Shown here piece by piece: positions 1 through 64,000 of a stretch of 64,000 nucleotides of DNA. Each line of letters opens with the position of its first letter. Within the stretch, counting starts at the first letter, position 1. The notes under the pieces are model-generated. The model was not told the origin of the DNA and made no database searches. It was given only the letters and a program-made list of their open reading frames with translations. The DNA is taken from NCBI GenBank assembly GCA_964249215.1, contig CAXUBE010000001.1, positions 5,292 through 69,291 on the forward strand, in the 5' to 3' direction. This DNA is from an uncultured Rhodopseudomonas sp. Lineage in GTDB: Bacteria; Pseudomonadota; Alphaproteobacteria; Rhizobiales; Xanthobacteraceae. The position numbers were made by a program, and so were the translations under genes.

Positions 1-1090
1 CGACCTCGACGTCGGTGCCGAAATCGTCGCAAATATGCCGCTCGAGTTCATGCGCGATGTCGTGCGCGTCCTCGAGCGGCATCTCGCCGTCGACCTCGAG
101 ATCGATGCTCACCGAGAGCCTGCCGCCTAGGTCGTGGACCGTGACGTGATGGATCGCGAGGCCGGAATTGCGCGCGATCACCATGATGCGCTCGCGCACG
201 CTCTCATTGTCGCGCGCCACCGGGATCGCGGTGAAGGTGAGGTCGGCGTCGCGCAGCGCGTGCGTCACCGCGTCCTGCGCTTCGCGCTTGATCTCGTCGA
301 TGCGGTCGATCGGATAGGTCCGCGGCACTTCGACGAGCGCGTCGATGAAATGCGTCGATCCGACCATCCGCACCCGCAGCCGCTCGATGCCGAGCACGCC
401 CGGCACCGCACCGATCACCTCGCGGGCCTTTTCCGATACGCCTTCCGGCGCGCGGTCGAGCAGCGTCTCGATGGTGGAGCGGCCGAGCCGCAGGCCGAGG
501 ATCGAGATCATCACCGCGACGCCGAGCGCCGCGGCGGCGTCGCCCCATTGAAAACCGAATGCCGACAGCACGAGGCCGATGACGACCGCGATCGATCCCA
601 GCACGTCGGAGGCAAAGTGCAGCGCGTCGGCGGCGAGCGCCTGGCTGTTGGTATCGCGCGCGGTGCGGTGCAGCGCGCTGGCGCGCCAGAAATTGACGAC
701 GATATCGACCGCCAGCACCACGAATGCGATCTTCGAAAACGACGGCGGCGTGCCGCCTTCGCGCAGCCGGCCGAAGGCCTCGACGACGATGCCGCCGGCC
801 AGCACGTACAGCATCGCGATCACGCCGAGCGCGGACAGACTTTCGATCTTGCCGTGGCCGTAATTATGCGCCTCGTCGGCGGGGCGATCGGAGACGCGCA
901 CCACCAGCCAGGTGATCACGGTCGCGACCAGATCGACCGAGCTGTGCAGCGCCTCGGAGATCAGCGCAAGACTGCCGATCGCGATGCCGACGATGAATTT
1001 CGCGGTGGCCATCGCGGCGCTGGCGACGACCGATATCGCGGCGGCGCGCGACTTGACGCTGGTATGGGCGTGGATGTGGCTGCCAGTCAT
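1..1090 (-). CDS. Cation diffusion facilitator (CDF) family divalent-metal efflux protein; C-terminus lies beyond the window edge
   Basis: The minus-strand frame is open from the ATG at 1088-1090 to position 1. It is missing from the ORF track because no stop falls in the window. My translation is MTGSHIHAHTSVKSRAAAISVVASAAMATAKFIVG..SEALHSSVDLVATVITW..EAHNYGHGKIESLSAL..AADALHFASDVLGS, followed by a cytoplasmic alpha/beta domain. This is the CDF six-TM layout with HxxxD-type metal-site motifs. Confidence 0.8.
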   Translation of the reverse strand, partial: MTGSHIHAHTSVKSRAAAISVVASAAMATAKFIVGIAIGSLALISEALHSSVDLVATVITWLVVRVSDRPADEAHNYGHGKIESLSALGVIAMLYVLAGGIVVEAFGRLREGGTPPSFSKIAFVVLAVDIVVNFWRASALHRTARDTNSQALAADALHFASDVLGSIAVVIGLVLSAFGFQWGDAAAALGVAVMISILGLRLGRSTIETLLDRAPEGVSEKAREVIGAVPGVLGIERLRVRMVGSTHFIDALVEVPRTYPIDRIDEIKREAQDAVTHALRDADLTFTAIPVARDNESVRERIMVIARNSGLAIHHVTVHDLGGRLSVSIDLEVDGEMPLEDAHDIAHELERHICDDFGTDVEV

Positions 1091-1211
1091 CGGCGCGGTT
1101 TAGCAGCCCCGTCCGCGACGGGAAAGTCGAACGGCTCCAGCCGAATGTCGCAGCCGCGCGATCGCGCGGTTGTTGCGAATTGTTCCGATTTGCAACGCGC
1201 GACGCCGCCGC

Positions 1212-2180
1212 TCAAAGCGTGACGACGATCTTGCCGAGATGCTGGTTGGCTTCCATGCGCGCGAACGCGGCGCCGATCTCGGCAAACCGATAGACCTTGT
1301 CGATCGGCAGCTTCAGTTCGCGCGACTCCACCGCCGGCCAGATATCGCCGCGCACCTGGGTGAAGATTTCGCGGATCTCCTCGATCGAGCGGGTGCGGAA
1401 CGTGACGCCGATGTAGTCGATGCGACGCGCGGCGTGCAGGTCGAAATTGAAATCGGCATGGGTGCCGCCGAGCCGGCCGACATTGACGATGCGGCCGCGC
1501 ACCCTGGTCGCGGCGAGGTTCTGGTTGGCGACCTTGCCGGACACCTGGTCGATGATCAGGTCGACGCCTTCGCCGTCGGTCGCCTTCAGCACCTGCCCGA
1601 CCCAGGCCGGATCGGCGGAATCGATCGCGAGATCGGCGCCGAACTCTTTCAGCCGCGCGCGCCGTGCCGGATCGGTGGAGGAGCCGATCACCAGCCGCGC
1701 GCCTTTCAGCCGCGCGATCTGCAGCGCCACCAGGCCGACGCCGGAACTCGCGCCCTGGATCAGCACCCGTTGCCCGGACCGCAACGCGCCGACCGCGACC
1801 AGCGCGTTGTGCATCGTGGACAGCGCAACGGGCAGGGTGGCGGCATCCTCGAAGCTCATGCCGTCGGGAATCGGAAACAGCCGGCCATGATCGGCGAGCG
1901 TGAATTCGCCGAACGCCGCGCCGCCGGATCCCATCACGCGGTCGCCGGGCTTCACGCCCTGCGCGTCGGGGCCGAGCTCCACGACCTCGCCCGCCCATTC
2001 CATGCCGAGCACGGTGCCGACGCCGCCCGTCGCGCCGTGCACGTGGCCCTTGGTCATGCCGAGATCGGCGCGGTTCAAGCCGCAGGCGTGCACCTTCACC
2101 AGGAGCTGAACGGTTTTCGGAACCGGCTTGTCGATCTCGGCGATTTCGGCGCCGTCGGCGCCGTAGACATAGGCCTTCAT
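1212..2180 (-). CDS. Zn-dependent alcohol dehydrogenase / quinone oxidoreductase (MDR superfamily)
   Basis: 322-aa ORF. It has a GroES-like N-terminus (VKVHACGLNRADL, PGDRVMG) and a Rossmann nucleotide motif (VLIQGASSGVGLVALQIA), typical of NADPH:quinone reductase-like MDR proteins. Confidence 0.8.
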   Translation of the reverse strand: MKAYVYGADGAEIAEIDKPVPKTVQLLVKVHACGLNRADLGMTKGHVHGATGGVGTVLGMEWAGEVVELGPDAQGVKPGDRVMGSGGAAFGEFTLADHGRLFPIPDGMSFEDAATLPVALSTMHNALVAVGALRSGQRVLIQGASSGVGLVALQIARLKGARLVIGSSTDPARRARLKEFGADLAIDSADPAWVGQVLKATDGEGVDLIIDQVSGKVANQNLAATRVRGRIVNVGRLGGTHADFNFDLHAARRIDYIGVTFRTRSIEEIREIFTQVRGDIWPAVESRELKLPIDKVYRFAEIGAAFARMEANQHLGKIVVTL

Positions 2181-2252
2181 CGGGTTCCTTCGCGTCGTTG
2201 AAGGACGCGAGGATGCCGACGCGCCGCCGAAAAGTCCACGCGCCGTCGCGCG

Positions 2253-3026
2253 TCAGCGATGAAATTCGTTGTGCAATTCGCCGATGCCCTCGATCGCGAT
2301 CGTCACCTGGTTGATCGGCTCCTTCATCACCCCGACGCCGACCGACGTGCCGCAGCAGATCAGGTCGCCCGGCAGCAGCGTCATGTCGTGCGAAATCTTC
2401 GCGACCAGTTGCTGCGGCGAGAAGATCATGTCGGCGACCGGGTAGTTCTGCCGCTCGGCGCCGTTGAGGACGGTGCGGACGTGCAGCGCGGCGGGATCGA
2501 TGCCGGCGACGATCGACGGGCCGAACGGCCCGAAGCCGTCGAAGCTTTTGGCGCGCGCCCATTGCGCGAACGTCGCGTCGCGGTTGAGAGTGTCGGCGGC
2601 GGTGATGTCGTTGACGCAGGTGTAGCCGAAGATATGCGCGTCGGCCTCCGCGGCGGAAATCCCGCCGCAGCGCCTGCCGATCACGATGCCGAGTTCGCCT
2701 TCATAGACGACCTTGCCGTCGTAGGACGCCGGTCGCATGACGACCGCGCCGGGCGCCGTGACGCTCGAGGGCGCCTTGAGAAAGTACAAAGGCTCCGCCG
2801 GCTCCGGCGAATTCAGCTTCGCCGCCAGCGCGCGGAAATTATTCCACAGGCCGACGATCTTCGACGGCGCGCAGGGCGCCAGAAGCGCGACATCGGCCAG
2901 CGCGTGCCGAACGCCCGTCGCGGCGTTGTCGCCGAACATCTCGCCGTCATGCACAGTGATTGCGTTTTGCGCCAGCGTGCCGAAGCCCGTGCCGCCGTCG
3001 CGGCGAAAGCGCACCCAGTGCGTCAT
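2253..3026 (-). CDS. Fumarylacetoacetate hydrolase (FAH) family protein
   Basis: 257-aa ORF with FAH-fold hallmarks: YEGELGIVIGRR, GYTCVNDITA, KSFDGFGPFGP, LLPGDLICCGT. Confidence 0.8.
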   Translation of the reverse strand: MTHWVRFRRDGGTGFGTLAQNAITVHDGEMFGDNAATGVRHALADVALLAPCAPSKIVGLWNNFRALAAKLNSPEPAEPLYFLKAPSSVTAPGAVVMRPASYDGKVVYEGELGIVIGRRCGGISAAEADAHIFGYTCVNDITAADTLNRDATFAQWARAKSFDGFGPFGPSIVAGIDPAALHVRTVLNGAERQNYPVADMIFSPQQLVAKISHDMTLLPGDLICCGTSVGVGVMKEPINQVTIAIEGIGELHNEFHR

Positions 3027-3060
3027 TGGCAGTTCCTCGAAAATGACGGGTGGCGCACGC

Positions 3061-4035
3061 TCAATACAATCCCGCGACCTTGGCGCGCTGGATCACCAGG
3101 CCGAGCACGGCGTCGATCGCCGGCGTCGGAATCCGGGTCAGCCGGCCCATCTCCTGCACCACGGTGACCAGCGGGTCGATTTCCATCGGCCGGCCGCGCT
3201 CCAGGTCCTGCAGCATCGAGGTCTTGTGCGCGCCGACCTTGCGCGCGCCTTCGATGCGGCGCTCGACATCGACGCGGAATTTCACGCCGAAGGTCTCGGC
3301 GATCGCCTGGGTCTCCAGCATCATCGCCTTCGACAGCGCGCGCGTGGCGGGGTCCGAGCAGATCACCTCGAGCGTCGCATGGGTCAGCGCGCTGATCGGG
3401 TTGAAGCAGACATTGCCCCAAAGCTTCAGCCAGATCTCGTCGCGGATGCGGTCCAGCACCGGCGCCTGCAGCCCTGCGGCGACGAACAGCGCGGCGAGCT
3501 TCTCGACATCGGCGGTGGTCTCGCCGGACGGCTCGCCCAGCGGAAATTTGTCGCCATAGACGTGGCGGATCACGCCCGGCGCTTCGATCTCGGTCGCGGG
3601 ATACACGATGCAGCCGATCGCGCGCTGCGGGCCGAGCTCGCGCCATTGCCTGCCGCCGGGATCGACGCTTTCCAGCGCCGAGCCTTCGAGCGCGTTGCCG
3701 TGCTTGTAGAAGTACCAATAGGGGATGCCGTTCACCGCGGTGACGATGCGGGTATGGTCGCCGAGCAGCGGCTGCATCTGCGCGATCACGCCGGTGATCG
3801 AATGCGCCTTGAGGCAGATGATGACGACGTCCTGTACGCCGAGATCGGCGGGCTTGTCGGTGCAGCGCGGCCGCACCACGCGCTCCTCGCCGCCGATCAG
3901 CAGCTTCAGCCCGTTGGACTGCATCGCCGCCAGATGCGCGCCGCGCGCCACCAGGCCGACATCGGCACCGGCCTGCGCCAGTTGCACGCCGAGATAGCCG
4001 CCGATCGCGCCGGCGCCGTAAATACAGACTTTCAT
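3061..4035 (-). CDS. 2-dehydropantoate 2-reductase family (PanE/ApbA-like) NAD(P)H oxidoreductase; candidate oxalyl-CoA reductase
   Basis: The real start is the ATG at 4033-4035 (MKVCIYGAGAIGGYLG dinucleotide-binding motif). The 739-aa track ORF is an upstream read-through into the neighbouring gene. PanE-type C-terminal domain present (KTSMLQDLERGRPMEID). Lies next to the oxalate genes. Confidence 0.8.
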   Translation of the reverse strand: MKVCIYGAGAIGGYLGVQLAQAGADVGLVARGAHLAAMQSNGLKLLIGGEERVVRPRCTDKPADLGVQDVVIICLKAHSITGVIAQMQPLLGDHTRIVTAVNGIPYWYFYKHGNALEGSALESVDPGGRQWRELGPQRAIGCIVYPATEIEAPGVIRHVYGDKFPLGEPSGETTADVEKLAALFVAAGLQAPVLDRIRDEIWLKLWGNVCFNPISALTHATLEVICSDPATRALSKAMMLETQAIAETFGVKFRVDVERRIEGARKVGAHKTSMLQDLERGRPMEIDPLVTVVQEMGRLTRIPTPAIDAVLGLVIQRAKVAGLY

Positions 4036-4049
4036 GGAACGGTCTTTCC

Positions 4050-5339
4050 TCAGGAAGCGCGGGCGCCGGCGATCACCGATCTGCGCCATGGTTTGAGCAC
4101 GAGCAGCGCCAGCAATGACGCCAGGATGTTGGCGGCGGCCGCGATCATGAACACGCCGTCCCAATTGCCGGAGGATTGCTGCATGTAGTTGGCGAAGGGG
4201 ACCAGCAAGGCCGCGGTGCCTTTTGCGGTATAAAGCAGCCCGGCATTGGTGGTCGCGAATTTGGCACCGAAAGTATCGGTGCAGGTCGAGGGAAACAGCG
4301 AATAGATCTCGCCCCAGGCGAAGAACACCGCGCCCGACAGCAGCACGAACCACACCGGATCGTGGCCATAGAGATAGAGCGCGTATATGCCGATGCCTTC
4401 GAGGCCGAAGGCGATGAACATGGTGTTCTCGCGGCCGATCATGTCGGACACCCAGCCGAAGAACGGCCGGGTCAGGCCGTTCAGGATGCGGTCGAAGGTG
4501 GCGGCGAACGTCACCGCGGTCATGGTCATCGCCATCAGGGTCACGGGCACGTTGTCGATCTTCCAGTCGGTCGCGATCGGCTTCAGGTTCGCGGTGATCA
4601 TCAGGCCGCCCGCGCCGACGATGACGAACATGACGTACATCAGCCAGAACACCGGCTGGCCGATCACCTCCATCGGCCGATAATCCCGTCGCGTCTGGAT
4701 CACGTTGGCGTTTCGGATCACGGCCGGCACCTGTCCGGGCTTCGGCGCAAACAAGAGGAAGGCGAGGACGACGATGACGAGCCCCTGGCCGAGGCCGAAA
4801 TAGAGGAAGGTGGCCTGGAAACCGGATTCCCTGATCATCGCCTGGATCGGCGCGACCGTCAGCGCCGATCCCGCGCCGAATCCGGCAGCGGTGATGCCGG
4901 CCGCAAGGCCGCGTTTGTCGGGAAACCATTTCAGCGCGTTGCCGACGCAGGTGCCGTAGACGCCGCCCGCACCGATCCCCGCGATGATCATGCCCAGATA
5001 GTAGCCGTTCAGCGTGGTGGCCTCGGCGTTGATCGCCCAGCCGATCCCGCAAAGGATGCCGCCGATCAGCACCACGAGACGCGGTCCGTATCTGTCGACG
5101 AACCAGCCCTCGATCGGGACCAGCCAGGTCTCGAACAGAACGAACAGCGTGAACGCCCATTGGATCGAGGCGCGGTCCCAGCCGAATTTCTTCTGGATGT
5201 CGGGGACGAAAAAGGTCCAGCCATATTGGTAGTTCGCGATCATCACCATCGCGCCCACGCCGACGGCGAGTTGGGTCCAACGGTAGGCGTCGCTGACTCG
5301 CGCGGCGGCCGGCGTCGCCCCTTGTACGGTGTCGGTCAT
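4050..5339 (-). CDS. oxlT: MFS transporter of the oxalate:formate antiporter (OFA) family
   Basis: 12-TM MFS-like sequence (QYGWTFFVPDIQKKFGWDRASIQWAFTLFVLFETW, FPDKRGLAAGITAAGFGAGSA) typical of OxlT-like proteins. I chose the start at ATG 5337-5339 (MTDTV) because a GGGGGGAG Shine-Dalgarno sits just upstream on the coding strand. Directly downstream of frc and oxc. Confidence 0.8.
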   Translation of the reverse strand: MTDTVQGATPAAARVSDAYRWTQLAVGVGAMVMIANYQYGWTFFVPDIQKKFGWDRASIQWAFTLFVLFETWLVPIEGWFVDRYGPRLVVLIGGILCGIGWAINAEATTLNGYYLGMIIAGIGAGGVYGTCVGNALKWFPDKRGLAAGITAAGFGAGSALTVAPIQAMIRESGFQATFLYFGLGQGLVIVVLAFLLFAPKPGQVPAVIRNANVIQTRRDYRPMEVIGQPVFWLMYVMFVIVGAGGLMITANLKPIATDWKIDNVPVTLMAMTMTAVTFAATFDRILNGLTRPFFGWVSDMIGRENTMFIAFGLEGIGIYALYLYGHDPVWFVLLSGAVFFAWGEIYSLFPSTCTDTFGAKFATTNAGLLYTAKGTAALLVPFANYMQQSSGNWDGVFMIAAAANILASLLALLVLKPWRRSVIAGARAS

Positions 5340-5466
5340 TGCTCCCCCCAACTTTTTTTCTTGGAACCTCCGCATGTTAGGCGCAGGTGCGGTCGATGGC
5401 GACGCGGCAAATAGCCCTGCGAGTCATCACTTCGTATAGGATGGCGCGCCCCGCAGGCTTGCAGGG

Positions 5467-6744
5467 CTATTCCGCCGCCACCTTGCGCGGCGGATCGAGC
5501 GCGCCGGAATCGTGGATTTCCGCGACCTGATGATCGCTGAAGCCCAGCACCTGGCGCAGGATTTCGTCGGTGTGCTCGCCGAGCAGCGGCGAGCGGGTCA
5601 CCTCGGTCGGCGAGTCGGACATCTTGATCGGGTTGCCGACCGACAGATACTTGCCGCGCGCGGGGTGATCGACCTCGACCACCGTGCCGGTGGCGCGCAG
5701 CGACGGATCCTCGGCAAGCTCCTTCATCGACAGGATCGGCCCGCAGGGGATGTCGTCCCTGTTCAGAATCTCCATCGCCTCGAACTTGGTCTTGGTCATG
5801 GTCCACTGCTCGATGCGGGCGAAGATGTCGTTGAGGTGCTTCAGCCGCGCCGCCGGCTTGGCGAAATCCGGATGCGTCTTCCATCCCGGCTCGCCGATCA
5901 CGTCGCAGATCTTTTCCCACACCGGCGCCTGTGTGATGAAGTAGATGTAGGCGTTGGGATCGGTCTCCCATCCCTTGCACTTCAGGATGCGGCCGGGCTG
6001 GCCGCCGCCGGAATCATTGCCGGCGCGCGGCACCGCCTCGCCGAACGCGATGCCTTCGCCGAACTGGCTGTACTCTTTGAGCGGGCCGTGCGCCAGCCGC
6101 TGCTGATCGCGCAGCTTGACGCGCGACAGGTTGAGCACGCCGTCCTGCATCGCGGCGGTGACGCGCTGGCCGCGGCCGGTGACGGTGCGCTGGTAGAGCG
6201 CGGTGACGATGCCGAGCGCCAGATGCAAGCCGGTGCCGCTGTCGCCGATCTGCGCGCCGGTGACCAGCGGCAGGCCGTCGCGAAAGCCGGTGGTGGAGGC
6301 CGCGCCGCCGGTGCATTGCGCGACGTTCTCATAGACCTTGCAGTCCTCGTAGGGACCGGGACCGAAGCCTTTGATCGACGCGACGATCATCTTCGGATTG
6401 ATGGCGTTGATCTTCTCCCAGGGAAATCCCATGCGGTCGAGCACGCCGGGGCCGAAATTTTCCACCAGCACGTCGCAGGATTTGATCAGCGCGGTGAGCA
6501 CGTCCTTGCCCTTCGGGTTCTTGGTGTCGAGCGTGATCGAGCGCTTGTTGTGGTTCAGCATGGTGAAGTACAGGCTGTCGGCGTTCGGCACGTCCTGCAA
6601 TTGCCCGCGGGTGATGTCGCCGACGCCGGGACGCTCCACCTTGATCACGTCGGCGCCGAACCACGCCAGCAATTGCGTGCAGGTCGGCCCCGACTGGACG
6701 TGGGTGAAATCGAGAATGCGGACGCCTTGCAGCGCTTTGGTCAT
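5467..6744 (-). CDS. frc: Formyl-CoA:oxalate CoA-transferase
   Basis: Near-colinear match to remembered E. coli/Oxalobacter Frc sequences ([71 protein letters not shown]). A GGAGAG SD lies 6 nt upstream of the ATG at 6742-6744 (MTKAL). Confidence 0.95.
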
Positions 6745-6807
6745 CATTATCTCTCCGATTGTTGCCGTCATGCCCGCGAAAGCGGGAAATGACGCCGGCG
6801 TCGTTGT

Positions 6808-8547
6808 CTACTTCTTCTTCAGCATGCTTTGCGGGTTGAGGTTGCCGATCCGGCCGCTTTCGCTGCCGGCGGCGGGATCGATCACCGCATTGATCAATGT
6901 CGGCCTGCCCGAATCCATCGCGGCCTCGACCGCGCGTTTGAGATCGTCCGGCGTGGTCGCATTGACGCCGCTGCCGCCGAACGCCTCCATCATCCTGTCG
7001 TAGCGCGCTCCCTTGACGAACACGGTCGGCGCCACGTCGGCGCCGCCGCTCGGATTGACGTCGGTGCCGCGATAGATGCCGTCATTGTTGAAGACCACGA
7101 TACAGACCGGCAGATGATAGCGGCAGATGGTCTCGACCTCCATGCCGGAGAAGCCGAACGCGCTGTCGCCTTCGATCGCGAGCACCGGCTTGCCGGTCTC
7201 GATGGCGGCAGCGATCGCAAAGCCCATGCCGATGCCCATCACGCCCCAGGTGCCGACGTCGAGGCGCTTGCGCGGCTGGTACATGTCGATCACGCCGCGC
7301 GCCAGGTCCAGCGTGTTGGCGCCCTCATTGACCAGGATCGCGTCGGGGCGTTGCCTGATGACGCCGCGCAGCGCGCCGAGCGCGCCGTGATGATCCATCG
7401 GCGTGTTGTTGTTCATCAGCCGCGGCGCCATCTTCGCGATATTGTCGTCGCGCCTGTTCGCGACCGCGCTGATCCAGTCGGCCGGCGCGACAGGCCAGTC
7501 GTCACCCATCGCGGCAAGCAGCGCGGACACGCACGAGCCGATATCGCCCACGACCGGCGCCGCGATTCCGACGTTGGAGTCCATCTCGCGCGGCTCGATG
7601 TCGATCTGGATGAATTTCTTCGGCGCGTCGCCCCAGCTCTTGCCCTTGCCGTGCGACAGCAGCCAGTTCAGCCGCGCGCCGATCATCAGCACGACGTCGG
7701 CGTCCTTCAGCACCGTCGAGCGCGCCGCGCCCGCGCATTGCGGATGGGTGTCGGGCAACAGCCCCTTGGCCATGCTCATCGGCAGGAACGGGATCCCGCT
7801 GGCCTCGACCAGCGCGCGGATCGCGTCGTCAGCCTGCGCGTAGGCCGCGCCCTTGCCGAGAATGATCAGCGGCCGCCTTGCGCTTCTGAGCACGTCGAGC
7901 GCGCGCGTCACCGCGTCGGGCGAGGGGATCTGCGCCGGCGCCGCGTCGATCACCCTGACCAGCGATTTGCGGCCGGCTTGCGCATCCATCACCTGGGAGA
8001 ACAGTTTCGCGGGAAGGTCGAGATAGACCCCGCCCGGGCGTCCCGACACCGCGGCGCGGATGGCGCGGGCAAGCCCGATGCCGATGTCGCGCGCGTGCAG
8101 CACGCGGAACGCCGCCTTGCACAGCGGCCGCGCGATCGCGAGCTGGTCCATTTCCTCGTAGTCGCCCTGCTGCAGATCGACGATCTCGCGCTCGGACGAG
8201 CCGGAGATCAGGATCATCGGAAAGCAGTTCGTGGTTGCGTTGGCGAGCGCGGTAAGGCCGTTGAGAAATCCGGGCGCCGACACCGTCAGGCAGATGCCGG
8301 GTCTCTTGGTGAGGAAGCCCGCGATCGCCGCGGCGTGGCCGGCGTTCTGCTCGTGGCGAAACGAGATCACGCGGAGGCCTGCGGCCTGCGCCATGCGGCC
8401 GAAATCGGTGATCGGAATTCCGGGCACGCCGTAGATCGTGGTCAGCCCGTTGAGCTTGAGCGCGTCGATCATCAGATGGAAGCCGTCGGTCTGTTCGGGC
8501 TCGGCTTCGATCATCGTCGCGGCAATGCTCTGGGCGGCTGCGGACAT
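6808..8547 (-). CDS. oxc: Oxalyl-CoA decarboxylase (thiamine-diphosphate dependent)
   Basis: ThDP-enzyme architecture with Oxc-type motifs ([54 protein letters not shown]). Start set at ATG 8545-8547 (MSAAAQS). The 47 codons further upstream in the track ORF are Arg/Pro-rich and unlikely to be coding. Confidence 0.92.
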
Positions 8548-8608
8548 GGCTTCGACTCCCACGGTCGCTTTTCTTGATCGGACGCGTTCCGCGCCGCCGG
8601 CCGGCCGG

Positions 8609-9304
8609 TCAGGTGAACAGCTCCTGGCCGTGCGCCTCGACATAGGCGGCAAGGCCAAGCGTATGGTCGCGCGCGCGCTTTTCGGCAAGCTCGGTATCGC
8701 GCGCCTCCAGCGCCTCGATGATCGCCAGATGCTCGGGCAGCGAAACCGCGGTGCGGTCGGTGCGGCCGATGGTCAACTGCCGGTAGCCGCGCACATGCAG
8801 CAGGATATCGTTGGTCATGTCGACCAGCACGGGGGATTCGCTCAGCGAGATCAGCGCCTGGTGGAAGGCGATGTTGGCCCTGGAATATTCCTCGACGTGA
8901 TCCTGCGGCAGCCGGTCGGGTCCGAATTCCCTGAAGAAATCGCGCAGCGCCGAAATGTCCTTCTTGCGCGCGGCGGTGGTGATCAGCCGCGCCGCCATGC
9001 TCTCCAGCGCGGCCCAGGCGCGGATCATGTCGACGATCTCGAGCTTGGTGCGGCGGACCACGACGATGCCGCGGCGCGGCACGGTCTTGACGAAACCATC
9101 CTGCTCCAGCATGGCGATGGCTTCGCGGATCGGCGTGCGGCTGACGCCGAGCCGTTCGGAGAGCGCGCGCTCGTCCAGCATCACCTGCTCGGGCGTGGCG
9201 TAGATATCCATCTTGAGAATGGCGTCCTTCAAGGCGTCATAGGCCTTGGTCTTGAAGCTGGTCTCGGGCGCGATCCGCATGATCGCGATATCTGCCTCAG
9301 CCAT
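8609..9304 (-). CDS. GntR-family (FadR/FCD subfamily) transcriptional regulator
   Basis: N-terminal winged HTH ([37 protein letters not shown]) and a C-terminal FCD-like helical domain. Start set at ATG 9302-9304 (MAEADIA). Confidence 0.85.
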
Positions 9305-9390
9305 CGTCGCCGGCGCCCTGATTGTCGTCCGAACGCGCATCGTAGCATATCCGCCGCGACGAGCTACGGCAGCGTTCGACGCGGCTGCTT

Positions 9391-9490
9391 TTGGCATGCC
9401 AAATGCCAAAGTGTCAATGACATGAAAATGCCCCGCTGCTATCAAGACGGCTCCTTGACAATCCAAATTGTGGCATACCAAATGCCAAAA
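9391..9490. promoter_or_regulatory. Two copies of a palindrome-containing motif (candidate GntR operators) overlapping a TTGACA -35-like hexamer
   Basis: TTGGCATGCCAAATGCCAAA lies at 9391-9410 and TGGCATACCAAATGCCAAAA at 9471-9490. Each contains GGCAT-N5-ATGCC, and the first also contains the perfect palindrome TTGGCATGCCAA. TTGACA is at 9455-9460. The sites sit in the divergent intergenic region between the GntR gene and the acyl-CoA synthetase gene. Confidence 0.45.
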
Positions 9491-9535
9491 TTAAGAGGCT
9501 GGGGGCAGAGTCGCTCCGCAAGCTCGGGGACGCCG

Positions 9536-11665
9536 ATGTCGGATGGCAAGGATGGGGTGCGTAAAATTCTTCATCAGGCGAAGACCGAGGGCCGTACCAG
9601 CCTTACCGCGCCCGAAGGCAAGTTGGTCTGCGACGCCTACGCCATCCCGGTGCCCAAGGAAGCCGTGGCCCATTCCGCCGCGGCGGCCGCGACCATCGCC
9701 AGCGGCATGGGGTTTCCGGTGGTGATGAAGATCGTCTCGCCGGACATCCTGCACAAGACGGAGGCCGGCGGCGTGATGGTCGGTATCGAGACCGCCGAGG
9801 ACGCCGAGAAAAACTACGCGACGATTCTGGAGAACGTCAGGACATACAAAGCGGACGCGAGGATCGAGGGCGTGCAGGTGCAGCAGATGCTGCCGGGCGG
9901 CCAGGAAGTGATCGTTGGCGCGGTGACCGACGGCTCGTTCGGCAAGCTGGTGGCGTTCGGACTAGGCGGCGTGCTGGTCGAGGTGCTCAAGGACATCACC
10001 TTCCGCATGGCGCCGGCCACGAAGCAGGACGCGCTGTCGATGCTCGACGGCATCCAGGCGCATGACATGCTCAAGGGCGTGCGCGGCGGCGATCCCGCCG
10101 ACCGCGATGCGATCGCCGACATCATCGTCAACGTCTCCCGGCTGATCACCGACTTCCCCGAAATTTCGGAAATGGATCTCAACCCGGTGTTCGTCACCAA
10201 GGCCGGCGCGAGCGCCGCCGACGTGCGCATCGTGGTCGACTTTTCGCCGAAGCCGCCGCGGCCGCGCCCGGACCATGACGACATCGTCCGCCAGATGAAC
10301 CGCATGATGAAGCCGACAGCGGTCGCCGTGATCGGCGCCTCGGCGGAAGCCGGCAAGATCGGCAATTCGGTGATGAAGAACCTGATCAATGGCGGCTATC
10401 AGGGCGCGATCTATCCGATCCATCCCAAGGCCGAAGAGATTCTCGGCAAGAAGGTCTATAAATCGGTCAAGGATATTCCGGGCGACGTCGACATCGCGGT
10501 ATTCGCAATTCCGGCGAGCCTCGTTGCGGGCGCGCTCACCGAATGCGGCGAGAAGAAAGTGGTCGGCGCGATCCTGATCCCGTCCGGCTACGCCGAAACC
10601 GGCAACATCAAGGGGCAGGAGGAGATCCAGGCGATCGGCCGGAAATACGGCATTCGCCTGATGGGCCCCAACATCTACGGCTTCTACTACACCCACGCCA
10701 ATCTGTGCGCGACGTTCTGCACCGCCTACGACGTCAAGGGCAAGGCGGCGCTATCGTCGCAATCCGGCGGCATCGGCATGGCGATCATCGGCTTCTCGCG
10801 CTCGGCGAAGATGGGCGTGTCCGCGATCGTCGGGCTCGGCAACAAGTCCGATATCGACGAGGACGATCTCTTGGCCTTCTTCGAGCAGGACGACAACACC
10901 GAGATCATCGCGCAGCATTGCGAAGACCTGAAAGACGGCCGCGCCTTCGCCGAAGTGGCGAAGCGCGTCTCGAAGAAGAAGCCGATCGTGGTGCTGAAGG
11001 CCGGCCGCACCTCGGCCGGCGCCAGGGCGGCGGCGTCGCACCCCGGCGCGCTCGCCGGCAACGACAAGATCTACGAGGACGTGTTCAACCAGTCCGGCGT
11101 GATCCGCGCCCGCTCGCTGCGGGACATGCTGGAATTCGCGCGCGGCATTCCGGTGCTGCCGACGCCGAAGGGCGAAAACGTGGTGATCATCACCGGCGCC
11201 GGCGGCTCCGGCGTGCTGCTGTCGGACGCCTGCATCGACAACAAGCTGTCCTTGATGACGATCCCGCCCGATCTCGACGCGGCGTTCCGCAAATTCATCC
11301 CGCCGTTCGGCGCCGCCGGCAACCCGGTCGACATCACCGGCGGCGAACCGCCGGTCACTTACGTCAACACCGTGAAGCTCGGACTCGAAGACCCGCGCAT
11401 CCACGCGCTGATCCTCGGCTATTGGCACACCATCGTCACCCCGCCGATGGTGTTCGCGCGCAACATGGTCGAGATCACGAACGCGATGAAGGCCAAGGGC
11501 ATCGAGAAGCCGATCGTGGCCTCGCTCGCCGGCGACGTCGAGGTCGAGGACGCCGCCGACTATCTCTACCAGAACGGCATCGTCGCCTACGCGTATTCGA
11601 CCGAGATGCCGGTGCAGGTGCTCGGCGCCAAGTACAAATGGGCCCGCGGCGCGGGGTTGCTGTAA
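9536..11665 (+). CDS. ADP-forming acyl-CoA synthetase (fused ATP-grasp beta-like domain followed by CoA-binding/ligase alpha-like domains)
   Basis: Start at ATG 9536 (MSDGKDG). The track ORF from 8438 is an antisense extension over the GntR gene. The N-terminal half is ATP-grasp (GFPVVMKIVSPDILHKTEAGGVMVGI). The C-terminal half is CoA-binding plus succinyl-CoA-ligase-like (PTAVAVIGASAEAGKIGNSVMKNL, IPSGYAETG, AASHPGALAG). Confidence 0.85.
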   Translation: MSDGKDGVRKILHQAKTEGRTSLTAPEGKLVCDAYAIPVPKEAVAHSAAAAATIASGMGFPVVMKIVSPDILHKTEAGGVMVGIETAEDAEKNYATILENVRTYKADARIEGVQVQQMLPGGQEVIVGAVTDGSFGKLVAFGLGGVLVEVLKDITFRMAPATKQDALSMLDGIQAHDMLKGVRGGDPADRDAIADIIVNVSRLITDFPEISEMDLNPVFVTKAGASAADVRIVVDFSPKPPRPRPDHDDIVRQMNRMMKPTAVAVIGASAEAGKIGNSVMKNLINGGYQGAIYPIHPKAEEILGKKVYKSVKDIPGDVDIAVFAIPASLVAGALTECGEKKVVGAILIPSGYAETGNIKGQEEIQAIGRKYGIRLMGPNIYGFYYTHANLCATFCTAYDVKGKAALSSQSGGIGMAIIGFSRSAKMGVSAIVGLGNKSDIDEDDLLAFFEQDDNTEIIAQHCEDLKDGRAFAEVAKRVSKKKPIVVLKAGRTSAGARAAASHPGALAGNDKIYEDVFNQSGVIRARSLRDMLEFARGIPVLPTPKGENVVIITGAGGSGVLLSDACIDNKLSLMTIPPDLDAAFRKFIPPFGAAGNPVDITGGEPPVTYVNTVKLGLEDPRIHALILGYWHTIVTPPMVFARNMVEITNAMKAKGIEKPIVASLAGDVEVEDAADYLYQNGIVAYAYSTEMPVQVLGAKYKWARGAGLL

Positions 11666-11701
11666 GGCGGCCTGCGCGTCGTTGCGCTTCGGCAAGGCCT
11701 G

Positions 11702-11724
11702 GCGGGCATGCGGCCCGCGCTTTT
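11702..11724 (+). terminator. Weak candidate intrinsic terminator after the acyl-CoA synthetase gene
   Basis: GCGGGC-ATGCG-GCCCGC hairpin (11702-11718) followed by GCTTTTG. The stem is short and the T-run only 4 nt, so support is low. Confidence 0.3.
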
Positions 11725-11776
11725 GCCGGAGCAAGATCTGGTCGGAAGGCCGGTGCTCGCTTTTCCGGGTCGTGCG

Positions 11777-12391
11777 TTAATCGCCTTTCGCGCGATACAG
11801 CAATACTTCGTTTGCGTGGATGATCGCGGCCGCCATGTCGTCCATCGACAGTCGCTTCGACATCGCCTGATGACGGATGCTTTCATAGGCGTCCGCTTCG
11901 TTCAAACCCTGACCGTCCATCAGGATCACCTTCGCCTTCTGGATCTTCTGAATTCCCGCGAGCTTGCGTTCCAGTTTGCGCACGCGTTTGTCGGCATCCC
12001 TTCGCTCCAGCCAAAGGCTGCGCGCGATGGCCAGATTCGTGAGCAGTCCGAAGGGACGGATGGGCCGTTCGATCACGGCCACGGCGCCCGCTTCGAGCAC
12101 GAGTTGAAGCGTCGAGGGGTCTTCGTAGCTGACCACCGCGATCAATGTCGGCCTGTGGCCCGCGTCCGACTTCAGCAATTGCTGGATTTGCACGCGCGCG
12201 TCATGTTCAATCGCCAGCAGCACGATGTCGGCATCCTCGGCCCAACTATTCGGAACCGGCCACTGGATTTCGACCGTGCATCCGATGCGGCGAAGATGCT
12301 CCACGAGCTTCGTGCGTTCGGTGTCCGGCGGGTGCACGACATGGACCCGCAAACCCCGCAAATCACGAAGAATTTGGATAGCCACTTCCAT
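11777..12391 (-). CDS. amiR: AmiR-type response-regulator-like ANTAR antiterminator (aliphatic amidase regulator)
   Basis: 204 aa from ATG 12389-12391 (MEVAIQILRDL). Pseudo-receiver N-domain and a C-terminal ANTAR segment (ILMDGQGLNEADAYESIRHQAMSKRLSMDDMAAAIIHANEVL). Lies immediately downstream of amiC as in Pseudomonas aeruginosa. The 379-aa track ORF is an out-of-gene extension. Confidence 0.88.
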   Translation of the reverse strand: MEVAIQILRDLRGLRVHVVHPPDTERTKLVEHLRRIGCTVEIQWPVPNSWAEDADIVLLAIEHDARVQIQQLLKSDAGHRPTLIAVVSYEDPSTLQLVLEAGAVAVIERPIRPFGLLTNLAIARSLWLERRDADKRVRKLERKLAGIQKIQKAKVILMDGQGLNEADAYESIRHQAMSKRLSMDDMAAAIIHANEVLLYRAKGD

Positions 12392-12410
12392 TTTCTCCGT
12401 TACGGAACGC

Positions 12411-13577
12411 CTATGAGTGGAGCAACGGCAGTTCGTCCAGCGACCAATCGTCCAGACTCTGGACGACACAATAGGGGTCCGGCTTGACGCGCGCGCCGGG
12501 ATTCCAGACCCCCTGAAATCGCCCGTTGTGGTCGAGACGCGCGATACGCGGCCAAAGGTAAGTGTGGTTGTTGTCCGGGTCGATCCGCACCCGTCCCTGC
12601 GGGGCGTCGAATTCGGAATCGCGCAAGTTCGAAAGCACCTGCTCGGGATCGTCGGAGCCGCATTTCGCGACCGCCCGCATCGCCATGTAAAGCTGGAAGT
12701 AGGAGGCTTCGGCGCCCGCCGGAACCGGCGCGTCGGCGCCGTATCGTTGCTTGAAACTGCTGACGAAGCGGCGGGCGGTGGGCGACGAAAGAGTCTCGAA
12801 AAACGGCGCGGCGGTGATGTGGCCTTCCGCCGCTTCCGCCCCCATTTCGGCGACTTCGGCTTCACTGGTCGTGAGGCTCGCGATCGGCATCCGCGTGGGG
12901 TCGAAGCCCGCTGCACGATAGGCGCCGTAGAGTTCCGCCGTGCCGCTTCCCACCACCGTCGAGAAGATCACGTCGGGCGACGTCTTCCTGATCCTGCCGA
13001 TGACCCGCTCGAAGTCTTCCCGCGTCGGATAAAGCGGTACGTAGATTTCGTCGAGAACGGTGCCCTTGCCCTGGCCGACGAAGTCACGCATGACGCGGTT
13101 CGATTCATACGGATAGATGTAGTTCGATCCTACGAAAAGAAAGCGGTTGCCGTAGTTCGACAGCAGGAACCTCGCGAGTTGCAATGAATTCTGGTTGGGG
13201 GCCGCGCCGGTGTAGACACAGTGGCGGGAATATTCGAATCCCTCGTAGAGCGTCGGATAGAACAGCAGGCCTTGGTGCTCCTCGACCACCGGCAGCACGG
13301 CCTTGCGCGTGCTCGACATGTAACAGGCGAACAGAAGTTTGATCCGGTCGGCCCGAAACAGCCGCTCCGCGAACAGCCGGAACATCTTGGGGTCCGATGC
13401 CGGATCGTACATGACGGGTTCGATCGGCCGGCAGAGGACGCCGCCGGCTGCATTGATTTCCTCGATCGCCAGCAACGTGGCATTGAGCTGGGTACGCTCG
13501 ATCACAGACGTCACGCCCGTCTGCGAAAACAGCACGCCGACGCGCCAAGGGCCCGAATTATCTTCTACCGACGTCAT
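12411..13577 (-). CDS. amiC: AmiC amide-sensor / negative regulator (periplasmic-binding-protein fold, cytoplasmic)
   Basis: Strong colinear resemblance to remembered P. aeruginosa AmiC (LFSQTGVTSVIERTQ, CYMSSTRKAVLPVVE, YPTLYEGFEYS, GSNYIYPYESNRVMR, ASLTTSEAEVAEM, PDPYCVVQSLDDWS). No signal peptide. Start set at ATG 13575-13577; the alternative is 13592. Confidence 0.9.
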   Translation of the reverse strand: MTSVEDNSGPWRVGVLFSQTGVTSVIERTQLNATLLAIEEINAAGGVLCRPIEPVMYDPASDPKMFRLFAERLFRADRIKLLFACYMSSTRKAVLPVVEEHQGLLFYPTLYEGFEYSRHCVYTGAAPNQNSLQLARFLLSNYGNRFLFVGSNYIYPYESNRVMRDFVGQGKGTVLDEIYVPLYPTREDFERVIGRIRKTSPDVIFSTVVGSGTAELYGAYRAAGFDPTRMPIASLTTSEAEVAEMGAEAAEGHITAAPFFETLSSPTARRFVSSFKQRYGADAPVPAGAEASYFQLYMAMRAVAKCGSDDPEQVLSNLRDSEFDAPQGRVRIDPDNNHTYLWPRIARLDHNGRFQGVWNPGARVKPDPYCVVQSLDDWSLDELPLLHS

Positions 13578-13635
13578 AATCAGCCATATCACTCCGCATC
13601 ATGGGCGACGGTCTTCAAACCCGCTGGTCGGACCT

Positions 13636-13746
13636 TATTACCGAATCGACGAGAGGGGAAACATGAAGCGACTGTCGATGCGCGACATGACGGCCGCGGT
13701 CATCCACGCAAATGGACTATTGCTAGGCAGCGCAAAAAGTGATTAA
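13636..13746 (+). pseudogene. Relic of the C-terminal helix of an ANTAR (AmiR-like) gene, retained as a 27-codon mini-ORF
   Basis: The translation YYRIDERGNMKRLSMRDMTAAVIHANGLLLGSAKSD* aligns with the AmiR tail YESIRHQAMSKRLSMDDMAAAIIHANEVLLYRAKGD*, about 18 of the last 26 residues identical by my count. ATG at 13663 is preceded by GAGAGGGGA. Confidence 0.5.
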
Positions 13747-13825
13747 GTTTTAGCGTGTCACGGGAGAGAATTCTTCTCTGACATTTGCCGAACCATCAAT
13801 GTTGCTGGTTGGGCGCTGGCTGAGT

Positions 13826-13868
13826 AGCCCGAAGGATCCGCGAGGATCCGTCGGGCTTTTTTGTTTTT
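13826..13868 (+). terminator. Leader intrinsic terminator upstream of the amide ABC-transporter/amiE operon (candidate AmiR antitermination target)
   Basis: AGCCCGAAGGATCC-GCGA-GGATCCGTCGGGCT forms a 14-bp stem with one A/G mismatch. It is followed by TTTTTTGTTTTT. It lies about 130 nt before the first ABC gene and between the divergent amiC and SBP genes. Confidence 0.75.
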
Positions 13869-13998
13869 CCGGTCGTGACTCGCCGTCGGCGCCCTTTGCG
13901 TTCACGGGGCATCGATCTGACGTGGGAATCTTCTGAATCGAAACAGCGCGCTTCGGCGCGAACGGCTTGCCGTGTCTGGACAATGGGGAGTTAGAGTT

Positions 13999-15255
13999 AT
14001 GGCGATCGATAGACGCAAGTTTCTCGGGAATGGACTGCTCGCGACGAGCACGGTGATCACCTCGCCGTGGGTATTCAGAACGGGTGCGCTCGCTGCCGGC
14101 GAGGTCAAAGTGGGCGTGCTGTTCTCGCTGACCGGAGGCCTCTCGATCATCGAGAAGTCGCTCCATGACGCCACGATGATGGCAATCAGCGAAATCAACG
14201 CCGCGGGAGGCGTCAAGGGCATGCAGATCATGGCGATCGCCGAGGACGGCGCGTCCGATCCGAAGACGTACAATGAAAAGGCGTCCAAGCTTGTCATTCA
14301 GGACAAGGTCCCGACGGTGTTCGGCTCTTATACCTCCGCCAGCCGCAAGGCGGTGCTGCCGGTATTCGAGAAGCGGAACAACCTCTATTTCTACCCGACC
14401 TATTACGAAGGCTTCGAATGCTCGAAGAACGTCGTCTATACCGGCGCCGTCCCCAACCAGCAGCTCTCGAACTTCATTCCGTGGATCATCAAGACGCTCG
14501 GCAAGAAGAAGTTCTTCATCGTCGGATCAAACTACATCTATCCGCGCGAAATGGCGAAGGTCTCGAAAATATTGATCGAGAAAAACGGCGGCGAGTGGAT
14601 CGCCGACGAATATCTCGAGCTCGGGCATTCCGAATGGGGCTCGATGGTCAACAAGATCAAGAGCTCCGGCTGCGACGTCGTGTTATCCAACGTGGTCGGC
14701 GATTCCGTCGTCGCGTTCTATCGCGAATACAAGAATCAGGGTCTGACGCACGACAAGTTGCCGATCTGCGCGACGGTGACGTCCGAAATCGAAATCGCGG
14801 CAATGGGCCCGGAATACGCGGTGGGCAGCTACACCTCGTTCCCGTATTTTCAGGCGATCGACACCGACATCAACAAGGCGTTCGTCGAGCGTTACCGGAA
14901 GTTCGTCAAGGACCCGAAGGCGGTCACGCATCACGCGCTCGAATCCTCGTACTTCCAGGTTTTCCTGTGGAAGCAGGCGGTCGAGAAGGCCGCCGAACTG
15001 ACGCCGACGGCGATCCGCGATGCGGTGGGCGGTCAAGAGTTCGATGCGCCGAACGGCCACGTGAAGGTCGACAAGGACAACTTGCACACTTATCTCACGC
15101 CGCGCATTGCTCAGTGGCAACCGGATGGCCAGGGCAAGATCATCGACGCTTACAAGGAGCCGACCATCCCGCTGCCGTACGTCGCCTACGGCGAAACCGA
15201 GAGCAATCTGTTCTGTACCGCCAAGGGTCTGGATTCGTCGAAGCTGAAGATCTGA
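13999..15255 (+). CDS. Urea/short-chain-amide ABC transporter substrate-binding protein (UrtA/FmdD-like) with Tat-type signal
   Basis: ATG 13999 is preceded by GGGGAG 8 nt upstream. Twin-arginine signal MAIDRRKFLGNGLL...ALAAGE. The mature part is AmiC/UrtA-fold (GVLFSLTGGLSIIEKS, SYTSASRKAVLPVFE, YPTYYEGFECS, GSNYIYPREMAK). Confidence 0.88.
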   Translation: MAIDRRKFLGNGLLATSTVITSPWVFRTGALAAGEVKVGVLFSLTGGLSIIEKSLHDATMMAISEINAAGGVKGMQIMAIAEDGASDPKTYNEKASKLVIQDKVPTVFGSYTSASRKAVLPVFEKRNNLYFYPTYYEGFECSKNVVYTGAVPNQQLSNFIPWIIKTLGKKKFFIVGSNYIYPREMAKVSKILIEKNGGEWIADEYLELGHSEWGSMVNKIKSSGCDVVLSNVVGDSVVAFYREYKNQGLTHDKLPICATVTSEIEIAAMGPEYAVGSYTSFPYFQAIDTDINKAFVERYRKFVKDPKAVTHHALESSYFQVFLWKQAVEKAAELTPTAIRDAVGGQEFDAPNGHVKVDKDNLHTYLTPRIAQWQPDGQGKIIDAYKEPTIPLPYVAYGETESNLFCTAKGLDSSKLKI

Positions 15256-15269
15256 CGCGCCAAGGATTT

Positions 15270-15293
15270 GCCCGCCGCACGCCGGCGGCGGGC
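15270..15293 (+). other. GC-rich intercistronic hairpin between the SBP and permease genes
   Basis: GCCCGCCGC-ACGCCG-GCGGCGGGC, a 9-bp stem with no T-run. Placement is typical of mRNA-stabilising elements after ABC binding-protein genes. Confidence 0.4.
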
Positions 15294-15323
15294 GAGGTGG
15301 AGCCTTCTCAAGGGAGCCTTCCG

Positions 15324-16217
15324 ATGCTTGAGATTCTCTTCATCGGCTTAAGCCTCGGTTCGATCCTGTTGCTGGTCGCGCTCGGCCTCGCGATCACCTA
15401 CGGCGCGATGGGCGTCATCAACATGGCGCACGGCGAAATGGTGATGGTCGGCGCCTACGTGACGGTGCTGTCCGGCATCTGGCTCGGCACCAACATCTTC
15501 GTGGCAATTCCGCTGGCGTTCATCGTCACCGCGGGGATCGGCCTGCTGATCGAGCGGGTCGTGGTGCGACGGCTCTATGGCCGCCTGCTCGACACGTTGC
15601 TCGCGACCTGGGGAATCGCGATCCTGATTCAACAGGCGGTGCGTCTCGAATTCGGCCTGTCGTTCGTCGGCATCCACATCCAAGGGCTGGGCCCCGGCCT
15701 GCAAAATGTGAGCGTCCCTGCTGCGTTGCAGGGCACTTTCATGCTCGGCAGCGTCGAGATCAACCGCTACCGCTCGTTCATCATCGTTGTGACCGCCATC
15801 GTCACCATCGCGACGTGGCTCATCATGTACCGGACGTCCATCGGCACGCAAGTGCGGTCGATCATCCGCAACCCGAAGATGGCGGCGGCCTGCGGCATCG
15901 ACGTCGACCGCATCAACGCCTGGACCTTCGCATTCGGCTCGGGCCTTGCAGGTATCGCCGGCGTGATGATGTCGGGATTCAAGACGGTGTTCCCCGACAT
16001 GGGTACGTCGATGGTCGTCGACGGGTTCATGGTCGTCGTCATGGGCGGCGTTGGCAGCCTGATGGGATCGGTCTTCTCGGCCGGGATTCTCGGCGAGATC
16101 AACGGCATCGTCGCAGCCGGCACCAACGACATCGTCGCACGCGCCATCGTGTTCGCCGTCGTGATCTCGATCATCATCTTCAAGCCCAAGGGACTGTTCT
16201 CCCTGAAAGGGCGCTGA
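15324..16217 (+). CDS. ABC transporter permease, UrtB-like (HAAT family)
   Basis: MLEILFIGLSLGSILLLVALGLAITYGAMGVINMAHGEMVMVGAY is a typical LivH/UrtB N-terminus. ATG at 15324. The upstream part of the 599-aa track ORF is a non-coding extension. Confidence 0.88.
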   Translation: MLEILFIGLSLGSILLLVALGLAITYGAMGVINMAHGEMVMVGAYVTVLSGIWLGTNIFVAIPLAFIVTAGIGLLIERVVVRRLYGRLLDTLLATWGIAILIQQAVRLEFGLSFVGIHIQGLGPGLQNVSVPAALQGTFMLGSVEINRYRSFIIVVTAIVTIATWLIMYRTSIGTQVRSIIRNPKMAAACGIDVDRINAWTFAFGSGLAGIAGVMMSGFKTVFPDMGTSMVVDGFMVVVMGGVGSLMGSVFSAGILGEINGIVAAGTNDIVARAIVFAVVISIIIFKPKGLFSLKGR

Positions 16218-16220
16218 AGG

Positions 16221-17356
16221 ATGATGTCCAAGGCTCGCATCGAAGCCTTTTTTTATGCGGCATTCGTCGCAGCGATCCTGTGCGCGCCGCTTCTGCTCGA
16301 TCCGTTCTGGCTCAACCGTATCGCCAAATATCTGGTGTACGGAATGCTCGGCGTCGCGGTCGCCATGTCGTGGGGATATGCCGGCATTCTCAATCTCGGT
16401 CAGGGTCTGTTCTTCGGCACGGGCGCATACATGCTGGCGATGTCGCTGAAGCTCGCCAGCCCGACGAGCCTGCAACAGGGGTCCGACAGGCCGGTACCCG
16501 ATTTCATGCTCTGGAATGCCGAGCCCGGCGCGCCGACCCAGCTTTGCTGCATCAACAAGGCTTCGTTTCTTTGGCTGCCGTTCCAGAGCCAATGGTTCGG
16601 CGTGCTGATGGGGGTGCTGCTACCGGTCGTAATCGCAAGCGTCATCGGCACCATCGTGTTTCGCAAGCGCATTGCGGGTGTATTCGTCTCGATCATCACC
16701 CTGGCGCTGGTGTTGCTGGTCCGGCTTCTCGTTATCGACGCGCAGCCCATTACCAATGGCTTCAATGGCCTGACCGACCTCGGCTGGTTCAAGGTCGGCG
16801 GATTCGAGTTCGATCCTTACATCGTGCCGACATATTATCTGATCGCCTTCGCATTGGCCGCGGTCGTGATCGGCGCGCGCCTGCTCGTCACGACGCGCGC
16901 CGGCCTGATCCTCCAGGCCATACGCGACGATCAAAACCGAGCGCGCTATCTCGGCTTCGATGTTCCGCGCTACCAGACGTTTTTCTTCGCGGTATCCGCC
17001 GGCATCGCCGGATTGTCCGGCATGTTCTACGTCGTGGTGTCGGAATTCGCCTCGCCGACGTTCATGGATCTGTCGTTCTCGATCACCATGGTGGTCTGGG
17101 CCGCGGTCGGCGGGCGCTCCTCGATTCTCGGCGCGTGCATCGGCGCCATTCTGATCAACATGATCACGGCCACGGTCAGCGAGACCCAGGGTTTCGCCGA
17201 AGCCTGGAAGGCGATCATCGGCCTGATTTTCGTACTCGTGGTCCTGTATCTGCCGCGTGGCCTTGCCGGCCTCGCGCACGACGCTATCGACCGCGTGCTG
17301 ATGAAGCTCAAGCCGGACCACGATCTGCGCGTCAGCGACGCATCACAGCCGGCGGA

Positions 17357-17360
<4 letters not shown>
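16221..17360 (+). CDS. ABC transporter permease, UrtC-like (HAAT family)
   Basis: 379-aa polytopic membrane protein with a LivM/UrtC-type core (GYAGILNLGQGLFFGTGAYMLAM). GAAGG SD lies before ATG 16221. Confidence 0.88.
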
Positions 17361-18111
<751 letters not shown>

Positions 18112-18112
<1 letters not shown>

Positions 18113-18807
18113 TGCTCACGCTTGCCAACGTCAACAGCTTCTATGATCGCAGCCACATCCTGCATGATGTTTCGCTGGATATTCCGCTCGGCGAAATAAC
18201 AGCGGTGCTGGGCCGAAATGGCACCGGCAAGACGACGCTGGTGAAGACGCTGATGGGACTGACCGATCGGATGAATGGAGATATTCGGCTCGGGGACGCC
18301 GATATCGGCAAGCAGCCGGCGTTCCGCCGCGCCCGCGCCGGTATCGCCTACGTTCCGCAGGGCCGCGAGATCATCCCGGACTTCACCGTCCGCGACAATA
18401 TCCTGATGGGAGCGTTCGCGCGTTCCGACGGCAGGCACGAGATCCCGGCCCTGGTGCCGGAGCTGTTTCCCTATCTGATGGCGAATCTCGATCGACTCGG
18501 CGGTGTCCTGTCGGGCGGTCAGCAGCAGCAGCTTGCGATCGCCCGCGCCTTGGCAGCAAATCCGAAAATCATTCTGCTCGACGAACCGAACGAGGGAATC
18601 CAGCCCTCGATCGTTGAGGAGATCGAGACCATCATCATCAGGCTCAACCGGGAAATCGGCCTGACTGTCGTTCTCATCGAACAAAACGTCGCATTCGCGC
18701 GCCACGCGTCCCAACACTTCGCGATGATGGAGAAAGGCCGCGTGGTGGCGCGCGGTCCGATCGATCAACTCTCCGACGAGATGGTTCACCGCCATATGGC
18801 GGTCTGA
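18112..18807 (+). CDS. ABC transporter ATP-binding protein, UrtE-like
   Basis: ATG 18112 overlaps the preceding TGA by 1 nt. Walker [27 protein letters not shown], signature [13 protein letters not shown], Walker B ILLDEP. Confidence 0.88.
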
Positions 18808-18841
18808 TCTCGCTCGTCGACAATCTGCCAAGGAGGCTACC

Positions 18842-19879
18842 ATGCATCACGGTGATATCTCTTCGAGCAACGACACGGTCGGCGTCGCCGTCGTCAACTA
18901 TAAAATGCCCCGCCTTCATACCAAGGCGGAAGTGTTGGCCAACGCCAGGAAGATTGCCGGCATGATCGTCGGAATGAAAAAAGGTCTTCCGGGGATGGAT
19001 CTGGTGATCTTCCCGGAATATTCGACCCACGGCATCATGTACGACTCGAAAGAGATGTACGAAACCGCCTCCGTGATTCCGGGCGACGAAACCGAAATTT
19101 TCGCGGAAGCCTGCCGCGAGGCCAAGGTCTGGGGTGTATTTTCGCTGACCGGGGAGCGTCACGAGGAGCATCCCAAGAAGGCGCCGTACAATACCCTTAT
19201 CCTGATGAACGATAAGGGCGAGGTGGTCCAAAAGTACCGCAAGATCATGCCGTGGGTGCCGATCGAAGGCTGGTATCCGGGCAACTGTACCTACGTGTCG
19301 GAGGGACCCAAAGGCCTCAAGGTTTCGCTGATCATCTGCGACGACGGCAACTATCCCGAGATATGGCGCGACTGCGCGATGAAAGGCGCGGAGCTGATCG
19401 TGCGCTGTCAGGGCTACATGTATCCGGCCAAGGATCAGCAGGTCGTCATGGCCAAGGCGATGGCCTGGGCCAACAACTGCTACGTCGCCGTCGCCAACGC
19501 GACCGGCTTCGACGGCGTCTATTCTTATTTTGGCCACTCGGCGATCATCGGCTTTGACGGGCGAACGCTCGGGGAGTGCGGCGAGGAAGATCACGGCATT
19601 CAATACGCCCAGCTTTCGAAGATGCTGATCCGCGATGCACGCCGGACCGGACAGTCCGAAAATCATCTCTTCAAGCTAGTGCACCGCGGCTATACCGGAA
19701 TGATCAACTCCGGCGAAGGCGACCGCGGCGTCGCGGCATGTCCCTTCGATTTTTATTCCAAGTGGATCGCGGACCCCGAAGGAACCCGCGACATGGTGGA
19801 AGCCTTTACGCGCACCACAGTGGGGACGGAGGAAGCACCGATCGAGGGAATTCCGAACAAGGTCGCGGCTCATCGCTAG
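18842..19879 (+). CDS. amiE: Aliphatic amidase (nitrilase superfamily)
   Basis: Nearly colinear with remembered P. aeruginosa AmiE ([78 protein letters not shown]). The Glu-Lys-Cys catalytic context is present. GGAGG SD upstream. Confidence 0.95.
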
Positions 19880-19979
19880 GGCATGATCAGGAACGTGGGT
19901 ATCTTGTTTTCGGAAAAGATCATGCCCGAACGGATCATTAAGCGACGAGTCCGATTCAGCGAAGCTGGATCGGACTCGT
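19879..19979. repeat. Two consecutive inverted repeats between the convergent amiE and cbbO-like genes
   Basis: GGGCATGATC (19879-19888) pairs with GATCATGCCC (19918-19927). ACGAGTCCGAT (19945-19955) pairs with ATCGGACTCGT (19969-19979). Neither is followed by a T-run, so they are at best non-canonical bidirectional terminators. Confidence 0.35.
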
Positions 19980-20134
19980 GCCCGAGACGTCGAGCGCCGC
20001 GCTCTTGCCTGCGCTTCCTTGGCCTAACAAGCCTGTGATGCGGATGGAAAGGTTCGGCAAGCCGGGCGGCCGGGCGGCGATCGTTTTGTCGCGACGCGTC
20101 GGAACGAGCATTCTCGACGAAGTCGGTAACGGCG

Positions 20135-22456
20135 CTAACGCCGCGCCAGCCTGAAGTAGAGTTCGGACAGGCGGTCCGGCAGATCTTCGATGCGGTGAAC
20201 CATCATGGTGTTGCCGCGTCCGAAGATTCGGGAGGCCGCCTGAATACCCGGCCTGCCGAGGACGACGCCGTAGGCGTCGATGCCGGCGCCGTGCAGTCCG
20301 ATCGCCGCGCGGCGCGCGTCTTCGACGAGGTCCAGCGGATCCGAGACGTCGATATCGGACGGCTCTCCATCGGTCAGCACGATGACGAGCTTGCGGCCGG
20401 ATTTCGCCTGACCGATCGCGTGGCCGGCGTGACGAAGCGCGGCGCCGAGCCGCGTCGAAAGGCCCGATCTCAGGCCGGCGAGACGCGCCATGCATGCGGA
20501 ATCATAAAGCTCGTCGAAGGATTTGACGGTCGTCATCCTGATGTCTTCGCGTCCGTCCGATGCAAATGCCAGCAGGCTGAAGGGATCGCCGAGCCGGTCC
20601 ATGGCCTCCGCCAGCACTGCGACCGCCAACCGCTCGACGTCGAGAATGCTGAGACCCGACTTCAACTGATCCCGCGTCGATTCCGATATGTCGATCAGCA
20701 GCAATGCCGCGAGGTCACGATGGACCGACGTCGACGAGCGGAACACGCGGGGATCGGGCTCGCGGCCGGTCCGCAGTGCAATTTCGGCGTCAAGGATGGC
20801 GTCGATATCGAGATCGTGCCCTTCGTGCTGGCGGTTGAGGCGGATGGTCCGGCCGATTCGCACGCCTCGCACCAGCCTTCCGATTCGGCTGCGCAGGACG
20901 TCCGCCTGGTCGAGCGCTTGCCCGATCGAGCGCGGGTCGCCGGCACGCGCGGGAATTTCGCGGACCACGGTCCACTCCGCACGCTCAATGCCCTGTCCAC
21001 GGTCCCATTCCGGATATTTTGCGACCACCACACCGCGATCGTCCGGCGCGACCGGACGCCCGTGTCCGGTCGAGCCATCCGGTTCGTCCGGCTCGCCACT
21101 GGCGGCATCGGGCTGCTCCTTCCGCTCCATCCGGACTGCGTCGATCGGAAGCTCCATGATGTCTTCCGATTGCGGTGCATCGTCTGCGAAATCCCACAGG
21201 CCCATCCCGTCGTCGCGATAGACCGGCTCGACGACATAGGTCTTGGCGTTGAATTGCACGCGCATCTGGCCGAGATCGTTGCCGAGCAGCATTCCGATCT
21301 CGCGGCTGATCCGGGGGTCGTCGATGCGCGACGCGCTCGCTGCGAACATCGCGCGCCCCTTGGCAACAAAACTGTCCTCATCGACGTAACACGGATCGAA
21401 CAAGGCGCGCGCCAGCCGCGCCAGAAGCACGGGGGCGGTGACAACGCCGGTCGGGCCGGCAATATGAAAGCTCGCCCAAAGCCGTCGCAGGCCCGGCAAT
21501 CGGCGCATGGCCAGTGTCTCGATGCGCGCATCCTCGATCAGGCTTACGAGCGCGATCTGAAGGGGCTTTAATGTCCCGACTGGAAACAGCCCCCGACCCA
21601 GCATCAGGTGCGCCTGCGCATGCGCGGCGGCTGCGCGAAACAACACGCCTGCGGCTTCGCCCCGGACGCCGCGGTAAAACTCCGGCAGCCGGATCAAGGG
21701 ACCCGCGATCGACGCCCGCCGCTGCGGTGCCTGACTGTTGTCGGTCGGAAAGGAGCGCAGCAGCGGTGGATGGCCCCACAGCGCGGTGACAAAGGCCTTC
21801 AGCCCGGTCTCTGCCTCCTGAAACGTCAAGCCGCCGGGATCGCGGGCGATCATGCGGCGCGCGAACTCGTGCCGGAGAGAAAAAAACGCGAGCCGTTGCG
21901 TCTTGTTGCCGGAAGCGAGCTTCATTCCCGCCGCCACGAAGCCTTCAAAGGCGTCGATGGTGCCGGGTGTGAGAATCTCGCCGATGTTGCGCGCAACGGC
22001 GCCGACCGACTCCGGTGCGTGGCGGGCGAGACCGTCCATGGTCTGCCGCCACCTTGCCAAGGCAGGACCCCGGCCAAGGACCCGCGTTGCAACCGCCAGC
22101 GCCTGCAATGCGGCGGTCGCCGCCTGCGCGCCGGCATGGCGGCAGATATCGGCGGCCATCTGGCCGGCCGCAAGCAGCGGGGCGATCTCCTGCCTGACGA
22201 CGTCGTCCTTGCTGGCATTCCAATAGGCCATCAGGCAGCTACGCCCGGCATTGACATGCGCGAGTTCGAGCACGACGCCGGCCCAGGCTTCGAGCTCGGC
22301 GGCATCGAAACGATGCGAGAGGTGATCCCATGTGGCACGAAAGACCGGCCGCAACGTATCGCGATGGCTCATCAACTGATGAAGCCGGCGCGTCGCACTG
22401 TCTTCCTCGTCGGGAGGTATCAGATGCAAGGTCGCCGGCTGCTTGGCTGAGTTCAC
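20135..22456 (-). CDS. CbbO/NorD-like protein with C-terminal von Willebrand factor A domain
   Basis: 773 aa. The C-terminal VWA domain has a DxSxS MIDAS motif (LLLIDISESTRD) and VLTDGEPSDID. The long helical N-terminal region is of CbbO length. The GTG start overlaps the stop of the upstream AAA+ gene (GTGA). Confidence 0.8.
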   Translation of the reverse strand: MNSAKQPATLHLIPPDEEDSATRRLHQLMSHRDTLRPVFRATWDHLSHRFDAAELEAWAGVVLELAHVNAGRSCLMAYWNASKDDVVRQEIAPLLAAGQMAADICRHAGAQAATAALQALAVATRVLGRGPALARWRQTMDGLARHAPESVGAVARNIGEILTPGTIDAFEGFVAAGMKLASGNKTQRLAFFSLRHEFARRMIARDPGGLTFQEAETGLKAFVTALWGHPPLLRSFPTDNSQAPQRRASIAGPLIRLPEFYRGVRGEAAGVLFRAAAAHAQAHLMLGRGLFPVGTLKPLQIALVSLIEDARIETLAMRRLPGLRRLWASFHIAGPTGVVTAPVLLARLARALFDPCYVDEDSFVAKGRAMFAASASRIDDPRISREIGMLLGNDLGQMRVQFNAKTYVVEPVYRDDGMGLWDFADDAPQSEDIMELPIDAVRMERKEQPDAASGEPDEPDGSTGHGRPVAPDDRGVVVAKYPEWDRGQGIERAEWTVVREIPARAGDPRSIGQALDQADVLRSRIGRLVRGVRIGRTIRLNRQHEGHDLDIDAILDAEIALRTGREPDPRVFRSSTSVHRDLAALLLIDISESTRDQLKSGLSILDVERLAVAVLAEAMDRLGDPFSLLAFASDGREDIRMTTVKSFDELYDSACMARLAGLRSGLSTRLGAALRHAGHAIGQAKSGRKLVIVLTDGEPSDIDVSDPLDLVEDARRAAIGLHGAGIDAYGVVLGRPGIQAASRIFGRGNTMMVHRIEDLPDRLSELYFRLARR

Positions 22457-23253
22457 GGCAGACAGGCCTGAACGGCGTCGCTGAGGGCTTTGCGAATATC
22501 CGGATCGTCGGTGATCGGCAGAATGATGCTGGACCGAACGGCCGCTTCGAGTGACAGCCCGGCGCGCATCATACGACCGGCGTGGATCAGCATGCGCGTG
22601 GAGGCGCCTTCGTCGAGACCGTTTCCTTGCAGGTTGCGCGAACGCTGTGCGATTGCGACCAGGATTTCCGCAAGCGCGTCGTCGGTGCCGCCCTCGCGTA
22701 TGATGATCGCGGCCTCGGCGGACGGCGGCGGATAGCTGAAGTCGATGGCGACAAACCGTTGCTTGGTGGACTCCTTGAGGTCCTTGACCGCGCTTTGATA
22801 GCCAGGGTTGTACGAAATCGTGAGTTGGAAGTCCGAATGCGCCGCGATGATTTCGTTGTGCTTCTCCAGCGGCAGGATGCGCCGCGCGTCGGTGAGCGGA
22901 TGGATGACGACCGTCGTATCCTGCCGCGCTTCGACGACCTCATCGAGATAGCAGATCGCGCCGAGACGCACCGCCAGCGTCAGCGGACCGTCGTGCCACA
23001 CGGTGCCGGCGGGCTCGAGCAGGTACCGCCCGGCAAGATCGGCGGCGGTCATATCCTCATGAGCGGCAACGGTGATCAGCGGCTTGCCGAGCCGCCATGC
23101 CATGTGTTCGATGAAGCGTGTCTTGCCGCAGCCGGTCGGTCCCTTCAGCATGACCGGGAGGCGCTCGGCATAAGCCGCCTGAAAGGTCGCAATCTCGTCG
23201 GCGAGCGGCTGATAATAAGGCTCGGCAGCGATCCGGTAGGAATCGAGATCCAT
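22453..23253 (-). CDS. CbbQ/NirQ/NorQ-type MoxR-family AAA+ ATPase
   Basis: 266 aa from ATG 23251-23253 (MDLDSYRIAAEPYY). Walker A LKGPTGCGKTRF, Walker B ICYLDEVVEA, and the typical CbbQ C-terminus. The track ORF extends upstream into a non-coding Arg-rich stretch. Confidence 0.88.
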   Translation of the reverse strand: MDLDSYRIAAEPYYQPLADEIATFQAAYAERLPVMLKGPTGCGKTRFIEHMAWRLGKPLITVAAHEDMTAADLAGRYLLEPAGTVWHDGPLTLAVRLGAICYLDEVVEARQDTTVVIHPLTDARRILPLEKHNEIIAAHSDFQLTISYNPGYQSAVKDLKESTKQRFVAIDFSYPPPSAEAAIIIREGGTDDALAEILVAIAQRSRNLQGNGLDEGASTRMLIHAGRMMRAGLSLEAAVRSSIILPITDDPDIRKALSDAVQACLP

Positions 23254-23572
23254 CAAAAATCCTCCGCGCAGACGAAGGACCAATGATCTCGAAGCCGAGC
23301 GCCATTGTCCCTTCGCGAATGGGAATGGCAGCCTTTGCCGGGGACACGCTGCGGCATCGAAGCGTGTGACTAAGGCGATCCGAAACGCCTCGGAACGGAT
23401 TAGAACGCGAAAACGCCGGCCATACAAGGTACCTCGAGCGCGCACAGACCTCGGCGGCGCGGCCCGCTCAAGACCGCCTCGCGCAAGACCGCAGGCAACT
23501 GTAGGGCGGGATGGCCGTTCGATATCGTCGCCCGCGGGCCCGCCTTCGTCGTCAAGGCCGCCGCGTTGAGTG

Positions 23573-24568
23573 TCATTTCCCCCCAGGCCTATGACCAATC
23601 GGGAGCAGACTGTCGGCGAACTTCGCGCGCCAGAGACCCCACAGGCCCTGCGGCATGATAAGAACAATGGCGATAGATAGCGTGCCCAGCAGAATCAAAT
23701 ACCATGTGCCGAAATTCGCGAGATATTCCCTCAACAAGAAGAACACGATGGTCCCCACGATCGGCCCTTCGAGAGTGCCGACGCCGCCGATCACGGCGGC
23801 AAAAATAATGTAGATGGTCCAGTCGGTGATGCTGAACGACGCGGTCGGCGCAATGCGCAGTTTTTGCAACGTTACCAGAACGCCGACGAAACCCAGGATG
23901 GGCGCCGTCCAGAGAAAACAGGCGGCGCGCGAAAAGGTGAGGTCGACGCCGGCCGAACCGGCGGCCTCCTCATTGTCGCGCATCGCGGTGAGGCCGAGTC
24001 CGAAGCGGGAACGCAGCAACAGCCAGGTTGCGCCGAAACTTGTCAAAGCAAGCAAAAACGCCATGATATAGAAATGGGTCATTCGCGCGCCGGCGTTGGC
24101 GCCGAATTCCTTGACGACGGGAATGGGAAGGCTGGTCCCGGAACCAAAGCCGAACCCCGGCAATTTGCCTGCCGCCAACATCAGCACTTCGGCGACGACC
24201 CAGGTGCCGACAGCCAGATAGGCCGCACGCAATCGAAACACGATCGCGACGCACGGGATCGCGAGCAGGAGCGTGATCAGCATGGCTAGCGCAATCGCGG
24301 CGAAGGCGTTGATCCCGGCGAGCACCGTCAGCCCGTAGAACGCATAGGCGCCGACGCCGACAAACGCATGCTGGCCGACCGATACGATATCCGCGAACCC
24401 CGCCAACAAGTTCCAAACCAGGACCAGCACGAGCACGGTGAAGAATTCCGTCAACAAGGTCATCTGACTGGAATTGAAAATCCACGGTCCCGCGGCGCAA
24501 AGCATGATCGCCCACGCCAGCGAGACCCGTGCAGCCAGCACGACGGCTTTCGAGGCGGACACGGTCAT
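23573..24568 (-). CDS. Branched-chain-amino-acid-type (HAAT) ABC permease, LivM-like
   Basis: Polytopic membrane protein (GFADIVSVGQHAFVGVGAYAFYG). Start set at ATG 24566-24568 (MTVSASK), just after the stop of the upstream LivH-like gene. Confidence 0.85.
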   Translation of the reverse strand: MTVSASKAVVLAARVSLAWAIMLCAAGPWIFNSSQMTLLTEFFTVLVLVLVWNLLAGFADIVSVGQHAFVGVGAYAFYGLTVLAGINAFAAIALAMLITLLLAIPCVAIVFRLRAAYLAVGTWVVAEVLMLAAGKLPGFGFGSGTSLPIPVVKEFGANAGARMTHFYIMAFLLALTSFGATWLLLRSRFGLGLTAMRDNEEAAGSAGVDLTFSRAACFLWTAPILGFVGVLVTLQKLRIAPTASFSITDWTIYIIFAAVIGGVGTLEGPIVGTIVFFLLREYLANFGTWYLILLGTLSIAIVLIMPQGLWGLWRAKFADSLLPIGHRPGGK

Positions 24569-24572
24569 CGAC

Positions 24573-25439
24573 TCAACCTTTTGCGAAAAGTCCCTGCGGA
24601 CGCAGGACGAGCAGGACAAGGAACACGAGGTGCTGTGCCAGGGTTTGCCATGCAGCATCGAAGTGCGAACCGATCGTCTGGGCGACCCCCAGGATCATGC
24701 CGCCGACCAGCGTGCCCCAAAGGCTGCCCAATCCCCCGAGCACGACCGCCTCGAACGCGGTGAGCAGGCGGCTCGGTCCGATCGAAGGATCGAAGTTGCT
24801 GGAGATCGACATCGCGCACGCCGCGACCGTGACCGTCAGCCCGACGATGCCCATCGCGATGGCATATACCGGGGCGGTTGGGAGGCCGATCAATTCGGCG
24901 GCGTCGGGATCGTCGGCGACCGCGCGAATACGCGCACCGATCGACGACCGGTACAGAAAGGCATCGAGAAAGGCGATGACCAATACGGCGGTGAGGCACA
25001 CGGCCAATGGAAACACCCCGATATTGATCCGGTCGCCGATGCTGAACGCGGCGACTTCCAGCGCGCCGCCGAACAGTTTGCGGGTGTCAGGGCCGTAGAC
25101 TTCCAGCAGACCGTTTTGAATGATGATGGCGAGACCGAAAGTGACGAGGATGACCGGCAGGATGCCTTTGCCGACGATCCGCTGCAGGAGGAAGCGCTGC
25201 AGCGCATAGCCGCCACCGAAAGCAAGCGGCAAAACCAGAAGTGCTGCGACAAACGGCGATATGCCCAGCCATTGCGACATCGACATCAGCAGAAAGGATG
25301 CGAGCACGATCAGGTCGCCATGCGCGATATTGATGAAGCGCATGACCCCGACCGCGAGCGATAAGCCGACCGCGAAGAGCGCGTAGAGCCCGCCCACCAA
25401 CACGCCTTGCAGAACGAGGTTGCCAAGGTCGAGGACCAT
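24573..25439 (-). CDS. HAAT ABC permease, LivH-like
   Basis: 288 aa: MVLDLGNLVLQGVLVGGLYALFAVGLSLAVGVMRFINIAHGDLIVL is a canonical LivH N-terminus. Confidence 0.88.
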   Translation of the reverse strand: MVLDLGNLVLQGVLVGGLYALFAVGLSLAVGVMRFINIAHGDLIVLASFLLMSMSQWLGISPFVAALLVLPLAFGGGYALQRFLLQRIVGKGILPVILVTFGLAIIIQNGLLEVYGPDTRKLFGGALEVAAFSIGDRINIGVFPLAVCLTAVLVIAFLDAFLYRSSIGARIRAVADDPDAAELIGLPTAPVYAIAMGIVGLTVTVAACAMSISSNFDPSIGPSRLLTAFEAVVLGGLGSLWGTLVGGMILGVAQTIGSHFDAAWQTLAQHLVFLVLLVLRPQGLFAKG

Positions 25440-25445
25440 CGCGGC

Positions 25446-26153
25446 TCACACCCCAAAATAATGTTGCATGACGGTCTCCCGATTGGTGTCGGCAGGACGG
25501 CCCGTGAGCGAAACAGCGCCTTCGAGAAAACAATAGAAGCGGTCGGCGACCGCGAGCGATCTGCTAACGTCCTGTTCGACGATTACGATTCCGATCCCCC
25601 GCTGTCTGATAGCCAGCAGCGTCTCGTAGAGCTGGCTGATGATAACGGGAGCCAATCCGAGGCTGATTTCGTCGCATAGCAATAATGACGGATTTGTCAG
25701 CAGCGCGCGCCCGAGCGCCACGATCTGCTGTTGCCCGCCCGACAACGCGCGTGCCTTGCGGTCCTTCAGTTCCGCCAGCGATGGAAACCATTTGAGAATC
25801 TGCGCCATGTCGATGGCTCCCTTGCGGCCCAACTCCCAACCGATATTGAGATTTTCCAGTACGCTGAGCGACGGGAACAGGCGGCGACCCTCCGGCACCA
25901 GCGCGACGCCCTGCCGGACGATGTTCGACGTGGGCAGTTCGCGTAAATCCATTCCGCGCAAACGAATGGCGCCGGACCTGATATGCGCCTGCCCCACGAT
26001 GGCCTTCATCAGCGACGATTTACCGGCGCCATTGGCGCCGATGATCGATACGACCTCGCCTTCGTCGACACGCAGGTCTACTTCCCGCACCGCGCGAAGC
26101 TGGTCATAGAAGACGCTGAGCTTTTCGGTCTCCAGCAGCGGGACGTCGGTCAT
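25446..26153 (-). CDS. HAAT ABC ATP-binding protein, LivF-like
   Basis: Walker A GANGAGKSSLMK, signature LSGGQQQIVALGRAL, Walker B LLCDEISLGLAP. Confidence 0.9.
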   Translation of the reverse strand: MTDVPLLETEKLSVFYDQLRAVREVDLRVDEGEVVSIIGANGAGKSSLMKAIVGQAHIRSGAIRLRGMDLRELPTSNIVRQGVALVPEGRRLFPSLSVLENLNIGWELGRKGAIDMAQILKWFPSLAELKDRKARALSGGQQQIVALGRALLTNPSLLLCDEISLGLAPVIISQLYETLLAIRQRGIGIVIVEQDVSRSLAVADRFYCFLEGAVSLTGRPADTNRETVMQHYFGV

Positions 26154-26162
26154 GGGCCGTCC

Positions 26163-26906
26163 TCAGGCACCGAGATAAATTTCTTTGACGCGCGGATCGC
26201 TCAAGATCGCCTCTGGCGTGCCCTGCGCGATGATCCGTCCGCCGTAGAGCACCGCTAGACGCGTCGCCAGACGCTTCAGCGCGTGCAGAACGTGCTCTAC
26301 CCAGACGATGGTGACGCCGCGCGCGTGGACTTGCGCCAGAATGGAGAGGAGCGCGTCGCACTCGCCTTCGGTCAGACCTCCGGCGATTTCGTCCAACAGC
26401 AGGAGAGCCGGGCGGCTCGCGATTGCCCGCGCCAGTTCGAGTCGCTTGAGATCGAGCAGCGACAGCGAGCCGGCCGGCGACGCGATTGAACCGGCGAGCC
26501 CGGTCAGCTCCAGTGTATCGAGGGTTGCTTCTCGCGCCGATCGTATCGACAGTCCGGCCCCGTGTACCGCGCCCACTAGCACGTTCTCGTAGACGCTCAT
26601 ATGGGCGAACGGCTTCGGAATCTGATAGGTCCGACCGACGCCGAGGCGGCGACGCTTCCAGACCTTCATGCGACTGATGTCGCGGGCCTGATACGTGATG
26701 GAGCCGGCATCCGGCGAAAGGACCCCGGCAACGAGATTGAACAGCGTGCTCTTGCCGGCGCCGTTCGGGCCCAGCAGCCCGACGATCTCGCCGCCGGCGA
26801 CGGCGAGATCGAGTTTCTCTATCACCCTGACGCCGCCGAAACTTCGCGACAGGCCGTGAACTTCGAGTATCGGCGACGTCGCCGATGGGGCTGTCGCTTG
26901 TGTCAT
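26163..26906 (-). CDS. HAAT ABC ATP-binding protein, LivG-like
   Basis: Start at ATG 26904-26906 (MTQATAPS), which overlaps the stop of the SBP gene by 4 nt. Walker A GPNGAGKSTLFN, Walker B LLLDEIAGGL. The track ORF has a non-coding upstream extension. Confidence 0.88.
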   Translation of the reverse strand: MTQATAPSATSPILEVHGLSRSFGGVRVIEKLDLAVAGGEIVGLLGPNGAGKSTLFNLVAGVLSPDAGSITYQARDISRMKVWKRRRLGVGRTYQIPKPFAHMSVYENVLVGAVHGAGLSIRSAREATLDTLELTGLAGSIASPAGSLSLLDLKRLELARAIASRPALLLLDEIAGGLTEGECDALLSILAQVHARGVTIVWVEHVLHALKRLATRLAVLYGGRIIAQGTPEAILSDPRVKEIYLGA

Positions 26907-28183
26907 CCGACCGGCGACACTTTGCCCGCCGTCGGAATATCCTTCGCCGTCGCGTTGTCGACGTTGACGAGGTCCAGGGGAAACTTCTTGCCCTTTTGCC
27001 ATTGCCCGATCACCAGCGGCGTGCGGCAGACGTTCGGGAACGGCCCTTTCTTGAAGCTGATGGGGCCGACGATCGAGGCGTAGTCGGTCGCCGCGATGGC
27101 GTCCCGAATCGATGCCGCGTCGTCGATGCTCTTGGCGCGCTTCAGCGCGTCGATGGCGACTTCGAACAGCGAATGTCGGAAACCCAGCGTCATCGACCAC
27201 TGACGGCCGCTTGCCGCTTCATAGGCATCGGCGAGTTCCTGCGAGGACTGACCGGTCAGGCCCGATTTGTAGGGATGGGTGGGTGACCACCAGACTTCCA
27301 CCGAGAGCCCGAGCGCGCGGTCGCCGAGCGGCGCGACGGCGGCCGGGAATTCGTTGGCCTTGGACACCGAAATCACCTTGGGCCGGAAATTCTGCTGCGC
27401 CGCTGCGCTCGCGAAAGCGGTATATTCGGGCGGAGGTATCACGCCGGAAACGATCTCGACATTCGCCGCCTTCAATGCGGCGACCTGCGCGGCGTAGTTG
27501 CCTGCCGGCAAGTCGAAACGACCGGGATCGACGACGGTGTAGCCTTTTTCCTTGGCGACGCCAGAGAAAATCTTGGAGAAAGCCTGCCCGTCATTGTCGT
27601 TGGGCCATAGCCCGCCGACGACCTTGTTGGTCGCGACCTGATCCCAGGCGGCGAAATATGATGCAGCGAGGTTGGTTGCACTGAAGAAGAAATGATAGGT
27701 CCAGTCGAAGCCTTTTTTGGGATCGCCGCTGCGGCCGAAGAAATACGGCTCCAGCGGCGCATCGTTGGACAGGCAGGGCACCCCGGCGAGTTCGCATTGG
27801 TCCGCGACCGGGTTGACGGTTTCCGGCGTGGCGCAGGCGGTGACGATATCGACCTTTTCCTGCAGGATCAGATTTTTGGCCACCTCGGCGGCCCGATTGG
27901 GATTGGATTGGCTGTCGCGCAGGACGATCTCCAATGGATGCCTGGTCCCATTCAGATCGATCTGCCCGCCGTTGATCTTTTTGATCTGCTCGACAATCCA
28001 GGGCACCTGCTCCGAGAAGATCGCCAGCGGCCCGGTTTGCGGCACCACCAGGCCGATCTTCACCGTTTTGGGAACGGCAAAGGCAGGCTTGCCGAATGCG
28101 GCGGCGACAGCAGCGCCGCCGATCCCCTTGATCGCGCCGCGGCGCGTGACGTCTGACATCATCTTGGTCATCGTTTCCTCCAT
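26903..28183 (-). CDS. HAAT-family ABC substrate-binding protein (LivJ-like; probable aromatic/organic-acid ligand given the cat context)
   Basis: 426 aa with an N-terminal export signal that has a Tat-like RRGAIKG motif (MTKMMSDVTRRGAIKGIGGAAVAAAFGKPAFA), then a type-I periplasmic binding fold (KIGLVVPQTGPLAIF). Confidence 0.85.
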   Translation of the reverse strand: MEETMTKMMSDVTRRGAIKGIGGAAVAAAFGKPAFAVPKTVKIGLVVPQTGPLAIFSEQVPWIVEQIKKINGGQIDLNGTRHPLEIVLRDSQSNPNRAAEVAKNLILQEKVDIVTACATPETVNPVADQCELAGVPCLSNDAPLEPYFFGRSGDPKKGFDWTYHFFFSATNLAASYFAAWDQVATNKVVGGLWPNDNDGQAFSKIFSGVAKEKGYTVVDPGRFDLPAGNYAAQVAALKAANVEIVSGVIPPPEYTAFASAAAQQNFRPKVISVSKANEFPAAVAPLGDRALGLSVEVWWSPTHPYKSGLTGQSSQELADAYEAASGRQWSMTLGFRHSLFEVAIDALKRAKSIDDAASIRDAIAATDYASIVGPISFKKGPFPNVCRTPLVIGQWQKGKKFPLDLVNVDNATAKDIPTAGKVSPVG

Positions 28184-28209
28184 TGGGTCTTGTTGCTTTT
28201 GGCTATGCC

Positions 28210-29133
28210 TCAGGCGGCGGGCGCGTGTTCGCGATGGACGACTGTGGTCGGGACGCCCGAAACCTCCTTGATGAGGTTGAAATTGAATTTGATCCGCGCG
28301 AACGGCGCGTTGAGTCCGGCCTTGTGAATTTCGCCGGCTTCGCTGATCCGCTCCACCGGCGGAATCAAGTCGTCGCGCGTGCCGAACGCGAAATCATCGT
28401 GCAGGTACTCGTCACCGTCGATGTTGATTTGCGTAGTGAGCTTCCGATAGCCGGGCGCTTCGACGAAGAAGTGGACGTGCGCCGGACGCATGCCGTGGCG
28501 ACCCATGCTGTGCATCAGTTCTTCCGAACTGCTGCCTGGAGGGCAGCCGTACCCGCTGGGCATGATGGTACGGAACCGGTAGCGACCCTGGGCGTCCGTC
28601 TCGATCTTGCGGCGCAAATTAAACGGCGATTGCGGTGGCCCGAAAAACGAATAGTGGCCCATGGTGTTAGCGTGCCAGACTTCGATCGTGGCATGCGGCA
28701 CGGCAGCGCCGTCGAGATCGCAGACCCGGCCCTCCATGAACAACACCTCGCCATCATCGGTGCCGTCGTCGAGCCGAGCTTCGGATTTGCTGACCGGCGC
28801 GCCGGCCACGTAAAGCGGGCCTTCGATGGCGCGGGGCGTGCCGCCGCTGAGGCCGGCGAGGCGCTCGGCTTCGTCGAGGCGCATATCCAGAAAGCGCTCC
28901 AGGCCGATGCCGGGTACGACCAGCCCGTATTCCGGCGCGGCCTTGGTGAGGTAGGCGACGGCCGCCCAGACTTCATCCATCGAAATGTCGAGTTCGTCGA
29001 TCGCGACGAACAGATCGTTGAGCAATCGGGCCATGACGGTCTTCAGGCGCGGATTGCCGCCGGGCATTTGCAGCCCCGCTGCCTTGTCGGCGAGTTGGCG
29101 AATCTTATCCTTGGAAATAAGGTTGGTCGGCAT
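28210..29133 (-). CDS. catA: Catechol 1,2-dioxygenase (intradiol)
   Basis: Colinear with remembered Acinetobacter CatA: GGNPRLKTVMARLLNDLFVAIDELDIS, TPRAIEGPLYVAGAP, IEVWHANTMGHYSFF, GYGCPPGSSSEELMHSMGRHGMRPAHVHFFV, KLTTQINIDGDEYLHDDFAF. Confidence 0.9.
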   Translation of the reverse strand: MPTNLISKDKIRQLADKAAGLQMPGGNPRLKTVMARLLNDLFVAIDELDISMDEVWAAVAYLTKAAPEYGLVVPGIGLERFLDMRLDEAERLAGLSGGTPRAIEGPLYVAGAPVSKSEARLDDGTDDGEVLFMEGRVCDLDGAAVPHATIEVWHANTMGHYSFFGPPQSPFNLRRKIETDAQGRYRFRTIMPSGYGCPPGSSSEELMHSMGRHGMRPAHVHFFVEAPGYRKLTTQINIDGDEYLHDDFAFGTRDDLIPPVERISEAGEIHKAGLNAPFARIKFNFNLIKEVSGVPTTVVHREHAPAA

Positions 29134-29163
29134 TGGCGTTTTCCTCCGGTTTGATTTTTTAGT

Positions 29164-29454
29164 CTAGCTATCGTCGTCGCGAATCGATGAGGGATGTCGG
29201 CACAGCGCGCTCACCGTTATTTCCATGAAAGGAAACAGCGGCAGGGTAGACAGGATGTCGTGGAGTTCTTCAGCGCCGCTGACGTCGAAAATGCTGACGT
29301 TCGAATAGCGCCCGGCGATTCGCCAGAGGTGACGCCACTTGCCCTGCCGCTGCAGGTCCTGCGCGCGTTCACGTTCGACTTTCTTGAGCGCATCGGCCCG
29401 GTCCGGCGGCAAATCGTAGGGCAGGCGCACGTCCATCCGAACATGGAACAGCAT
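29164..29454 (-). CDS. catC: Muconolactone delta-isomerase
   Basis: 96 aa from ATG 29452-29454: MLFHVRMDVRLP..QRQGKWRHLWRIAGRYSNVSIFDV..LPLFPFMEITVSALCRHPSSI. This closely matches remembered P. putida CatC. The track ORF is extended upstream. Confidence 0.88.
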   Translation of the reverse strand: MLFHVRMDVRLPYDLPPDRADALKKVERERAQDLQRQGKWRHLWRIAGRYSNVSIFDVSGAEELHDILSTLPLFPFMEITVSALCRHPSSIRDDDS

Positions 29455-29749
29455 GGCTACGCCCCCGCCTTGAAGCGGGACGTCGCGGCTACCGAATGCT
29501 GGTCGCGGTCGCGGCGGACTCGATTGCGAGTCATCTTGCCGTATCGGGTCGGCCGTTGGATACGAACGGTGGCTCCCGGTGTCGGTCTTCCCGTCTTGAC
29601 GGCGATCTGCTGACACATCAGCGCTGCTCCCCGATCGCATCGCGGCGGTCGGAATGCTCGTCCACCCGCTGTGAAATCCGTGACGAGGCGAGACCGCCCG
29701 GCATGCGGGCGGCCTCCCGGTTCCTTCGGATCGCTTTGCATTCGCTCAT

Positions 29750-30355
29750 TCAGCCCTGCACCATGCCTCGGCTGATGAGATTGATGTCGTCGGGATTGAT
29801 CAGATCCTTCGCGGTCCAGCCCGACAGATCGTAGTCGCCCATGCATGGGCGCACAAAATCCTGCATCGCTCCGAGATCGCCGGTCGCCGTCGCAGCCATC
29901 AACGTTTCGACGCGCAGGTTCTCGTAGTTACCCGCGTAGTTGCGCTCGTAGAGTTCGTGCCGGCCGAGCGTTCCGAGAAAGGAAGCCTTGTAGTCGGGTG
30001 ACCGGCCCATCCATCCGAACGACACCTTCTGCAGCTCGGCGATCGCGTCCCGACCTCTGACGAGATCCTCGGTGGTTTTCGATCCGAGGAAGAACGGATG
30101 CGTCATTTGGCCGGAGCCGGTGTCGGTCGGGACCCCGATCTCGTCTTTCTTTTCGTGAAACCGATCATACCACCGTGCTACCATGCGCGCCGAGTTTCGA
30201 AAAGCAGGATGCTTGGTCACGTCCTTGACGCGCTCGCCGTAGATGTAAATCTCGCGGCCGTCCCGAATGCTGTCAAGGAATTCCGAACCGGTATAGACAT
30301 TAGTCGTCGACGCGGACGCGTCGCTCGCAACTCGCACGGCCGTTGCTGCTGTCAT
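29750..30355 (-). pseudogene. Internally deleted (in-frame) HpaB-family flavin-dependent aromatic monooxygenase, oxygenase component
   Basis: The 201-aa ORF starts with about 130 aa of a typical HpaB N-terminus ([53 protein letters not shown]). It then joins directly to a typical HpaB C-terminal tail ([35 protein letters not shown]). Family members are about 480-520 aa, so roughly 300 central residues are missing. Confidence 0.6.
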
Positions 30356-30849
30356 GGGCGTTCTCCTCCGCTGTGCAGTCGGACGGACAAGCGTTGTTGC
30401 CGGACCGGTCCGAAGGCTTTGATCAAGCTCTTTTCGGCGTGGCCTTCTGGTGAACTAAGCGCGTTGCCGGATAGGGCGAAAGGTATCGTGCGATACCGTT
30501 CGAGGCATCGCTTCGCCTTTTTCCCCGGACTATAAGCTCTGCCTTGCCGGCCTGCCACGGAGCCGGCGGGCGCGGGTGCAGCGGCGGTGGATCGTCTCAC
30601 GCACTGCGGCAAGGGAGGCGACCATCGACAATCGTCCGAACGGCTTGCCGGCGGCGTTCCATCGCGAACGAGCGCTCAATCGCGTGGCCGATCCTCACCG
30701 AATTGTTGTCGGCCGCGATTTTTGCTTCGGATTCTGCAGGACCGGTCACGTCGCTCTGCTGCAGAGGCATTCCGAAACGGGCAGCCTTTCGCTTGTGCAC
30801 TGCAGCGACGGAGTCGTGATGCCCGGTCGCCGAATCCGAAGCGTCATGC

Positions 30850-31040
30850 GATCGGGATCTGCAATTTCGGCTGCCGCGCTGGAAGGCCGGAAGGACGCAG
30901 GCGATCACACGATCTTCCTCGGCCGTGTCCGCGAGATGGCCCACGATCTCGGGAAGAAGCCGCTGCTGTTCTTTCGAGGGCGGTTTGGCGGCTTCGCCGA
31001 CCCACAACCGGCGCCACTTACACTTGAGCACCCTACCTAA
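30850..31040 (+). pseudogene. Flavin reductase (HpaC-like) C-terminal remnant
   Basis: AALEGRKDAGDHTIFLGRVREMAHDLGKKPLLFFRGRFGGF matches the conserved GDH..G.V...PLL(Y/F)..G C-terminus of flavin reductase domain proteins. The region upstream in the same 154-aa ORF (30576-) does not resemble the expected N-terminal half. Confidence 0.45.
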
Positions 31041-31091
31041 GACTTCATTTGGTAACGAAGCAAAAACGTCCCAGATTTCAATAGAGGAACC

Positions 31092-32270
31092 ATGATGCAC
31101 GCTCTGGCAGAGGTCGCCGAGTCAAAAGAGCACCGGCGCACCATCCTGAAGGACACCACGATCCGCGCCATCTCTGCAACGATCGTGGAAGCTCCGACCC
31201 TCCGTCGGCATAGGCTCTCGAACACCGAGATCACGCATCAGGATTACGTGCTGGTCCGTGTCGTGCTGGACAACGGCGCGACCGGCATCGGCGAGGCATC
31301 GACGCTGGGGGGGCCTCGCTGGGCCGAAGAGAGCGTGGAATCGATTTCAGCGGCAGTGCTCAACTACCTTGCGCCCGCTTTGCGCGGCGAGCCCGCGATG
31401 GCATTCGAAGCCAACGCGATACGAATGGGCAAGGCCGCTACCCGCAATTTCTCGGCGAAAGGCGCACTCGAATCCGCCCTTGTCGACGCGGTCGGCAAGA
31501 CTCTCGGCTTGCCGGCCAGCGCCCTGCTGGGGGGTGCGGTGCGCCAGCGCATGGGAATCATCTGGGCGCTGGCATCCGGCGACAGCGCTCAGGAACTGGA
31601 AGAAGCAAAGGAAAAGCTTCGGCTGCGCGAGCACCGGGACTTCAAGATCAAGTTCGGTTTTAATCCGCCGCAAGCCGATCTGAAGCGGCTGGAAGCCTTA
31701 CGGCTTGGCCTTGGCAGCGAGGCCTGTCTCATCGTCGACGTCAACCAGGGCTGGAGCGAAGCCGAGTGCATCCGCTTTATGCCGGCGTTGGAGGAGCTTG
31801 ATGTCGCACTTGTGGAACAGCCGGTTCCGGCGCTCCAGCTCGAAGCCATGTCCCGTGTCGCGAAGCGCACCTCGATCCCTCTGCTTATCGACGAGGCTGC
31901 CTTCACCAAGGAAGAAGTCGCGCGAGCGGGCGCGATGGGTTGCGGCAGCGTTTACTCGCTCAAGCTTGTCAAGAGCGGCGGTTTGTTCGAGCTGAAGCGC
32001 GCGGCGGGCGTCGCAGCGGCGCACGGGCTCGAACTTTACGGCGGCTGCCTGCTCGAAAGCAGCATCGGTGCGGCGGCCCATCTTGCCGCCTTCTCGACAC
32101 TGCCGAAACTGGAATGGGGCACCGAGCAGTTCGGTCCGCGCATTCTTGTGGAGGATCTCGTGACCGAACCGCTGCGGTTCGAAGAATTCGAGATCTGCGT
32201 CCCCGAAGGACCTGGCCTTGGCGTCCAGCTCGACGAAGACAAAATCCGTTCCTTCGCCCGCAAGGACTGA
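31092..32270 (+). CDS. catB: Muconate cycloisomerase (enolase superfamily)
   Basis: 392 aa: IVEAPTLRRHRLS, VRVVLDNGATGIGEAST, FKIKFG, LIVDVNQGWS, LVEQPV, PLLIDEA, SLKLVKSGG. This is the muconate-lactonizing-enzyme pattern with the metal-binding D/E/D positions. Confidence 0.9.
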   Translation: MMHALAEVAESKEHRRTILKDTTIRAISATIVEAPTLRRHRLSNTEITHQDYVLVRVVLDNGATGIGEASTLGGPRWAEESVESISAAVLNYLAPALRGEPAMAFEANAIRMGKAATRNFSAKGALESALVDAVGKTLGLPASALLGGAVRQRMGIIWALASGDSAQELEEAKEKLRLREHRDFKIKFGFNPPQADLKRLEALRLGLGSEACLIVDVNQGWSEAECIRFMPALEELDVALVEQPVPALQLEAMSRVAKRTSIPLLIDEAAFTKEEVARAGAMGCGSVYSLKLVKSGGLFELKRAAGVAAAHGLELYGGCLLESSIGAAAHLAAFSTLPKLEWGTEQFGPRILVEDLVTEPLRFEEFEICVPEGPGLGVQLDEDKIRSFARKD

Positions 32271-32275
32271 GGACG

Positions 32276-32784
32276 ATGGCTGCCGATCGCGGATCGCTTC
32301 GACAAAAGCTTGAGAAGATGGCGAACGCCGCCGCAGCAAAAACGTATCTGCGGCGCCTCGGGCAACACCCGTGCTCGTCGGTTGCTCGATGGGTGGACGC
32401 ATCGCCCTCCAGCTTGCTGCGCTGCACCCGGAACGCTTTCGCGGTTTTATCGCGATCGAAGCCTCGGATTTTCAACGGGCCCGGTACGACATGGACTGGT
32501 TTAGCCGACCTGATGCGCATGGCGGCGAGACGGGGGCAGCTCTCGTGTCGGGCGTTTTCGCGGTGACTTCAGCGTTCATACGCGCGACGATGGTCTTCTC
32601 GCACGCCGATCGGGGATCGATACGCAAAAGACGCCTGTTCATATGCTATGCGGGGAGTATGATCTGACCTGTCGAGGGCGCCACCATCGCTATCATGGAT
32701 GAGCCGGGTCATTTTCCGATGAGCGAGAATTCGAAAGCGTTCCGCTCCTATTTCGCGGATGCGCTCGCCCGAATGCCTGGATAG
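32276..32784 (+). pseudogene. Alpha/beta-fold hydrolase remnant (N-terminally truncated, at least 2 frameshifts)
   Basis: Homology-like segments switch frames. AAKTYLRRLGQHP is in one frame. VLVGCSMGGRIALQLAALHPERFRGFIAIEAS (nucleophile elbow) is in the frame of the 32371 ORF. IDTQKTPVHMLCGEYDLT is in a third frame. VEGATIAIMDEPGHFPMSENSKAFRSYFADALARMPG* runs from 32671 to 32784. Confidence 0.6.
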
Positions 32785-32808
32785 GTGCCGAACGTGCGCG
32801 ACGATGCG

Positions 32809-33699
32809 ATGGATATCAGGCGGCTGGCCTATTTCGTCGCTGTTGCCGAAGAACTGCATTTCGGCCGGGCCGCGTCGCGACTCAGCATCGCGCAGCCGCC
32901 GCTCAGCCGGCAGATTGCTCAACTCGAGATCGACCTTGGCGTCATGCTGTTCGACCGCAGCCGCAGCCAGATCCGTCTGACCCAGGCGGGAGCCGTCCTC
33001 CTCAATCACGCGCGCGACGTACTGGATCGCCTCGACCAGACCCAGCGCGAGGTCAAACGTATCGGCGAGGGCATCTCCGGTAAGCTTCGCATCGCGTTCG
33101 TCGGCTCTGCAACCTATGGCGTGTTGCCCAACTTGATCAAAACCTACCGTTCCGCCTACCCCGACGTCGAGCTCGCACTTTCGGCCATGAACAATGCCGC
33201 GTTGAAACGGGCCGTTATCCAGCGTGAGATCGATATCGCAATCGCAAGACCGTCGCTGGACGATGGGGAGCTGAAATCGGAACCCTTTCACCAAGAGCCG
33301 CTGATTCTCGCATTGCCCGATACGTCGCATTTTCTTCAGCATCAGCCGATCCGGCTCGACGCACTTAAGGGCGAGACGTTGGTGCTCTATCCACGCAAGC
33401 CCCGCCCCAGCTTCGCTGATCACATTCTCAACATTTGCCGCGACGAAGGTTTCATCCCCAAATCGCCGGTTATGGCCCAGGATTACCAGACCGCCATCAG
33501 TCTCGTGTCTGTCGGAGTAGGAATAGCGGTAGTGCCGGCATCCGTCTCGCAGTCGGAGCGGGCCGGTGTCGCCTATCGCACGTATCAGGGATGCAACCCG
33601 GGAACGTCGCTGTCGCTGAACTACCGGCGCGATAACCGGATGCCTCATCTCTACAATTTCTTGAAGATTACGCAAACAATCACGCGGCCCAAACGCTAG
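32809..33699 (+). CDS. LysR-family transcriptional regulator
   Basis: MDIRRLAYFVAVAEELHFGRAASRLSIAQPPLSRQIAQLE is a canonical LysR HTH, followed by a periplasmic-binding-like effector domain. I prefer ATG 32809 over the GTG at 32785. Confidence 0.88.
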   Translation: MDIRRLAYFVAVAEELHFGRAASRLSIAQPPLSRQIAQLEIDLGVMLFDRSRSQIRLTQAGAVLLNHARDVLDRLDQTQREVKRIGEGISGKLRIAFVGSATYGVLPNLIKTYRSAYPDVELALSAMNNAALKRAVIQREIDIAIARPSLDDGELKSEPFHQEPLILALPDTSHFLQHQPIRLDALKGETLVLYPRKPRPSFADHILNICRDEGFIPKSPVMAQDYQTAISLVSVGVGIAVVPASVSQSERAGVAYRTYQGCNPGTSLSLNYRRDNRMPHLYNFLKITQTITRPKR

Positions 33700-33768
33700 C
33701 GAACCTTTGTCGATGCGCGCCCCGCCGGCGCCACCAGGAAGAGGAATATCTGCAGCGGGACCGAAACC

Positions 33769-33987
33769 ATGGCCTTCCGGCGCGAGCGCAATCTGACGCT
33801 TGACGAACTTGCCGAGTTGACCGGATTAAACAACGGATATCTGTCTCGAATAGAGCGAAGCGAGAAGTCTCCGTCGGTTGCGATCGTTCTCGCCATCACG
33901 GGGCAGGAGGCCGGCCTGGCCGTTCGGATAACCGCGCGATCGGAACGGCCGAAAGCCTACCGGACCTTCTCCAGCCCAAGATCGTGA
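33769..33987 (+). pseudogene. XRE-family HTH fragment (N-terminal ~40 aa recognisable, remainder degenerate)
   Basis: FRRERNLTLDELAELTGLNNGYLSRIERSEKSPSVA is a Cro/C1-type HTH. The sequence after it has no regulator-like or cupin-like continuation and stops at 72 aa. Confidence 0.4.
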
Positions 33988-34196
33988 AATCCACTTTTGA
34001 CTACTGGTGCGTCAGACCCACGGTGCCGCGCCGCCGCTGAACCTCGCGTCTTCACGCGACATGGATTGAAGTCGCTTCGGGCAAGGTGGCAAGGCTTCTG
34101 AAGAAGCAGGTGGTGGGCCGGAACAAGTCGTGCGGTTGACTTGGTATCTCACCGGTTCAATTTTCGGATCCCGCCACCATGATCGACGTCGTCGTT

Positions 34197-35732
34197 TCAC
34201 ATGACGACTTCGATCAGAAACGGACCTGCGACCCGCAGACCCGCTTTCACCGCGTCGACCAGCGCGTCCATGTCGGACACGGCGACGGCTTCGACACCGT
34301 AGGCACGCGCGAGACTGACCCAGTCGATCGCGGGATTATCGAGCGAGAGAAGCTCGTTGGCCTTTCGACCGGCGACCGCGCCGACGTTTTTGAGTTCGAC
34401 GTGGAGCGTTGCGTAGGAGCGGTTCGACCAGATCAGGGTCAGGACGTCGAGCTTCTCGCGCGCCTGCGTCCAGAGCGCCTGCGCCGTGTAGAGACCGCTG
34501 CCGTCGGCCTGCAGCGTGACGATCTTTCTGCCGGGACACGCGACGGCCGCGCCTGTCGCGAGCGGAATGCCGAGGCCGATGGAGCCGCCGGTCATCTGGA
34601 GCCAGTCATGCGGTGCCGCGCCGCGGGTGGACGCGAACAGATTGCGGCCCGTCGTGATCGACTCGTCGCATACGATCGCGCCCTCGGGCAACAACGCGCC
34701 GAGCATCGCACCGATCGTCGCGGGATCGATGGCGCCGGACGGAACCGGCTGTTTCTCGCAATGCGGCACCTCATTTGTCATCCTGGCGCCGAGTTCGTCC
34801 GCCAATCGGCGAAGCGCGTCGACCTGATCGTCGCCGAACGTCGCGAGCGTGAGAATCTCGCATCCTTCCTTGGCAAAAAGGCTGGGCTTTTCGGGATAGG
34901 CGAAGAACGCCACGGGCGTGGACGTGCCCACCAGAACGATCTGCTCGAATGCCGCGAGCGCCTTGACGGCCAGATCCACCCCGAAAGGCAGTCTGTCGAT
35001 GGAGGGGACGCCCGTCCCTCGCTCGGTCCGTGCGTTGGAATACGGCGTCAGGACGGCGGCGTCGGATTTGCTCGCCACCGCGGTCGCCAGGCGAAGCCCT
35101 TCCGCACGAAGAACGCGATCGCCCACATAAAGCAGCGTGCGCCGGCCGTTGCGGAGCTTGGTCGCAATCGCGCGGATCACGGCATCGTCCACGGTTGGCC
35201 GATGTCTTGTCATGGGCACGGAAGCGACGTCGCCGGCTTCTCCCCAGGCGGTGTCCGCGGGCAGGATCAGGGTGGCGATCGCGTTGCCCTCGCGGGCGGC
35301 GACGATGGCGGCAGCACCGTCGGCGGCGATCTCCTTCGCGGATTTCGACGTCTTCACCCAGGCCGATACCGTCTTTGCGACGCTTTCGATATCCGACGTG
35401 AGCGGAGAGTCGTAGGGAATATGATACACGGCGTGCTCGCCGACGATATTGACGACCGGTGTGCGGGCGCGGCGCGCATTGTGCAGATTTGCCAGTCCAT
35501 TCGCGAGTCCCGGTCCCAGATGGAGCAGGGTGGAGGCGGGCTTGTCCGCCATTCGCGCATATCCGTCCGCGGCCCCCGTGGCGCATCCCTCGAACAGGCA
35601 AAGCACGCAGCGCATGCCGTCGACACGATCGAGCGCCGAAACGAAATGCATCTCCGAGGTACCGGGATTGGCAAACGACACGTCGACGCCGCCGCCGACC
35701 AATGTGCGGATGAGACTCTCGGCACCATTCAT
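34197..35732 (-). CDS. Thiamine-diphosphate-dependent enzyme of the acetolactate synthase large-subunit family
   Basis: Pyr domain (NGAESLIRTLVGGGVDVSFANPGTSEMHFVSAL, GYARMADKPASTLLHLGPGLANG) and PP domain with a ThDP motif (GSIGLGIPLATGAA..LQADGSGLYTAQALWT). AGGAG SD lies 8 nt before ATG 35730-35732. Confidence 0.85.
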   Translation of the reverse strand: MNGAESLIRTLVGGGVDVSFANPGTSEMHFVSALDRVDGMRCVLCLFEGCATGAADGYARMADKPASTLLHLGPGLANGLANLHNARRARTPVVNIVGEHAVYHIPYDSPLTSDIESVAKTVSAWVKTSKSAKEIAADGAAAIVAAREGNAIATLILPADTAWGEAGDVASVPMTRHRPTVDDAVIRAIATKLRNGRRTLLYVGDRVLRAEGLRLATAVASKSDAAVLTPYSNARTERGTGVPSIDRLPFGVDLAVKALAAFEQIVLVGTSTPVAFFAYPEKPSLFAKEGCEILTLATFGDDQVDALRRLADELGARMTNEVPHCEKQPVPSGAIDPATIGAMLGALLPEGAIVCDESITTGRNLFASTRGAAPHDWLQMTGGSIGLGIPLATGAAVACPGRKIVTLQADGSGLYTAQALWTQAREKLDVLTLIWSNRSYATLHVELKNVGAVAGRKANELLSLDNPAIDWVSLARAYGVEAVAVSDMDALVDAVKAGLRVAGPFLIEVVM

Positions 35733-35984
35733 GTGCGACGGCTCCTGCTTCGTGATGACGGACGATGACAGCGACGGGATCATCCGAGCGGGTTCAGTTC
35801 ATCCGGAAGATCGTGAAGATGGCAAGCGACGGATCGGGGATCGGAAGGTGTCGCGCCCGCCGAACGCTGGATGCCGGCGACACAGCCGCGCGCGAGGATG
35901 CGCGCTCGAGAAGCCGGGAAAACGTCGCGCTATGGCGTCGAAGGCCGCAGCGCGCGAGCGCCGGGATCAGCAAGCGGCGGTTGT

Positions 35985-36065
35985 TTTTTAGTAGACTTCC
36001 ACAGGCGGCGAAGATACACATCCATAAGCTATTAATTCATTAAAATTTTCTCGATCAGAATTTAG
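35985..36065 (+). promoter_or_regulatory. AT-rich island upstream of the giant operon (candidate promoter/operator region)
   Basis: TTTTTTAGTAGACTTCC...CATAAGCTATTAATTCATTAAAATTTTCTCGATCAGAATTTAGAT stands out sharply from the GC-rich flanks. It contains the near-palindrome TTAAT-TC-ATTAA (about 36032-36043). No consensus promoter could be assigned. Confidence 0.3.
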
Positions 36066-36117
36066 ATCGCGGTTGCCCGCGCGCGGCGCAAGCCGTTTCA
36101 AATGATGAGCCAGCATC

Positions 36118-37782
36118 GTGACATTGCCCCAGCCCGACCAGCAGCAGCGCGCCGACATCCAATACGTTCTCAGCCTGACCAACGGCGAGCGCCAGCATCA
36201 CCTGTTCGATTTCAGCGACGAGCATCAGTATCGCTACGCGGTCGCGAAGCTGATACGGGCCGGTAAAACGCCGGACCGTTATCCCGGCCTGCATGAGATG
36301 CTCAGTCGCTCCCGTGACGAGCATATCAAAAACGGGCCGCCGAAAGCCGATGCGCCGGCAAGCGGCGACAATGTTTTCATATCCGGACCTCAGATCACCA
36401 ATTCCGGACTCATCCCGTCGACCCGCAACATCGCCGGCATGGGTTATCATACCCAGATCGGCGGCACATCGATGACCCAGGTGGTGTGTGAGGTCGTCAA
36501 CTCCGACACGAATGGCATCCTCGCTTCGGGGTCAAATGCGCAATACAATCTCGGCGAATACGTTCCGGTGCAGACCAATGACGCAATGGCTGCTCCCGCC
36601 TCGACCAACATGACCACGTCGATCAGCTACTTCTATCAGACGCAGCCCGGTCACCCGATGCAATCTGGGAGCATCAGTTTTAATTTCAAGCGATTGACCA
36701 CGTCGGATCCGGTGGTCACCCAGCCGGTCAAAACACAAGCCAAGATTCCGGCCTATATCGTGGTCGGCCTGGGCCGCGGGAATTACGACAAGACCGCCGT
36801 CGATTACTGGTTCTGGCAGGATAAGGAAGAATATCCGAATCTGGCCGTGCCGCTGGTCGGAAACGTCACTTTCGACAATCCGATTCAGCCGCTCAATCCT
36901 AACACCACCATCACGCTGTTCGTCGATCTCGCAAAGGCCGGTGGCGGTCACGTACAGCCGACCGGTGCGGCGATGGCCAACGTTTATAACAATTTCAAGA
37001 TATCGCAGGCCAATAACAAGACGCTGACCTTTGATCTTCCGGCGAACGGCGTTCAGGCCACGACCAATCCGATCGTGTTCGGCGTCACGACATGGGTGTC
37101 GGATACGGTCACCTATCTGACCGTCAACATGTTCGTGAATTTGCAGGGACAAAGCACGCCATCCTACGCGTCGATCAGCAGTTCGCTCCAGGCGAACCCC
37201 GATATCGTGGACGGGACGACCTACATCAAGCCGATCCAGTTCGTCTGGCATTGTCTTGCCGCAGGCACGGAGATCGCCATGGCCGACGGCTCGATGCGAA
37301 AGATCGAGACGCTGGTGAGCGGCGAGGCCGTGAGCGTCAACAACGACGGCGGAACGATGAAGGTCGAATCGACCATAGTCGCGCCGCATCGCGGACCCGC
37401 GCTCCGGCTCACAATGGCTGACGGCAAGGAACTGGTACTCTCGGACGGCCATGCGGTCACGCTGCCGGATGGCGAGACCCTGATCGCCGAAGAGCTGGAG
37501 GCGGGAGACAAGCTTACCGTCCTCGGCGGCGTCGCCGAGATCGCGGGTGTCGAGAACATCGAATTCGACGGCTTATTGTTCAATCTGTCGCTTGCAAACG
37601 ACGACACCGGCGAACCGACCACCATGTTCGCCAATGGCATTCTCGTTGGGGACCACGCGATGCAATCGGCGACGCGCAAGCGGCGCAGGACCAGGCCCGA
37701 GCGGGTGCGCTCCGCGATCGATCCGATCTTCCTTCCTGATTACGAGAGCTATCTTCAGGATATCGGGCAGACATCGCCGTAG
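36118..37782 (+). CDS. Giant-operon gene 1: protein with ~378-aa unassignable beta-rich N-terminal region, a Hint (intein/Hedgehog-like, BIL-type) domain and an Arg-rich tail
   Basis: 554-aa ORF with a GTG start; the first in-frame ATG is codon 61. Hint blocks are present: WH-CLAAGTEIAMADGSMRKIETLVSGEAV (block A, Cys379 at nt 37252), GKELVLSDGHAVTL (block B, S-x-x-H) and LLFNLSL...MFANGILVGDHAM (blocks F/G without the terminal HN). The tail is QSATRKRRRTRPERVRS. No signal peptide. Confidence 0.8.
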   Translation: MTLPQPDQQQRADIQYVLSLTNGERQHHLFDFSDEHQYRYAVAKLIRAGKTPDRYPGLHEMLSRSRDEHIKNGPPKADAPASGDNVFISGPQITNSGLIPSTRNIAGMGYHTQIGGTSMTQVVCEVVNSDTNGILASGSNAQYNLGEYVPVQTNDAMAAPASTNMTTSISYFYQTQPGHPMQSGSISFNFKRLTTSDPVVTQPVKTQAKIPAYIVVGLGRGNYDKTAVDYWFWQDKEEYPNLAVPLVGNVTFDNPIQPLNPNTTITLFVDLAKAGGGHVQPTGAAMANVYNNFKISQANNKTLTFDLPANGVQATTNPIVFGVTTWVSDTVTYLTVNMFVNLQGQSTPSYASISSSLQANPDIVDGTTYIKPIQFVWHCLAAGTEIAMADGSMRKIETLVSGEAVSVNNDGGTMKVESTIVAPHRGPALRLTMADGKELVLSDGHAVTLPDGETLIAEELEAGDKLTVLGGVAEIAGVENIEFDGLLFNLSLANDDTGEPTTMFANGILVGDHAMQSATRKRRRTRPERVRSAIDPIFLPDYESYLQDIGQTSP

Positions 37783-37832
37783 CCCGCCGCGGCGGCCCGG
37801 GATCGTCGATGGCGACATGACACGGCGGGGGC

Positions 37833-40800
37833 ATGGTTGATACACCGGTCTTTATCAGCGGATCTTATGATGCTTCCGGCAGGGTTTTGGCTGCGTGGCA
37901 GTATTCCGGTGCGGTCAATTTCATTCTGGCGGTTTTTCAAGGCGAGCCCGCTGGCACATCCTGGATCGCGTCGACTCCGGTCACGGGCTATATCGGAAGC
38001 CTGACGATCAAGCCCGCGTCGCTCGATCCGAGCTTCGCCTATACGGTCGCGGTGGCTGTCGATCAGGGCAACGGCGTCCCCGGACCGTGGAGCGTGCCGC
38101 TGAGCCTTGTGTTCCAGCGGGTCACCGGCATCTTCACCACCTATACCGGCAACGCGCTGACAGTCGGCTGGACGATCCCTTACCCCAGTTCGATCGCGAA
38201 GGTGGCCGTCGCGCTGACAAACACGACCACCGGCATCACGATCAGCAAGACGTCGAGTGGAATCTACAACGACAATGAAGTGACCTTCGCGCTGAAGACG
38301 CCGCTCGCCATCGGCGACGCGTATACGCTGGCCCTGACCGGCGTGAGCGGTACTTTTTCCGGACCGCCTGCGGGTGGGCCGGCTCCCATCGTGGCGGCGC
38401 CGAAGCTGAGCAGCCTGACCTATACGGTCGCAAAAGTCGGGACTGCAAAAATCGCCGCCATCGCCGATGTGGTGTTTCCTGCTCCTGCGCCGCAGGTCGT
38501 CATGCAGTTGTACGAGGACGGTGTCTCGATCCTGCAACAACGCGGACAGGGGTTTGTCGCGCAACTCGATCTCGCCGCGCCGCTGTCGCTTTGGTCGACT
38601 TACACGGTCGGCTTGTTCTATCAGGATGGTTCGAACATCGGGCCTGTCGGCAATCACGGCAACGTCCTGCAAACTGCACCGACGATTGTGTCCACGGCAT
38701 TCGACGGAACCAACGTCACCGTGACCTGGACGATCTTGCCCGGCGATCCAGCGCCGACCGGCGCCCAGGCGACGCTTTATGACGTTGCCAACAAGAACAA
38801 CGTCGTCGGCGCGGGTTTTGCCAACGGCCTGTCAACGACGTTTGCTCCGGACGAGACGCTCGGCGTCACGGGAAACTATGCCCTCGCGCTGTGTCCGCTG
38901 CAGGGTCAATCGCAGGGCGCCGAAGGACCGGCGACGCCCGTCATCGCCGCGACCAGGGCGATCACCTCGCTCGGCTATGACGGCGCGCGGATTCTGGTGG
39001 CCTATGCCGATGCGCTCGGCACCAACGTCACCGGTTACGTGCTGCATCTGATGTCTGGCACGCAGTCGGTGCGACAGATCCGGTCCGGGCTGACCGGCGG
39101 GTTGATCGACATCGCGCTCGATCAGACAACGCCATATCAGGTCGCCGTGCAGGCGGTGGGCGGTGTCGCCACCGGGCCGATCGGCCCCGCCATCACGGTC
39201 ATCACGCAAGTTCCCGCGCTCGGCAACATTGCGCTGAGCGCACCGAACAATGCGCCGCAGGTGGCAGCACAGATCACGCCGCCCGGCGTAATGCCGAACG
39301 GCGCCAGCTATCTCGCTTATCTTTACGAGGGCGACCGGCAAGTCGCGGGGCCGATCACCGCCTCCGGATCGCCGCTGATCGCGGTGTTTTCGATCGACGC
39401 TTTCGGCAAGAGCGGGTTTACAGTCCGCGCTGCCGCAACGGCGACGATCAACAGCGCGACAGTCACGGGTCCGCTGAGCCCTGCTGCGCCAGTGCTCGGG
39501 GCAGCGCCGCGGATCACCTCGGTGATGGTCGAGCCGGATGCAGCCGACGCGACCAGATGGCGCTTCACCATCGAATGGGTCTTGCCCGACGTCGCGCCTG
39601 GCGCACTCGCCACTTCGGCGGTCACGGTGATGCAGGGTGCGAGTGCCGTGGCGACGTCTCCTGACGCGACCGGCACCGGCGTTCAGTTCTCTGTCGCGAT
39701 GGCGAGCATCGACGCCACCAAGCCCGGCAGTATCACGGTCGCCTCCAAGGGCCCGTTTGGTGTGAGCCCTTGCAGCGTGGCCGTGAGCGTGGCCTTCGCC
39801 GCGCCGGCGTTGCGATCCGTCGTCTGCGGCAATCGCGAAATCGCGGCGGACTGGACCTGGTCGCAGGCCGACAGCGCGGTTGCTGCCATCGCCAGTTCCT
39901 ACCGCATCCTGCTTTATGATCTCAGCGTCTCGCCGCCGGCCTTGATCCATGTCTCTGCGTCCACGCAAAGCCTGAGCAGCGGCCTGTCGATGACCGAGGC
40001 CCCGCTCGGCCATCTGACGAATGTGGGCATCGGCATCGAAGTCGATGCCGGCCTGTCGCAATGCCGAAGCGCCGGCAGCCCCACAGCCTTGGTCCTGGAT
40101 CCGCCGGCCATCACATCCAGCGCGGTGTCGGGCACCACGCTGACGCTCGCATGGGCGTCGCCCGCGATCCCGGCGGGTGTGACGATCTCGGGCTATCTCG
40201 CGCGATTCCGCGTCGGTGGCGGTGCGGCTATGACCGCGACGATTTCCGGTACCGCCGCGACCGCCACGATCGATCTCGGCACGATCAGCGGATTGACGGA
40301 TGACCCGATTCAGCCAGCACAGGTGACGCTTGCTGTGCAGGCCTTGACGGTGACAGGCCCCGAGAGTGACGGCGTGCCCGTCCTGCGCCATGCCGCGACG
40401 GCGACGCCGAACGCGATCGCAACCGCCACGACCATCGTGGCGCAGTGGGAGCCTGCTCCCGGACCGGTCGAGACTTACAAGGTCGTCATCGCCAAGGACG
40501 GAACGGCCGTCATGACGGCCTATTCGCCGGTCGCCGTTATCACCGTTCCGAACGCCTCTCAGGTCAAGGACAGCACTTACATGCTCGCCGTGACGCCGAT
40601 GATCGGTGCAGCGGCGGGGCCGGCCAGCCCGTCGCTTGGTCTGGCGCTGATCGCGCCTGCATTGTCCGATGCGGTGTTCGATGGCAAGATCGTGACCGCG
40701 ACCGTGACTCCTCCGGGTATCGGCACCACGCTGGTGACCGGCTATCGGATGATGCTGTCCGTCAACGGTCGCACCACGCAGAGCTATGACGCCCCCTTCG

Positions 40801-41985
40801 GCGGCACCATCGCGATGCCGGTGGATCGTCCGATCGACGCCTCGGCCGCCTATGCGGTCAGCGCAAGCGCGCTCGCCGGAAACGCGGTCGGCCCGCTTGC
40901 CAATCCTGCCGTCATGATCTCCAGTGCCCCGGCCATCACGGCCGTGACATGCACCGGGACGAGCCTGGTCGTGACGCTCGATCCGTCTTCGGTCGCGGTC
41001 GGTGGCACCACGTTGCAGGGATGGCTGTACACAGATGGCATTGTCGGCGATGCGGTGGTGGCGAATGACAACAAAGTCACCTTCACGGTTGCTGCCGGGC
41101 ATGGCTATCAAGTCGCCTCGCAGGCAATCAAGGGCGGCAGCAAGGGACCGCTGTCGAGTCCGATTGCCGCGTTGACCGTTAGTCCGGCACTGGCGAGCGC
41201 AATCTACCGAGACGGACAACTCGCGATCGCCTGGAGCGGCACGGACGGAAACGGCTGCTATCTCGTCACCGTCGCGACCACGGCGGCTCCGGTGATTCAA
41301 TCGCGCGTCAGCGGCCTCGGCACTATTCTCGCGTTCAACGCAGATCCGACGATCAGCTACACGCTCGCCGTCCAGCAGATCGACGGGATCGTCACCGGAC
41401 CGGCAATGGCCGGCACCGCTATCGCCACATCGGGCTGTGCTGTCAGTTCCGTGGTTTTCACCGATACCGCCACGGCGACGATCACTTGGAGCGCGCCAAC
41501 GTCGCAAGCCGCCAGCGTCACACAATACCAGGTCGTGGCGGTCACGACCGACGCCGGCGCCGAACAGATCCTCAAAATCGTATCAGCGCCGACGATGACC
41601 GCGTCCGTATCAACAGCCGGTCTGTCACCGGGGCTGAGTTACGTCGTCGCGGTTCGTCCGGTCATCACCAACGCGACCGGGCCGATCGGCCCCCCGATCC
41701 CGCTGGTCGCATGCCTTCCGTCGGGGCTTGAGGCCTATTACGACGGCCATGCCATCGTCGCGCAATGGACTGCGGCCGCCGACCCCCGCATCACGGGATA
41801 TCACGCGATCATCTCGATCGCCGGACAGAACGACATCCCGGTCGATACCGCATCGACATCGTTCCGGTATGTCTACGACATATCCGGCGTGGCTTCGACG
41901 GCACCGATCGCGGTGAAGGTCGCCGCCTGGGTCGGCAGCGGCTCGATCGGGCCCAATACCGCCGCAGTCGATGTCCGCACCGGCA
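37833..41985 (+). repeat. Array of ~15 divergent FN3-like protein modules (repeat at protein level only)
   Basis: I set the module boundaries by eye from the recurring pattern: PxL/I.S....G..L.V.W, then (I/V)(T/S)GY....., then Y.V.V.A, then GP.S/GP. No nucleotide-level repeat is evident, so the modules are old and diverged. Confidence 0.6.
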
Positions 41986-43190
41986 ATCCGGCCTTCTATG
42001 TCGGCGATCTTCCGAGCGGCGTGGTTCCGGCTGTCTATGCTTGCCCGACCGTGCCGCCCGGCGCGACCGATCTCGTTTTCTATCTGCCCGAACTGTTCGC
42101 CACGCATCAGACGACCGCGATCACACAAGGACCGTTCACGCTCACGCCGATGACGCCGGTCGTGGCACCTTACGCCTATACGGTGAGTATCGCCACAAGC
42201 AGCGATCTGTGGAGTTTTGCGAGCGTTTCAGCGCGGCAGACCATCGCGTCGCAGTTCGCAAGTTTCCTCGCGACCATTGCCGGGACGACGGGGGCGTTCG
42301 TCGAAACGCCGCGCATCTTGCAGCAGACATTGGCCGCAGGGCTGCCGCTCAGCTTCACCGAAAGTCTGTTTTATCGCTACAGCTTCGATCCGTTGATGCG
42401 TTACGTCGATCTGCAAGCCGGCATGCGTCTCGAAATACGCTTTGAAAGCTATCAGTACGTTACCGGCAACAGCGACGGGATCGACGGCTTCGTCACCGGC
42501 ACCTCCGTGGTCTACGATATCGCCGCGCTTCCGGAAGGCTCTGGCCTGGGGTTCATCGCGCTCGATCCGTTTCTCGGCTCGCTGCAGGCGATCAGCTTCG
42601 GTGCGCCACAACAGGGTGGCGCGGGCGGCATCATCGATCTGCAGACAGCGGCATACCGGCGCCCTTTCATCCGGCTGTTCTATCCGGCGAGCTTCCCGTC
42701 GGGACAGAGCACCGGCAGTCCGGATGCCAATCACGCGGTCGCCGTGGTCGCCGCCACGACGTGGAGCGCGCTCGATGGCGTCACCCAAAGCTTCATTCAG
42801 TTCGGCACGTTGCCGGCCGCCTCTGCGACCGTCTCGATCACCTATTTCCGCGGCCGCGCCGTGCTGACGCCATTGATCGCGGTGAGCATCAATGGCGCGA
42901 GCAGCTTCGTGCCGCTGGGTACGACGCTGGGGTCCACCTTCGCCGCGCATGGTCTGATGCCGGCGCTTACCGGCGTTGCCGCCTCGGGGCTTTCGCTGCG
43001 TCGTGCGGTGACGCCCAACCTGTCGCCGACGGAGATCGCATCGGGCATCAAGCTCGCGAACAAACGCCCCGTGATGGCGCTCTATCAGAAGCTCGCCGCA
43101 CTTTCCGATGGCACCACCGTGTTCGACTTGCCGCTGGTGCAAGGCGACGAAATCTTGACCGGCCGCCATGCCGACGCGTTGGCGCGATGA
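37833..43190 (+). CDS. Giant-operon gene 2: 1,785-aa protein with ~15 tandem FN3-like modules and a ~400-aa non-repeat C-terminal domain
   Basis: Codon usage and amino-acid composition are coding-like (Ala/Thr/Val/Gly/Pro rich, not Arg-rich). There are recurrent ~90-aa modules with FN3-type anchors (LTVGWTIP, VTVTWTILPGDP, IAADWTW, LTLAWASP..ISGYLARF, IVAQWEPAPGP.ETYKV, ATITWSAP..VTQYQVV, IVAQWTAA..ITGYHAI), each ending in ..GP.S.P. No signal peptide. Confidence 0.8.
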   Translation: MVDTPVFISGSYDASGRVLAAWQYSGAVNFILAVFQGEPAGTSWIASTPVTGYIGSLTIKPASLDPSFAYTVAVAVDQGNGVPGPWSVPLSLVFQRVTGIFTTYTGNALTVGWTIPYPSSIAKVAVALTNTTTGITISKTSSGIYNDNEVTFALKTPLAIGDAYTLALTGVSGTFSGPPAGGPAPIVAAPKLSSLTYTVAKVGTAKIAAIADVVFPAPAPQVVMQLYEDGVSILQQRGQGFVAQLDLAAPLSLWSTYTVGLFYQDGSNIGPVGNHGNVLQTAPTIVSTAFDGTNVTVTWTILPGDPAPTGAQATLYDVANKNNVVGAGFANGLSTTFAPDETLGVTGNYALALCPLQGQSQGAEGPATPVIAATRAITSLGYDGARILVAYADALGTNVTGYVLHLMSGTQSVRQIRSGLTGGLIDIALDQTTPYQVAVQAVGGVATGPIGPAITVITQVPALGNIALSAPNNAPQVAAQITPPGVMPNGASYLAYLYEGDRQVAGPITASGSPLIAVFSIDAFGKSGFTVRAAATATINSATVTGPLSPAAPVLGAAPRITSVMVEPDAADATRWRFTIEWVLPDVAPGALATSAVTVMQGASAVATSPDATGTGVQFSVAMASIDATKPGSITVASKGPFGVSPCSVAVSVAFAAPALRSVVCGNREIAADWTWSQADSAVAAIASSYRILLYDLSVSPPALIHVSASTQSLSSGLSMTEAPLGHLTNVGIGIEVDAGLSQCRSAGSPTALVLDPPAITSSAVSGTTLTLAWASPAIPAGVTISGYLARFRVGGGAAMTATISGTAATATIDLGTISGLTDDPIQPAQVTLAVQALTVTGPESDGVPVLRHAATATPNAIATATTIVAQWEPAPGPVETYKVVIAKDGTAVMTAYSPVAVITVPNASQVKDSTYMLAVTPMIGAAAGPASPSLGLALIAPALSDAVFDGKIVTATVTPPGIGTTLVTGYRMMLSVNGRTTQSYDAPFGGTIAMPVDRPIDASAAYAVSASALAGNAVGPLANPAVMISSAPAITAVTCTGTSLVVTLDPSSVAVGGTTLQGWLYTDGIVGDAVVANDNKVTFTVAAGHGYQVASQAIKGGSKGPLSSPIAALTVSPALASAIYRDGQLAIAWSGTDGNGCYLVTVATTAAPVIQSRVSGLGTILAFNADPTISYTLAVQQIDGIVTGPAMAGTAIATSGCAVSSVVFTDTATATITWSAPTSQAASVTQYQVVAVTTDAGAEQILKIVSAPTMTASVSTAGLSPGLSYVVAVRPVITNATGPIGPPIPLVACLPSGLEAYYDGHAIVAQWTAAADPRITGYHAIISIAGQNDIPVDTASTSFRYVYDISGVASTAPIAVKVAAWVGSGSIGPNTAAVDVRTGNPAFYVGDLPSGVVPAVYACPTVPPGATDLVFYLPELFATHQTTAITQGPFTLTPMTPVVAPYAYTVSIATSSDLWSFASVSARQTIASQFASFLATIAGTTGAFVETPRILQQTLAAGLPLSFTESLFYRYSFDPLMRYVDLQAGMRLEIRFESYQYVTGNSDGIDGFVTGTSVVYDIAALPEGSGLGFIALDPFLGSLQAISFGAPQQGGAGGIIDLQTAAYRRPFIRLFYPASFPSGQSTGSPDANHAVAVVAATTWSALDGVTQSFIQFGTLPAASATVSITYFRGRAVLTPLIAVSINGASSFVPLGTTLGSTFAAHGLMPALTGVAASGLSLRRAVTPNLSPTEIASGIKLANKRPVMALYQKLAALSDGTTVFDLPLVQGDEILTGRHADALAR

Positions 43191-46100
43191 GCGATCCGGC
43201 CTTCACACGCCTGGCTATCGTCGATCCTTTTTTCGTTCTGGATCTCACCAGCGATGCCGTGGACCCTGGCCATTTTACCTGGGCATTTTTGCCGGCCACT
43301 GCCAGCGCGGCGCTCACTCTGACGCCCGCCCAGACATTCGCGGCCGCGGGGATCTATGTCCTGATCGACCGGCCGATCCGCGATCAGTCCGCATTTCTGA
43401 CGGCGCTGCGATCCTTGCTGCCGGGAATCGGCACGCAAAATCTTCGGTTCTTGTGGATCACCACCGACGGGTCCGATCTCGCGCAGGACTGGCAATTGCT
43501 GCCATTGCGGGCGAGCGCAACGAGCGGCGGGAGCGCGACGCTGACGGCGCCGTTCGTTATCTCGTTCAACGGCGGCTATGCGCTGCAGATTGCCAGCCGT
43601 GCAACGCTGGCGCTGACCGCGAGCGCTTTCACTCTGTCGTTCGCCGGCGACGGGCAGGTGGCGCAATTCAGCTACGGCACCCGCGCGCTGGTGATACCTT
43701 CACCGGTTACGCTGCCTCTCAGCGGCATCGGCGTCGGCTGCTTTGGCTGCACCGCCACGATGACACGGCCCAACAGCGGGCCGAGCGACTTCGAGATGCT
43801 CGGGTTCGAGCTTCGCTATTTCGCACCCGACGACAGCCAGCCGCGGCCGGGACTGGCCCGCTCGTTTCGTTATCCGGTGTTCACGCAGCCGGTGGGAACG
43901 GCGATGTCCCTGACAGGTTCGTTCGATCCGCTGTCGCCGCTCATGCCGTTGCGAACCTATCTGCAATTCGGCAGCTCGCCAGTTCTGCCGTGCTTGTTCG
44001 TTTCCACGACCGGACAGGCGCTCGACGCGACGCCGGTGATGAACCCGACAGTGCCGATGGTTCCCGCACGCATGGTATTTGCACCTTCGCTGACCCACAC
44101 CACGGCGTCGAAAGCCGATCCGTATTACATGTGTCCAGCCGGAGCCTTTGCGATCGCACCCGCAACTCCGGTCGCGCAGAACTTCAGTCTGATGTGCGGT
44201 GCGTCGGGAGTCGAGAACTTCAATCTCGGGAACGCCGGCAGCCTGTTGCATTTCGTTCCCGGTCAGAATGCCTTCGCACCGAAGCTCGGGCAACGGGTCG
44301 GGCACGGTTTTTTCTCCGACGACGGTCCCGACAGCCTCACCGCCACGGGGCAGACGTCGTGGGCCTATCCCGTCAACGTCGCGACAGCGCCGGTGTATTA
44401 CGCCCAGCCTGACGACGCGCAACTCTACACCATTCCGTCGCAGTCGATCGGCGCAGCTAACGCATTGGCGTTCCAGCCCGTGCCGGCGGGCAAGATGCCG
44501 CCGCCAGTCGAAGCACGCGCGCTGCCGATGGTGCCTTACACCGGCATCGCCGCCGGCAACACTGACCTGTTTGAAGAGCTTGAGCGCAGCGCGCTCAGCC
44601 CGGTCCGTCGCAACGTCGTGGCGGCGCTGACCGGCAGTGGGCGGCACGACGCGAAAGCGGACGGTATCGACCTGATCGCCGCAACGCCGGGCGGCATCGT
44701 CGTCACGCTCGACGGCAGCTTGACGCAATGGAAAAGCGTCGTGTTCGGCAACAGCGCGGCCGCGGCCAGTCCCGACGGGCTTGCACGTCACTTCGGTTTC
44801 GAGAATGTCACAGGCGGTTTTCGAGCCGCCATTCAGACCAACCAATTGTTCAGCGTGATAGCCGATCCCGCCGGCCTGAGCGGGATGATGACCCAGACCT
44901 ATCGGCTTAACGGGGACGCGGCCGCATCGCTGCGCCATCATGCGCGACGCACACGGGACGCCGATCTCGATCGTCTGGTCGCCGCGGCCGACGGGCGGAT
45001 CGGCGGGGTGGCGCCACAAGTGTTTTCGTCTTTCGCTGCATTGTTCGCCGAGATCGAACACGCCGCGTTGACCGACGCCGACATTTCGCACTACCGCGAG
45101 CTGTTCGAGCAGGCGACCGTGGACGGCGAACTGTGCATCGAGCAATGGACCTTCAAGCTGTCGCCGACCAACTGGCGCAGCGACACCATCATGATTCTCA
45201 AATATGCCGGTCGCAGCATCGACGATCTCGTCAGCGATCCCGGCGCGTGGACATGGCAGCAGGCCGCGATCCGACCAGACGGTTCGCTGCAACAGACCCA
45301 GGCGCAGCTCCGCGAGATCATCGCGGCGGCCCGCACGTCCAACGCCAAAACGCCTGCCGACCGGGTGCCGGCCTATACCGGTTTCCTGCGTGACATCATC
45401 GACGATCCGCAATGGGCGGGTGTCCTGTTTCTCAACGTCAAGGTGCCACCGACGAGCTTGCCTCGGCAATTGCAGGGTCTCGCGGCGGGCATCGACTTCG
45501 CGCAATTCAAGGCGCACCACTTCGCGATATCGGCGACGCCGATCGATATCAAGGGCGGCACGCTCGATACGCGGCCGAGCAGTCTGCGGGCCTTGATCGA
45601 CTATCAGGATCAAAGCGACCAGTTCGTCAACGCCACGGTCGACTATGCATTCAAGGTCATCGTTCTGCAGGTGTTGTTCGAGAACTCCGCGATCGTCAAT
45701 TTCTTCAGCCAGATCCAACTTCAGATCAACACGATGTTCTCCGCGCCGGTGCTGCTCTCCCCCACCGAACGCGGCAACAACGTGGTGCTCACCGGAACGT
45801 ATCAGCGCAACGAGGACGGCAGCGGCTATTACGATTACGCCCAGAGCGGCTCGAACCGGTTCGCCGTGCGCAGCAATGTGCTCGACGAGGTCGAGACCCT
45901 GAGTTGCCAGTACGTCAGCGCCGATCCGCAAACCATCGGCAACGTGACGGTCATCGGTTCGCGGTTCGAGTTCACCGGTCGGCTGCGGTTCTTCGAACTC
46001 GACTATTTCGACGCCTTCTCGTTCGGGCCGATCTTCGATGCCGAAAGCAATCAGCAGATCTCCGACGGATATCTGGCATTTTCCAACCTCGTCATCGGCA

Positions 46101-46735
46101 TGACCTTTCCGCAGGACCATCCCGACCACGTGACGTTCGGATTCGATGCCGGCGCGCTCGGCTTTAATCTGGCGCAGAGCGTGGCGCGGCCGATGAGTCT
46201 GTTCCGGCATTTCCCGCTCACCTTCTCCGGCCTCATCGCGGTGCCGCAACCGCCCGCGAGCGCAGGCCAGCCGACCGCAGTCACGCCGGGCAGTCTGGGC
46301 TATATCGAATGCACGACGCCGCTGCAGCCCGGCCATCCAAATCCGCCATGGTACGCGCTCGCCTTCGATCTCGACTTGGGAACTCTGGGGTCGCTGGCCG
46401 GCAATCAGAAGCTGGCGGTCGGCATCATCAGCGCATGGGGCAACAGCGGCGATGCCTATAACGTTTACGTCGGCCTCAAGCTGCCGGGCTCCAACAGTGC
46501 GAAGCCGGAAATTCCCATCGAGGGTCTGTTGAAGCTCGCTTTCGGCAAAATCGAATTCACGGCGAGCGACGGCGCGACCGGCCGCATCTACATGCTGAAG
46601 CTGCGCCAGATCGTGTTGCGCATTCTGCTGCTGAGCTTCCCGCCCGGCAATCTCGACCTGTTTCTGTTCGGCGATCCGGCGGCGCGCAGTCGCAACAGCG
46701 CGCTCGGCTGGTACGCCGCCTATGCGGACGAGTAA
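43187..46735 (+). CDS. Giant-operon gene 3: 1,182-aa protein without recognisable domains
   Basis: The ATG at 43187 overlaps the TGA of gene 2 (ATGA). Composition is coding-like. The 426 nt that the track ORF adds upstream of this ATG overlap gene 2 and were rejected. No signal peptide or TM segment seen at the N-terminus (MSDPAFTRLAIVDPFFVLDL). Confidence 0.75.
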   Translation: MSDPAFTRLAIVDPFFVLDLTSDAVDPGHFTWAFLPATASAALTLTPAQTFAAAGIYVLIDRPIRDQSAFLTALRSLLPGIGTQNLRFLWITTDGSDLAQDWQLLPLRASATSGGSATLTAPFVISFNGGYALQIASRATLALTASAFTLSFAGDGQVAQFSYGTRALVIPSPVTLPLSGIGVGCFGCTATMTRPNSGPSDFEMLGFELRYFAPDDSQPRPGLARSFRYPVFTQPVGTAMSLTGSFDPLSPLMPLRTYLQFGSSPVLPCLFVSTTGQALDATPVMNPTVPMVPARMVFAPSLTHTTASKADPYYMCPAGAFAIAPATPVAQNFSLMCGASGVENFNLGNAGSLLHFVPGQNAFAPKLGQRVGHGFFSDDGPDSLTATGQTSWAYPVNVATAPVYYAQPDDAQLYTIPSQSIGAANALAFQPVPAGKMPPPVEARALPMVPYTGIAAGNTDLFEELERSALSPVRRNVVAALTGSGRHDAKADGIDLIAATPGGIVVTLDGSLTQWKSVVFGNSAAAASPDGLARHFGFENVTGGFRAAIQTNQLFSVIADPAGLSGMMTQTYRLNGDAAASLRHHARRTRDADLDRLVAAADGRIGGVAPQVFSSFAALFAEIEHAALTDADISHYRELFEQATVDGELCIEQWTFKLSPTNWRSDTIMILKYAGRSIDDLVSDPGAWTWQQAAIRPDGSLQQTQAQLREIIAAARTSNAKTPADRVPAYTGFLRDIIDDPQWAGVLFLNVKVPPTSLPRQLQGLAAGIDFAQFKAHHFAISATPIDIKGGTLDTRPSSLRALIDYQDQSDQFVNATVDYAFKVIVLQVLFENSAIVNFFSQIQLQINTMFSAPVLLSPTERGNNVVLTGTYQRNEDGSGYYDYAQSGSNRFAVRSNVLDEVETLSCQYVSADPQTIGNVTVIGSRFEFTGRLRFFELDYFDAFSFGPIFDAESNQQISDGYLAFSNLVIGMTFPQDHPDHVTFGFDAGALGFNLAQSVARPMSLFRHFPLTFSGLIAVPQPPASAGQPTAVTPGSLGYIECTTPLQPGHPNPPWYALAFDLDLGTLGSLAGNQKLAVGIISAWGNSGDAYNVYVGLKLPGSNSAKPEIPIEGLLKLAFGKIEFTASDGATGRIYMLKLRQIVLRILLLSFPPGNLDLFLFGDPAARSRNSALGWYAAYADE

Positions 46736-46744
46736 GGCAACCAT

Positions 46745-48271
46745 ATGCCCGAGACGATCACCATCATGTACTGGAACGTCCAGGATCTCGGCACCTTCAG
46801 CCCCTGGCGCCGCGGCACCAACTATCAGCCGATCTGCAACTTCATCGCAGGCATGGCCGAGCAGAATAACGTTGACGTGTTCTGCCTGATGGAATCACGC
46901 CGCGATTTCGTGCCGCATATTCCGACACTGTTGGCGGCATTGGATGATAGTTTCGGGAATGCACACAAGAATGCGGACTGGTACTACGATTGGATTCCAG
47001 GCTCTATCAAAGGAGATCTCAATACGCGTTTTGCCGAAGACGACACCCCGGAAGAAAAGCTCAAGCGGCGTAAGGTCTCTGTCTTCCAGGATCGTGAGGC
47101 CGCACGCCGCACCCCGACGCAATTTGATGAACTTGCCTACACCACCACCGGCCACTACGAAGGCTACGTCATTTTATGGAACAGAAGTTCTGCCGCGTTC
47201 GACATGCTCATACGTAATGCGGGACCATCGGGCGGAGTCGTGACCGGTCTCAACGGTGACCATGCGGCCGCATATCACGCGATCAACCTGGTGTTCGAAG
47301 GCCGCGCGGTCACGGGATGGGTTCCTCGTGCTCTTGTACATAGCCAGCACTATCAGCTCAGCGCATCCGGCTATGATCCCGCCAATCCGGGAAATACCGA
47401 TTGGGCGCATCTGGATTTCTCGCAACGCTTGTTGGCCAGCGGACGCTGGTACGAGGTCCGGCGCCCGGCTTACTGCACGTTGGAGATTGCCAACCAGGTT
47501 GGTGATGCTGCCAAATATCTGCCTATCGTCGTGTTCCATGCGCCGAGCGCCGAAGGCAGCGGCGCCTTCGGCGGGACCGACCGATGCGGGTTGAGCCGCC
47601 CGATGTATCAGGCGCAACGACTGGACGGGCAGTGGGTCAACGCCAACCGTGTCGTCGTTGGCGGCGATTACAATGTCAGCACCCAGCATGAGTATAATTA
47701 TGTCTACACGACTTTTACGGCGGACCGTGGCGCGGACGATGACACCGGCGCGGGATGCGCACAATTCGTACCTTCGCGCAGCGGCACCGGGCAGGAGGAT
47801 TTATCGAAATCGATCGTGCGTGTCACGCAGCCCAGTCCGCTGGGTGGTGGCTATCGCAATCTGATCCAGATTGAACCGGCGCTAGGTCATATCGATAGCA
47901 ACGATCTCTATCGGTCGTTCGCGGTCGACAACATCTTCACGCGCGGGTTCTCCGCCGCCGTCGCGCCGCTGGCCAATTATGAAGTCTACAATCTGCAGGT
48001 TCAGCTTCAGACCAGCCAAAGCGCCGTCGTAACGCTGTCCAAGGCAGCGTTCTACAATTTCATCCAGCAGGAAACCCGAACTCTTGCCCGCGACGGCACC
48101 GGCAATCCGCTGTCGTTTGGTACTGTGCTGTTTTATACCAACATCCTCGACTATCCGCAGATGATGGCGCAGCTCAACGGCCGCCAGTTCACCTCGCCGC
48201 GGCGCACTGCCGAATTCACCAACACGTTCCTGAGCGACCACATGCCGCTCATCGTTTCCGTCACGACCTGA
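46745..48271 (+). CDS. Giant-operon gene 4: endonuclease/exonuclease/phosphatase (EEP, DNase I-like) fold enzyme with large insertions
   Basis: EEP motif series in the correct order: IMYWNVQDLG (Asn11), DVFCLMESRRD (Glu50), VVFHAPS (His265), VVGGDYNVS (Asp308/Asn310), AVDNIFTRG (Asp395), FLSDHMPLIVSV (Asp498-His499). 508 aa against roughly 250-300 aa for minimal EEP enzymes. No signal peptide. Confidence 0.8.
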   Translation: MPETITIMYWNVQDLGTFSPWRRGTNYQPICNFIAGMAEQNNVDVFCLMESRRDFVPHIPTLLAALDDSFGNAHKNADWYYDWIPGSIKGDLNTRFAEDDTPEEKLKRRKVSVFQDREAARRTPTQFDELAYTTTGHYEGYVILWNRSSAAFDMLIRNAGPSGGVVTGLNGDHAAAYHAINLVFEGRAVTGWVPRALVHSQHYQLSASGYDPANPGNTDWAHLDFSQRLLASGRWYEVRRPAYCTLEIANQVGDAAKYLPIVVFHAPSAEGSGAFGGTDRCGLSRPMYQAQRLDGQWVNANRVVVGGDYNVSTQHEYNYVYTTFTADRGADDDTGAGCAQFVPSRSGTGQEDLSKSIVRVTQPSPLGGGYRNLIQIEPALGHIDSNDLYRSFAVDNIFTRGFSAAVAPLANYEVYNLQVQLQTSQSAVVTLSKAAFYNFIQQETRTLARDGTGNPLSFGTVLFYTNILDYPQMMAQLNGRQFTSPRRTAEFTNTFLSDHMPLIVSVTT

Positions 48272-48279
48272 GCGCACGC

Positions 48280-51200
48280 ATGGATTGGCAGGATCTTCAG
48301 CCATCCGTCGATGGCCTTATCTCCGGGGGCGTGCTGACCCTTGACCAGACTCACAACCTGAATTCACCCTCGATCCTTGCTCTGCTGACGTCGACCCGCC
48401 TGCTCGCGGTTGTCGCCGACGTGTCCTCCAAGGGTTATCAGGGCACGCACTACGTGGTGCAGGGGGCGATCGAGCGCGCAAATTTCCCTTACACCATCGG
48501 CAGCGCGGGCAATCCGCTGCCGGTGACGCTGGATTTCTACGTCCAGGATATGCTCGCGCAGATTACGGCGACGGTGACGCTGCCGTCGAATTACACGCTC
48601 GCGATGAGCTTCCCTTACATCCTTGACCAAGCGGTCAACCTGTTTCCGATCGGCGCGGCGAGCATGACATTCGCCTCGGTGGGAAACGATCCGCCGGATG
48701 CGCCGTCGAGCATTCTCCTGCCGCCGCCCTATAAGGGCATGTCGATCGCCGGCACGATGTCGGGGTTGGCTGCCAATCCGCTCACCAGCAGCCTGTTGTG
48801 GTTCATTCCCGACCGCGACGTCTTTCCGGTCAGCGGTCCGGTGATCATGAGGGAAGGCGTGAATTACCTCGGCGAGACCGAGTACCGGCCGACAATGTAT
48901 CTGATCGGTGCGCTGCTGGAGCCGCTGTCGCTCGGACCGTTCCGTTTCGGCGTCTCGCTGATGGCGCAGTCGACCTACGCCAGGATCACCGGCTCCGATC
49001 AGTCCTCGTTCTACAGCGGCGCCTACTACATCGGTCAGTTGCAGGCCGCGATCACCCGGCAGCAGGGGATCGACGTGCTGGTCCAGATGCAACTGCTGGA
49101 CGGCTACCAGAGCCTGTACAGTTTCGAGCTGTCCAAACCGATCCCCCTCACCAGTCTCAATCAACTCCAGGACATCGCCGCGCTCTCTCCCGGCGAGAGC
49201 TATTCGGCGATGATCCCAAGTGAAGTACCGACCGGCCTGAGGTTCGAACTGAACGAACTGACCTTCATCGTCGCGCCGACGCTCAGGACGCTGGCCTCGA
49301 TGACCCTTGGCGTCAAGCTGACGGTGCAGTGGGAGGTCATTCCCGGAGTCTTCACGCTTGAGAATATGTCGCTGCGCTTCGTGGTGCCGAACCCGGCCGC
49401 GGAGCTATCTGGAGTCGTTGCGACTGCAGCCGCCGAGTTGCACATCTTCGACGGTATCTTCGATGTCTCGATGACGTTTCCGAGCCTGCGCATTCTCGGC
49501 CAGATCAGGCAAGGCACGCAGATCACCTACGCCGCGGTCTCGACGGCGCTGTTCGGGAAGGTGCTGGAGCTACCGGGCATCGCCGATCCGACGCTGTACG
49601 AACTTTCGGTCGATATCGAGCCGCGTCAGCAAACCTATCGGATATCGGCCGTCGTTCTCGACCTGCTGTCGGTCGATCTCGGCTTCGTCACAATCAACCT
49701 CGACGAGGTCGATATTGCCTTTACCTACAGCTCGCTGTCACAGGCAGGCCGCTTCGGGGCGCGGTTTGAACTTGTGACCGCCGGCAACGACGTTGAGGCG
49801 AGCGACGATCCCCTGACCTTTGGCTTTAGCGTGAGCGCCGCAGGCATGCGGACCGGTGGCGTGACGACGTGGACAGTCGAAGGCGGCATCGGCGCCGACC
49901 ATGTGATTCCGCTCGGAACTTTGGTGGCTCGATTGCTGGGCTTCTCGGTTTCGCAGGATATCAGCATCCTCGACATCGAGGATGTCTTGGTGTCGATGAC
50001 GATCCCGAGCACCGGGCCGACCAGCTTCTATTTTGAGGGCGCGGCGCGATCGCGTTGGACCATCGGCATCTTCGGCGGCTGGTCGATCGAGATCGCCGCG
50101 GCCGCACGGCTGGAGCGCATTCCCGCCGAAAGCATTTCGCTCCTGACGCTGCCGGCGATGCGCCCGCTCGACACGGCCGGCATGCAGACCAGCGGCGAAA
50201 TCTCCGGCCGCCTCGCGATCAACAATTTCAATCTGGCCGTGGTCTATCAGTTCGCGCCCAACAGCCGGGTTCTGATCTTCCAGGCGAGCTACAAGCAGGC
50301 CACCCTGACTGCCGCGCTGTCCAAGGGGAAGGATGCGAAAGGGCAGGACACTTATCTGCTCAAGTTCAATCTCGCCGGCGTGACGCTTGGAGACATCATC
50401 ACCTGGATGGTCAACCTGGCCCGACCGGGCAGCGACTTTTCACTGAGCGCGCCGTGGGACGTGCTCAACGGCATCGATCTGTCACGCTTCACGCTGGTCG
50501 TCGATCTGATTCAGAAGACCGTGACGATCAGCTACGAGGTCAATGCCGATTTCCTCTTCATCAAGCTCAAGTCGATCGGCCTCACTTATTACCGCAACCA
50601 GGGCAAGGGGTCGGTCAAGATCGCCGTCGAAGGTTCCTTCATCGATGTGAGCTATGGCGACGGCAACCCGCCGCTCGAATGGGACTTGCTTGACGATCCA
50701 CCGCCGGCGGTGCCGGGCGAGACCGGGTTGTTCAAGCTGCGCTATCTCGGGCTCGGCCAGCACATTTCGCTCGATTCCTACGCGCAGATCGACACTGTCG
50801 AGCAGGCGATCGAGGGGCTGCGCGCGGCCATGCGGCCGCCCGAGGCGGCCGATGAGAACCCGTTGCTGCAATCGGGCACCGTCGCGCTCAATTTCGACGC
50901 CAACAGCCACTGGCTGTTCGGCGCCGATTTCACCGCACTCGGCGCGCTGCAACTCTCCATGGTGTTCAACGATCCGTACATTTACGGCGCGCTGATCCGT
51001 CTGATGGGCGAGAAGGCCGGGGCGCTGGCGGGGCTGCGTTTCGAGTTGCTCTACAAGAAGGTGACTGACGACATCGGCGTCTTCAAGGCCGACTTCATCA
51101 TGCCCGATGCGTTTCGCCAGCTCGAATTCGGCGAGGTTTCGATCACGCTCGGCCGCGTTCACGTGGACATCTACACCAACGGCAATTTCTTCGTCGACCT

Positions 51201-54200
51201 CGGTTTTCCGCACAATCGCGACTTTTCCAATTCGTTCGGCTTGCAAGTCTTTCCGTTCGCCGGATGGGGCGGGTTCTATCTCGGTGCGCTCACCGGCGCG
51301 ACCTCGATCAAGGTGCCGCGGATCGACAACGGCCGGTTCGATCCGGTCATCGAGATCGGTCTCGGCCTGTCGGTTGGCGTCGGCAAAACCATCGAGAAGG
51401 GACCGCTTTCCGCGGGAATGACGCTGACCTTCGAAGCCATCGTCGAAGGCGTATTCGCTGACTTCGCGCCGACCGACCGATCCGCGGCGAGCGGTTTCTT
51501 CTATCGCGTCGAGGGCACCGCCGCATTGGTCGGCAGGGTGTTCGGCAAGGTCGACTTCTTCGTCATACGCGTCGACTTCAGCGCGGAAGCGAGCGCCCGC
51601 GTCACGCTGGTCATCGAGGCGCATCAACCGATCTATGTCCAGATCGAGCTTCACATCGACGTTCGCGCCAGCATCAAGATCTTGTTCGTGCGCATCCACT
51701 TCAGTTTCTCGCTGACGCTCGACCTGGCCTTCACCATCGGGCACGCGACGTCGACGCCATGGCAGATTGCCGATGACCAGACCGCCCGGCTTGATCTGTT
51801 GGCAGCACGCAGCGGTCCGCACTGGCCGTTCCCGGCGATGCGGCCACACTACAAGCGGCTCGTGCGCTCCACGCGGCTGCTTCGTCATGTCGCCTCCGGT
51901 AACGGCCCGTCCGCCTATGGTCTCCTGGGCCGCAAGGAGATTCGTCACAGTTCGCTACCGCCGCTTTATCTGCAGAAGGCCGCTGCCGGCACGTTGACGT
52001 GGACGCCAGCCAATGTGTTTCCGGCAGGCAAGATCGAAACGCTGCGGCTGTTATGCACTCCCGGTTTCACCGTGGCCGATCCGGGGATTGGCAGCAGCGG
52101 CACGCCGGGAGCCTATCGCCTGGTCCTGACCATGGGCGCGGAAACCAGCCGTCACATCCAGTTGCGCGGCAATGCCGGGCTCGGCGTCCCAAGTGTTGCT
52201 CACAGCCTGCAGGCCACCGCGGTCGCCGATGCGCCGTTCAACCTGTTCATCGAGGCGTTCCTGCGCTGGGGGCTCAACATTGTGAAGACCGGCGATCAGG
52301 TCAGCGCCGTCGCGCTCGATGAACTTGCAGCCAACCTGCGCCTGCCCGCAACCGCAGGCACCGGGTTCTCCTACGCGAACCTGATCGCCTTCCTCAAGGA
52401 CAACTTCCTCATCTCGATCGCCGGAAAGCCCACCGGTGCAACCCCCGACGAGGTGCCGGTGGCGGCATTCCCGATGCTGCCGCTGTTGTCCTTCACCGCC
52501 GACAAAGGCGCGCCGGTCGCGTTCGACCAGCCGCAATATATGCTCACCGCCGATTACAGGGCTGCACTTGACACGATCTTTTACCAGCTTTCGGCGACCG
52601 GCAAGCCCCGTCGCGATTTGCAGGACGATGCCGTGGCGGAGAGCTTCGCCCAATTCATCTTCCGGGAATGCTGCTTGATGGTGACGCAGGCGGCTGTCGA
52701 TGCCTGCATCGGGCTCTTGGAATCCTTTGCCTATAAACTGGAAGCAACCACCACGCTGAAGGGCATCGTCGATGCCTTCGCACCACTCCATATTGCCATC
52801 AGCGCCCGCGGCGGCCAGAAGCTCGCCCATATCGCTGCGTTATTCGGGACCGATATCGAACGATTGCAGGCGCTCAATCCGCCGCTCGTCGCCAAGGCGC
52901 GGCTTGCCGCCGATGATACCGTTGTGGTGCCCGTCGAATTGACCGTCGGTGCGATCATCGACGACAATCGCGATCACCCGCTCGCCGCAAGGAGTTTTCA
53001 GGTCGATGCCGCGCCGCATCAGATCCGGGGTGACCGTAGTCTCAATCAGATTGCCACCGACTACGGGCTCGAAACGGCAGTGAATCTCGTCACGGGACAG
53101 ACTGCGACGCAACGCGAGCTGCTGCGGCCCGACGCCAGCATCATCTGCTCCGTTCTGCAATACACCTCGCGCGTCGGCGACACGGTGGCGTCGATTGCCG
53201 CGCTCTATCTGGCGCGGCGGGCCCAACTCGGCGATGCGACCGCGCGCGCGGCGTTGGTGCCCGACATCGCGCAATGGTTCGCGCAGGCTGTGGCCGACCT
53301 CAATCCCAACCAGGACTTCGGCAGCGTCGTGCCGGCGAATACGGCGCTGAATGTACCGAAGACTTATGGCAGCGTCGCGACCACGACGTCATACACGAGC
53401 TATGCCGGAGACACGCTCGACACGATTGCCGATGCGCTCTCGCTGCTCAATCTGGCTTCACCGCCTGCCGTCCTCACCGCGTACCAGGTGGCGATCGTGC
53501 AGGCCAATCCGAGCCTGCCAAATCCGATTCCGGTCGCGACGGCAGTGAAGATTCCGGCTTTTACGCTCACGCTTCCCGCGCGCGTCGCCCTCGACGATCT
53601 CGCCGCAGGTTTGCTGCAGACGCTGGCGAAGACGATCGGGCTCATCGCCGACAATGCCGCCGCTTTGACGCCACACACCGTCATCGTGCTTCCGCCCTTT
53701 ACCATCACGACGACGGCAACGGACACGTTCGCTGGCTTGGCGCAGAAGTACGATCTCGGTTACGACGCGCTTGGCAACGCGGCCGAGTCGGTTGCTGGAA
53801 TCTTCGCGACCGCGCCGACGGCAACGGTCACGCTCAAGGATCTGCCGCGCGTCGGCGTCGAACAGCTCATCTCCCAGCTCATCACCGGACAGGGACTGGC
53901 CAACCAGATCAGCGGGCAGATCTCGCGCTTCCTGCTTCATGGGGTGCGGGTGCCTTCGCCTACCGACGCTCATCCGCTTACCGCGCCGCTGGTTTCGATC
54001 CTTGATCTGAGCGGACAGCAATTTCCAGGCCCCGATCCGGAGCAGTATGGCAACGGCGAGACCTATCCGATCGTGGTCTCGCTCACCGATTCCGCCGACC
54101 AGAGCTGGATCAGCTTCACCGCCACCGAGACCTTGCAGCAGGGCGAGACCCTGCCGGCGTTGCGCGCGCGCATTGCCGATTTCGATCGCCACAATCCGGC

Positions 54201-57200
54201 CGCTGCAACTCATCCAGAGCGGATACGCAGCGGCCTCATCGTAGGCGTTGCCGATGTCACCACGCTGACCATCCCGATCACGCAAGCGGACATGATCGCG
54301 GGCTATCCGACGCGCACGTTCACACCGGGCGTCGTAACCCCGCTTGCACCGCTGCCGCTGTATCGTCTGGTGCCGGTTCGCTACGGCGTGCAGCAATATC
54401 TCGGATGGCAGGCCGGCGCGCCGATCGTACTTCCTCGGTCCGGTACGCCGATCGATGCGCTAACCGGCGGCCCGGGAATCTGGATGTTCCCGGACACGCT
54501 GCTCGGTGCCGTGAGCGGTCAGGTTGGTGCAAGCGCCGCCTACAAGCTGTTGCAAGTCCCCGCCACCGATCTCAGCAGTTCGACGACGCCTGTCGAGGCG
54601 GCGTCCTACGGATGGGCCACACTCATTCCGTTCGGGGCCAGGCAGATCGCCCGCGATGCCGATCCTGACAAGGTGCTGCCGAACACCTATGGCGTCGGCG
54701 GCGCCGCCGCCGAGGATCGTCCGCGGCTGCTGGCGCTGTATCAGCACCTTGCCACCATGACGGCGGCCGATCTCAAGAAGGTGCGGCTCTCTCTGCTGCA
54801 TCGGCCGCGGTCCGACACCACGCGGCCAGAGGGCCTAGCGTCGATTCCGCTCGATCTTGCATCGACCTATGTCCTGAAGGCCAACCTCACCACGGAAACG
54901 CGCAGCGGCGCACAACGGCTGCGCTCTCTCGGTCTCGACGACGAGAGCTTGCGCGACATCCACGCCGCGCCGATCTCCGATCCGGCTGCCTTCACCGGCC
55001 TGCTGTGGGCCGCCAGTATCACCAACAGCGGCGGATTCTATCTGAATTATCGCGGCAGCAAAGGCGAAGGCCTGCCGCCCGGCATTTTCGGCAAGGATGG
55101 CGGCGGCGGCGAAATCTGGCTGATGGTCTTGCTCCCCGACCAGACCACCGGCGCACCGTCGCAACGCGGTTTGTACGGGTTCAACAACGCCGCGGTCACC
55201 GGCGGCAATCTTCTGCCGGCCGACTGGCAGTTGTTCATGGAAATGGGAACCAACGCGCCAACCGCGAAAGTGGCGAGCGTCGATCCCGGCGTGATTGCGT
55301 TCTCGACGGCGTTGAACAACCCCGACCTCGCGCAACCCTCCGCGGCTCGGACCGCCAGCGAGCTGTTCAGCCTGATCGCCTATGGCGTGGCGGAAACAGC
55401 CGCTTTCAAGGCGAGCTATCAGGCATTGCCGGTCGGGCCGGAGGAGTCGGCGCAGAAACAGTTGAACGTCGAAATGGTGGAGCGCAAACGGATCGACGCG
55501 CCAGCCGACGCGCCTTATTGGCTCTTCCATCAGGGCCTGCGCATCGCGGGGCAAGCCAGGATATTGCTGGCACCGAACACCAGTGGCCTGCCGCCGCCCG
55601 CACAGGATCCCTATGCCGGCATCGGCGCCGACGCAGTCGCCAACCTGAACTTCCAGTATCGCGATATTTTCGGCAACCAGACGCTGCCTGCCGACGCCTG
55701 TCAGAATATCGCTTTCCCGGTGGGCTACACCGATCCGGTGGTCGGCGTCGGTCAGTGGCCGGGGGCGGTGCCGTCTTACGTTGTCGCACCCGGACAACCG
55801 TCCAATCTCATTGTGTCGATCGGCTATCAGATGCTGGGCGCGCTGCCGGGCATGACCGACCCGCTGGATGGCGTGCAGCTCCGCACGACGAAGACCATCG
55901 AGCGGCTGTCGCTGGTTTACTACCAGATGATGCGGCCGGACCTTGCGGTGCAGCTCACCACCACGCTGCCGGTCGCGCCCGACATGGGCGAGACCTACAC
56001 CACCATCGCTAAAGCCGCGTTCGCCGATGTTGTCGCCGCAGCCTATCTGTTCCTGAACGGAACGCTGCAATTGCGTCAGGCCGTCGCGGATCTCAGCGTC
56101 GCGCCGACATTGGCGCAAGTGCAAGGCACGTACCGCGTCACGGCGGGCCAGATCGCTGCGATCAACGCCGCCGTCCCGATCGATGCGATCTTCGCAGCCG
56201 CCCCGACCGTGCCGCAGTTCTATACATTCGCGCCCGGTGACAGCGCGGCGTCGATCGTCGCGGCCCATGCATCGGTACCCGACGCAAAGACATTCCTGGA
56301 GCAAAATGACGGTCTTGGCCTTACGCCGGGTAAAATCCTGTCAGCGCCGGCCCGTACCATCACCAGCGGCGTTGCCGGGCCTTCGCTTGCCAAGCTCGCA
56401 GCCGTAAATCTGTGTTCGGTGGGCGGGTTGGGTAGCGCCAACGCTACGGCGTCCGGTTGTCTCGCCCCCAAGCTCACGCTGACTTTCGAGACGATCAGTC
56501 TGACCGCCAACGATGACGAGTCGCTGGCCCAACTCGCCAGCCGCTTCAGCGACGCATTGCTCGGGCTCAGCGTGGGGACCGCGCCGTCCGCGTGGAAGGT
56601 GACGCCCGCCGACCTTGCCAGCGCAAATGCCGGCGTCGCTCCGTTCTTTGCCGACAATCAAATCATCACGATACCGGATGCGCTGGTCGTGAAGAACGAC
56701 ACGCTGGCCAGCATCGCGGCTCGCCACAGCGAGTACAGCGTGGACAGCCTTTCGTCGAGAAATACCGGTGTGGCGGACGTCTTCCCGTCAGGTCTCGCCA
56801 CGCTTTTGACCGCCACCCAGATCGCGCCGGTGCAGGTGACGCTCGGTGATTTCGCCGCCGGCCATGGTCTTACCGGCGATCAACTGGTTGCCGCGAACGG
56901 CACGACGTTACTCAAGACCACTGCGCCGTTGGGCATACCGGGCATGACGAACCTGCCGGCCGTCGGCGGGGCTGTCGTTGCTTACTATCTCGCCGCCGGT
57001 CAGACCCTCGCCGCGGCGGGCAGCGTTTTCGCGCAGACCGCGGAAGCTTTCGCCACCACCAATCAGGCGCTTCCCAATCGTTTCTCTGGATCGCCCGTGT
57101 TCATCAGCGGCGCGCATCGCGTGCAGGCGAACGATGCGGATTCGTTTGCAACGTTGTTGATCAAGGCGGAGGCGGCCGGCGTTGCCAGTACGATCGCCGA

Positions 57201-60200
57201 ACTGGTTGCCCTGATCGATGCGCAACCTGCCTCGCTCCGTCCGCGCGCGCTCTACACCGGCGCCGCCGTCGCAACGCCGTCGGCGATGAGCCTGCAGGCG
57301 CTGGCCGATCTCTACAACGTCACGCCGTCGCAACTGGCGCTCGCCAATCCCGGACAACTCCGTTTCACCGCCGCGTCCGGCAACATCAGCTTTCAGGGCC
57401 GCGGCCTGACCGTCACGATCCACGACACGCTCAATGCGCTGTCGGCTGCGTTCAACCGGATCTACGGAATCGACGCGCCGGTCGAAGCGCTCGCTGCGGC
57501 CAATGCCATGACGTTGCTGGTCGCCGCCGGCCAGCCTCTGCTGTTGCCGGTCTGTGCTGCGGTGGCGAGCGCCGAACTCGATCCCGTCAACGTCGGCTAC
57601 CCCGATTCGATCTTCAAGATCGAAGTGGCGATGACACTCGCGCGCACGCAAACCGAATGCATCAATCCGAATTTCCGCGACGCCGCGGCCGCCAATGTCG
57701 CGAAGGCGACAAGCGCCATTCCGCCTGCCGCGCAGGCCCAGAGCCGGCAAACCCTGTCGCTGATCGGTTTCGCCAGACAGTTCGAGGAAGCGCTGCCCCA
57801 TGTGAAAATCGCCACGGGCCGTCGCGGCAGCGGTGCCGACCCGTCAGGGCAGACCAGCCCGCGCGACCTCTGGGCAGTGGTGTTCGGCCCGAAAGGCTTC
57901 AGCTCCGTTGCGCTCGACGGCACGAACGCAGATTTCTACGGCGTGCGACCGCTTTGGCGAAAGCTGATCACGCGCAACCACGTGATGTTCAAGGAATTCC
58001 ATGACGGCTGGGACGCCGAGGCGACGGCTCACAGTTTCCAGAGCGTCGACATCGAGAGCTGGGCGCTGGGTTTCCTCAGTGTCATGGACCTGATGCTGTC
58101 GCCGGGCTACGCGGTGCCACTCTATGCGCTCGACTTCGACGCGAGTGCCGGTGTCTATGCGAAGATCGTCGGCGCGAAACAGGCGCTGGTTGCAGCGATC
58201 GGAGCGGGCGTCGCTTCGATCCTCGCTCAATCGCCCGGCACCGATCAGGCTGCGGCCCGCACCAAGCTGCAGGATCGGCTCAAGATGACGTTGGCCGACA
58301 ATTATCGGACCACCGCAATCGTCCAGTTCCCCGTGACCGTGACGGGCACCACGGCCCATGGTCCGGCAAGGCTCGTCGGCAAGCCGCTGTCGTTACGCCC
58401 GGTTACATCGGCGACCACGCGCGGGCTCGACAGCCTTGCCGCAAGTTTCGGCGTCTGGAACGTGTATCTCGCCGAAATCGTCGCCGAGATGCCGAAAGTT
58501 CTCAATCAGCAACTGACGATCACCATCGGCGCCTCGCAATACGCGATCGTGCCCGACAGCACGATCGCGGCGATCGCCGCGTTCTTCGGCTATCCGACCA
58601 TTCAAGCCTTCGTCGCGGCGTTGCCGCAGGCCGACAATGATGTGCTGTTCGCAAAAGATATCGAACTCAATCTGCAGGGATTGAGGCGGGCCGTCAGCGA
58701 TACACCCGGCACGTTCGAGGAGCTTGCGCAGTATTTCGATATCTCGGTCGGTCAGGTGGCGCGGGCCAATGCGAATGTCAGCGGAGTGTTTGTGCAGAAC
58801 GCAATGCTGGCCTATCCCGGCAAGCCGGATGTGACGATCACGATCGCCGCGCCCGCCACGACAACGCTGCTCGGCGCGACGCAGATGTTCACCGGGCAGG
58901 CGGCGCCCAGCGTGCAGGCCCTGGCGCAAGCCAATCGAAATGCGCCGGTGATCGCCCCGACGCTCACTGCGAAGGTCGTGGAGATGCTTCCGGAGCATTC
59001 GCTCAGCACCGGCAAGCTCGATCTTTCCAAGGCGTCCTCGACCGTGGACATCCTGTTCAATATCGCAAGTCAGGAACAGCACAAGAAGGTGTTTCTCGAT
59101 CTCGCCTATGAGATCAGCGAGGTCGAATACGACATTCAGGTGGTGCCGAACACCGGCGGCTATGAACGCTCCGAATGGTTGTCGCTGATCATTCCCATCA
59201 ATCGGCAAAACGGCGCGCCGCAGGGTGTCTCGATCAGTCCCGGCATCCAGGAGATACCGGTGCCGCTGCGGTTCTATCCATCCAATCCCACGCTGCTTGG
59301 GCAGGGCGGCGGTGCAACCGAGGCCGCAGCCACCACGCTTGGCGATGCTAGATTGTGGACCTATTCCAGCGGCTATCGCCTGCAAATGGCCGAGCAGGAC
59401 AAGGCGACTTTTATCGTGACGTCGAATGCGGCGGCCGGATATCAAATGTCGCGCGCGGCCGACGATCCGGCGTCCGTGATGCCGCTGTTCGAGGCGCTTG
59501 CGCAATTCATCACCGTCTATCCACAAATCCGTCCCGCGCTGTCGTCGCTGCTCAGCGACACAGGCAATGCAGCCGCCCAGCTCGCCGCCGCCAGTGCGTT
59601 TGCCGACATGGCTGCCGCCGTGGCAGGCGCCTGGGCGCGCCGCTGGGCGCCGATCCAGATCCGGTTGGCCGCGTCTACAAGCGATATACCTTTCCCGCCG
59701 GTGCCGGTGGCTTTCGACGTCACCTTCACCGCGCAGTGGTCGCTCGATCCCCCTGCCATCGACACCGTGGTGTTGACGCTGGCATCGGATGCCCCGACCG
59801 GCGTGGTGCCATTCCCGGATCTCACCGCCATCTGGCGCGATACAGTGCTCCGCCCGATCAAGCAGAGCGTCGGCGCTCGTTCTTGCGTCTACCAGTTTCA
59901 GCCGTCGGCGGAGCATCCCACGCAGAACATTCCGGCCTTCGACGCCGTCGGCTACACGTGGAATTTCGCCGGCCTTAACGTGGTGCTGCAGCAAACCGCA
60001 ATATCGGCACTCGAAATCACCCGCAACGCGGTGCTTGTGTCGCAAGGACCGACGGCGGAGGCCTTTGTCTATACGACACCGATCGCCGGCTTCAATCAGC
60101 CGCTGCTCCCTTTTGTCCAGCAGGGCGGCCTCATCGACATCACAGGCCTGGGCGCAAATCCCGGCAGCGCGTTGTCAGGCGCCCTCGCAGTGTTGTTGGC

Positions 60201-60498
60201 TGGCGATCCCGCGACCGCGCGCGCGATGCGGCTGGCATTGCAATACGGATATGAACTCGCGCCCCCTTTGGGCGGCGGCCAGCCGATCATCAGCAACCTG
60301 CCGATTGCCTTCTTGCCGCAATTCGCCGCGGACCAGGCCGGGGATGTCCAGTCCGTGATCGACTACTGGTTTGGACGCACCACCGTGTCGCAAACGAACG
60401 GCCGCATTTTGTTCGATCTCACCATCTATTCCGGCATGCCGGAGCACCCCGATCGACCGGTGCTTGCGGTCCAGCGGCTCGAATACCGCCTGAATTGA
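48280..60498 (+). CDS. Giant-operon gene 5: 4,072-aa protein with a beta-rich N-terminal ~1,240 aa and at least 14 degenerate LysM-like modules in three clusters
   Basis: Uninterrupted 12.2-kb ORF with coding-like third-position GC and composition. LysM-like modules include YTSRVGDTVASIAALY, YTSYAGDTLDTIADAL, YTFAPGDSAASIVAAH..FLEQNDGL.LTPGKIL, VVKNDTLASIAARHSEYSVDSLSSRN and TIHDTLNALSAAFNRIYGIDAPVEALAAANAM..AGQPLLLP. No signal peptide, RTX repeats or TM anchor seen. Confidence 0.8.
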   Translation: MDWQDLQPSVDGLISGGVLTLDQTHNLNSPSILALLTSTRLLAVVADVSSKGYQGTHYVVQGAIERANFPYTIGSAGNPLPVTLDFYVQDMLAQITATVTLPSNYTLAMSFPYILDQAVNLFPIGAASMTFASVGNDPPDAPSSILLPPPYKGMSIAGTMSGLAANPLTSSLLWFIPDRDVFPVSGPVIMREGVNYLGETEYRPTMYLIGALLEPLSLGPFRFGVSLMAQSTYARITGSDQSSFYSGAYYIGQLQAAITRQQGIDVLVQMQLLDGYQSLYSFELSKPIPLTSLNQLQDIAALSPGESYSAMIPSEVPTGLRFELNELTFIVAPTLRTLASMTLGVKLTVQWEVIPGVFTLENMSLRFVVPNPAAELSGVVATAAAELHIFDGIFDVSMTFPSLRILGQIRQGTQITYAAVSTALFGKVLELPGIADPTLYELSVDIEPRQQTYRISAVVLDLLSVDLGFVTINLDEVDIAFTYSSLSQAGRFGARFELVTAGNDVEASDDPLTFGFSVSAAGMRTGGVTTWTVEGGIGADHVIPLGTLVARLLGFSVSQDISILDIEDVLVSMTIPSTGPTSFYFEGAARSRWTIGIFGGWSIEIAAAARLERIPAESISLLTLPAMRPLDTAGMQTSGEISGRLAINNFNLAVVYQFAPNSRVLIFQASYKQATLTAALSKGKDAKGQDTYLLKFNLAGVTLGDIITWMVNLARPGSDFSLSAPWDVLNGIDLSRFTLVVDLIQKTVTISYEVNADFLFIKLKSIGLTYYRNQGKGSVKIAVEGSFIDVSYGDGNPPLEWDLLDDPPPAVPGETGLFKLRYLGLGQHISLDSYAQIDTVEQAIEGLRAAMRPPEAADENPLLQSGTVALNFDANSHWLFGADFTALGALQLSMVFNDPYIYGALIRLMGEKAGALAGLRFELLYKKVTDDIGVFKADFIMPDAFRQLEFGEVSITLGRVHVDIYTNGNFFVDLGFPHNRDFSNSFGLQVFPFAGWGGFYLGALTGATSIKVPRIDNGRFDPVIEIGLGLSVGVGKTIEKGPLSAGMTLTFEAIVEGVFADFAPTDRSAASGFFYRVEGTAALVGRVFGKVDFFVIRVDFSAEASARVTLVIEAHQPIYVQIELHIDVRASIKILFVRIHFSFSLTLDLAFTIGHATSTPWQIADDQTARLDLLAARSGPHWPFPAMRPHYKRLVRSTRLLRHVASGNGPSAYGLLGRKEIRHSSLPPLYLQKAAAGTLTWTPANVFPAGKIETLRLLCTPGFTVADPGIGSSGTPGAYRLVLTMGAETSRHIQLRGNAGLGVPSVAHSLQATAVADAPFNLFIEAFLRWGLNIVKTGDQVSAVALDELAANLRLPATAGTGFSYANLIAFLKDNFLISIAGKPTGATPDEVPVAAFPMLPLLSFTADKGAPVAFDQPQYMLTADYRAALDTIFYQLSATGKPRRDLQDDAVAESFAQFIFRECCLMVTQAAVDACIGLLESFAYKLEATTTLKGIVDAFAPLHIAISARGGQKLAHIAALFGTDIERLQALNPPLVAKARLAADDTVVVPVELTVGAIIDDNRDHPLAARSFQVDAAPHQIRGDRSLNQIATDYGLETAVNLVTGQTATQRELLRPDASIICSVLQYTSRVGDTVASIAALYLARRAQLGDATARAALVPDIAQWFAQAVADLNPNQDFGSVVPANTALNVPKTYGSVATTTSYTSYAGDTLDTIADALSLLNLASPPAVLTAYQVAIVQANPSLPNPIPVATAVKIPAFTLTLPARVALDDLAAGLLQTLAKTIGLIADNAAALTPHTVIVLPPFTITTTATDTFAGLAQKYDLGYDALGNAAESVAGIFATAPTATVTLKDLPRVGVEQLISQLITGQGLANQISGQISRFLLHGVRVPSPTDAHPLTAPLVSILDLSGQQFPGPDPEQYGNGETYPIVVSLTDSADQSWISFTATETLQQGETLPALRARIADFDRHNPAAATHPERIRSGLIVGVADVTTLTIPITQADMIAGYPTRTFTPGVVTPLAPLPLYRLVPVRYGVQQYLGWQAGAPIVLPRSGTPIDALTGGPGIWMFPDTLLGAVSGQVGASAAYKLLQVPATDLSSSTTPVEAASYGWATLIPFGARQIARDADPDKVLPNTYGVGGAAAEDRPRLLALYQHLATMTAADLKKVRLSLLHRPRSDTTRPEGLASIPLDLASTYVLKANLTTETRSGAQRLRSLGLDDESLRDIHAAPISDPAAFTGLLWAASITNSGGFYLNYRGSKGEGLPPGIFGKDGGGGEIWLMVLLPDQTTGAPSQRGLYGFNNAAVTGGNLLPADWQLFMEMGTNAPTAKVASVDPGVIAFSTALNNPDLAQPSAARTASELFSLIAYGVAETAAFKASYQALPVGPEESAQKQLNVEMVERKRIDAPADAPYWLFHQGLRIAGQARILLAPNTSGLPPPAQDPYAGIGADAVANLNFQYRDIFGNQTLPADACQNIAFPVGYTDPVVGVGQWPGAVPSYVVAPGQPSNLIVSIGYQMLGALPGMTDPLDGVQLRTTKTIERLSLVYYQMMRPDLAVQLTTTLPVAPDMGETYTTIAKAAFADVVAAAYLFLNGTLQLRQAVADLSVAPTLAQVQGTYRVTAGQIAAINAAVPIDAIFAAAPTVPQFYTFAPGDSAASIVAAHASVPDAKTFLEQNDGLGLTPGKILSAPARTITSGVAGPSLAKLAAVNLCSVGGLGSANATASGCLAPKLTLTFETISLTANDDESLAQLASRFSDALLGLSVGTAPSAWKVTPADLASANAGVAPFFADNQIITIPDALVVKNDTLASIAARHSEYSVDSLSSRNTGVADVFPSGLATLLTATQIAPVQVTLGDFAAGHGLTGDQLVAANGTTLLKTTAPLGIPGMTNLPAVGGAVVAYYLAAGQTLAAAGSVFAQTAEAFATTNQALPNRFSGSPVFISGAHRVQANDADSFATLLIKAEAAGVASTIAELVALIDAQPASLRPRALYTGAAVATPSAMSLQALADLYNVTPSQLALANPGQLRFTAASGNISFQGRGLTVTIHDTLNALSAAFNRIYGIDAPVEALAAANAMTLLVAAGQPLLLPVCAAVASAELDPVNVGYPDSIFKIEVAMTLARTQTECINPNFRDAAAANVAKATSAIPPAAQAQSRQTLSLIGFARQFEEALPHVKIATGRRGSGADPSGQTSPRDLWAVVFGPKGFSSVALDGTNADFYGVRPLWRKLITRNHVMFKEFHDGWDAEATAHSFQSVDIESWALGFLSVMDLMLSPGYAVPLYALDFDASAGVYAKIVGAKQALVAAIGAGVASILAQSPGTDQAAARTKLQDRLKMTLADNYRTTAIVQFPVTVTGTTAHGPARLVGKPLSLRPVTSATTRGLDSLAASFGVWNVYLAEIVAEMPKVLNQQLTITIGASQYAIVPDSTIAAIAAFFGYPTIQAFVAALPQADNDVLFAKDIELNLQGLRRAVSDTPGTFEELAQYFDISVGQVARANANVSGVFVQNAMLAYPGKPDVTITIAAPATTTLLGATQMFTGQAAPSVQALAQANRNAPVIAPTLTAKVVEMLPEHSLSTGKLDLSKASSTVDILFNIASQEQHKKVFLDLAYEISEVEYDIQVVPNTGGYERSEWLSLIIPINRQNGAPQGVSISPGIQEIPVPLRFYPSNPTLLGQGGGATEAAATTLGDARLWTYSSGYRLQMAEQDKATFIVTSNAAAGYQMSRAADDPASVMPLFEALAQFITVYPQIRPALSSLLSDTGNAAAQLAAASAFADMAAAVAGAWARRWAPIQIRLAASTSDIPFPPVPVAFDVTFTAQWSLDPPAIDTVVLTLASDAPTGVVPFPDLTAIWRDTVLRPIKQSVGARSCVYQFQPSAEHPTQNIPAFDAVGYTWNFAGLNVVLQQTAISALEITRNAVLVSQGPTAEAFVYTTPIAGFNQPLLPFVQQGGLIDITGLGANPGSALSGALAVLLAGDPATARAMRLALQYGYELAPPLGGGQPIISNLPIAFLPQFAADQAGDVQSVIDYWFGRTTVSQTNGRILFDLTIYSGMPEHPDRPVLAVQRLEYRLN

Positions 60499-60871
60499 TG
60501 CAGGAGGCCGAGCCATGAATCCCGGCCCGCAAAACGCGGCAAAGCGAGGTCTATGCAGCCAGCATCGCCGCGAACGGCATTCTCCGCTATCTGGTTTGGC
60601 GATCGCCGGGTAAGCAAGCCGCGGCTGGGTAAGAAAGATTTCATAACAAGTTTGCTGGTGCCTAAAGCTTAAGCGAGTTTTGTTCAAGCGGGCCATTGGA
60701 ACGATATGATCTTTGCGGAAACCTCATTCTGCAGTCCTTTTAAGACAAAAAGCTGTGTAACTGCCCTAAATTTTAGCATGTGCGGTTGCAAATCAATCAC
60801 CGATAATCGAGCGTTCAAATTGCATTTATGCACGATAACGTGCACTTTTCCGGCATTTCATTTTGCGTTTA

Positions 60872-60898
60872 GCGGAGCGAACAATGCCTTCGCTCCGC
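60872..60898 (+). other. Perfect 10-bp stem hairpin 40 nt upstream of the ABC permease gene
   Basis: GCGGAGCGAA-CAATGCC-TTCGCTCCGC. There is no flanking T-run on either strand, so its function is unknown (regulatory or an RNA-stability element). Confidence 0.35.
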
Positions 60899-60938
60899 AC
60901 GGTCGTCGGCCAAAGCGCGAGTCGGCGGTAGGTACAGC

Positions 60939-61724
60939 ATGAGGCTTGCAATCAACGACCGCGGAATGTCGAAAATAAAGCGCGGCATCGAATTTGCTTT
61001 TGGACCTTTGCTTCTCATCCTAATCTGGTGGGTCGCCTTCAAGGCGCAGCTGGTAAACAAAGATTTGTTGCCGTCTCCGATCGATACTCTGCGAGATACT
61101 TCCGCGATCATTGCAGCCGGCAAGATGACAGGTGACTTCTCCAGAACCTTGATCCGCGTCGGGTATTCAATAGTCATCGCCGTCTTTGCCGGCGTACCTA
61201 TTGGCATCCTTTTAGGAGCGAACGCGGCGATCTATCGTTCGGTAGAATTCATCATCGATTTTTTTCGCTCGACGCCTGCTACGGCGCTTTTCCCGCTGTT
61301 CTTGCTGTTATTCGGGCTCGGCGATTTTGCAAAGATTGCGGTTGCCGCATTCGCTTCATGGCTAGTGATCATCTTCAACGTTGCTTACGGCGTCATGAAC
61401 GCGCGTCAAACCCGCATTCTTGCGGCCCACTCGATGGGCGCGTCATCGCTGCGAATCTTCAAGGATGTCATCTTCTACGAGACTTTGCCGCAGATCTTTA
61501 TTGGTTTGCGAACCGCCGCGTCGCTCGCACTCGTCGTTATCATCGTAGCCGAGATGTTCATCGGCGCGACGGACGGTCTCGGGCACCGCATTATCGACGC
61601 CCAGATATCTTATTCCCTAACTGATATGTACGGGTCGATCTTGGTCGCGGGCGGGATGGGTTACGGGCTCAATCTCGCGCTGCTTCTTGTCGAACGTTCG
61701 CTGGTTCACTGGTCGGGCAAATAG
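60939..61724 (+). CDS. ABC transporter permease (nitrate/sulfonate/taurine NitT/TauT type)
   Basis: 261 aa with 6 predicted TM segments and an EAA-like loop (NARQTRILAAHSMGASSLRIFKDVIFYETLPQIF), typical of the SsuC/TauC family. Confidence 0.85.
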   Translation: MRLAINDRGMSKIKRGIEFAFGPLLLILIWWVAFKAQLVNKDLLPSPIDTLRDTSAIIAAGKMTGDFSRTLIRVGYSIVIAVFAGVPIGILLGANAAIYRSVEFIIDFFRSTPATALFPLFLLLFGLGDFAKIAVAAFASWLVIIFNVAYGVMNARQTRILAAHSMGASSLRIFKDVIFYETLPQIFIGLRTAASLALVVIIVAEMFIGATDGLGHRIIDAQISYSLTDMYGSILVAGGMGYGLNLALLLVERSLVHWSGK

Positions 61725-61754
61725 TCCGTCGAATTCAAAACCTTGGAGGCCACC

Positions 61755-62747
61755 ATGATGATAACAGAGCGTCTGATCGTCGTTTCGTCCGCGCTGTTGC
61801 TTTGCACGGCGAGCGCCCAGGCGGCGTGTAGCAAGATGGAGAAGGTGAACGCTGTTTGGCTGCCGATCATGCAGACCACCGCGTACTACGTCGCAATTGA
61901 GGAAAAGCTATTTGAAAAAGCCTGTATCGAAATCGTCTCGACAAAAATGGAATCACCAAACCAGATTATCGACGCGCTCGTCGCCGAACGCGCGGACTTT
62001 GGGCCACCCGGAGCTGCCGCGGGAATTGCGATGATCGCAGAGTCTAAGTTCCCCGGAAAGATGAGGGTATTTGGCTTGCAGGGCGGCGGCATCGCCGTGA
62101 ACCGCATCAACGATGCGCTTATCGTAAAGCCGGACAGTCCCGTCAAAGGGTTTGCGGATCTGAAGGGAAAAAGCCTCGGCCATGTTCCGGGTATCCAGTG
62201 GCGAACCATCGCTCGCCACATGGTCCGCGCATCGAAACTCAATCCCGACACCGATGTCCAACTCGTGGAACTCGCTGTTGGTCTGCAGGTGCCGGCCGTG
62301 ATCGGAGGGACCGTCGATGCAACTTTGTCGCTTGAACCGGTCGGATCGGTCGCGGTGGCCTCCGGCAAGGCAGTCAGGGCCGTCACAAATCCGGGAGCGC
62401 AGCTGATCGCAGATCCGTTCTACTCGGGAGCGGCGATCATGACCACAAAATTCCTGAAGGAACGGCCTGACACCGCGCGCAAAATCGTCGCCGTGATCGA
62501 TGAAGCGACCGATATGGTCAATGCCGGCTTCGACAAATACAAGGCTGTCCTGTCGAAATATACGCCGATCAAGGACGACCAGCTGCAGGATATTGCGCAG
62601 CCCTATCTTCGCGGGTTCAAGGACCTCAACGAGACCGATCTCAAATCGTATCAGGCGTTGGTGGATATCTTCGTCAAGGAAGGTGTGATTTCCAACCCAA
62701 TGAATGTTCACGACAAGATCCTGACAAAATCCGAACTCGGAAACTAA
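61755..62747 (+). CDS. ABC transporter substrate-binding protein (NMT1/THI5-like, SsuA/TauA type)
   Basis: GGAGG lies 5 nt before ATG 61755. Sec signal MMITERLIVVSSALLLCTASAQA. The mature part resembles NitT/TauT-family binding proteins. Confidence 0.85.
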   Translation: MMITERLIVVSSALLLCTASAQAACSKMEKVNAVWLPIMQTTAYYVAIEEKLFEKACIEIVSTKMESPNQIIDALVAERADFGPPGAAAGIAMIAESKFPGKMRVFGLQGGGIAVNRINDALIVKPDSPVKGFADLKGKSLGHVPGIQWRTIARHMVRASKLNPDTDVQLVELAVGLQVPAVIGGTVDATLSLEPVGSVAVASGKAVRAVTNPGAQLIADPFYSGAAIMTTKFLKERPDTARKIVAVIDEATDMVNAGFDKYKAVLSKYTPIKDDQLQDIAQPYLRGFKDLNETDLKSYQALVDIFVKEGVISNPMNVHDKILTKSELGN

Positions 62748-63599
62748 GTGCCGGACATGACGAGCAACGCGTCGCCAATACTTATTGCGAAGCGATCGTT
62801 GGACGCCGGTCGCTCGGCCTCGGTGCCTGCGGACGCGATGCGACAGCCCTATCTAACCGTGCGCGGCCTATCCAAGACATTCCAGGGCACGACGATCTAT
62901 GATTCATTTTCGATCGATCTGCCCATGGGTAAGTTTATCTCGATCTTCGGCCCCAATGGCTGCGGAAAGAGCACGCTGATCAATATGATCTCCGGACTCG
63001 TTCCGATGAACGCCGGTGAAGTTCTATACGATGGCCAGTCGATCCAGGATACGAAGACCTCATACGTGTTCCAGAACTACCGTGAAGCCTTGTTTCCATG
63101 GCTTCGAGCGATCGACAATATTCACTATCCTCTTAAGGTCATGGGAATCGAGCGTGCGGAGCGACAGCGCCGCGTCGACAAACTTCTAGCCGACTTCGAT
63201 GTGCCGTTCGATCTCAATGGCTACCCATATGCCCTCTCGGGTGGTCAGCAGCAGACAATTTCGATTCTGAGGGCTTTGATCACCGAGCCGGAGGTGCTGT
63301 TTCTGGACGAGCCGTTCTCGGCACTCGACTATGAAATGACATTGTTCATGCGCGAGCGACTGCAGCACATCTTCATGAAGATGAAGACGACCATGATACT
63401 TGTGTCGCATGACCTCGAAGAAGCAATACAGCTTGCGGACCAGGTCATCCTGTTGACGCGCCGCCCGACCCGGGTCGCAGAGGTCGTTGACGTCAAGCTG
63501 CCGTGGCCGCGCGATCTGGATGTCACAACCGGTGAAGCGTTCATCGGCCTGAAGCGTCATTGCCTTGATCGGTTCTGGCGCGAAGTCAAACGCGACTAA
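62748..63599 (+). CDS. ABC transporter ATP-binding protein (NitT/TauT type)
   Basis: Walker A GPNGCGKSTLIN, Q-loop YVFQNY, signature LSGGQQQTISILRAL, Walker B LFLDEPFSALD, H-loop VSHDLEEA. The start is GTG 62748 or ATG 62757. Confidence 0.88.
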   Translation: MPDMTSNASPILIAKRSLDAGRSASVPADAMRQPYLTVRGLSKTFQGTTIYDSFSIDLPMGKFISIFGPNGCGKSTLINMISGLVPMNAGEVLYDGQSIQDTKTSYVFQNYREALFPWLRAIDNIHYPLKVMGIERAERQRRVDKLLADFDVPFDLNGYPYALSGGQQQTISILRALITEPEVLFLDEPFSALDYEMTLFMRERLQHIFMKMKTTMILVSHDLEEAIQLADQVILLTRRPTRVAEVVDVKLPWPRDLDVTTGEAFIGLKRHCLDRFWREVKRD

Positions 63600-63635
63600 T
63601 CCTTGAAAACCAATCGAGATACCACGGAGATAGAC

Positions 63636-64000
63636 ATGAAGAAGCGCCGCTTTCGCGCCGCCGCGGTTCAGACGCTCGCCCGCTTGGGCGACTATGAGCA
63701 CAATATCGCGCTTGCGACGGGGTTTGTGGAAGACGCGGTTCGGCAAGGGGTCGAACTGATCGTGTTTCCCGAATGCATGGATACCGGCTACCTGTTCGAC
63801 TCTGCCGAACATTGCCGGGCACTCGCCGAGACGGTCACGGACGGCCCTTTTGTGTTGGCTCTGTCTGCGCTGGCGCGCAAACACCGCGTCTATATCGCCA
63901 GCGGCATCACGGAATGGGACCCGTCCAAAGAGAAAATCTTCAATTCTGGCGTCATGTTCGGTCGAACTGGTAAGCTCGTGTGTCACTATCAAAAGCAGTT
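63636..64000 (+). CDS. Carbon-nitrogen hydrolase (nitrilase superfamily) protein, N-terminal part; continues beyond the window
   Basis: ATG 63636 is preceded by GGAGA. My translation is MKKRRFRAAAVQTLARLGDYEHNIALATGFVEDAVRQGVELIVFPECMDTGY..RVYIASGI.., the typical CN-hydrolase start with the catalytic Glu in FPE. It is not in the ORF track because it runs off the window. Confidence 0.8.
   Translation, partial: MKKRRFRAAAVQTLARLGDYEHNIALATGFVEDAVRQGVELIVFPECMDTGYLFDSAEHCRALAETVTDGPFVLALSALARKHRVYIASGITEWDPSKEKIFNSGVMFGRTGKLVCHYQKQ

Follow-up and report, generated by a model that had tools for sequence, protein, structure and literature searches.

A widespread, unnamed gene cassette of giant proteins with an exchangeable enzyme slot, as found in an uncultured Rhodopseudomonas

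The five-gene block described here is one representative of a gene cassette that is widespread, unnamed, and self-contained. Within the window, that is, the whole 64,000-nucleotide stretch of DNA analyzed, the block occupies 24 kb and consists of five co-directional ORFs on the + strand that encode proteins of 554, 1785, 1182, 508, and 4072 aa. The cassette itself comprises a g2C-domain protein, a g3 protein of roughly 1,200 aa, an enzyme slot, and a giant g5 protein with three conserved blocks. To this plan, the present lineage adds a Hint protein with a 378-aa N-terminal domain, an array of 15 FN3 modules in g2, and 12 or more LysM-like modules between the g5 blocks. Sixty related loci were found in at least 10 phyla. 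We consider it quite possible, with somewhat less than even confidence, that the cassette encodes a self-contained complex that is assembled in the cytoplasm, has a nuclease as its cargo, and is directed against other cells. The genes and the regions that bracket them are as follows.

35784–36117, no strand: divergent intergenic region 5′ of gene 1, presumed promoter region, with an AT-rich core at 35985–36070
36118–37782, + strand: gene 1, 554 aa
37833–43190, + strand: gene 2, 1785 aa
43187–46735, + strand: gene 3, 1182 aa, starting at the ATGA overlap with the stop of gene 2
46745–48271, + strand: gene 4, 508 aa
48280–60498, + strand: gene 5, 4072 aa
60499–60938, no strand: downstream intergenic region, end of the unit, AT-rich at 60620–60870

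From gene 1 to gene 5, the spacers are 50, −4, 9, and 8 nt. GC3 is 0.70–0.79 in the called frame of all five ORFs and each has protein homologues in other phyla, indicating that the five ORFs are real genes. The AT-rich brackets (GC 0.35 at 35985–36070 and 0.42 at 60620–60870, compared with 0.63 for the window), the ORFs, and their spacers were all confirmed as a sequence-only reading of this DNA had given them. The flanking genes are metabolic: upstream lies a TPP enzyme gene on the − strand, and 3′ of the block there follows an ABC transporter operon that is unrelated to it and encodes an NMT1/BPD-type importer. The product of a neighbouring gene, a catechol dioxygenase, falls into a 90%-identity cluster with a protein from a Bradyrhizobium sp. 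MAG. The block is accompanied by neither a tRNA nor an integrase, and no att-like repeats flank it. The sequence-only reading had also called the block almost certainly one transcription unit. Spacing and synteny agree with this claim, but a sigma-70 consensus scan gave no promoter match above chance upstream of gene 1 and a terminator scan gave nothing above chance, the one candidate being a weak hairpin-like element at 60713–60734; it is thus solely spacing and conserved synteny that speak for a single transcription unit.

No transporter, chaperone, lysis, or immunity gene was found within the block, and none of the five proteins (∼8,100 aa) contains a signal-like N terminus, a TM segment, a Walker A motif, or any other NTPase, helicase, or ATPase motif. 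Searches of the five proteins for PHROGs, PADLOC, RTX, RHS, PAAR, and VgrG gave no match. Both sets of absences, of accessory genes and of export or phage hallmarks, had been described beforehand and held up. The block proteins are low in Cys, Lys, and Glu and are β-rich.

The distribution of the cassette separates its core from its additions. Genes g3 and g5 occur together in 57 of the 60 loci (at least 10 phyla); in the other three, a contig end truncates the locus. Judged from these sequence comparisons, the conserved core is g3 and g5, usually with g2C; particular lineages have added the Hint protein and the arrays of FN3 and LysM modules. The conserved scaffold would accordingly consist of the very parts that could not be named at first, namely g3, g2C, and three blocks of g5. 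The cluster is no oddity of its lineage: a word-index search returned 8 homologues, but an exhaustive profile search with g3 returned 1,742 clusters (50% identity, E ≤ 1e-3), and the idea of a rare orphan cluster was rejected. The same five genes in the same order are present in a Rhizomicrobium MAG, Tistrella mobilis pTM1, Pseudomonas, Roseospira, Breoghania, and Aquimonas, as well as in several actinobacterial, acidobacterial, and Bacteroidota MAGs and others; this co-conservation outside the lineage indicates a real multi-gene unit. A 4-nt stop/start overlap, either into g3 or from g3 to g5, recurs in L001, L002, L004–L006, L008, L009, and Tistrella.

In its conserved form, the cassette has three to five genes, with a minimal two- to three-gene version on Lysinibacillus and Paenibacillus plasmids. 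Its genomic surroundings are unrelated from one copy to another and include plasmids, and its hosts, monoderm as well as diderm, include soil, marine, and gut bacteria (Streptomyces, Flavobacterium, Pseudomonas, Moorena, and Lachnospiraceae). Cultured and tractable carriers include Flavobacterium johnsoniae, Pseudomonas, Janthinobacterium, Azospirillum B510, Tistrella mobilis, and Streptomyces. Module copy number varies by lineage (0–15 FN3 and 0–12 LysM, plus Ig-like, Big_9, and cadherin modules), and all three scaffold proteins are decorated with such modules, differing by lineage. Since many homologous cassettes lack FN3 and LysM arrays, the earlier view of these arrays as the scaffold, or essence, of the system was abandoned.

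Whether Gram-positive or Gram-negative, none of the lineages showed a signal peptide, TM segment, lipobox, sortase motif, RTX repeat, or T9SS-type C-terminal domain. No holin, endolysin, or secretion gene lies in or beside the cassettes, upstream flanks being covered. Among 139 upstream-flank ORFs from 33 loci there is no recurrent family: of the 25 commonest Pfam families listed, none exceeds 3 of 139 and all are generic. A TIR_2+KAP NTPase gene adjoins the Rhizomicrobium copy, and HNH, DUF2075, vWA, and integrase genes lie near that of Lysinibacillus. Downstream of one homologous cassette lies a gene for a cyclase toxin of the Anthrax_toxA type, a single case that may be coincidence. A phage or prophage origin was considered and rejected, with no PHROGs match and no homologue by tblastn in 50,697 phage genomes; two conserved peptide patterns were likewise not found in IMG/VR (2.9 million viral contigs). 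The core proteins have no match in Pfam, NCBIfam, PHROGs, PADLOC, or the PDB, and a literature search by accessions and key terms found no description of the cassette. Profile, structure, and literature searches therefore did not place the set in a characterized system.

Gene 1 is divided into three parts.

36118–37251, + strand: N-terminal domain of gene 1, family g1N, aa 1–378; no known fold
37252–37653, + strand: Hint (bacterial intein-like) autoprocessing domain of gene 1, aa 379–512; weak HMM matches and invariant residues
37654–37782, + strand: basic tail of gene 1 after Hint, 42 aa; conserved in 18 orthologues

The g1N domain, unmatched in Pfam and the PDB, is conserved in 13 of the 60 related loci and in L001, L002, L004, and Tistrella. 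No homology was detected among the proteins encoded 5′ of g3 (g1N, g2C, small proteins of 130 and 230 aa, and Firmicutes proteins of 284/326 aa). The Hint domain matches two NCBIfam intein models (4.9e-8 and 0.0025) and Pfam Hint_2 (0.006), all below the curated cut-offs, and in the PDB an intein-domain protein, 8w20 (0.0013). Cys1 of block A and the T/SxxH of block B are invariant among 18 orthologues, and with the weak HMM matches they bear out the first assignment of this domain. In these orthologues, the domain ends in a conserved GD, not HN, and is without Asn. The lack of a C-terminal Asn indicates that the domain is not a splicing intein and that only N-terminal cleavage (or transfer) is to be expected. 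In Hedgehog and B-type BIL domains, cleavage or transfer is confined to the N-terminal junction. The Hint domain of gene 1 resembles these in its N-terminal Cys, its T/SxxH block, and its missing C-terminal Asn, but differs from them in being joined to the novel g1N domain and a conserved tail. As had been proposed for a self-cleaving component, it has the residues needed for self-cleavage, a reaction that would free g1N. The 42-aa tail carries a conserved R..IDP.FL.DYE motif in the alignment of the 18 orthologues and, on this alignment, is no variable toxin domain. In the relative L004, an orphan fragment of the Hint protein is found.

Gene 2 combines an array and a core domain.

37860–41975, + strand: array of 15 FN3-like modules of gene 2, aa 10–1381; Pfam fn3 E = 1e-16 and internal HMM
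42030–43190, + strand: C-terminal domain of gene 2, g2C, aa about 1400–1785; conserved core component

An internal HMM resolves exactly 15 FN3 modules in gene 2, where about 15 had been counted at first, and 14, 15, 9, and 6 in four orthologues. The array is missing where g2C is a stand-alone protein. The g2C domain was found in 36 of the 60 related loci, often as a stand-alone protein (410–490 aa) directly upstream of gene 3, and has no Pfam or PDB match.

The g3 protein likewise has no match in Foldseek, Pfam, PHROGs, PADLOC, or the PDB. Its AF2 model has a mean pLDDT of 59 and is confident for aa 500–1100, with a β-rich C-terminal half. Searched with Foldseek, this model retrieved nothing from the PDB or BFVD at E ≤ 1e-3, the best matches being non-significant β-barrel or fibre look-alikes, and g3 profiles of 8 and 42 sequences retrieved nothing from the PDB. 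Homology of g3 to the N-terminal core of g5 was rejected (hhalign probability 0.1).

The giant g5 protein alternates conserved blocks and LysM-like arrays.

49240–51768, + strand: conserved N-terminal core block of gene 5, aa about 321–1163; in every g5 homologue
52804–54189, + strand: LysM-like array 1 of gene 5, aa about 1509–1970; Pfam and internal HMM
54550–55989, + strand: conserved middle block of gene 5, aa about 2091–2570; matches separate genes elsewhere
56098–57540, + strand: LysM-like array 2 of gene 5, aa about 2607–3087; internal HMM
57760–60498, + strand: conserved C-terminal block of gene 5, aa about 3161–4072; 11 homologues, 6 phyla

The N-terminal block is kept even in short 2,000-aa forms and in the split genes of Flavobacterium, and the middle block matches a separate 634-aa gene of Flavobacterium johnsoniae as well as P0012 and P0013. 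Profiles of the N and C cores gave no match in the PDB. The g5 gene is split into two or three genes in Tistrella, Paenibacillus, and Flavobacterium, and the Flavobacterium slot protein is fused to g5 in Burkholderia and Mycetohabitans. The LysM family (PF01476) scores 42.9 bits summed over the modules, compared with a cut-off of 20.9 (summed E = 4.8e-11), and no single module passes alone. At least 14 LysM-like modules had been claimed for gene 5; LysM is indeed present, but the internal HMM resolves 12 modules (consensus similar to GDTL..LA..Y...V..L...N), and inspection by eye shows additional ones. Outside the two arrays, a further LysM-like module lies at aa 3478–3508. Gene 5 thus matches the LysM profile, with degenerate modules and putative peptidoglycan binding. 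The Lysinibacillus, Nostoc, Flavobacterium, P0012, and P0013 homologues have no LysM modules. Membership of g5 in DUF6603 (PF20248) was rejected: the match, at aa 1089–1150, reached 14.5 bits against a cut-off of 27 (E = 0.013) and was not reproduced in six other family members, and the literature makes no mention of it.

Gene 4 lies between g3 and g5. The protein itself has no Pfam match, and its homologue P0180 carries PF03372. The EEP catalytic set (Asn, Glu, His, Asp-x-Asn, Asp-Asn, Ser-Asp-His) is complete in gene 4, and residues N11, E50, H265, D308, N310, D395, N396, S497, D498, and H499 are invariant in eight gene 4 homologues. With an AF2 model of low confidence (pLDDT 50), the top 50 Foldseek matches in the PDB are almost all EEP enzymes, the best being 3teb (probability 1.0, E = 2.6e-3), and the structural neighbours mostly act on nucleic acids (CNOT6L, TDP2, EEPD1, ANGEL2, and DNase I). 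These observations agree with the EEP fold first proposed, and gene 4 is predicted to be an EEP-fold metal-dependent phosphodiesterase or nuclease.

Across the related loci, the position between g3 and g5 behaves as a slot that holds an EEP enzyme, a ComEC-like MBL, or an HNH protein, often in tandem copies. EEP enzymes occupy it in about 19 of the 60 scanned loci and form two sub-families linked by hhalign (probability 98.4). A ComEC-like MBL with an invariant HxDxDH is present in about 11 of the 60, and also in L002 and Tistrella, and HNH in four loci (Pfam E = 5.7e-5). The slot is without a recognizable enzyme in Janthinobacterium, Burkholderia, and Azospirillum, and cyanobacterial cassettes have two small unknown proteins there. 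No docking domain common to the slot proteins was seen. The 8 nt between gene 4 and gene 5 leave no small ORF for an immunity gene, and the same is true of most related loci. The alternation of three unrelated nuclease folds suggests that the payload is specifically a nuclease-type enzyme, and exchange of the enzyme within a constant scaffold is what marks a cargo or effector. The EEP enzyme had been cast as the payload, and it occupies a polymorphic slot, as a payload would.

In the mode of action that we propose, the tightly coupled genes would be translated together and their products would form a very large multi-protein complex in the cytoplasm, with the g3, g5, and g2C proteins as its body. 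The EEP nuclease or phosphodiesterase would be bound or enclosed as inactive cargo, an arrangement that would explain why no immunity gene is needed; with no fold for the scaffold, enclosure of the cargo is pure analogy. Hint self-cleavage could mature the g1 subunit or fix it covalently, and the variable FN3, Ig, and LysM arrays could bind surface glycans or peptidoglycan of the target. Release from the producer, by lysis or an unlinked route, would bring the complex to the target, and the nuclease would then act inside the target cell. The absence of signal peptides and TM segments in any lineage is the pattern of particles assembled in the cytoplasm, and unrelated contexts and plasmid carriage are as expected of an autonomous accessory weapon. 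The FN3, LysM, Ig-like, Big_9, and cadherin modules are typical of extracellular or virion-surface proteins. By analogy, the cassette may be a weapon that is toxin-complex-like or bacteriocin-like in logic and whose families are unrelated to Tc toxins, phage tails, and known secretion systems.

The closest parallel in logic is with the Tc (ABC) toxins of Photorhabdus, Yersinia, and Xenorhabdus, which also have several co-transcribed proteins of >1,000 aa without signal peptides, an autoproteolytic step, an enclosed enzyme cargo that needs no immunity protein (enclosure in the cassette being by analogy), receptor-binding Ig-like decorations, and a patchy occurrence in environmental bacteria. 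However, the five proteins have no match to TcA (VRP1, neuraminidase-like, TcA_TcB_BD; Pfam and NCBIfam, E ≤ 0.01), TcB (SpvB, TcdB_toxin_mid), or TcC (RHS/YD repeats, aspartyl autoprotease, C-terminal hypervariable region), and the g3 model has no Foldseek match to RHS shells. The enzyme is the C terminus of the shell protein in Tc toxins, whereas it is a separate gene in the cassette, where the autoprocessing domain is a Hint domain carried by another subunit; the range of the cassette, moreover, extends to Gram-positive bacteria, cyanobacteria, and Bacteroidota. Polymorphic toxins resemble it in having Hint within a large multi-domain context and interchangeable nuclease-type enzymes, including HNH. 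In those toxins, HINT sits just before a variable C-terminal toxin domain that is followed by an immunity gene (Zhang et al. 2012, PMC3482391), whereas the Hint of the cassette is followed by the conserved 42-aa tail, the enzymes are stand-alone genes, and there is neither an immunity gene nor a trafficking domain (signal peptide, TPS, PAAR/VgrG, or LXG/WXG).

Particles of the eCIS, tailocin, and T6SS type share cytoplasmic assembly (inferred for the cassette), absence of signal peptides, swappable enzymatic cargo including nucleases, Ig/FN3-type decorations, LysM-fold baseplate parts, and enrichment in environmental bacteria. They differ from the cassette, which has only three to five genes, no PHROGs match, no viral homologues, and no sheath, tube, gp25/gp6/gp7 baseplate, spike, PAAR, tape-measure, or AAA+ ATPase. 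Giant T1SS/RTX adhesins (LapA, SiiE) and LysM cell-wall proteins are alike in their very large size and their tandem Ig/FN3-like and LysM-like modules. In contrast to the T1SS/RTX adhesins, the cassette lacks RTX repeats, a C-terminal T1SS signal, adjacent ABC/MFP/TolC genes, and a retention module (HemolysinCabind and T1SS models gave no match in the five proteins), and its repeats are accessory insertions into a conserved non-repetitive core. Defence systems of the Avs/STAND and Lamassu types also pair a large non-enzymatic partner with an exchangeable nuclease domain or gene, have no immunity gene, spread horizontally, and are carried on plasmids. Unlike them, the cassette has no known NTPase or sensor domain, no PADLOC match, and no recurrent defence-island context in the upstream flanks examined, and it bears extracellular-type repeat arrays.

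Exchangeable nucleases that lack immunity genes are no less typical of defence systems, and the main rival to a complex that attacks other cells is an intracellular anti-phage or anti-plasmid defence, in which g3 and g5 would sense infection and the EEP, MBL, or HNH nuclease would be an effector held inactive until triggered. We regard this role as unlikely, though deserving of serious attention: three unrelated nuclease folds swap in one slot with no immunity gene, the spread over at least 10 phyla and plasmids is patchy, signal peptides are absent, and the TIR_2+KAP NTPase gene beside the Rhizomicrobium copy and the HNH, DUF2075, vWA, and integrase genes near the Lysinibacillus copy would fit a defensive neighbourhood. 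However, a search of PADLOC-DB v2 returned 0 families at E ≤ 0.1 for all five proteins, ∼8,100 aa contain no NTPase, helicase, or Walker A, variable arrays of FN3, Ig, cadherin, and LysM modules would be unusual for cytoplasmic sensors, and the 139 upstream-flank ORFs give, among the 25 commonest Pfam families listed, no recurrent family and no clear defence-island signal. The same arrays, with the low Cys, Lys, and Glu content and β-rich character of the proteins, could instead point to an adhesive or peptidoglycan-anchored structural complex of the envelope or surface, exported by genes encoded elsewhere, whose phosphodiesterase would act on extracellular DNA, teichoic acids, or lipids in nutrient scavenging or matrix remodelling; non-nuclease phosphodiesterases do exist among EEP and MBL enzymes. 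This seems improbable given that no lineage has a signal peptide, lipobox, sortase motif, RTX repeat, or T9SS-type C-terminal domain, that HNH in the slot points to a nucleic acid substrate, that the arrays are dispensable and missing from many cassettes, and that monoderm and diderm bacteria share the same core.

A highly diverged form of a known machine (a Tc/ABC toxin, a phage-tail-like particle or tailocin baseplate, or a giant adhesin operon) that has drifted beyond profile detection has, in our estimate, a similarly small chance of being correct. Pfam, PHROGs, and NCBIfam gave no Tc, RHS, sheath, tube, baseplate, VgrG, PAAR, or RTX match at E ≤ 0.01 in this copy or the scanned homologues, profiles of 8–42 sequences found nothing in the PDB, Foldseek found nothing at E ≤ 1e-3 in the PDB or BFVD, and the phage genomes (tblastn) and viral contigs (two peptide patterns) held no homologue. 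The sizes and logic are nonetheless Tc-like, with several proteins of >1,000 aa, autoprocessing, and no signal peptides, and a fold match could be missed with a g3 model of medium quality (pLDDT 59). That the five genes are mere neighbours without a common function would be in line with the lack of a promoter or terminator from consensus scans, but is very improbable: order and orientation are kept across phyla, stop and start codons overlap, and cassette members undergo fusion and fission (g5 splits and slot–g5 fusions).

Overall, conserved order, translational coupling, and gene fusions indicate one functional unit. More tentatively than the cytoplasm-assembled complex itself, and as a doubtful extension of it, g2C, g3, and g5 could represent a new and ancient class of self-contained, cytoplasm-assembled weapon that would derive nothing from phage tails, Tc toxins, or any known secretion system and would deliver interchangeable nucleases into other cells, with FN3, Ig, and LysM modules for targeting and a Hedgehog-like Hint for maturation or ligation, across at least 10 phyla. 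If the block is one unit, it belongs to a machine family, of up to 24 kb per copy, that has no name, structure, or known function. If it is a defence system, proteins of 1,200 and 4,000 aa without an NTPase would amount to a new principle of immunity. If it is a delivery system, it would open a new route for attack on other bacteria or on hosts and might provide a programmable chassis for protein delivery.

The five genes of the cassette (g1-g5) lie head to tail between neighbors of ordinary metabolism, which are a catechol dioxygenase, an enolase-superfamily enzyme, and a minus-strand TPP enzyme upstream and an NMT1/BPD/ABC importer downstream:

36118-37782, +, g1, 554 aa
37833-43190, +, g2, 1785 aa
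43187-46735, +, g3, 1182 aa
46745-48271, +, g4, 508 aa
48280-60498, +, g5, 4072 aa

The spacers are, in order, 50, -4 (ATGA), 9, and 8 nt, and the block, whose GC content equals that of the window, is bordered by AT-rich stretches (GC 0.35 at 35985-36070 and 0.42 at 60620-60870). ORFs, coordinates, spacers, and borders agree in every checkable detail with the sequence-only reading. The called frames have a GC3 of 0.70-0.79. Because every one of the five products has homologues elsewhere, the long antisense ORFs over the block are shadows of the 63% GC sequence. Mirror-image shadow ORFs of 529, 897, and 1014 aa stand opposite real genes (34179-35768 (+) against 34197-35783 (-); 38832-41525 (-); 43700-46744 (-)), and at these sites homologues or domains were found only for the minus-strand TPP enzyme and the plus-strand operon genes; ORF length alone is deceptive at 63% GC. 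No tRNA, Rfam element, or flanking direct repeat was found around the block. Scans of the block for promoter and terminator consensus sequences gave nothing above chance, so the claim of a single operon rests on spacing and synteny. Elsewhere in the window, in a region of aromatic catabolism, a 201-aa ORF (29750-30355, -) carries only HpaB_N, the N-terminal domain of 4-hydroxyphenylacetate 3-hydroxylase, and has probably been truncated or frameshifted. The product of one neighboring gene falls into a 90%-identity cluster with a protein of a Bradyrhizobium sp. MAG, a weak hint of an alphaproteobacterial source.

Searching 1.84 billion representatives exhaustively with a g3 profile turned up 1,742 clusters (E<=1e-3; 1,214 at E<=1e-30), nearly all between 1,050 and 1,300 aa long and every one annotated as "hypothetical." A fast word-index search had found eight g3 relatives and two for the g5 N terminus and had missed the query's own 4072-aa protein; for giants as low in complexity and as rich in Ala and Gly as these, such a search is no reliable guide to rarity. 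A scan with one genome per species gave 60 loci from Bacteroidota; Alpha-, Beta-, and Gammaproteobacteria; Actinomycetota; Acidobacteriota; Chloroflexota; Cyanobacteria; Armatimonadota; Bacillota; Gemmatimonadota; and Ignavibacteria. Plasmid copies were detected by tblastn in eight genera (Tistrella, Nostoc, Mycetohabitans, Embleya, Paenibacillus, Lysinibacillus, Burkholderia, and Azospirillum). No cassette homologue was found in 50,697 phage genomes, and two conserved peptide patterns had no cassette match in 2.9 million viral contigs.

When ORFs were called and classified by BLAST in the 60 loci and in 16 more, a canonical order emerged: the N-terminal domain of g1 (g1N, aa 1-378) with Hint, an optional repeat array with the C-terminal domain of g2 (g2C), g3, an enzyme slot, and g5. 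A check proposed in the sequence-only reading was whether the genes co-occur in the same order outside the lineage; in 55/60 scanned loci, g5 comes after g3 on the same strand. A g5 homologue is present in 57/60, the remaining three loci being cut off by contig ends. Across many loci, the start codon of g3 overlaps the stop before it, or that of g5 overlaps the stop of g3.

None of g1N, g2C, g3, and the conserved blocks of g5 has a match in Pfam, NCBIfam, PHROGs, or PADLOC, nor in profile searches against PDB sequences. The AF2 model of g3 (mean pLDDT of 59) is confident at residues 500-1100, and its C-terminal half consists of long antiparallel strands. Foldseek searches of this model against PDB and BFVD gave nothing at E<=1e-3; the top, non-significant matches are outer-membrane barrels and phage fibres. 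No kinship between g3 and the N-terminal core of g5 was detectable. None of these searches assigns the core to a characterized system, in line with the candidate undescribed system of the sequence-only reading. In agreement with that first reading, g1-g5 have no signal-like N terminus or TM segment; no Walker A motif was found either, and PHROGs, PADLOC, and NCBIfam add no other matches.

The Hint, FN3, EEP, and LysM-like pieces named from sequence were all borne out. An internal HMM places exactly 15 FN3-like modules at aa 10-1381 of g2, and orthologues have 14, 15, 9, and 6. g2C is present in 36/60 scanned loci, where it often makes up a protein of its own (410-490 aa). For LysM in g5, single modules each fall below the Pfam cut-off, with a summed score of 42.9 bits; an internal HMM recognizes 12 LysM-like modules, which form two arrays (aa 1509-1970 and 2607-3087) and a lone module (aa 3478-3508), and a few more are seen by motif. 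Three blocks of g5 are conserved, at aa about 321-1163, 2091-2570, and 3161-4072. They are encoded by three separate genes in Flavobacterium johnsoniae (L003, 13509-23489), and g5 is split into two genes in Tistrella and Paenibacillus. Short g5 forms of 2,000 aa do without the LysM arrays, and in other lineages Ig-like, Big_9, or cadherin modules are inserted instead. The FN3, LysM, and Hint parts are lineage-specific additions; the parts without a known family are the machine.

The Hint protein is found in 13/60 scanned loci. The C-terminal half of g1 has weak intein/Hint matches (Pfam Hint_2, 0.006; NCBIfam, 4.9e-8 and 0.0025; PDB 8w20, 0.0013). In an alignment of 18 orthologues, the first cysteine (C379) is invariant, the T/SxxH block is present, the C terminus has a conserved G-D in place of His-Asn, and next comes a basic tail, also conserved, of about 45 aa. 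A splicing intein is ruled out by this G-D. Hedgehog and B-type bacterial intein-like domains are established to cleave or transfer at their N-terminal junction alone, and on this precedent and the residue pattern we predict the same for g1, where cleavage would free the 378-aa N-domain. In polymorphic toxins, HINT precedes a variable toxin, whereas the Hint domain of g1 precedes a conserved tail.

g4 itself has no Pfam match. It can be assigned as an EEP enzyme because a homologue carries PF03372, its catalytic set is complete and invariant (N11, E50, H265, D308, N310, D395, N396, D498, and H499), and the top 50 Foldseek matches of its low-confidence AF2 model (pLDDT of 50) are almost only EEP enzymes, mostly acting on nucleic acids (CNOT6L, TDP2, EEPD1, ANGEL2, and DNase I). 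Across the loci, the genes between g3 and g5 sort into a few families:

Family F: the EEP type of the window (g4)
Family A (n=16 sequences): divergent EEP; hhalign against F, probability 98.4, E=7e-15; Pfam PF03372 at 0.009 in one member
Family B (n=13, plus Tistrella and L002): metallo-beta-lactamase fold with invariant VGQG, HxDxDH, HH, and H, motifs we take to be ComEC/Rec2-like; Pfam Lactamase_B only 2.8e-4
Family C: HNH, Pfam E=5.7e-5, above the gathering score; pattern CxxC...EVEH...N...CxxCN
Cyanobacteria: two small proteins without a known family
Some Bacteroidota: a 510-aa protein, fused to the g5 N terminus in Burkholderia and Mycetohabitans

A slot shared in this way by three unrelated nuclease-type folds argues for an exchangeable effector whose substrate would be nucleic acid. 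The 510-aa slot protein of F. johnsoniae has its homologue in Mycetohabitans (L012) and Burkholderia (L015) as the N-terminal domain of g5 or of a 1114-aa gene; with the three-way split of g5 in F. johnsoniae, such gene fission and fusion ties the slot to the scaffold. Tandem duplicates are common in the slot, and no immunity-like gene lies beside the enzyme in the window. In a close relative of the window operon (L004, JGI 3300085328; 1433-1711, 12519-15630), the EEP gene is doubled, with a 508-aa copy and another broken into pieces of 93 and 417 aa, and an orphan 92-aa fragment of the Hint protein C terminus adjoins a Terminase_6C fragment. These duplicates and fragments resemble remnants of recombination or cassette turnover.

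Among 139 ORFs in the upstream flanks of 33 loci, no Pfam family occurred more than three times, which gives no sign of a secretion, lysis, phage, or defence-island context there. The sole clear defence-type neighbor seen is a divergent 1174-aa TIR_2 + KAP NTPase gene upstream of the copy in a Rhizomicrobium MAG (L001, 1-3340). In L009 (Logan SRR22356419), a 651-aa Anthrax_toxA protein (11232-13187; edema-factor/ExoY-type cyclase by precomputed Pfam) directly follows a short g5 homologue, and after it comes a hydrophobic protein of 603 aa that is rich in Ala and Gly. Upstream of g3 in L012, L015, and L016 (Betaproteobacteria and Azospirillum), genes of 226-273 aa form one small-protein family with an internal duplication and no detectable kinship to g1N or g2C; an extra copy sits right after g5 in L015 (Burkholderia FERM BP-3421, 27841-28575).

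We tentatively favor a reading in which the cassette would encode a complex that is put together in the cytoplasm, is loaded with a nuclease, and has other cells as its target. The cargo would be held enclosed or inactive in the complex, as in Tc toxins, and the Hint reaction on g1 would be a maturation step; export, assembly, cargo loading, and target are each something we infer. This proposal draws on the extracellular or virion-type binding modules that all three scaffold proteins carry in variable number, yet without a signal peptide in monoderms or diderms. It also draws on the predicted Hint maturation step, on the autonomy and horizontal spread of the cassette, and on an effector that is swappable, duplicated, and without an immunity gene, a gap that would make sense if the complex kept the effector enclosed or inactive.

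The main rival, an intracellular defence system with modular nuclease effectors, accounts equally well for the missing export and immunity genes. However, it fits poorly with the repeat arrays, there is no NTPase anywhere in the cassette, and no PADLOC signal and, in the upstream flanks, no defence-island signal was found; we regard it as rather unlikely. Less likely still, and improbable in our estimate, is a surface or cell-wall scaffold with a phosphodiesterase. We give the same low weight to a diverged member of a known machine. The logic of the cassette recalls that of Tc toxin complexes, eCIS cargo systems, and polymorphic toxins, but all of their defining features testable here are absent. 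That the genes are chance neighbors is very improbable.

A literature search by accession and key terms, partial in its coverage, found no description of the cassette. Judged by these results, the cassette is a system of a new kind and not a variant of a known one, and the copy in the window is a fully decorated five-gene representative of it.

Follow-up and report, generated by a model that had tools for sequence, protein, structure and literature searches.

A bacterial protein that heads a conserved five-gene operon carries a predicted self-cleaving Hint domain resembling the Hedgehog autoprocessing domain in catalytic layout

Gene 1, which heads a conserved 24-kb operon of five genes with giant proteins among their products, specifies a protein whose C-terminal part is a genuine Hint domain, apparently active in self-cleavage. 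The operon lies in a 64,000-nucleotide stretch of DNA (here called the window) from an uncultured Rhodopseudomonas sp. (Table 1). In its catalytic layout the domain resembles the Hedgehog autoprocessing (Hog) domain more closely than an intein, and the protein probably undergoes Hog-like N-terminal autoprocessing between His378 and Cys379 via a thioester, without splicing. Cleavage that frees the 378-aa N-terminal domain is the best reading because the N-terminal catalytic residues are absolutely conserved.

Table 1. Features of gene 1 and of the operon, with positions in the window
Feature	Position	Strand	Basis
Gene 1, 554-aa precursor	36118..37782	+	GTG start; from ORF list
N-terminal 378-aa domain, predicted released fragment, 41.2 kDa	36118..37251	+	AlphaFold models
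Predicted scissile bond His378-Cys379 (-1 residue and Cys1 nucleophile)	37249..37254	+	Conservation; alignment
HINT fold of 134 aa (aa 379-512), lacking an endonuclease insert	37252..37653	+	Foldseek against PDB; profile against PDB
His424, position 46 from Cys1	37387..37389	+	Aligned to Hedgehog Asp46, hhalign, weak
Block B Ser442-Asp-Gly-His445, T/S-x-x-H motif	37441..37452	+	Alignment; conservation
Asn489, at intein block F:4 (Asp) position	37582..37584	+	LLFNLSL versus gp41-1 ELIDIEV
Block-G-like motif FANGILVGD	37627..37653	+	Aligned to gp41-1 YANDILTHN
C-terminal extension, 42 aa, aa 513-554	37654..37779	+	Three short helices predicted; conserved motif
Gene 2, 1,785-aa fn3-repeat giant	37833..43190	+	Pfam fn3, E 1e-16
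Gene 3, 1,182-aa protein, no fold match	43187..46735	+	Translation
Gene 4, 508 aa	46745..48271	+	Endonuclease/exonuclease/phosphatase-type motifs WN, ME, GDYN, SDH, read from translation
Gene 5, 4,072-aa giant	48280..60498	+	Pfam LysM, E 5e-11

Results

The Hint domain and its catalytic residues

The AlphaFold model of the full-length gene 1 protein (pLDDT 85.5, pTM 0.81) places a HINT fold directly after the N-terminal domain. In Foldseek searches, the fold matched BIL2, the gp41-1 intein, and the C. thermocellum BIL at a probability of 1.0, as it did about 45 further intein or Hedgehog structures, with TM scores of 0.7 to 0.84 normalized to the target. At 134 aa, it is indeed too small to hold a homing endonuclease, as had been proposed from an estimate of about 135 aa. 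The family profile matched inteins and BILs of the PDB with E values from 4e-10 to 1e-5, and two library models also detected the domain, NCBIfam intein_Nterm (aa 379 to 447, E 0.0025) and rSAM_Rv_intein (E 5e-8). In the proposed search with the Pfam Hint models, none reached its gathering score; Hint_2 stayed below its cutoff (17.4 versus 28.4 bits), and PF01079 and PF07591 were absent at E ≤ 1.

The alignments confirmed the presence of intein blocks A (within HCLAAGTEI, aa 378 to 386) and B (within LVLSDGHAV, aa 439 to 447) and the equivalence of the Cys and His residues to the catalytic residues of Hint domains. Cys379, whose codon begins at position 37252 exactly as first described, aligned with Cys1 in the inteins of Prp8 and RecA and is one of only two cysteines in the protein, the other being Cys124. 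The block B histidine is His445 and not residue 446 as originally numbered; the block itself aligns with S-E-E-H of gp41-1 and with T69/H72 of Hedgehog. The alignment of His424 with Hedgehog Asp46 was weak (hhalign E 0.006, probability 6%, against Drosophila Hh-C).

The domain ends within FANGILVGDHAMQ (aa 504 to 516), which comprises the end of the Hint domain and the first tail residues. The block-G-like motif in this segment is also found in a bacterial family published by Bürglin in 2008 (PMC2362128). Its alignment with gp41-1 puts Gly511-Asp512 in place of the intein His-Asn, followed by His513 at +1, so that the original prediction was right in finding neither His-Asn nor a +1 Cys, Ser, or Thr. 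Its description of a C terminus devoid of a catalytic residue was incomplete: an Asp occupies the Asn position in 97% of the family representatives.

Conservation and range of the family

Clustered at 50% identity, the family comprises at least 431 clusters with the architecture of gene 1, taking those representatives that scored E ≤ 1e-30, and conservation was counted over 143 full-length representatives from this clustering. Both Cys379 and His445 are invariant (143/143 each), and position 442 is Thr or Ser in 142/143 (75 and 67, respectively). Conservation is also high for Asp512 (139/143), Gly511 (134/143), and Asn489 (130/143), while the column at position 46 holds His in 80 and Glu in 43 (123/143 together). 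The -1 residue is His in 89, Gly in 35, and Ser in 16 of the 143; the +1 residue is variable, mostly Tyr, His, Asn, Ala, Val, or Gly, and never a conserved nucleophile. The original classification as a nonsplicing module of Hint, BIL, or Hog type is upheld.

At least 143 cluster representatives have the same fixed order of N-terminal domain, Hint, and tail. Among the best 150 of the at least 431 representatives, nearly all (530 to 650 aa) have the Hint domain; none was a full-length protein lacking it or an N-terminal domain joined to the tail alone, which argues that the Hint is a fixed functional module and not a mobile intein. The shorter members inspected (P0040 and P0073) proved to be fragments, the result of truncation or a frameshift. 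Inspection of family sequences revealed no C-terminal domain of variable type.

Judged by its sequence, gene 1 is a further member of the family that Bürglin noted as "yet another type of Hint protein," credited there also to Dassa and Pietrokovski (PMC2362128). His Additional files 16 and 17 include M. xanthus MXAN_6253, S. aurantiaca STIAU_1829, and P. luminescens plu1731, and further members came from Reinekea, Serratia, and Yersinia (PMC2362128). Like gene 1, these proteins share an N-terminal region and have, close to the C terminus, a Hint-like domain that contains motifs A and B; their alignment rows and the relatives of gene 1 have in common the motifs SC(L/M)AEGT.. and A(N/G)G(I/F)LVGD..MQ and a downstream ..LP. 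Homology of gene 1 to the Myxococcus lipoprotein member (P0099) extends over the full length (E 1e-64). According to the published description, "at least some" members have a signal peptide, and two cysteines farther upstream are conserved (PMC2362128); gene 1 has neither feature. Reading by eye revealed no evident N-terminal signal in the 554-aa sequence or in the other four proteins of the operon, and the start column of the gene 1 homologues is the same in the alignment.

Sec or lipoprotein signals were found in 26/162 family proteins examined, and such exported members recall the secreted Hog proteins. Those exported members that were inspected have the two cysteines, which are missing from the clade of gene 1, VCLxRxxxxCDY in the former corresponding to IGLGRG....VDYWFW in the latter. 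On these sequence features the gene 1 protein belongs to a distinct, apparently nonexported clade. The searched literature contained no experimental characterization of any family member, nor any functional study of plu1731, of MXAN_6253, or of a Hint domain with eCIS, LysM, or fn3.

N-terminal domain and C-terminal extension

The N-terminal domain, modeled alone with a pLDDT of 87, consists of a three-helix head (aa 8 to 72) followed by tandem beta-sandwiches (aa ~90 to 377). It matched no Pfam family, and fold searches of the PDB and viral libraries returned only generic Ig-like or fn3-like tandem beta-sandwich matches (TM ~0.2), including transglutaminase barrels, complement C3 MG domains, and RbmA. 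The matches to C3 and Cpe0147 were not taken as evidence for a thioester or ester-bond domain. Cleavage before Cys379 would give fragments of 41.2 kDa (N-terminal) and 18.7 kDa (Hint plus tail), in good agreement with the ~40 and ~19 kDa first estimated.

What follows the Hint domain had been taken for a 41-aa Arg-rich tail. The Arg richness is real, as a feature of gene 1's own clade only, but the segment measures 42 aa and is more than a mere tail, being conserved, motif bearing, and predicted to be helical. AlphaFold placed helices at aa 513 to 525, 527 to 533, and 536 to 552 (block pLDDT mostly 78 to 94). The motif VGD-x-x-MQ ... LP-x-x-WH-x-DY-x-S/N was found in each family clade, including exported, orphan, and operon-less ones. 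By column, Gln516 is kept in 108/143 representatives and Asp541 in 137/143, the other 6 having Glu; column 535 is Pro in 97/143 (Asp in gene 1), and column 539 is His in 94/143 (Leu in gene 1). In gene 1 the extension is polar and basic (pI 10.2).

The five-gene operon

Gene 2 follows gene 1 after a gap of 50 nt, and the ATG of gene 3 overlaps the gene 2 stop codon (ATGA). Gene 1 stands first in such a cassette in many phyla; synteny with gene 2 was seen in Rhizomicrobium, Chloroflexia, Solirubrobacteraceae, Streptomyces, Embleya, Thermoanaerobaculia, and a Bacteroidota-like contig. Genes 1 and 2 are fused in two metagenomic proteins (P0046 and P0152), with all the catalytic residues kept; these fusions are two independent natural events. 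The processed gene 1 product probably acts with the gene 2 fn3 giant in the clade that has the cassette, a gene arrangement absent from the 2008 description of the family (PMC2362128).

The syntenic gene 3 homologues are 30 to 66% identical, and neither the protein nor its family profile matched Pfam or the PDB. Gene 4, by its motifs a putative enzyme of nuclease fold, likewise matched neither. In Chloroflexia, Embleya, and the Bacteroidota-like contig its place is taken by a protein with a metallo-beta-lactamase fold. In gene 5, LysM-like repeats occupy aa ~1500 to 3500, with 5 to 8 copies according to an iterated repeat search; homologues of ~4,025 to 4,069 aa stand at the cassette end in loci L001, L004, L022, and L023. 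Sequence comparison of genes 2, 4, and 5 with the PDB gave only fn3/titin noise, and scans of genes 1 to 5 against PHROGs and PADLOC gave no matches.

A phage origin of gene 1 was unsupported, no relative being present in phage records or IMG/VR viral contigs. We also rejected an eCIS near the cassette in the window: of the ten largest flanking ORFs, none was phage-tail-like, and they encode metabolic, transporter, or AAA/VWA proteins. In Embleya the cassette is flanked by housekeeping genes. The Azospirillum homologues are orphans, adjoining an IS element and a type I restriction gene. Plus-strand ORFs downstream of the Azospirillum homologue were discarded as cassette equivalents, being high-GC shadow ORFs; the real genes there are a convergent LodA/LodB-type oxidase operon, a ferritin-like gene, and a di-heme gene.

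Discussion

Proposed autoprocessing and its likeness to Hedgehog

We envisage a precursor in two parts, a 378-aa "cargo" (helical head and beta-sandwiches) and an autoprocessing module of ~176 aa composed of the 134-aa Hint domain and the conserved 42-aa helical extension. Cys379, assisted by Ser442 and His445, would attack the carbonyl of His378 in an N-to-S acyl shift, yielding a thioester. Because gene 1 has neither a +1 nucleophile nor His-Asn, the splicing step would be missing, and resolution of the thioester would free a 41-kDa N-terminal fragment from a 19-kDa Hint-plus-tail fragment. From the general topology of the HINT fold, His424, Asp512, and the extension are expected at or beside the catalytic center, the extension beginning at the active site because both termini of the fold meet there. 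These elements may steer how the thioester is resolved, with either water or a specific acceptor as the attacking group. The original, speculative idea of a nucleophile other than water gains indirect support from the His or Glu at the Hedgehog Asp46 position and from the conservation of the extension.

Hedgehog and other Hog proteins share with gene 1 the succession of N-terminal cargo, Cys, a Hint domain of ~135 to 145 aa, and a short C-terminal extension, as well as Cys1 with T/S-x-x-H and no splicing. At position 46, an Asp or His is what sets Hog-Hint domains apart according to reviews (PMC7765530), and the gene 1 family has His or Glu as its acid/base residue there. In Hog domains the residue at this site activates the incoming nucleophile. 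Both have a conserved polar residue at the very end of the Hint. In the OCR text of Bürglin's alignment, VGD stands opposite ASCYA, which places Asp512 near Hedgehog Cys143, the cysteine of SCY (PMC2362128). In Hedgehog, that cysteine forms the branched thioester. Asp512 cannot simply stand in for Cys143, because Hedgehog C143D is inactive (PMC12054796). The extensions also differ: the SRR/ARR region, directly after the Hint module of Hedgehog (PMC2362128, PMC12054796), is a hydrophobic ~65 aa in the case of the SRR (sterol-recognition region), compared to a polar extension of 42 aa in gene 1, and no sequence similarity between the two was found, the hhalign alignment covering only residues 5 to 74 of Hh-C. 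Unlike Hog proteins, the family is prokaryotic and gene 1's own clade lacks an export signal. Overall, Hedgehog is only weakly similar to gene 1 (Foldseek rank 45 and the hhalign E value given above).

Alternative explanations

The best structural matches are A-type BILs, namely, C. thermocellum BIL (2LWY) and Tetrahymena BUBL BIL2 (6Y75). Gene 1 shares with them the lack of a +1 nucleophile, a block-G-like C-terminal motif, and autocleavage, here predicted, rather than obligatory splicing. BIL-A-like double processing is nevertheless unlikely. In this scheme Asp512 would cyclize to an anhydride and cut the Asp512-His513 bond in addition to the N-terminal thioester step, leaving a free Hint domain and a 42-aa peptide; as a variant, the freed alpha-amino group of the tail would attack the thioester and ligate the tail to the N-terminal domain, amounting to splicing without a nucleophilic side chain. 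The exact alignment of Asp512, so widely kept, with the terminal Asn of inteins and the persistence of a block-G-like motif fit such a route, as does the conservation of the tail, which would be expected of a functional C-extein. Inteins ending in Asp, Gln, or Glu are held to share the cyclization step, and type A BILs splice or cleave by the cyclization route without a +1 nucleophile (PMC4031507). However, A-type BILs end in a conserved His-Asn (PMC4031507, PMC7765530) and gene 1 in Gly-Asp, the cyclization-assisting penultimate His being replaced by Gly in 94% of representatives, and cyclization is chemically slower for Asp than for Asn. If the ligated product were functional, Hint-less proteins of N-terminal domain plus tail would be expected, and there were none among the best 150 representatives. 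In the natural fusions, joining of the N-terminal domain to gene 2 would require Hint excision, yet most genomes encode the two genes separately. BILs, moreover, sit in hypervariable regions of nonconserved proteins, whereas the position and flanks of the gene 1 Hint are fixed across hundreds of clusters. B-type BILs are described as having the N-terminal motifs and no block G similarity; gene 1 has both those motifs and the block-G-like ANGILVGD.

We give very little credence to a silent Hint fold that would dock gene 1 onto gene 2 as a structural or adaptor domain, with no cleavage in vivo. The fusions with gene 2 imply that Hint plus tail can sit N-terminal to it, and the pTM of the full-length model suggests packing of the Hint against the N-terminal domain. 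Yet a Cys1 and block B His invariant in 143 divergent representatives, along with the Thr/Ser, Asn489, and Asp512, are hard to explain without chemistry, and orphan and exported clades without gene 2 keep the same residues.

The gp41-1 mini-intein has the same size and fold as the gene 1 Hint (TM 0.84) and a Ser-x-x-His block B, and its ANDILTHN corresponds to ANGILVGD. Gene 1 differs from mini-inteins in having no His-Asn, no +1 Cys/Ser/Thr, and Asn for the block F Asp, in the lack of intein-free alleles, and in not being inserted at a conserved site of a housekeeping protein. Hint modules of polymorphic toxins stand before the toxin, and the original prediction had considered gene 1 in this frame. 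The top PDB sequence match, over blocks A and B, is in fact the pre-toxin HINT of the Streptomyces umbrella toxin protein UmbC (8W20, chain 8w20_A; E 4e-10), which is likewise bacterial and nonsplicing. That the gene 1 Hint is a remnant of such a module or a domesticated mini-intein, its toxin or extein lost and the tail a meaningless leftover, is the least credible reading and is largely refuted by conservation: the downstream sequence is not polymorphic, tail length and motif being kept family-wide; the best 150 of at least 431 representatives have a fixed architecture; there is no PT-HINT (PF07591) match, no toxin domain, and no variable C-terminal domain in the sequences inspected; and His-Asn and the +1 nucleophile are both missing.

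Significance

The probable Hog-like N-terminal autoprocessing of gene 1 bears on the question of how the Hog domain arose, which Bürglin hoped new bacterial Hint domains would illuminate (PMC2362128). Here, a bacterial family has conserved residues, polar or catalytic, at all five positions of the Hedgehog active site, plus a conserved post-Hint extension. The so far undescribed operon is kept as a 24-kb cassette from Alphaproteobacteria to Actinomycetota, Chloroflexota, and a Bacteroidota-like contig. The family is present in culturable, several of them genetically tractable, bacteria (Azospirillum brasilense, Streptomyces spirodelae, Embleya, Myxococcus, and Photorhabdus), and the chemistry of its Gly-Asp terminus is relevant to the engineering of self-cleaving tags. 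The family also bears on the question whether Hint thioesters serve to transfer adducts in bacteria. As a tentative and rather doubtful extension, the family might be a prokaryotic counterpart of Hog, possibly a relative of its ancestor, in which, once the thioester has formed at Cys379, the 41-kDa beta-sandwich fragment would be covalently transferred to a specific acceptor recruited and activated by the extension, His424, and Asp512. Where the cassette is present, this acceptor could be the neighboring fn3 giant, with which gene 1 is fused in the two metagenomic proteins, or else a component of the cell wall to which the LysM giant binds. If true, this would be Hint-driven protein ligation that builds a very large, so far undescribed multiprotein assembly.

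Gene 1 encodes a Hint domain with a conserved N-terminal catalytic set

The Cys379 codon of gene 1 starts at position 37252, which is also where the feature of the original prediction began; the peptides quoted there map to aa 378 to 386, 439 to 447, and 504 to 516. The Hint observation itself was right. An AlphaFold model of gene 1 built with 15 homologues (pLDDT 85.5, pTM 0.81) matched Tetrahymena BIL2, the gp41-1 mini-intein, the C. thermocellum BIL, many other inteins, and Hedgehog (Foldseek, probability 1.0; TM scores of 0.7 to 0.84 across whole targets), and the Hint-region family profile matched PDB inteins and BILs (E 4e-10 to 1e-5). Gene 1 carries a real Hint domain, of 134 aa, which as anticipated cannot accommodate an endonuclease. 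The Pfam check that had been suggested gave sub-threshold signals only, from Hint_2 (E 0.006, 17 bits vs a cutoff of 28) and Hom_end_hint (E 0.04), and PF01079 and PF07591 were not found at E≤1. Among NCBIfam models, intein_Nterm matched aa 379 to 447 and an intein-containing radical SAM model matched at E 5e-8.

Profile alignment to PDB inteins and BILs equates Cys379 with intein Cys1, Ser442-x-x-His445 with block B (Ser-x-x-His also occurs in gp41-1), Asn489 with the block F:4 Asp position, and Gly511 and Asp512 with the penultimate His and terminal Asn of inteins, "FANGILVGD" lying opposite "YANDILTHN" of gp41-1. The block B His, previously numbered 446, is His445 in the translation. Across 143 full-length family representatives, Cys379 and His445 are invariant (143/143 each), column 442 is Thr or Ser in 142, and Asp512, Gly511, and Asn489 are kept in 139, 134, and 130, respectively; the +1 residue (513) is most frequently Tyr, His, Asn, Ala, Val, or Gly. 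Judging from this alignment, purifying selection acts on the N-terminal catalytic set of the family, and the splicing determinants are absent from gene 1, with Asp conserved at the Asn site. As an interpretation, non-splicing N-terminal autoprocessing holds in outline. The Hint C-terminus indeed lacks Asn, but the conserved Asp in its place had been overlooked, as had the existing family and the conserved extension. In a weak hhalign comparison with Drosophila Hh-C (E 0.006), Hedgehog Asp46 falls opposite His424, and Thr69/His72 opposite Ser442/His445; the position of His424, 46 from Cys, is His in 80 and Glu in 43 of the 143 representatives.

This conservation pattern makes it unlikely that the domain is a true intein, a remnant of a toxin, or a silent element with a structural role. 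The comparison with polymorphic toxins does not apply to gene 1.

The C-terminal extension

What had been described as an Arg-rich 41-aa tail is short, as stated, but comprises 42 aa and is a conserved, motif-bearing extension. Since its motif, VGD-x-x-MQ ... LP-x-x-WH-x-DY-x-N/S, is common to exported members and to operon-less orphan genes, the tail is part of the autoprocessing module itself. Gln516 is found in 108/143 representatives and Asp541 in 137 (Glu in the other 6); columns 535 and 539 are Pro in 97 and His in 94, the window protein having Asp and Leu. AlphaFold predicts three helices (block pLDDT mostly 78 to 94). Both termini of the HINT fold come together at the active site, so that the tail begins at the catalytic centre, as does the SRR of Hedgehog.

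Family and export

A word-indexed search returned 15 relatives, and an exhaustive profile search yielded 431 cluster representatives (E≤1e-30), of which the best 150 are almost all 530 to 650 aa long and share the N-domain-Hint-tail layout. Bürglin (2008, PMC2362128) described a group of bacterial proteins in which a Hint-like domain sits at the C-terminus and the N-terminal regions resemble one another weakly; signal peptides and two conserved cysteines were present in some. The supplementary alignment rows (MXAN_6253, STIAU_1829, plu1731, Reinekea, Serratia, Yersinia), with "SCMAEGTQVKLADG", "AGGFLVGD.TMQ", and "..RLP" (PMC2362128), agree in motifs with the gene 1 family, to which a Myxococcus lipoprotein (P0099) also gave a full-length match (E 1e-64). 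Gene 1 belongs to this previously noticed family; a literature search on the family found no functional study.

Sec or lipoprotein signals occur in 26/162 family proteins. The exported members inspected have "VCLxRxxxxCDY"; the window's clade has "IGLGRG....VDYWFW", whose lack of cysteines fits a clade that is genuinely not exported. One exported protein with a signal peptide (P0140, 882 aa) has two tandem N-domains before a single Hint and tail. Gene 1 is a new member of a Hint family that is known yet uncharacterised and has Hog-like traits; it carries no signal peptide and is linked to a cassette.

The gene 1 cassette

Gene 1 opens a tightly packed cassette; in the window, the ten largest ORFs scanned on its flanks code for enzymes of metabolism, transporters, or AAA/VWA proteins. 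The same order occurs in Rhizomicrobium, a Chloroflexia MAG, Solirubrobacteraceae, Streptomyces spirodelae, Embleya, Thermoanaerobaculia, a Sphingomonadales MAG (gene 2 detected in part), a Bacteroidota-like contig, and a JGI metagenome contig. Gene 1 is linked to gene 2; natural fusions of the two (P0046, 1,429 aa; P0152, 1,764 aa) keep every catalytic residue, and in L023 a free gene 1 copy precedes the fused P0152 and genes 3 to 5. Judging from its sequence, the gene 2 C-terminus may be a ThiS/MoaD-type beta-grasp domain; it is kept in the fused proteins and does not end in Gly-Gly.

Motifs of the EEP type (WN / E / GD(Y/F)N / SDH) mark the fourth gene in the window, Rhizomicrobium, and L004. 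Its counterpart in Embleya, Chloroflexia, and the Bacteroidota-like contig has a metallo-beta-lactamase fold resembling that of ComEC ("SHSDSDH"; Pfam Lactamase_B, E 1e-6). By these motifs, the position is a non-homologous swap of two phosphoesterase/nuclease-type folds, unrelated metallo-hydrolases, which suggests that either may supply a nuclease or phosphodiesterase role.

Orphan homologues include those of Azospirillum spp., which adjoin a type I restriction gene and an IS element, and those of Methylocystaceae, Phycisphaerales, and Myxococcus. Conflict or mobile genes often adjoin homologues in other genomes, and two relatives (L004, L024) adjoin phage-tail-like injection-system genes. 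The ORFs scanned on the flanks of the cassette, both in the window and in Embleya, included no such genes. The GC dip at the cassette start would be compatible with horizontal acquisition.

Coordinates of gene 1, its cassette, and related loci (L-numbers, loci of gene 1 family proteins)
Feature	Position	Strand	Description
Gene 1	36118..37782	+	554 aa, GTG start
Gene 2	37833-43190		1,785 aa, fn3 repeats
Gene 2 C-terminus	42750-43190		aa ~1640-1785; "IAVSINGASSFVPLGTTL...LPLVQGDEIL"
Gene 3	43187-46735		1,182 aa; start overlaps gene 2 stop (ATGA); family profile without match in PDB and Pfam
Gene 4	46745-48271		508 aa, EEP-type motifs
Gene 5	48280-60498		4,072 aa, LysM-like repeats
Cassette start	36001-38000		GC 0.585 vs 0.60-0.65 in adjacent bins
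VWA/ATPase genes	20135-23667	-	VWA-domain protein (773 aa) adjoining AAA_5/CbbQ-type ATPase (404 aa); MoxR/CbbQ-VWA-like pair, unrelated to gene 1
Fourth gene	L004:18299-19513		
Fourth gene	L002:20219-21655		
Fourth gene	L022:31187-32680		
Fourth gene	L023:19147-20562		
Free gene 1 copy	L023:8256-9929		
Fused P0152	L023:10001-15295		
Cassette upstream region	L004:2500-8999		same-strand Baseplate_J (956 aa), 726-aa gene, DUF6519 gene; cassette ~1 kb downstream
Myxococcus lipoprotein homologue	L024:2974-10912		adjoins Laminin_G_3 and eCIS_core+Fic genes
Rhizomicrobium neighbours	L001:452-9834		SIR2_2 giant, TIR/KAP NTPase gene
Chloroflexia neighbours	L002:602-7755		HSP70-like, dynamin-like genes
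Azospirillum brasilense neighbours	L010:4034-8884		type I restriction R subunit, IS integrase

Proposed processing

Cys379 would form a thioester between His378 and Cys379, the N-fragment would be set free, and the Hint-plus-tail fragment would remain whole (predicted masses, 41.2 and 18.7 kDa). Modelled by itself, the 378-aa N-domain (pLDDT 87, pTM 0.87) has a three-helix head followed by tandem beta-sandwiches; fold searches of the model gave only generic Ig/fn3-like matches (TM ~0.2) and recognised no enzyme or toxin fold.

Because His/Glu46, Asp512, and the extension are present, resolution of the thioester by a recruited acceptor is plausible. Plain hydrolysis is possible. The strongest competing explanation is BIL-A-like double processing, in which Asp512 would cyclise. 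This has chemical precedent: some inteins end in Asp, and ligation by type A BILs needs no nucleophilic side chain (PMC4031507). Against it stand the penultimate Gly and the absence of Hint-free homologues among the best 150 family representatives. If gene 1 does transfer an adduct or a protein, this would have a direct bearing on how Hedgehog autoprocessing arose.

Follow-up and report, generated by a model that had tools for sequence, protein, structure and literature searches.

What kind of protein is encoded by a 508-codon gene lying between genes for very large proteins, and what would it do in their company? The window analysed here, a 64,000-nucleotide stretch of the genome of an uncultured Rhodopseudomonas sp., contains such a gene, which an earlier note described as a probably active enzyme of the EEP fold, akin to DNase I, CdtB and sphingomyelinases, and as a plausible payload. 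The reading frame runs from ATG to stop and has a coding-like composition (GC1/2/3 = 0.59/0.45/0.70). Together with the family invariants, an AlphaFold model, Foldseek and profile-to-PDB comparison, it supports the following annotation.

46745..48271, plus strand: EEP-fold (DNase-I-like) phosphodiesterase, 508 aa, with no signal peptide and no transmembrane segment

The 508-aa protein itself was not recognized in Pfam, in NCBIfam or by phmmer against the PDB, and a profile of its close family (8 sequences) found nothing meaningful in the PDB. Matches to neuroglobin and AhtL were discarded as noise. Among the 91 sequences of the family alignment (21-76% identity), 67 matched PF03372 (E <= 0.01, the best at 1.5e-11), the sole Pfam family to be matched; one relative, P0009, scored 37.5 bits against a cut-off of 24.5. 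The Pfam PF03372 check proposed in the earlier note thus gave matches for relatives but none for the window protein, whose EEP membership rests on transitive homology and predicted structure because its own sequence scores nothing in Pfam, NCBIfam or the PDB.

The structural evidence came from an AlphaFold (AF2) model built on the 91-sequence alignment (pLDDT 92.9, pTM 0.93), which replaced a poor earlier model from 8 sequences (pLDDT 50). All 50 PDB matches listed by Foldseek for this model have the EEP fold, with DNase I at the top (E = 8e-8, TM on target 0.62-0.66), and by its listed PDB matches and its viral matches, all EEP-fold proteins, the model has the four-layer alpha/beta sandwich of the EEP superfamily. 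These results and the PF03372 matches of the relatives bear out the proposed fold. The family profile also placed DNase I first in the PDB (E = 2.4e-4), with three collinear catalytic segments. By profile and fold together, DNase I, DNase1L3 and generic bacterial EEPs come closest to the protein. The suggested likeness to CdtB was not supported, CdtB being neither among the profile matches nor among the 50 Foldseek matches listed; sphingomyelinases gave weak profile matches (E = 0.24-0.33) and were absent from the 50 listed. Mannosyl-6-phosphatase 4c1r and Bacteroides EEPs also occurred among the profile matches, ExoIII was a very weak one (E = 0.91), and a BFVD search returned at rank 8 a predicted tail-fibre protein (485 aa) of Citrobacter phage CR8. 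In Foldseek, DNase I led ANGEL2, CNOT6L, EEPD1, TDP2 and Bacteroides EEPs by little, and with margins as small as these DNA is uncertain as the substrate.

The motifs reported in the earlier note, W10-N11, E50, H265, G307-D308-x-N310, D395 and S497-D498-H499, lie at the positions claimed and are invariant in the 8-sequence close family. Across all 91 sequences W10, N11, E50, H265, G307, D308, N310, D395, D498 and H499 are invariant and S497 is kept in at least 90%; the alignment contains 14 invariant columns, the whole catalytic set among them, and the ordered EEP series N, E, H/Y, D-x-N, D, D-H is present and invariant. The same holds, without exception, for the copies of the protein in 23 locus copies, among them tandem paralogues. 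Judged from these alignments, conservation of the catalytic residues is far beyond chance. The family profile aligns N11/E50, D308/N310 and D498/H499 with their DNase I counterparts, as expected of an intact catalytic set, and the remaining two positions were matched by invariance, order and motif likeness.

46775..46777, plus strand: codon of N11, aligned with DNase I N7 (metal/phosphate site) by invariance and profile alignment
46892..46894, plus strand: codon of E50, aligned with DNase I E39 (Mg2+ ligand) by invariance and profile alignment
47537..47539, plus strand: codon of H265 in the FHAPS motif, probable counterpart of DNase I H134 (LHSAPS) by invariance, order and motif likeness
47666..47674, plus strand: codons of D308-Y-N310 in the GGDYN motif, aligned with DNase I D168/N170 by invariance and profile alignment
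47927..47929, plus strand: codon of D395 in the AVDNIF motif, probable counterpart of DNase I D212 (AYDRIV) by invariance, order and motif likeness
48236..48241, plus strand: codons of D498-H499 in the SDH motif, aligned with DNase I D251/H252 by invariance and profile alignment

The assignments of H265 and D395 are tentative because pairwise segment alignments to DNase I are not significant alone, the best local alignment for the H265 region (KYLPIVVFH-APS versus KEFAIVALHSAPS) included, and a global HMM alignment to DNase I covered only the N-terminus. The DNase I sequence used for comparing motifs, which we take to be correct, agrees with the three aligned segments. DNase I contacts DNA through R9, R41, Y76, R111, Y175 and Y211 and also has the E78-H134 pair. 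Its R41 aligns with R52 of the window protein and its R9 with Q13, and by eye E78 and R111 could plausibly correspond to the invariant E139 and R239, in segment alignments that are not significant. With the catalytic set conserved to this degree, the enzyme is apparently active as a metal-dependent EEP phosphodiesterase.

The protein is ~250 aa longer than DNase I. When the extra sequence was placed by catalytic-residue spacing relative to bovine DNase I numbering, it resolved into four family-wide insertions and a probably disordered charged loop of the close clade.

aa ~86-138: insertion 1, family-wide
aa ~147-240: insertion 2, family-wide, the largest, beta-rich, missed in the earlier reading
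aa ~326-394: insertion 3, family-wide
aa ~407-496: insertion 4, family-wide, helical, matching the second insertion of the earlier reading
47015..47104, plus strand: clade-specific charged loop, aa 91-120, probably disordered, including an NLS-like KLKRRK (pLDDT ~60, family occupancy 0.07-0.34)

The earlier count of two large insertions, at aa 60-135 and 400-490, gives way to these four regions, whose occupancy in the family is mostly 0.5-1.0; aa 53-85 form a core helix and strand in the confident model. By contrast, the charged loop at aa 91-120 occurs in only about 7-9% of the family. The charged patch EDDTPEEKLKRRK that had been pointed out is present at about aa 98-110, and the basic cluster of the loop is conserved within the close clade (8 sequences). 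The enzyme is a member of an undescribed, widespread EEP subfamily with a core of ~470 aa, made up of a DNase-I-like sandwich and four conserved insertions. Counted at 50% identity, at least 282 clusters fall within E <= 1e-3 and 95 within <= 1e-30; they would define a large EEP subfamily of expanded architecture that standard domain searches have overlooked.

Directly downstream lies the gene of a giant protein, in which we distinguish three regions.

48280..60498, plus strand: giant partner protein, 4072 aa, starting 8 nt after the EEP stop codon (open reading frame, pairing across loci)
48280..50139, plus strand: its conserved N-terminal module, aa 1 to ~620, common to DUF6603 proteins (E = 1e-22; hhalign E = 7e-56)
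aa ~620-1250: its highly conserved middle region
aa ~1500-3100: its degenerate LysM-like repeats

The EEP gene is translationally coupled to the giant gene, and the pairing extends far beyond the window. With loci gathered by EEP similarity alone, the gene right after the EEP gene starts with the ~600-aa N-terminal module in 18 of the 18 distinct loci with downstream DNA. We searched for a fusion of EEP enzyme and module and found none. In a second type of cassette, the EEP gene is followed by a DUF6603 protein with a homologous N-terminal module; a DUF6603 domain in the window giant protein was rejected, being absent by HMM and by hhalign of both the full N-terminal halves and the middle region. 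The LysM-like repeats were supported by a motif count of 7 versus 1.4 expected, and an iterative search for them stopped at 3 repeats. PDB sequence searches with protein C (see below), the giant protein and the profiles of the N-terminal module and the middle region gave no match. A large protein database queried with the N-terminal module also returned no match although orthologues exist in the collected loci, probably owing to a word-index limit. Literature searches found no mention of DUF6603 and nothing relevant on EEP enzymes with tail fibres or with giant effectors.

Upstream, the operon comprises three further genes.

36118..37782, plus strand: operon protein A, 554 aa, with a C-terminal Hint/BIL-like autoprocessing domain (aa ~373-473) and a basic tail (Pfam Hint_2, E = 0.006; 8w20, E = 1.3e-3)
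37833..43190, plus strand: operon protein B, 1785 aa, with an fn3 domain (Pfam); its stop and the start codon of C overlap in ATGA
43187..46735, plus strand: operon protein C, 1182 aa, with no known domain in domain and PDB searches; 9 nt separate its stop codon from the EEP start

The earlier description of the EEP protein as the operon's one obvious enzyme has to be qualified, as protein A carries a weakly matched Hint (autoprocessing) domain. A candidate sixth operon gene, the open reading frame at 34179-35768 (plus strand), proved to be an Arg-rich shadow of a minus-strand TPP-enzyme gene. A conserved protein C also precedes the EEP gene in Rhizomicrobium, Streptomyces and metagenomic loci. 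Two kinds of five-gene cassette contain the EEP-giant pair, with hosts that include Rhizomicrobium, Streptomyces and Acidobacteriota. The cassette of the window carries fn3, LysM-like and Hint domains, and those of the second type carry Laminin_G_3 proteins with swapped Collar/Gp10_C, C1q or Peptidase_S74 tips; a comparison of the accessory proteins of the two types found no homology. An Ig-like reading, by eye, of the C-terminal extension of protein P0106 was dropped, as it gave no significant PDB match.

No cassette component has a signal peptide, and the five window proteins showed no TM-like segment. In 90 of 91 family members the catalytic Asn lies no more than 11 aa from the N-terminus (residue 11 in the window protein). 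No small open reading frame with coding character was seen downstream, in agreement with the earlier remark that an immunity-like gene is missing. PADLOC gave no family match for six proteins scanned and PHROGs none for the operon proteins; no homologue was found in phage genomes, plasmids or viral contigs; no NTPase, STAND or helicase domain was detected in the cassette proteins; and neither operon nor flanks gave a Pfam or PHROG match to sheath, tube, baseplate, capsid or terminase. The flanks consist of ordinary metabolic genes with no phage, plasmid or defence signature, and the cassette is without secretion, lysis or injection genes.

Strict pairing with a giant gene inside five-gene cassettes points to an uncharacterised multi-protein machine and not to an ordinary housekeeping enzyme. 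We put at about even the chance that a surface-targeting complex is put together in the cytoplasm with this enzyme, probably a nuclease, as its catalytic subunit; both substrate and delivery are predicted. The enzyme would dock on the ~600-aa N-terminal module of the giant protein, as gene order suggests, and the pair would form the invariant core of the cassettes, the other proteins being fibre-, lectin- or cell-wall-binding-like. With signal peptides absent from all of them, the complex would probably be built in the cytoplasm, in the manner of phage tails and tailocins, and after release might act at the surface of other cells or inside them, presumably as an antagonist. The EEP subunit would supply its sole hydrolytic chemistry, most likely DNA cleavage. 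Both the strict EEP-giant pairing and the likeness of accessory proteins to lectins and tail fibres would fit the earlier idea of a payload between binder-like proteins. The lack of immunity, secretion, lysis and injection genes sits uneasily with a nuclease toxin that is produced in the cytoplasm.

We give a modest but real chance to an alternative, namely that the enzyme is an envelope-directed phosphodiesterase and not a nuclease, cleaving teichoic acids, phosphodiesters of capsule or LPS, or phospholipid head groups as a receptor-destroying or wall-opening depolymerase that serves the fibre and LysM-like complex. Such an enzyme would be expected to lack an immunity gene. Sugar-phosphatases and lipid phosphodiesterases are among the enzymes with the EEP fold, and 4c1r, Bacteroides EEPs and sphingomyelinase are among the profile matches, and the LysM-like, Laminin-G, C1q and Collar domains of the partners bind glycans or surfaces. 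Enzymatic domains of phage tail fibres and spikes act as depolymerases, and the predicted tail-fibre protein of phage CR8 stood eighth in BFVD. However, DNase I comes first by both profile and fold, sphingomyelinase reached no better than the E-values given above, and the W-N-x-Q-x-F-G, FHAPS and SDH-P motifs are DNase-I-like, as far as they were compared with the assumed DNase I sequence checked in three segments.

The lack of an immunity gene would also suit an intracellular defence against phages or mobile elements, in which giant and fibre-like proteins would sense phage components and the EEP nuclease would degrade DNA. The absence of signal peptides and TM segments, the combination of a nuclease with very large partners and the apparent movement of the cassette between distant phyla are consistent with this, and tips derived from tail fibres could be decoys for phage proteins. 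Yet the operon proteins have no PADLOC match and no detected NTPase, STAND or helicase domain, LysM, fn3, Laminin-G and C1q are domains typically seen in proteins outside the cell, and the flanks are unlike a defence island, so we regard a defence function as quite improbable. Least credible, to the point of being nearly negligible, is a housekeeping DNA-repair enzyme of the ExoIII/AP-endonuclease type, or a non-catalytic relic, that lies by chance among large genes. The EEP superfamily does include ExoIII and APE1, and ExoIII appeared among the profile matches, but DNase I is much closer than ExoIII, the family-specific insertions are unlike a standard repair enzyme, strict gene pairing across phyla argues against a chance neighbour and the invariant catalytic set argues against a relic.

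The nuclease subunit of a surface-targeting complex is the reading we prefer, and a bolder form of it, which we consider improbable, would make the complex a toxin particle of a new class, one that does not contract, bears proteins like tail fibres and lectins, is assembled in the cytoplasm and is spread among soil bacteria across phyla. The EEP enzyme would then be a delivered genotoxin, and its clade in the window could target chitin-walled eukaryotes such as fungi and protists, by a logic akin to that of cytolethal distending toxin. Three features could point to such targets: the conserved NLS-like cluster in the disordered loop of the enzyme, a second basic cluster at the end of operon protein A, and the LysM-like array, as LysM domains also bind chitin. 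Were the complex to prove a delivery particle, the known protein weapons of soil bacteria would gain a new kind. The five-gene giant-protein cassette has been kept from Alphaproteobacteria to Streptomyces and Acidobacteriota, and literature searches on it found nothing relevant. The EEP enzyme offers an experimental way in because it is the only part of the cassette with predictable chemistry, and an orthologous cassette is present in a cultivable strain, Streptomyces sp. DSM 15324.

Compared with known systems, the enzyme most resembles the secreted vertebrate nucleases DNase I and DNase1L3, which are its best matches by fold and profile, share collinear N/E, D-x-N and D-H motifs with it and, in DNase I, have the same motif flavour (N-x-x-x-F-G, H-(S)-A-P-S, S-D-H-x-P). 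It differs from DNase I in its ~10% identity, its four insertions, the lack of an N-terminal secretion signal, the replacement of R9 by Q13 and its obligate giant-protein neighbour. CdtB, of the cytolethal distending and typhoid toxins, is an EEP nuclease that serves as the A subunit of an AB toxin whose B subunits are lectin-like, and it needs nuclear import. The window system follows a similar logic, with a DNase-I-like EEP enzyme between carbohydrate-binding partner genes, no immunity gene and an NLS-like basic cluster, here in the charged loop. Unlike CdtB, the window system shows no specific similarity to that enzyme in the matches listed, has no Sec signals and is hosted by soil bacteria instead of animal pathogens, with giant partners (1182-4072 aa) in place of ricin-like CdtA/C or PltB.

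Phage tail fibres, tailocins and eCIS are assembled in the cytoplasm, have no signal peptides and carry exchangeable receptor-binding tips. The fibre proteins of the second cassette type recall them in their swapped Collar/Gp10_C, C1q and Peptidase_S74 tips and in having no signal peptides, but the sheath, tube, baseplate, capsid and terminase of such particles are missing, as are PHROG matches and homologues in phages or viral contigs. DUF6603 (PF20248) proteins have a ~600-aa N-terminal module homologous to that of the 4072-aa window protein, which is without their DUF6603 domain. From polymorphic toxins the system is set apart by an EEP protein that is a separate polypeptide with no immunity gene, and only the Hint domain of protein A recalls them. 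The umbrella toxins of Streptomyces (UmbA/B/C) are multi-protein, lectin-decorated antibacterial particles whose toxin is the C-terminal domain of UmbC and is accompanied by an immunity gene (PMC11062931). Neither of these last two features applies to the window enzyme, and no further Umb homology was detected beyond one point of contact: the Hint region of protein A resembles the UmbC entry 8w20. The two systems are also alike in belonging to soil bacteria, and an orthologue of the cassette occurs in Streptomyces itself.

The ORF that the earlier note had assigned to an EEP-fold enzyme was recovered as an ATG-initiated gene, and its product is called here the window protein, with residues numbered accordingly:

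46745-48271, plus strand: EEP ORF, ATG start, 508 aa

GC content at its codon positions 1/2/3 (0.59/0.45/0.70, in a window of 62.6% GC) is that of a real gene. The ORF starts 9 nt past the stop of the 1182-aa ORF encoding protein C, and 8 nt separate its end from the start of the 4072-aa ORF encoding the giant protein. GC3 is lower in the EEP gene (0.70) than in the other operon genes (0.76-0.79) but lies within the 0.65-0.79 of the host genes on either side. Every catalytic motif named in the earlier note sits at the residue it gave, with conservation far above chance in an 8-sequence alignment, a 91-sequence alignment and the locus copies. W10, N11, E50, H265, D308, N310, D395, N396, S497, D498 and H499 are invariant in the eight closest relatives. 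Across the 91 sequences, which are 21-76% identical to the window protein, the invariant residues are W10, N11, E50, W79, E139, R239, H265, G307, D308, N310, D395, D498, H499 and P501. The same residues occur in every EEP copy among 23 locus copies, including tandem paralogues, the only gaps being contig-end truncations or frameshifts.

On its own, the window protein gave no real Pfam match, including to PF03372, the family to which the earlier note had looked; NCBIfam returned nothing and a PDB sequence search returned only noise. Membership of the EEP superfamily nevertheless has good support along three independent lines, namely transitive homology, profile and predicted structure. P0009, a relative with 27% identity, matches PF03372 at 37.5 bits against a cut-off of 24.5, and 67 of the 91 aligned members have this family as their sole Pfam match (E <= 0.01). 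When the 91-sequence profile was compared to the PDB, the best solved relative was DNase I (E = 2.4e-4), followed by DNase1L3, two Bacteroides EEP proteins, nocturnin, TDP2 and sphingomyelinase. The alignment to DNase I falls into three segments in collinear order, which pair N11/E50 with N7/E39, D308/N310 with D168/N170, and D498/H499 with D251/H252. For the remaining two residues, the best local alignments place H265 (FHAPS) on DNase I H134 (LHSAPS) and D395 (AVDNIF) on D212 (AYDRIV); neither short segment is significant alone, so this assignment relies on invariance, order and position in predicted strands.

With 8 sequences as input AlphaFold gave a poor model (pLDDT 50), and with the 91-sequence alignment a confident one (pLDDT 92.9, pTM 0.93). 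A Foldseek search of the PDB with the latter bore out the proposed fold, as the best 50 matches listed were all EEP-fold, with DNase I from human and cattle at the top (E = 8e-8; target-normalised TM 0.62-0.66) and ANGEL2, CNOT6L, EEPD1, TDP2 and others behind. Neither CdtB, which the profile matches also lacked, nor sphingomyelinase, with weak profile matches (E = 0.24-0.33), is among those 50; the window protein is not a CdtB and is probably not a sphingomyelinase. It is predicted to be an EEP superfamily member that works like a DNase-I-type enzyme, without belonging to the DNase I family proper, because identity is ~10%, a signal peptide is lacking and four large insertions are present.

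The window protein is ~250 aa longer than the 260-aa DNase I. The earlier note had mapped two insertions, at aa 60-135 and 400-490; the second stands, overlapping a helical region, and the rest of the map changes, since aa 53-85 form a core helix and strand in the model and the extra sequence falls into four regions:

Insertion regions of the window protein in the predicted model
~aa 86-138: insertion region 1
~aa 147-240: insertion region 2, beta-rich, the largest, absent from the earlier map
~aa 326-394: insertion region 3
~aa 407-496: insertion region 4, helical

By alignment column occupancy, all four are common to the whole family. The charged EDDTPEEKLKRRK loop at aa 91-120 (nt 47015-47104), present in only ~7-9% of the family and modelled at pLDDT ~60, is clade-specific and probably disordered. 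A K-[RK]-x-[RK]-like cluster, KLKRRK in the window protein, is conserved in this loop in the close-clade alignment.

The median length of aligned family members is 490 aa and the maximum 638 aa, with growth of the longer ones at the same insertion points (8-sequence alignment). When 1.84 billion representatives were searched exhaustively with the family profile, 282 clusters (50% identity) scored E <= 1e-3, of which 95 reached E <= 1e-30. Matches in genomes include a Rhizomicrobium MAG, Streptomyces sp. DSM 15324, Acidobacteriota and Aminicenantes MAGs, and those in metagenomes come from varied JGI and ENA environmental samples, including soils. Some family members (P0106, P0143, P0148) carry C-terminal extensions of 220-630 aa that to the eye resemble Ig-like (Big-type) repeats; a PDB sequence search with one such extension found nothing significant.

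Loci were gathered by EEP-protein similarity alone, then their six-frame ORFs were scanned with HMMs of the window operon and its neighbours. In all 18 distinct loci having downstream DNA, the EEP gene is directly followed by a gene for a very large protein that starts with a homologous ~600-aa module (BLASTP E = 1e-22; hhalign probability 100, E = 7e-56). Searched against a large protein database as a single sequence or a 12-sequence alignment, the window module (48280-50199) matched nothing, despite its clear orthologues in the collected loci, probably because the index misses giant proteins of this sort. The EEP gene and module-bearing giant form the core common to two cassette types.

Type 1 is found in the window, Rhizomicrobium, Streptomyces, one Acidobacteriota MAG and several metagenomic contigs. 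The complete gene order, seen in the window, in Rhizomicrobium and in two loci from metagenomes, runs from protein A (~555 aa) through protein B (1600-1785 aa, with fn3) and protein C (~1180 aa) to EEP and the giant (>3000 aa); in Streptomyces a B-like C-terminus, C, EEP and giant are retained. Besides the N-terminal module, the Type 1 giant has a middle region of high conservation and LysM-like repeats that are degenerate. Three Type 1 loci carry tandem EEP duplications (L002, 11581-13112; L015, 3914-6257; L023, 3089-5389), whose paralogues are 52-75% identical with all catalytic residues intact. L002 and L023 each have one copy split between two ORFs, perhaps by a frameshift or an assembly error.

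In Type 2, a 600-640-aa EEP protein precedes a 1380-1650-aa protein that combines the N-terminal module with DUF6603, a domain that was not found in the window giant, and three more conserved proteins accompany the pair. One of these is fibre-like and couples Laminin_G_3 to a C-terminal tip that can be exchanged, either phage Collar plus T4 Gp10_C, or C1q, or the Peptidase_S74 tail-spike chaperone; this tip-swapping pattern is that of phage receptor-binding proteins.

Fibre-like or Collar-tip genes in the collected loci
L016, 4183-7140
L019, 5332-8202
L010, 7301-9997
L028, 1-844

In an AT-rich genome, too, a gene for a short Collar-domain protein lies upstream of the gene for a 1356-aa EEP family member. 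Relatedness between Type 1 and Type 2 accessory proteins was not detectable.

Protein A (36118-37782, plus strand, 554 aa) has a weak C-terminal Hint/BIL-like autoprocessing domain at ~nt 37234-37536 (Pfam Hint_2 E = 0.006), beginning at the Cys in HCLAAGTEI. Its PDB match is the Hint region of 8w20 (E = 1.3e-3), an entry from the Streptomyces umbrella toxin paper (PMC11062931). Only ~50 residues follow, including a basic RKRRRTRPERVR cluster (window 37680-37720), so a toxin domain behind the Hint domain is absent. This cluster and KLKRRK in the EEP loop both resemble NLSs.

The operon is flanked by ordinary metabolic and transport genes (TPP enzyme, LysR regulator, muconate-pathway enzymes, ABC transporters). 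An upstream ORF at 34179-35768 (plus strand, 529 aa, 15.5% Arg) was rejected as a shadow of the thiamine-pyrophosphate enzyme gene at 34197-35783 (minus strand), which puts the operon start at 36118. In the aromatic-degradation cluster, 29750-30355 (minus strand, 201 aa) matches profile positions 1-128 of 270, the N-terminal part of 4-hydroxyphenylacetate 3-hydroxylase, and may be a truncated gene or pseudogene. PADLOC and PHROGs gave no match for any operon protein, homologues were absent from 50,697 phage genomes, PLSDB plasmids and IMG/VR contigs, and Pfam revealed no sheath, tube, baseplate, secretion-system or NTPase genes at the operon. As the earlier note had remarked, no adjacent immunity-like gene was seen. 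None of the five operon proteins has a TM-like segment, and the catalytic Asn lies <= 11 residues from the N-terminus in 90 of 91 family members, which excludes a classical secretion signal for the enzyme.

The analysis shows an EEP fold whose DNase-I-type catalytic set is fully conserved, in a large and distinct family whose genes are obligately adjacent to a giant gene with a conserved N-terminal module, within cassettes that abound in domains for glycan or surface binding and of tail-fibre type. The window protein is very probably an active EEP phosphoesterase and, just as probably, forms a functional unit with its giant partner. A repair enzyme or inactive relic is highly implausible given this pairing and the invariant residues. 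Signal peptides are absent, as an intracellular defence nuclease would have it, but the missing PADLOC match and NTPase, together with domains of extracellular type, make that role improbable. An envelope-directed phosphodiesterase or depolymerase, for which immunity would be unnecessary, is unlikely overall, even with glycan-binding partners and, in BFVD, a 'tail fibre' from Citrobacter phage CR8 with the EEP fold in its favor.

We favor an active Mg2+-dependent phosphodiesterase whose most probable activity would be that of a DNA endonuclease, since DNase I is nearest by two measures; DNA as the substrate is a tentative assignment, at slightly under even odds. The enzyme would dock on its downstream partner, at the N-terminal module. 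The complex may be put together in the cytoplasm like phage tails and tailocins, which likewise lack signal peptides, and would then act on other cells after release, with fibre, LysM and lectin parts providing targeting and the EEP subunit the chemistry. Such an antagonistic or delivered role is possible, and somewhat more doubtful than the choice of DNA.

The literature searched made no mention of DUF6603 and held nothing relevant on the EEP-giant pairing, and the cassette around the enzyme may represent a system of a new kind. Cytolethal distending toxin resembles it in logic only, as an EEP nuclease between binding subunits with no immunity gene, and the likeness of the cassette to umbrella toxins and tailocins goes no further than general design.
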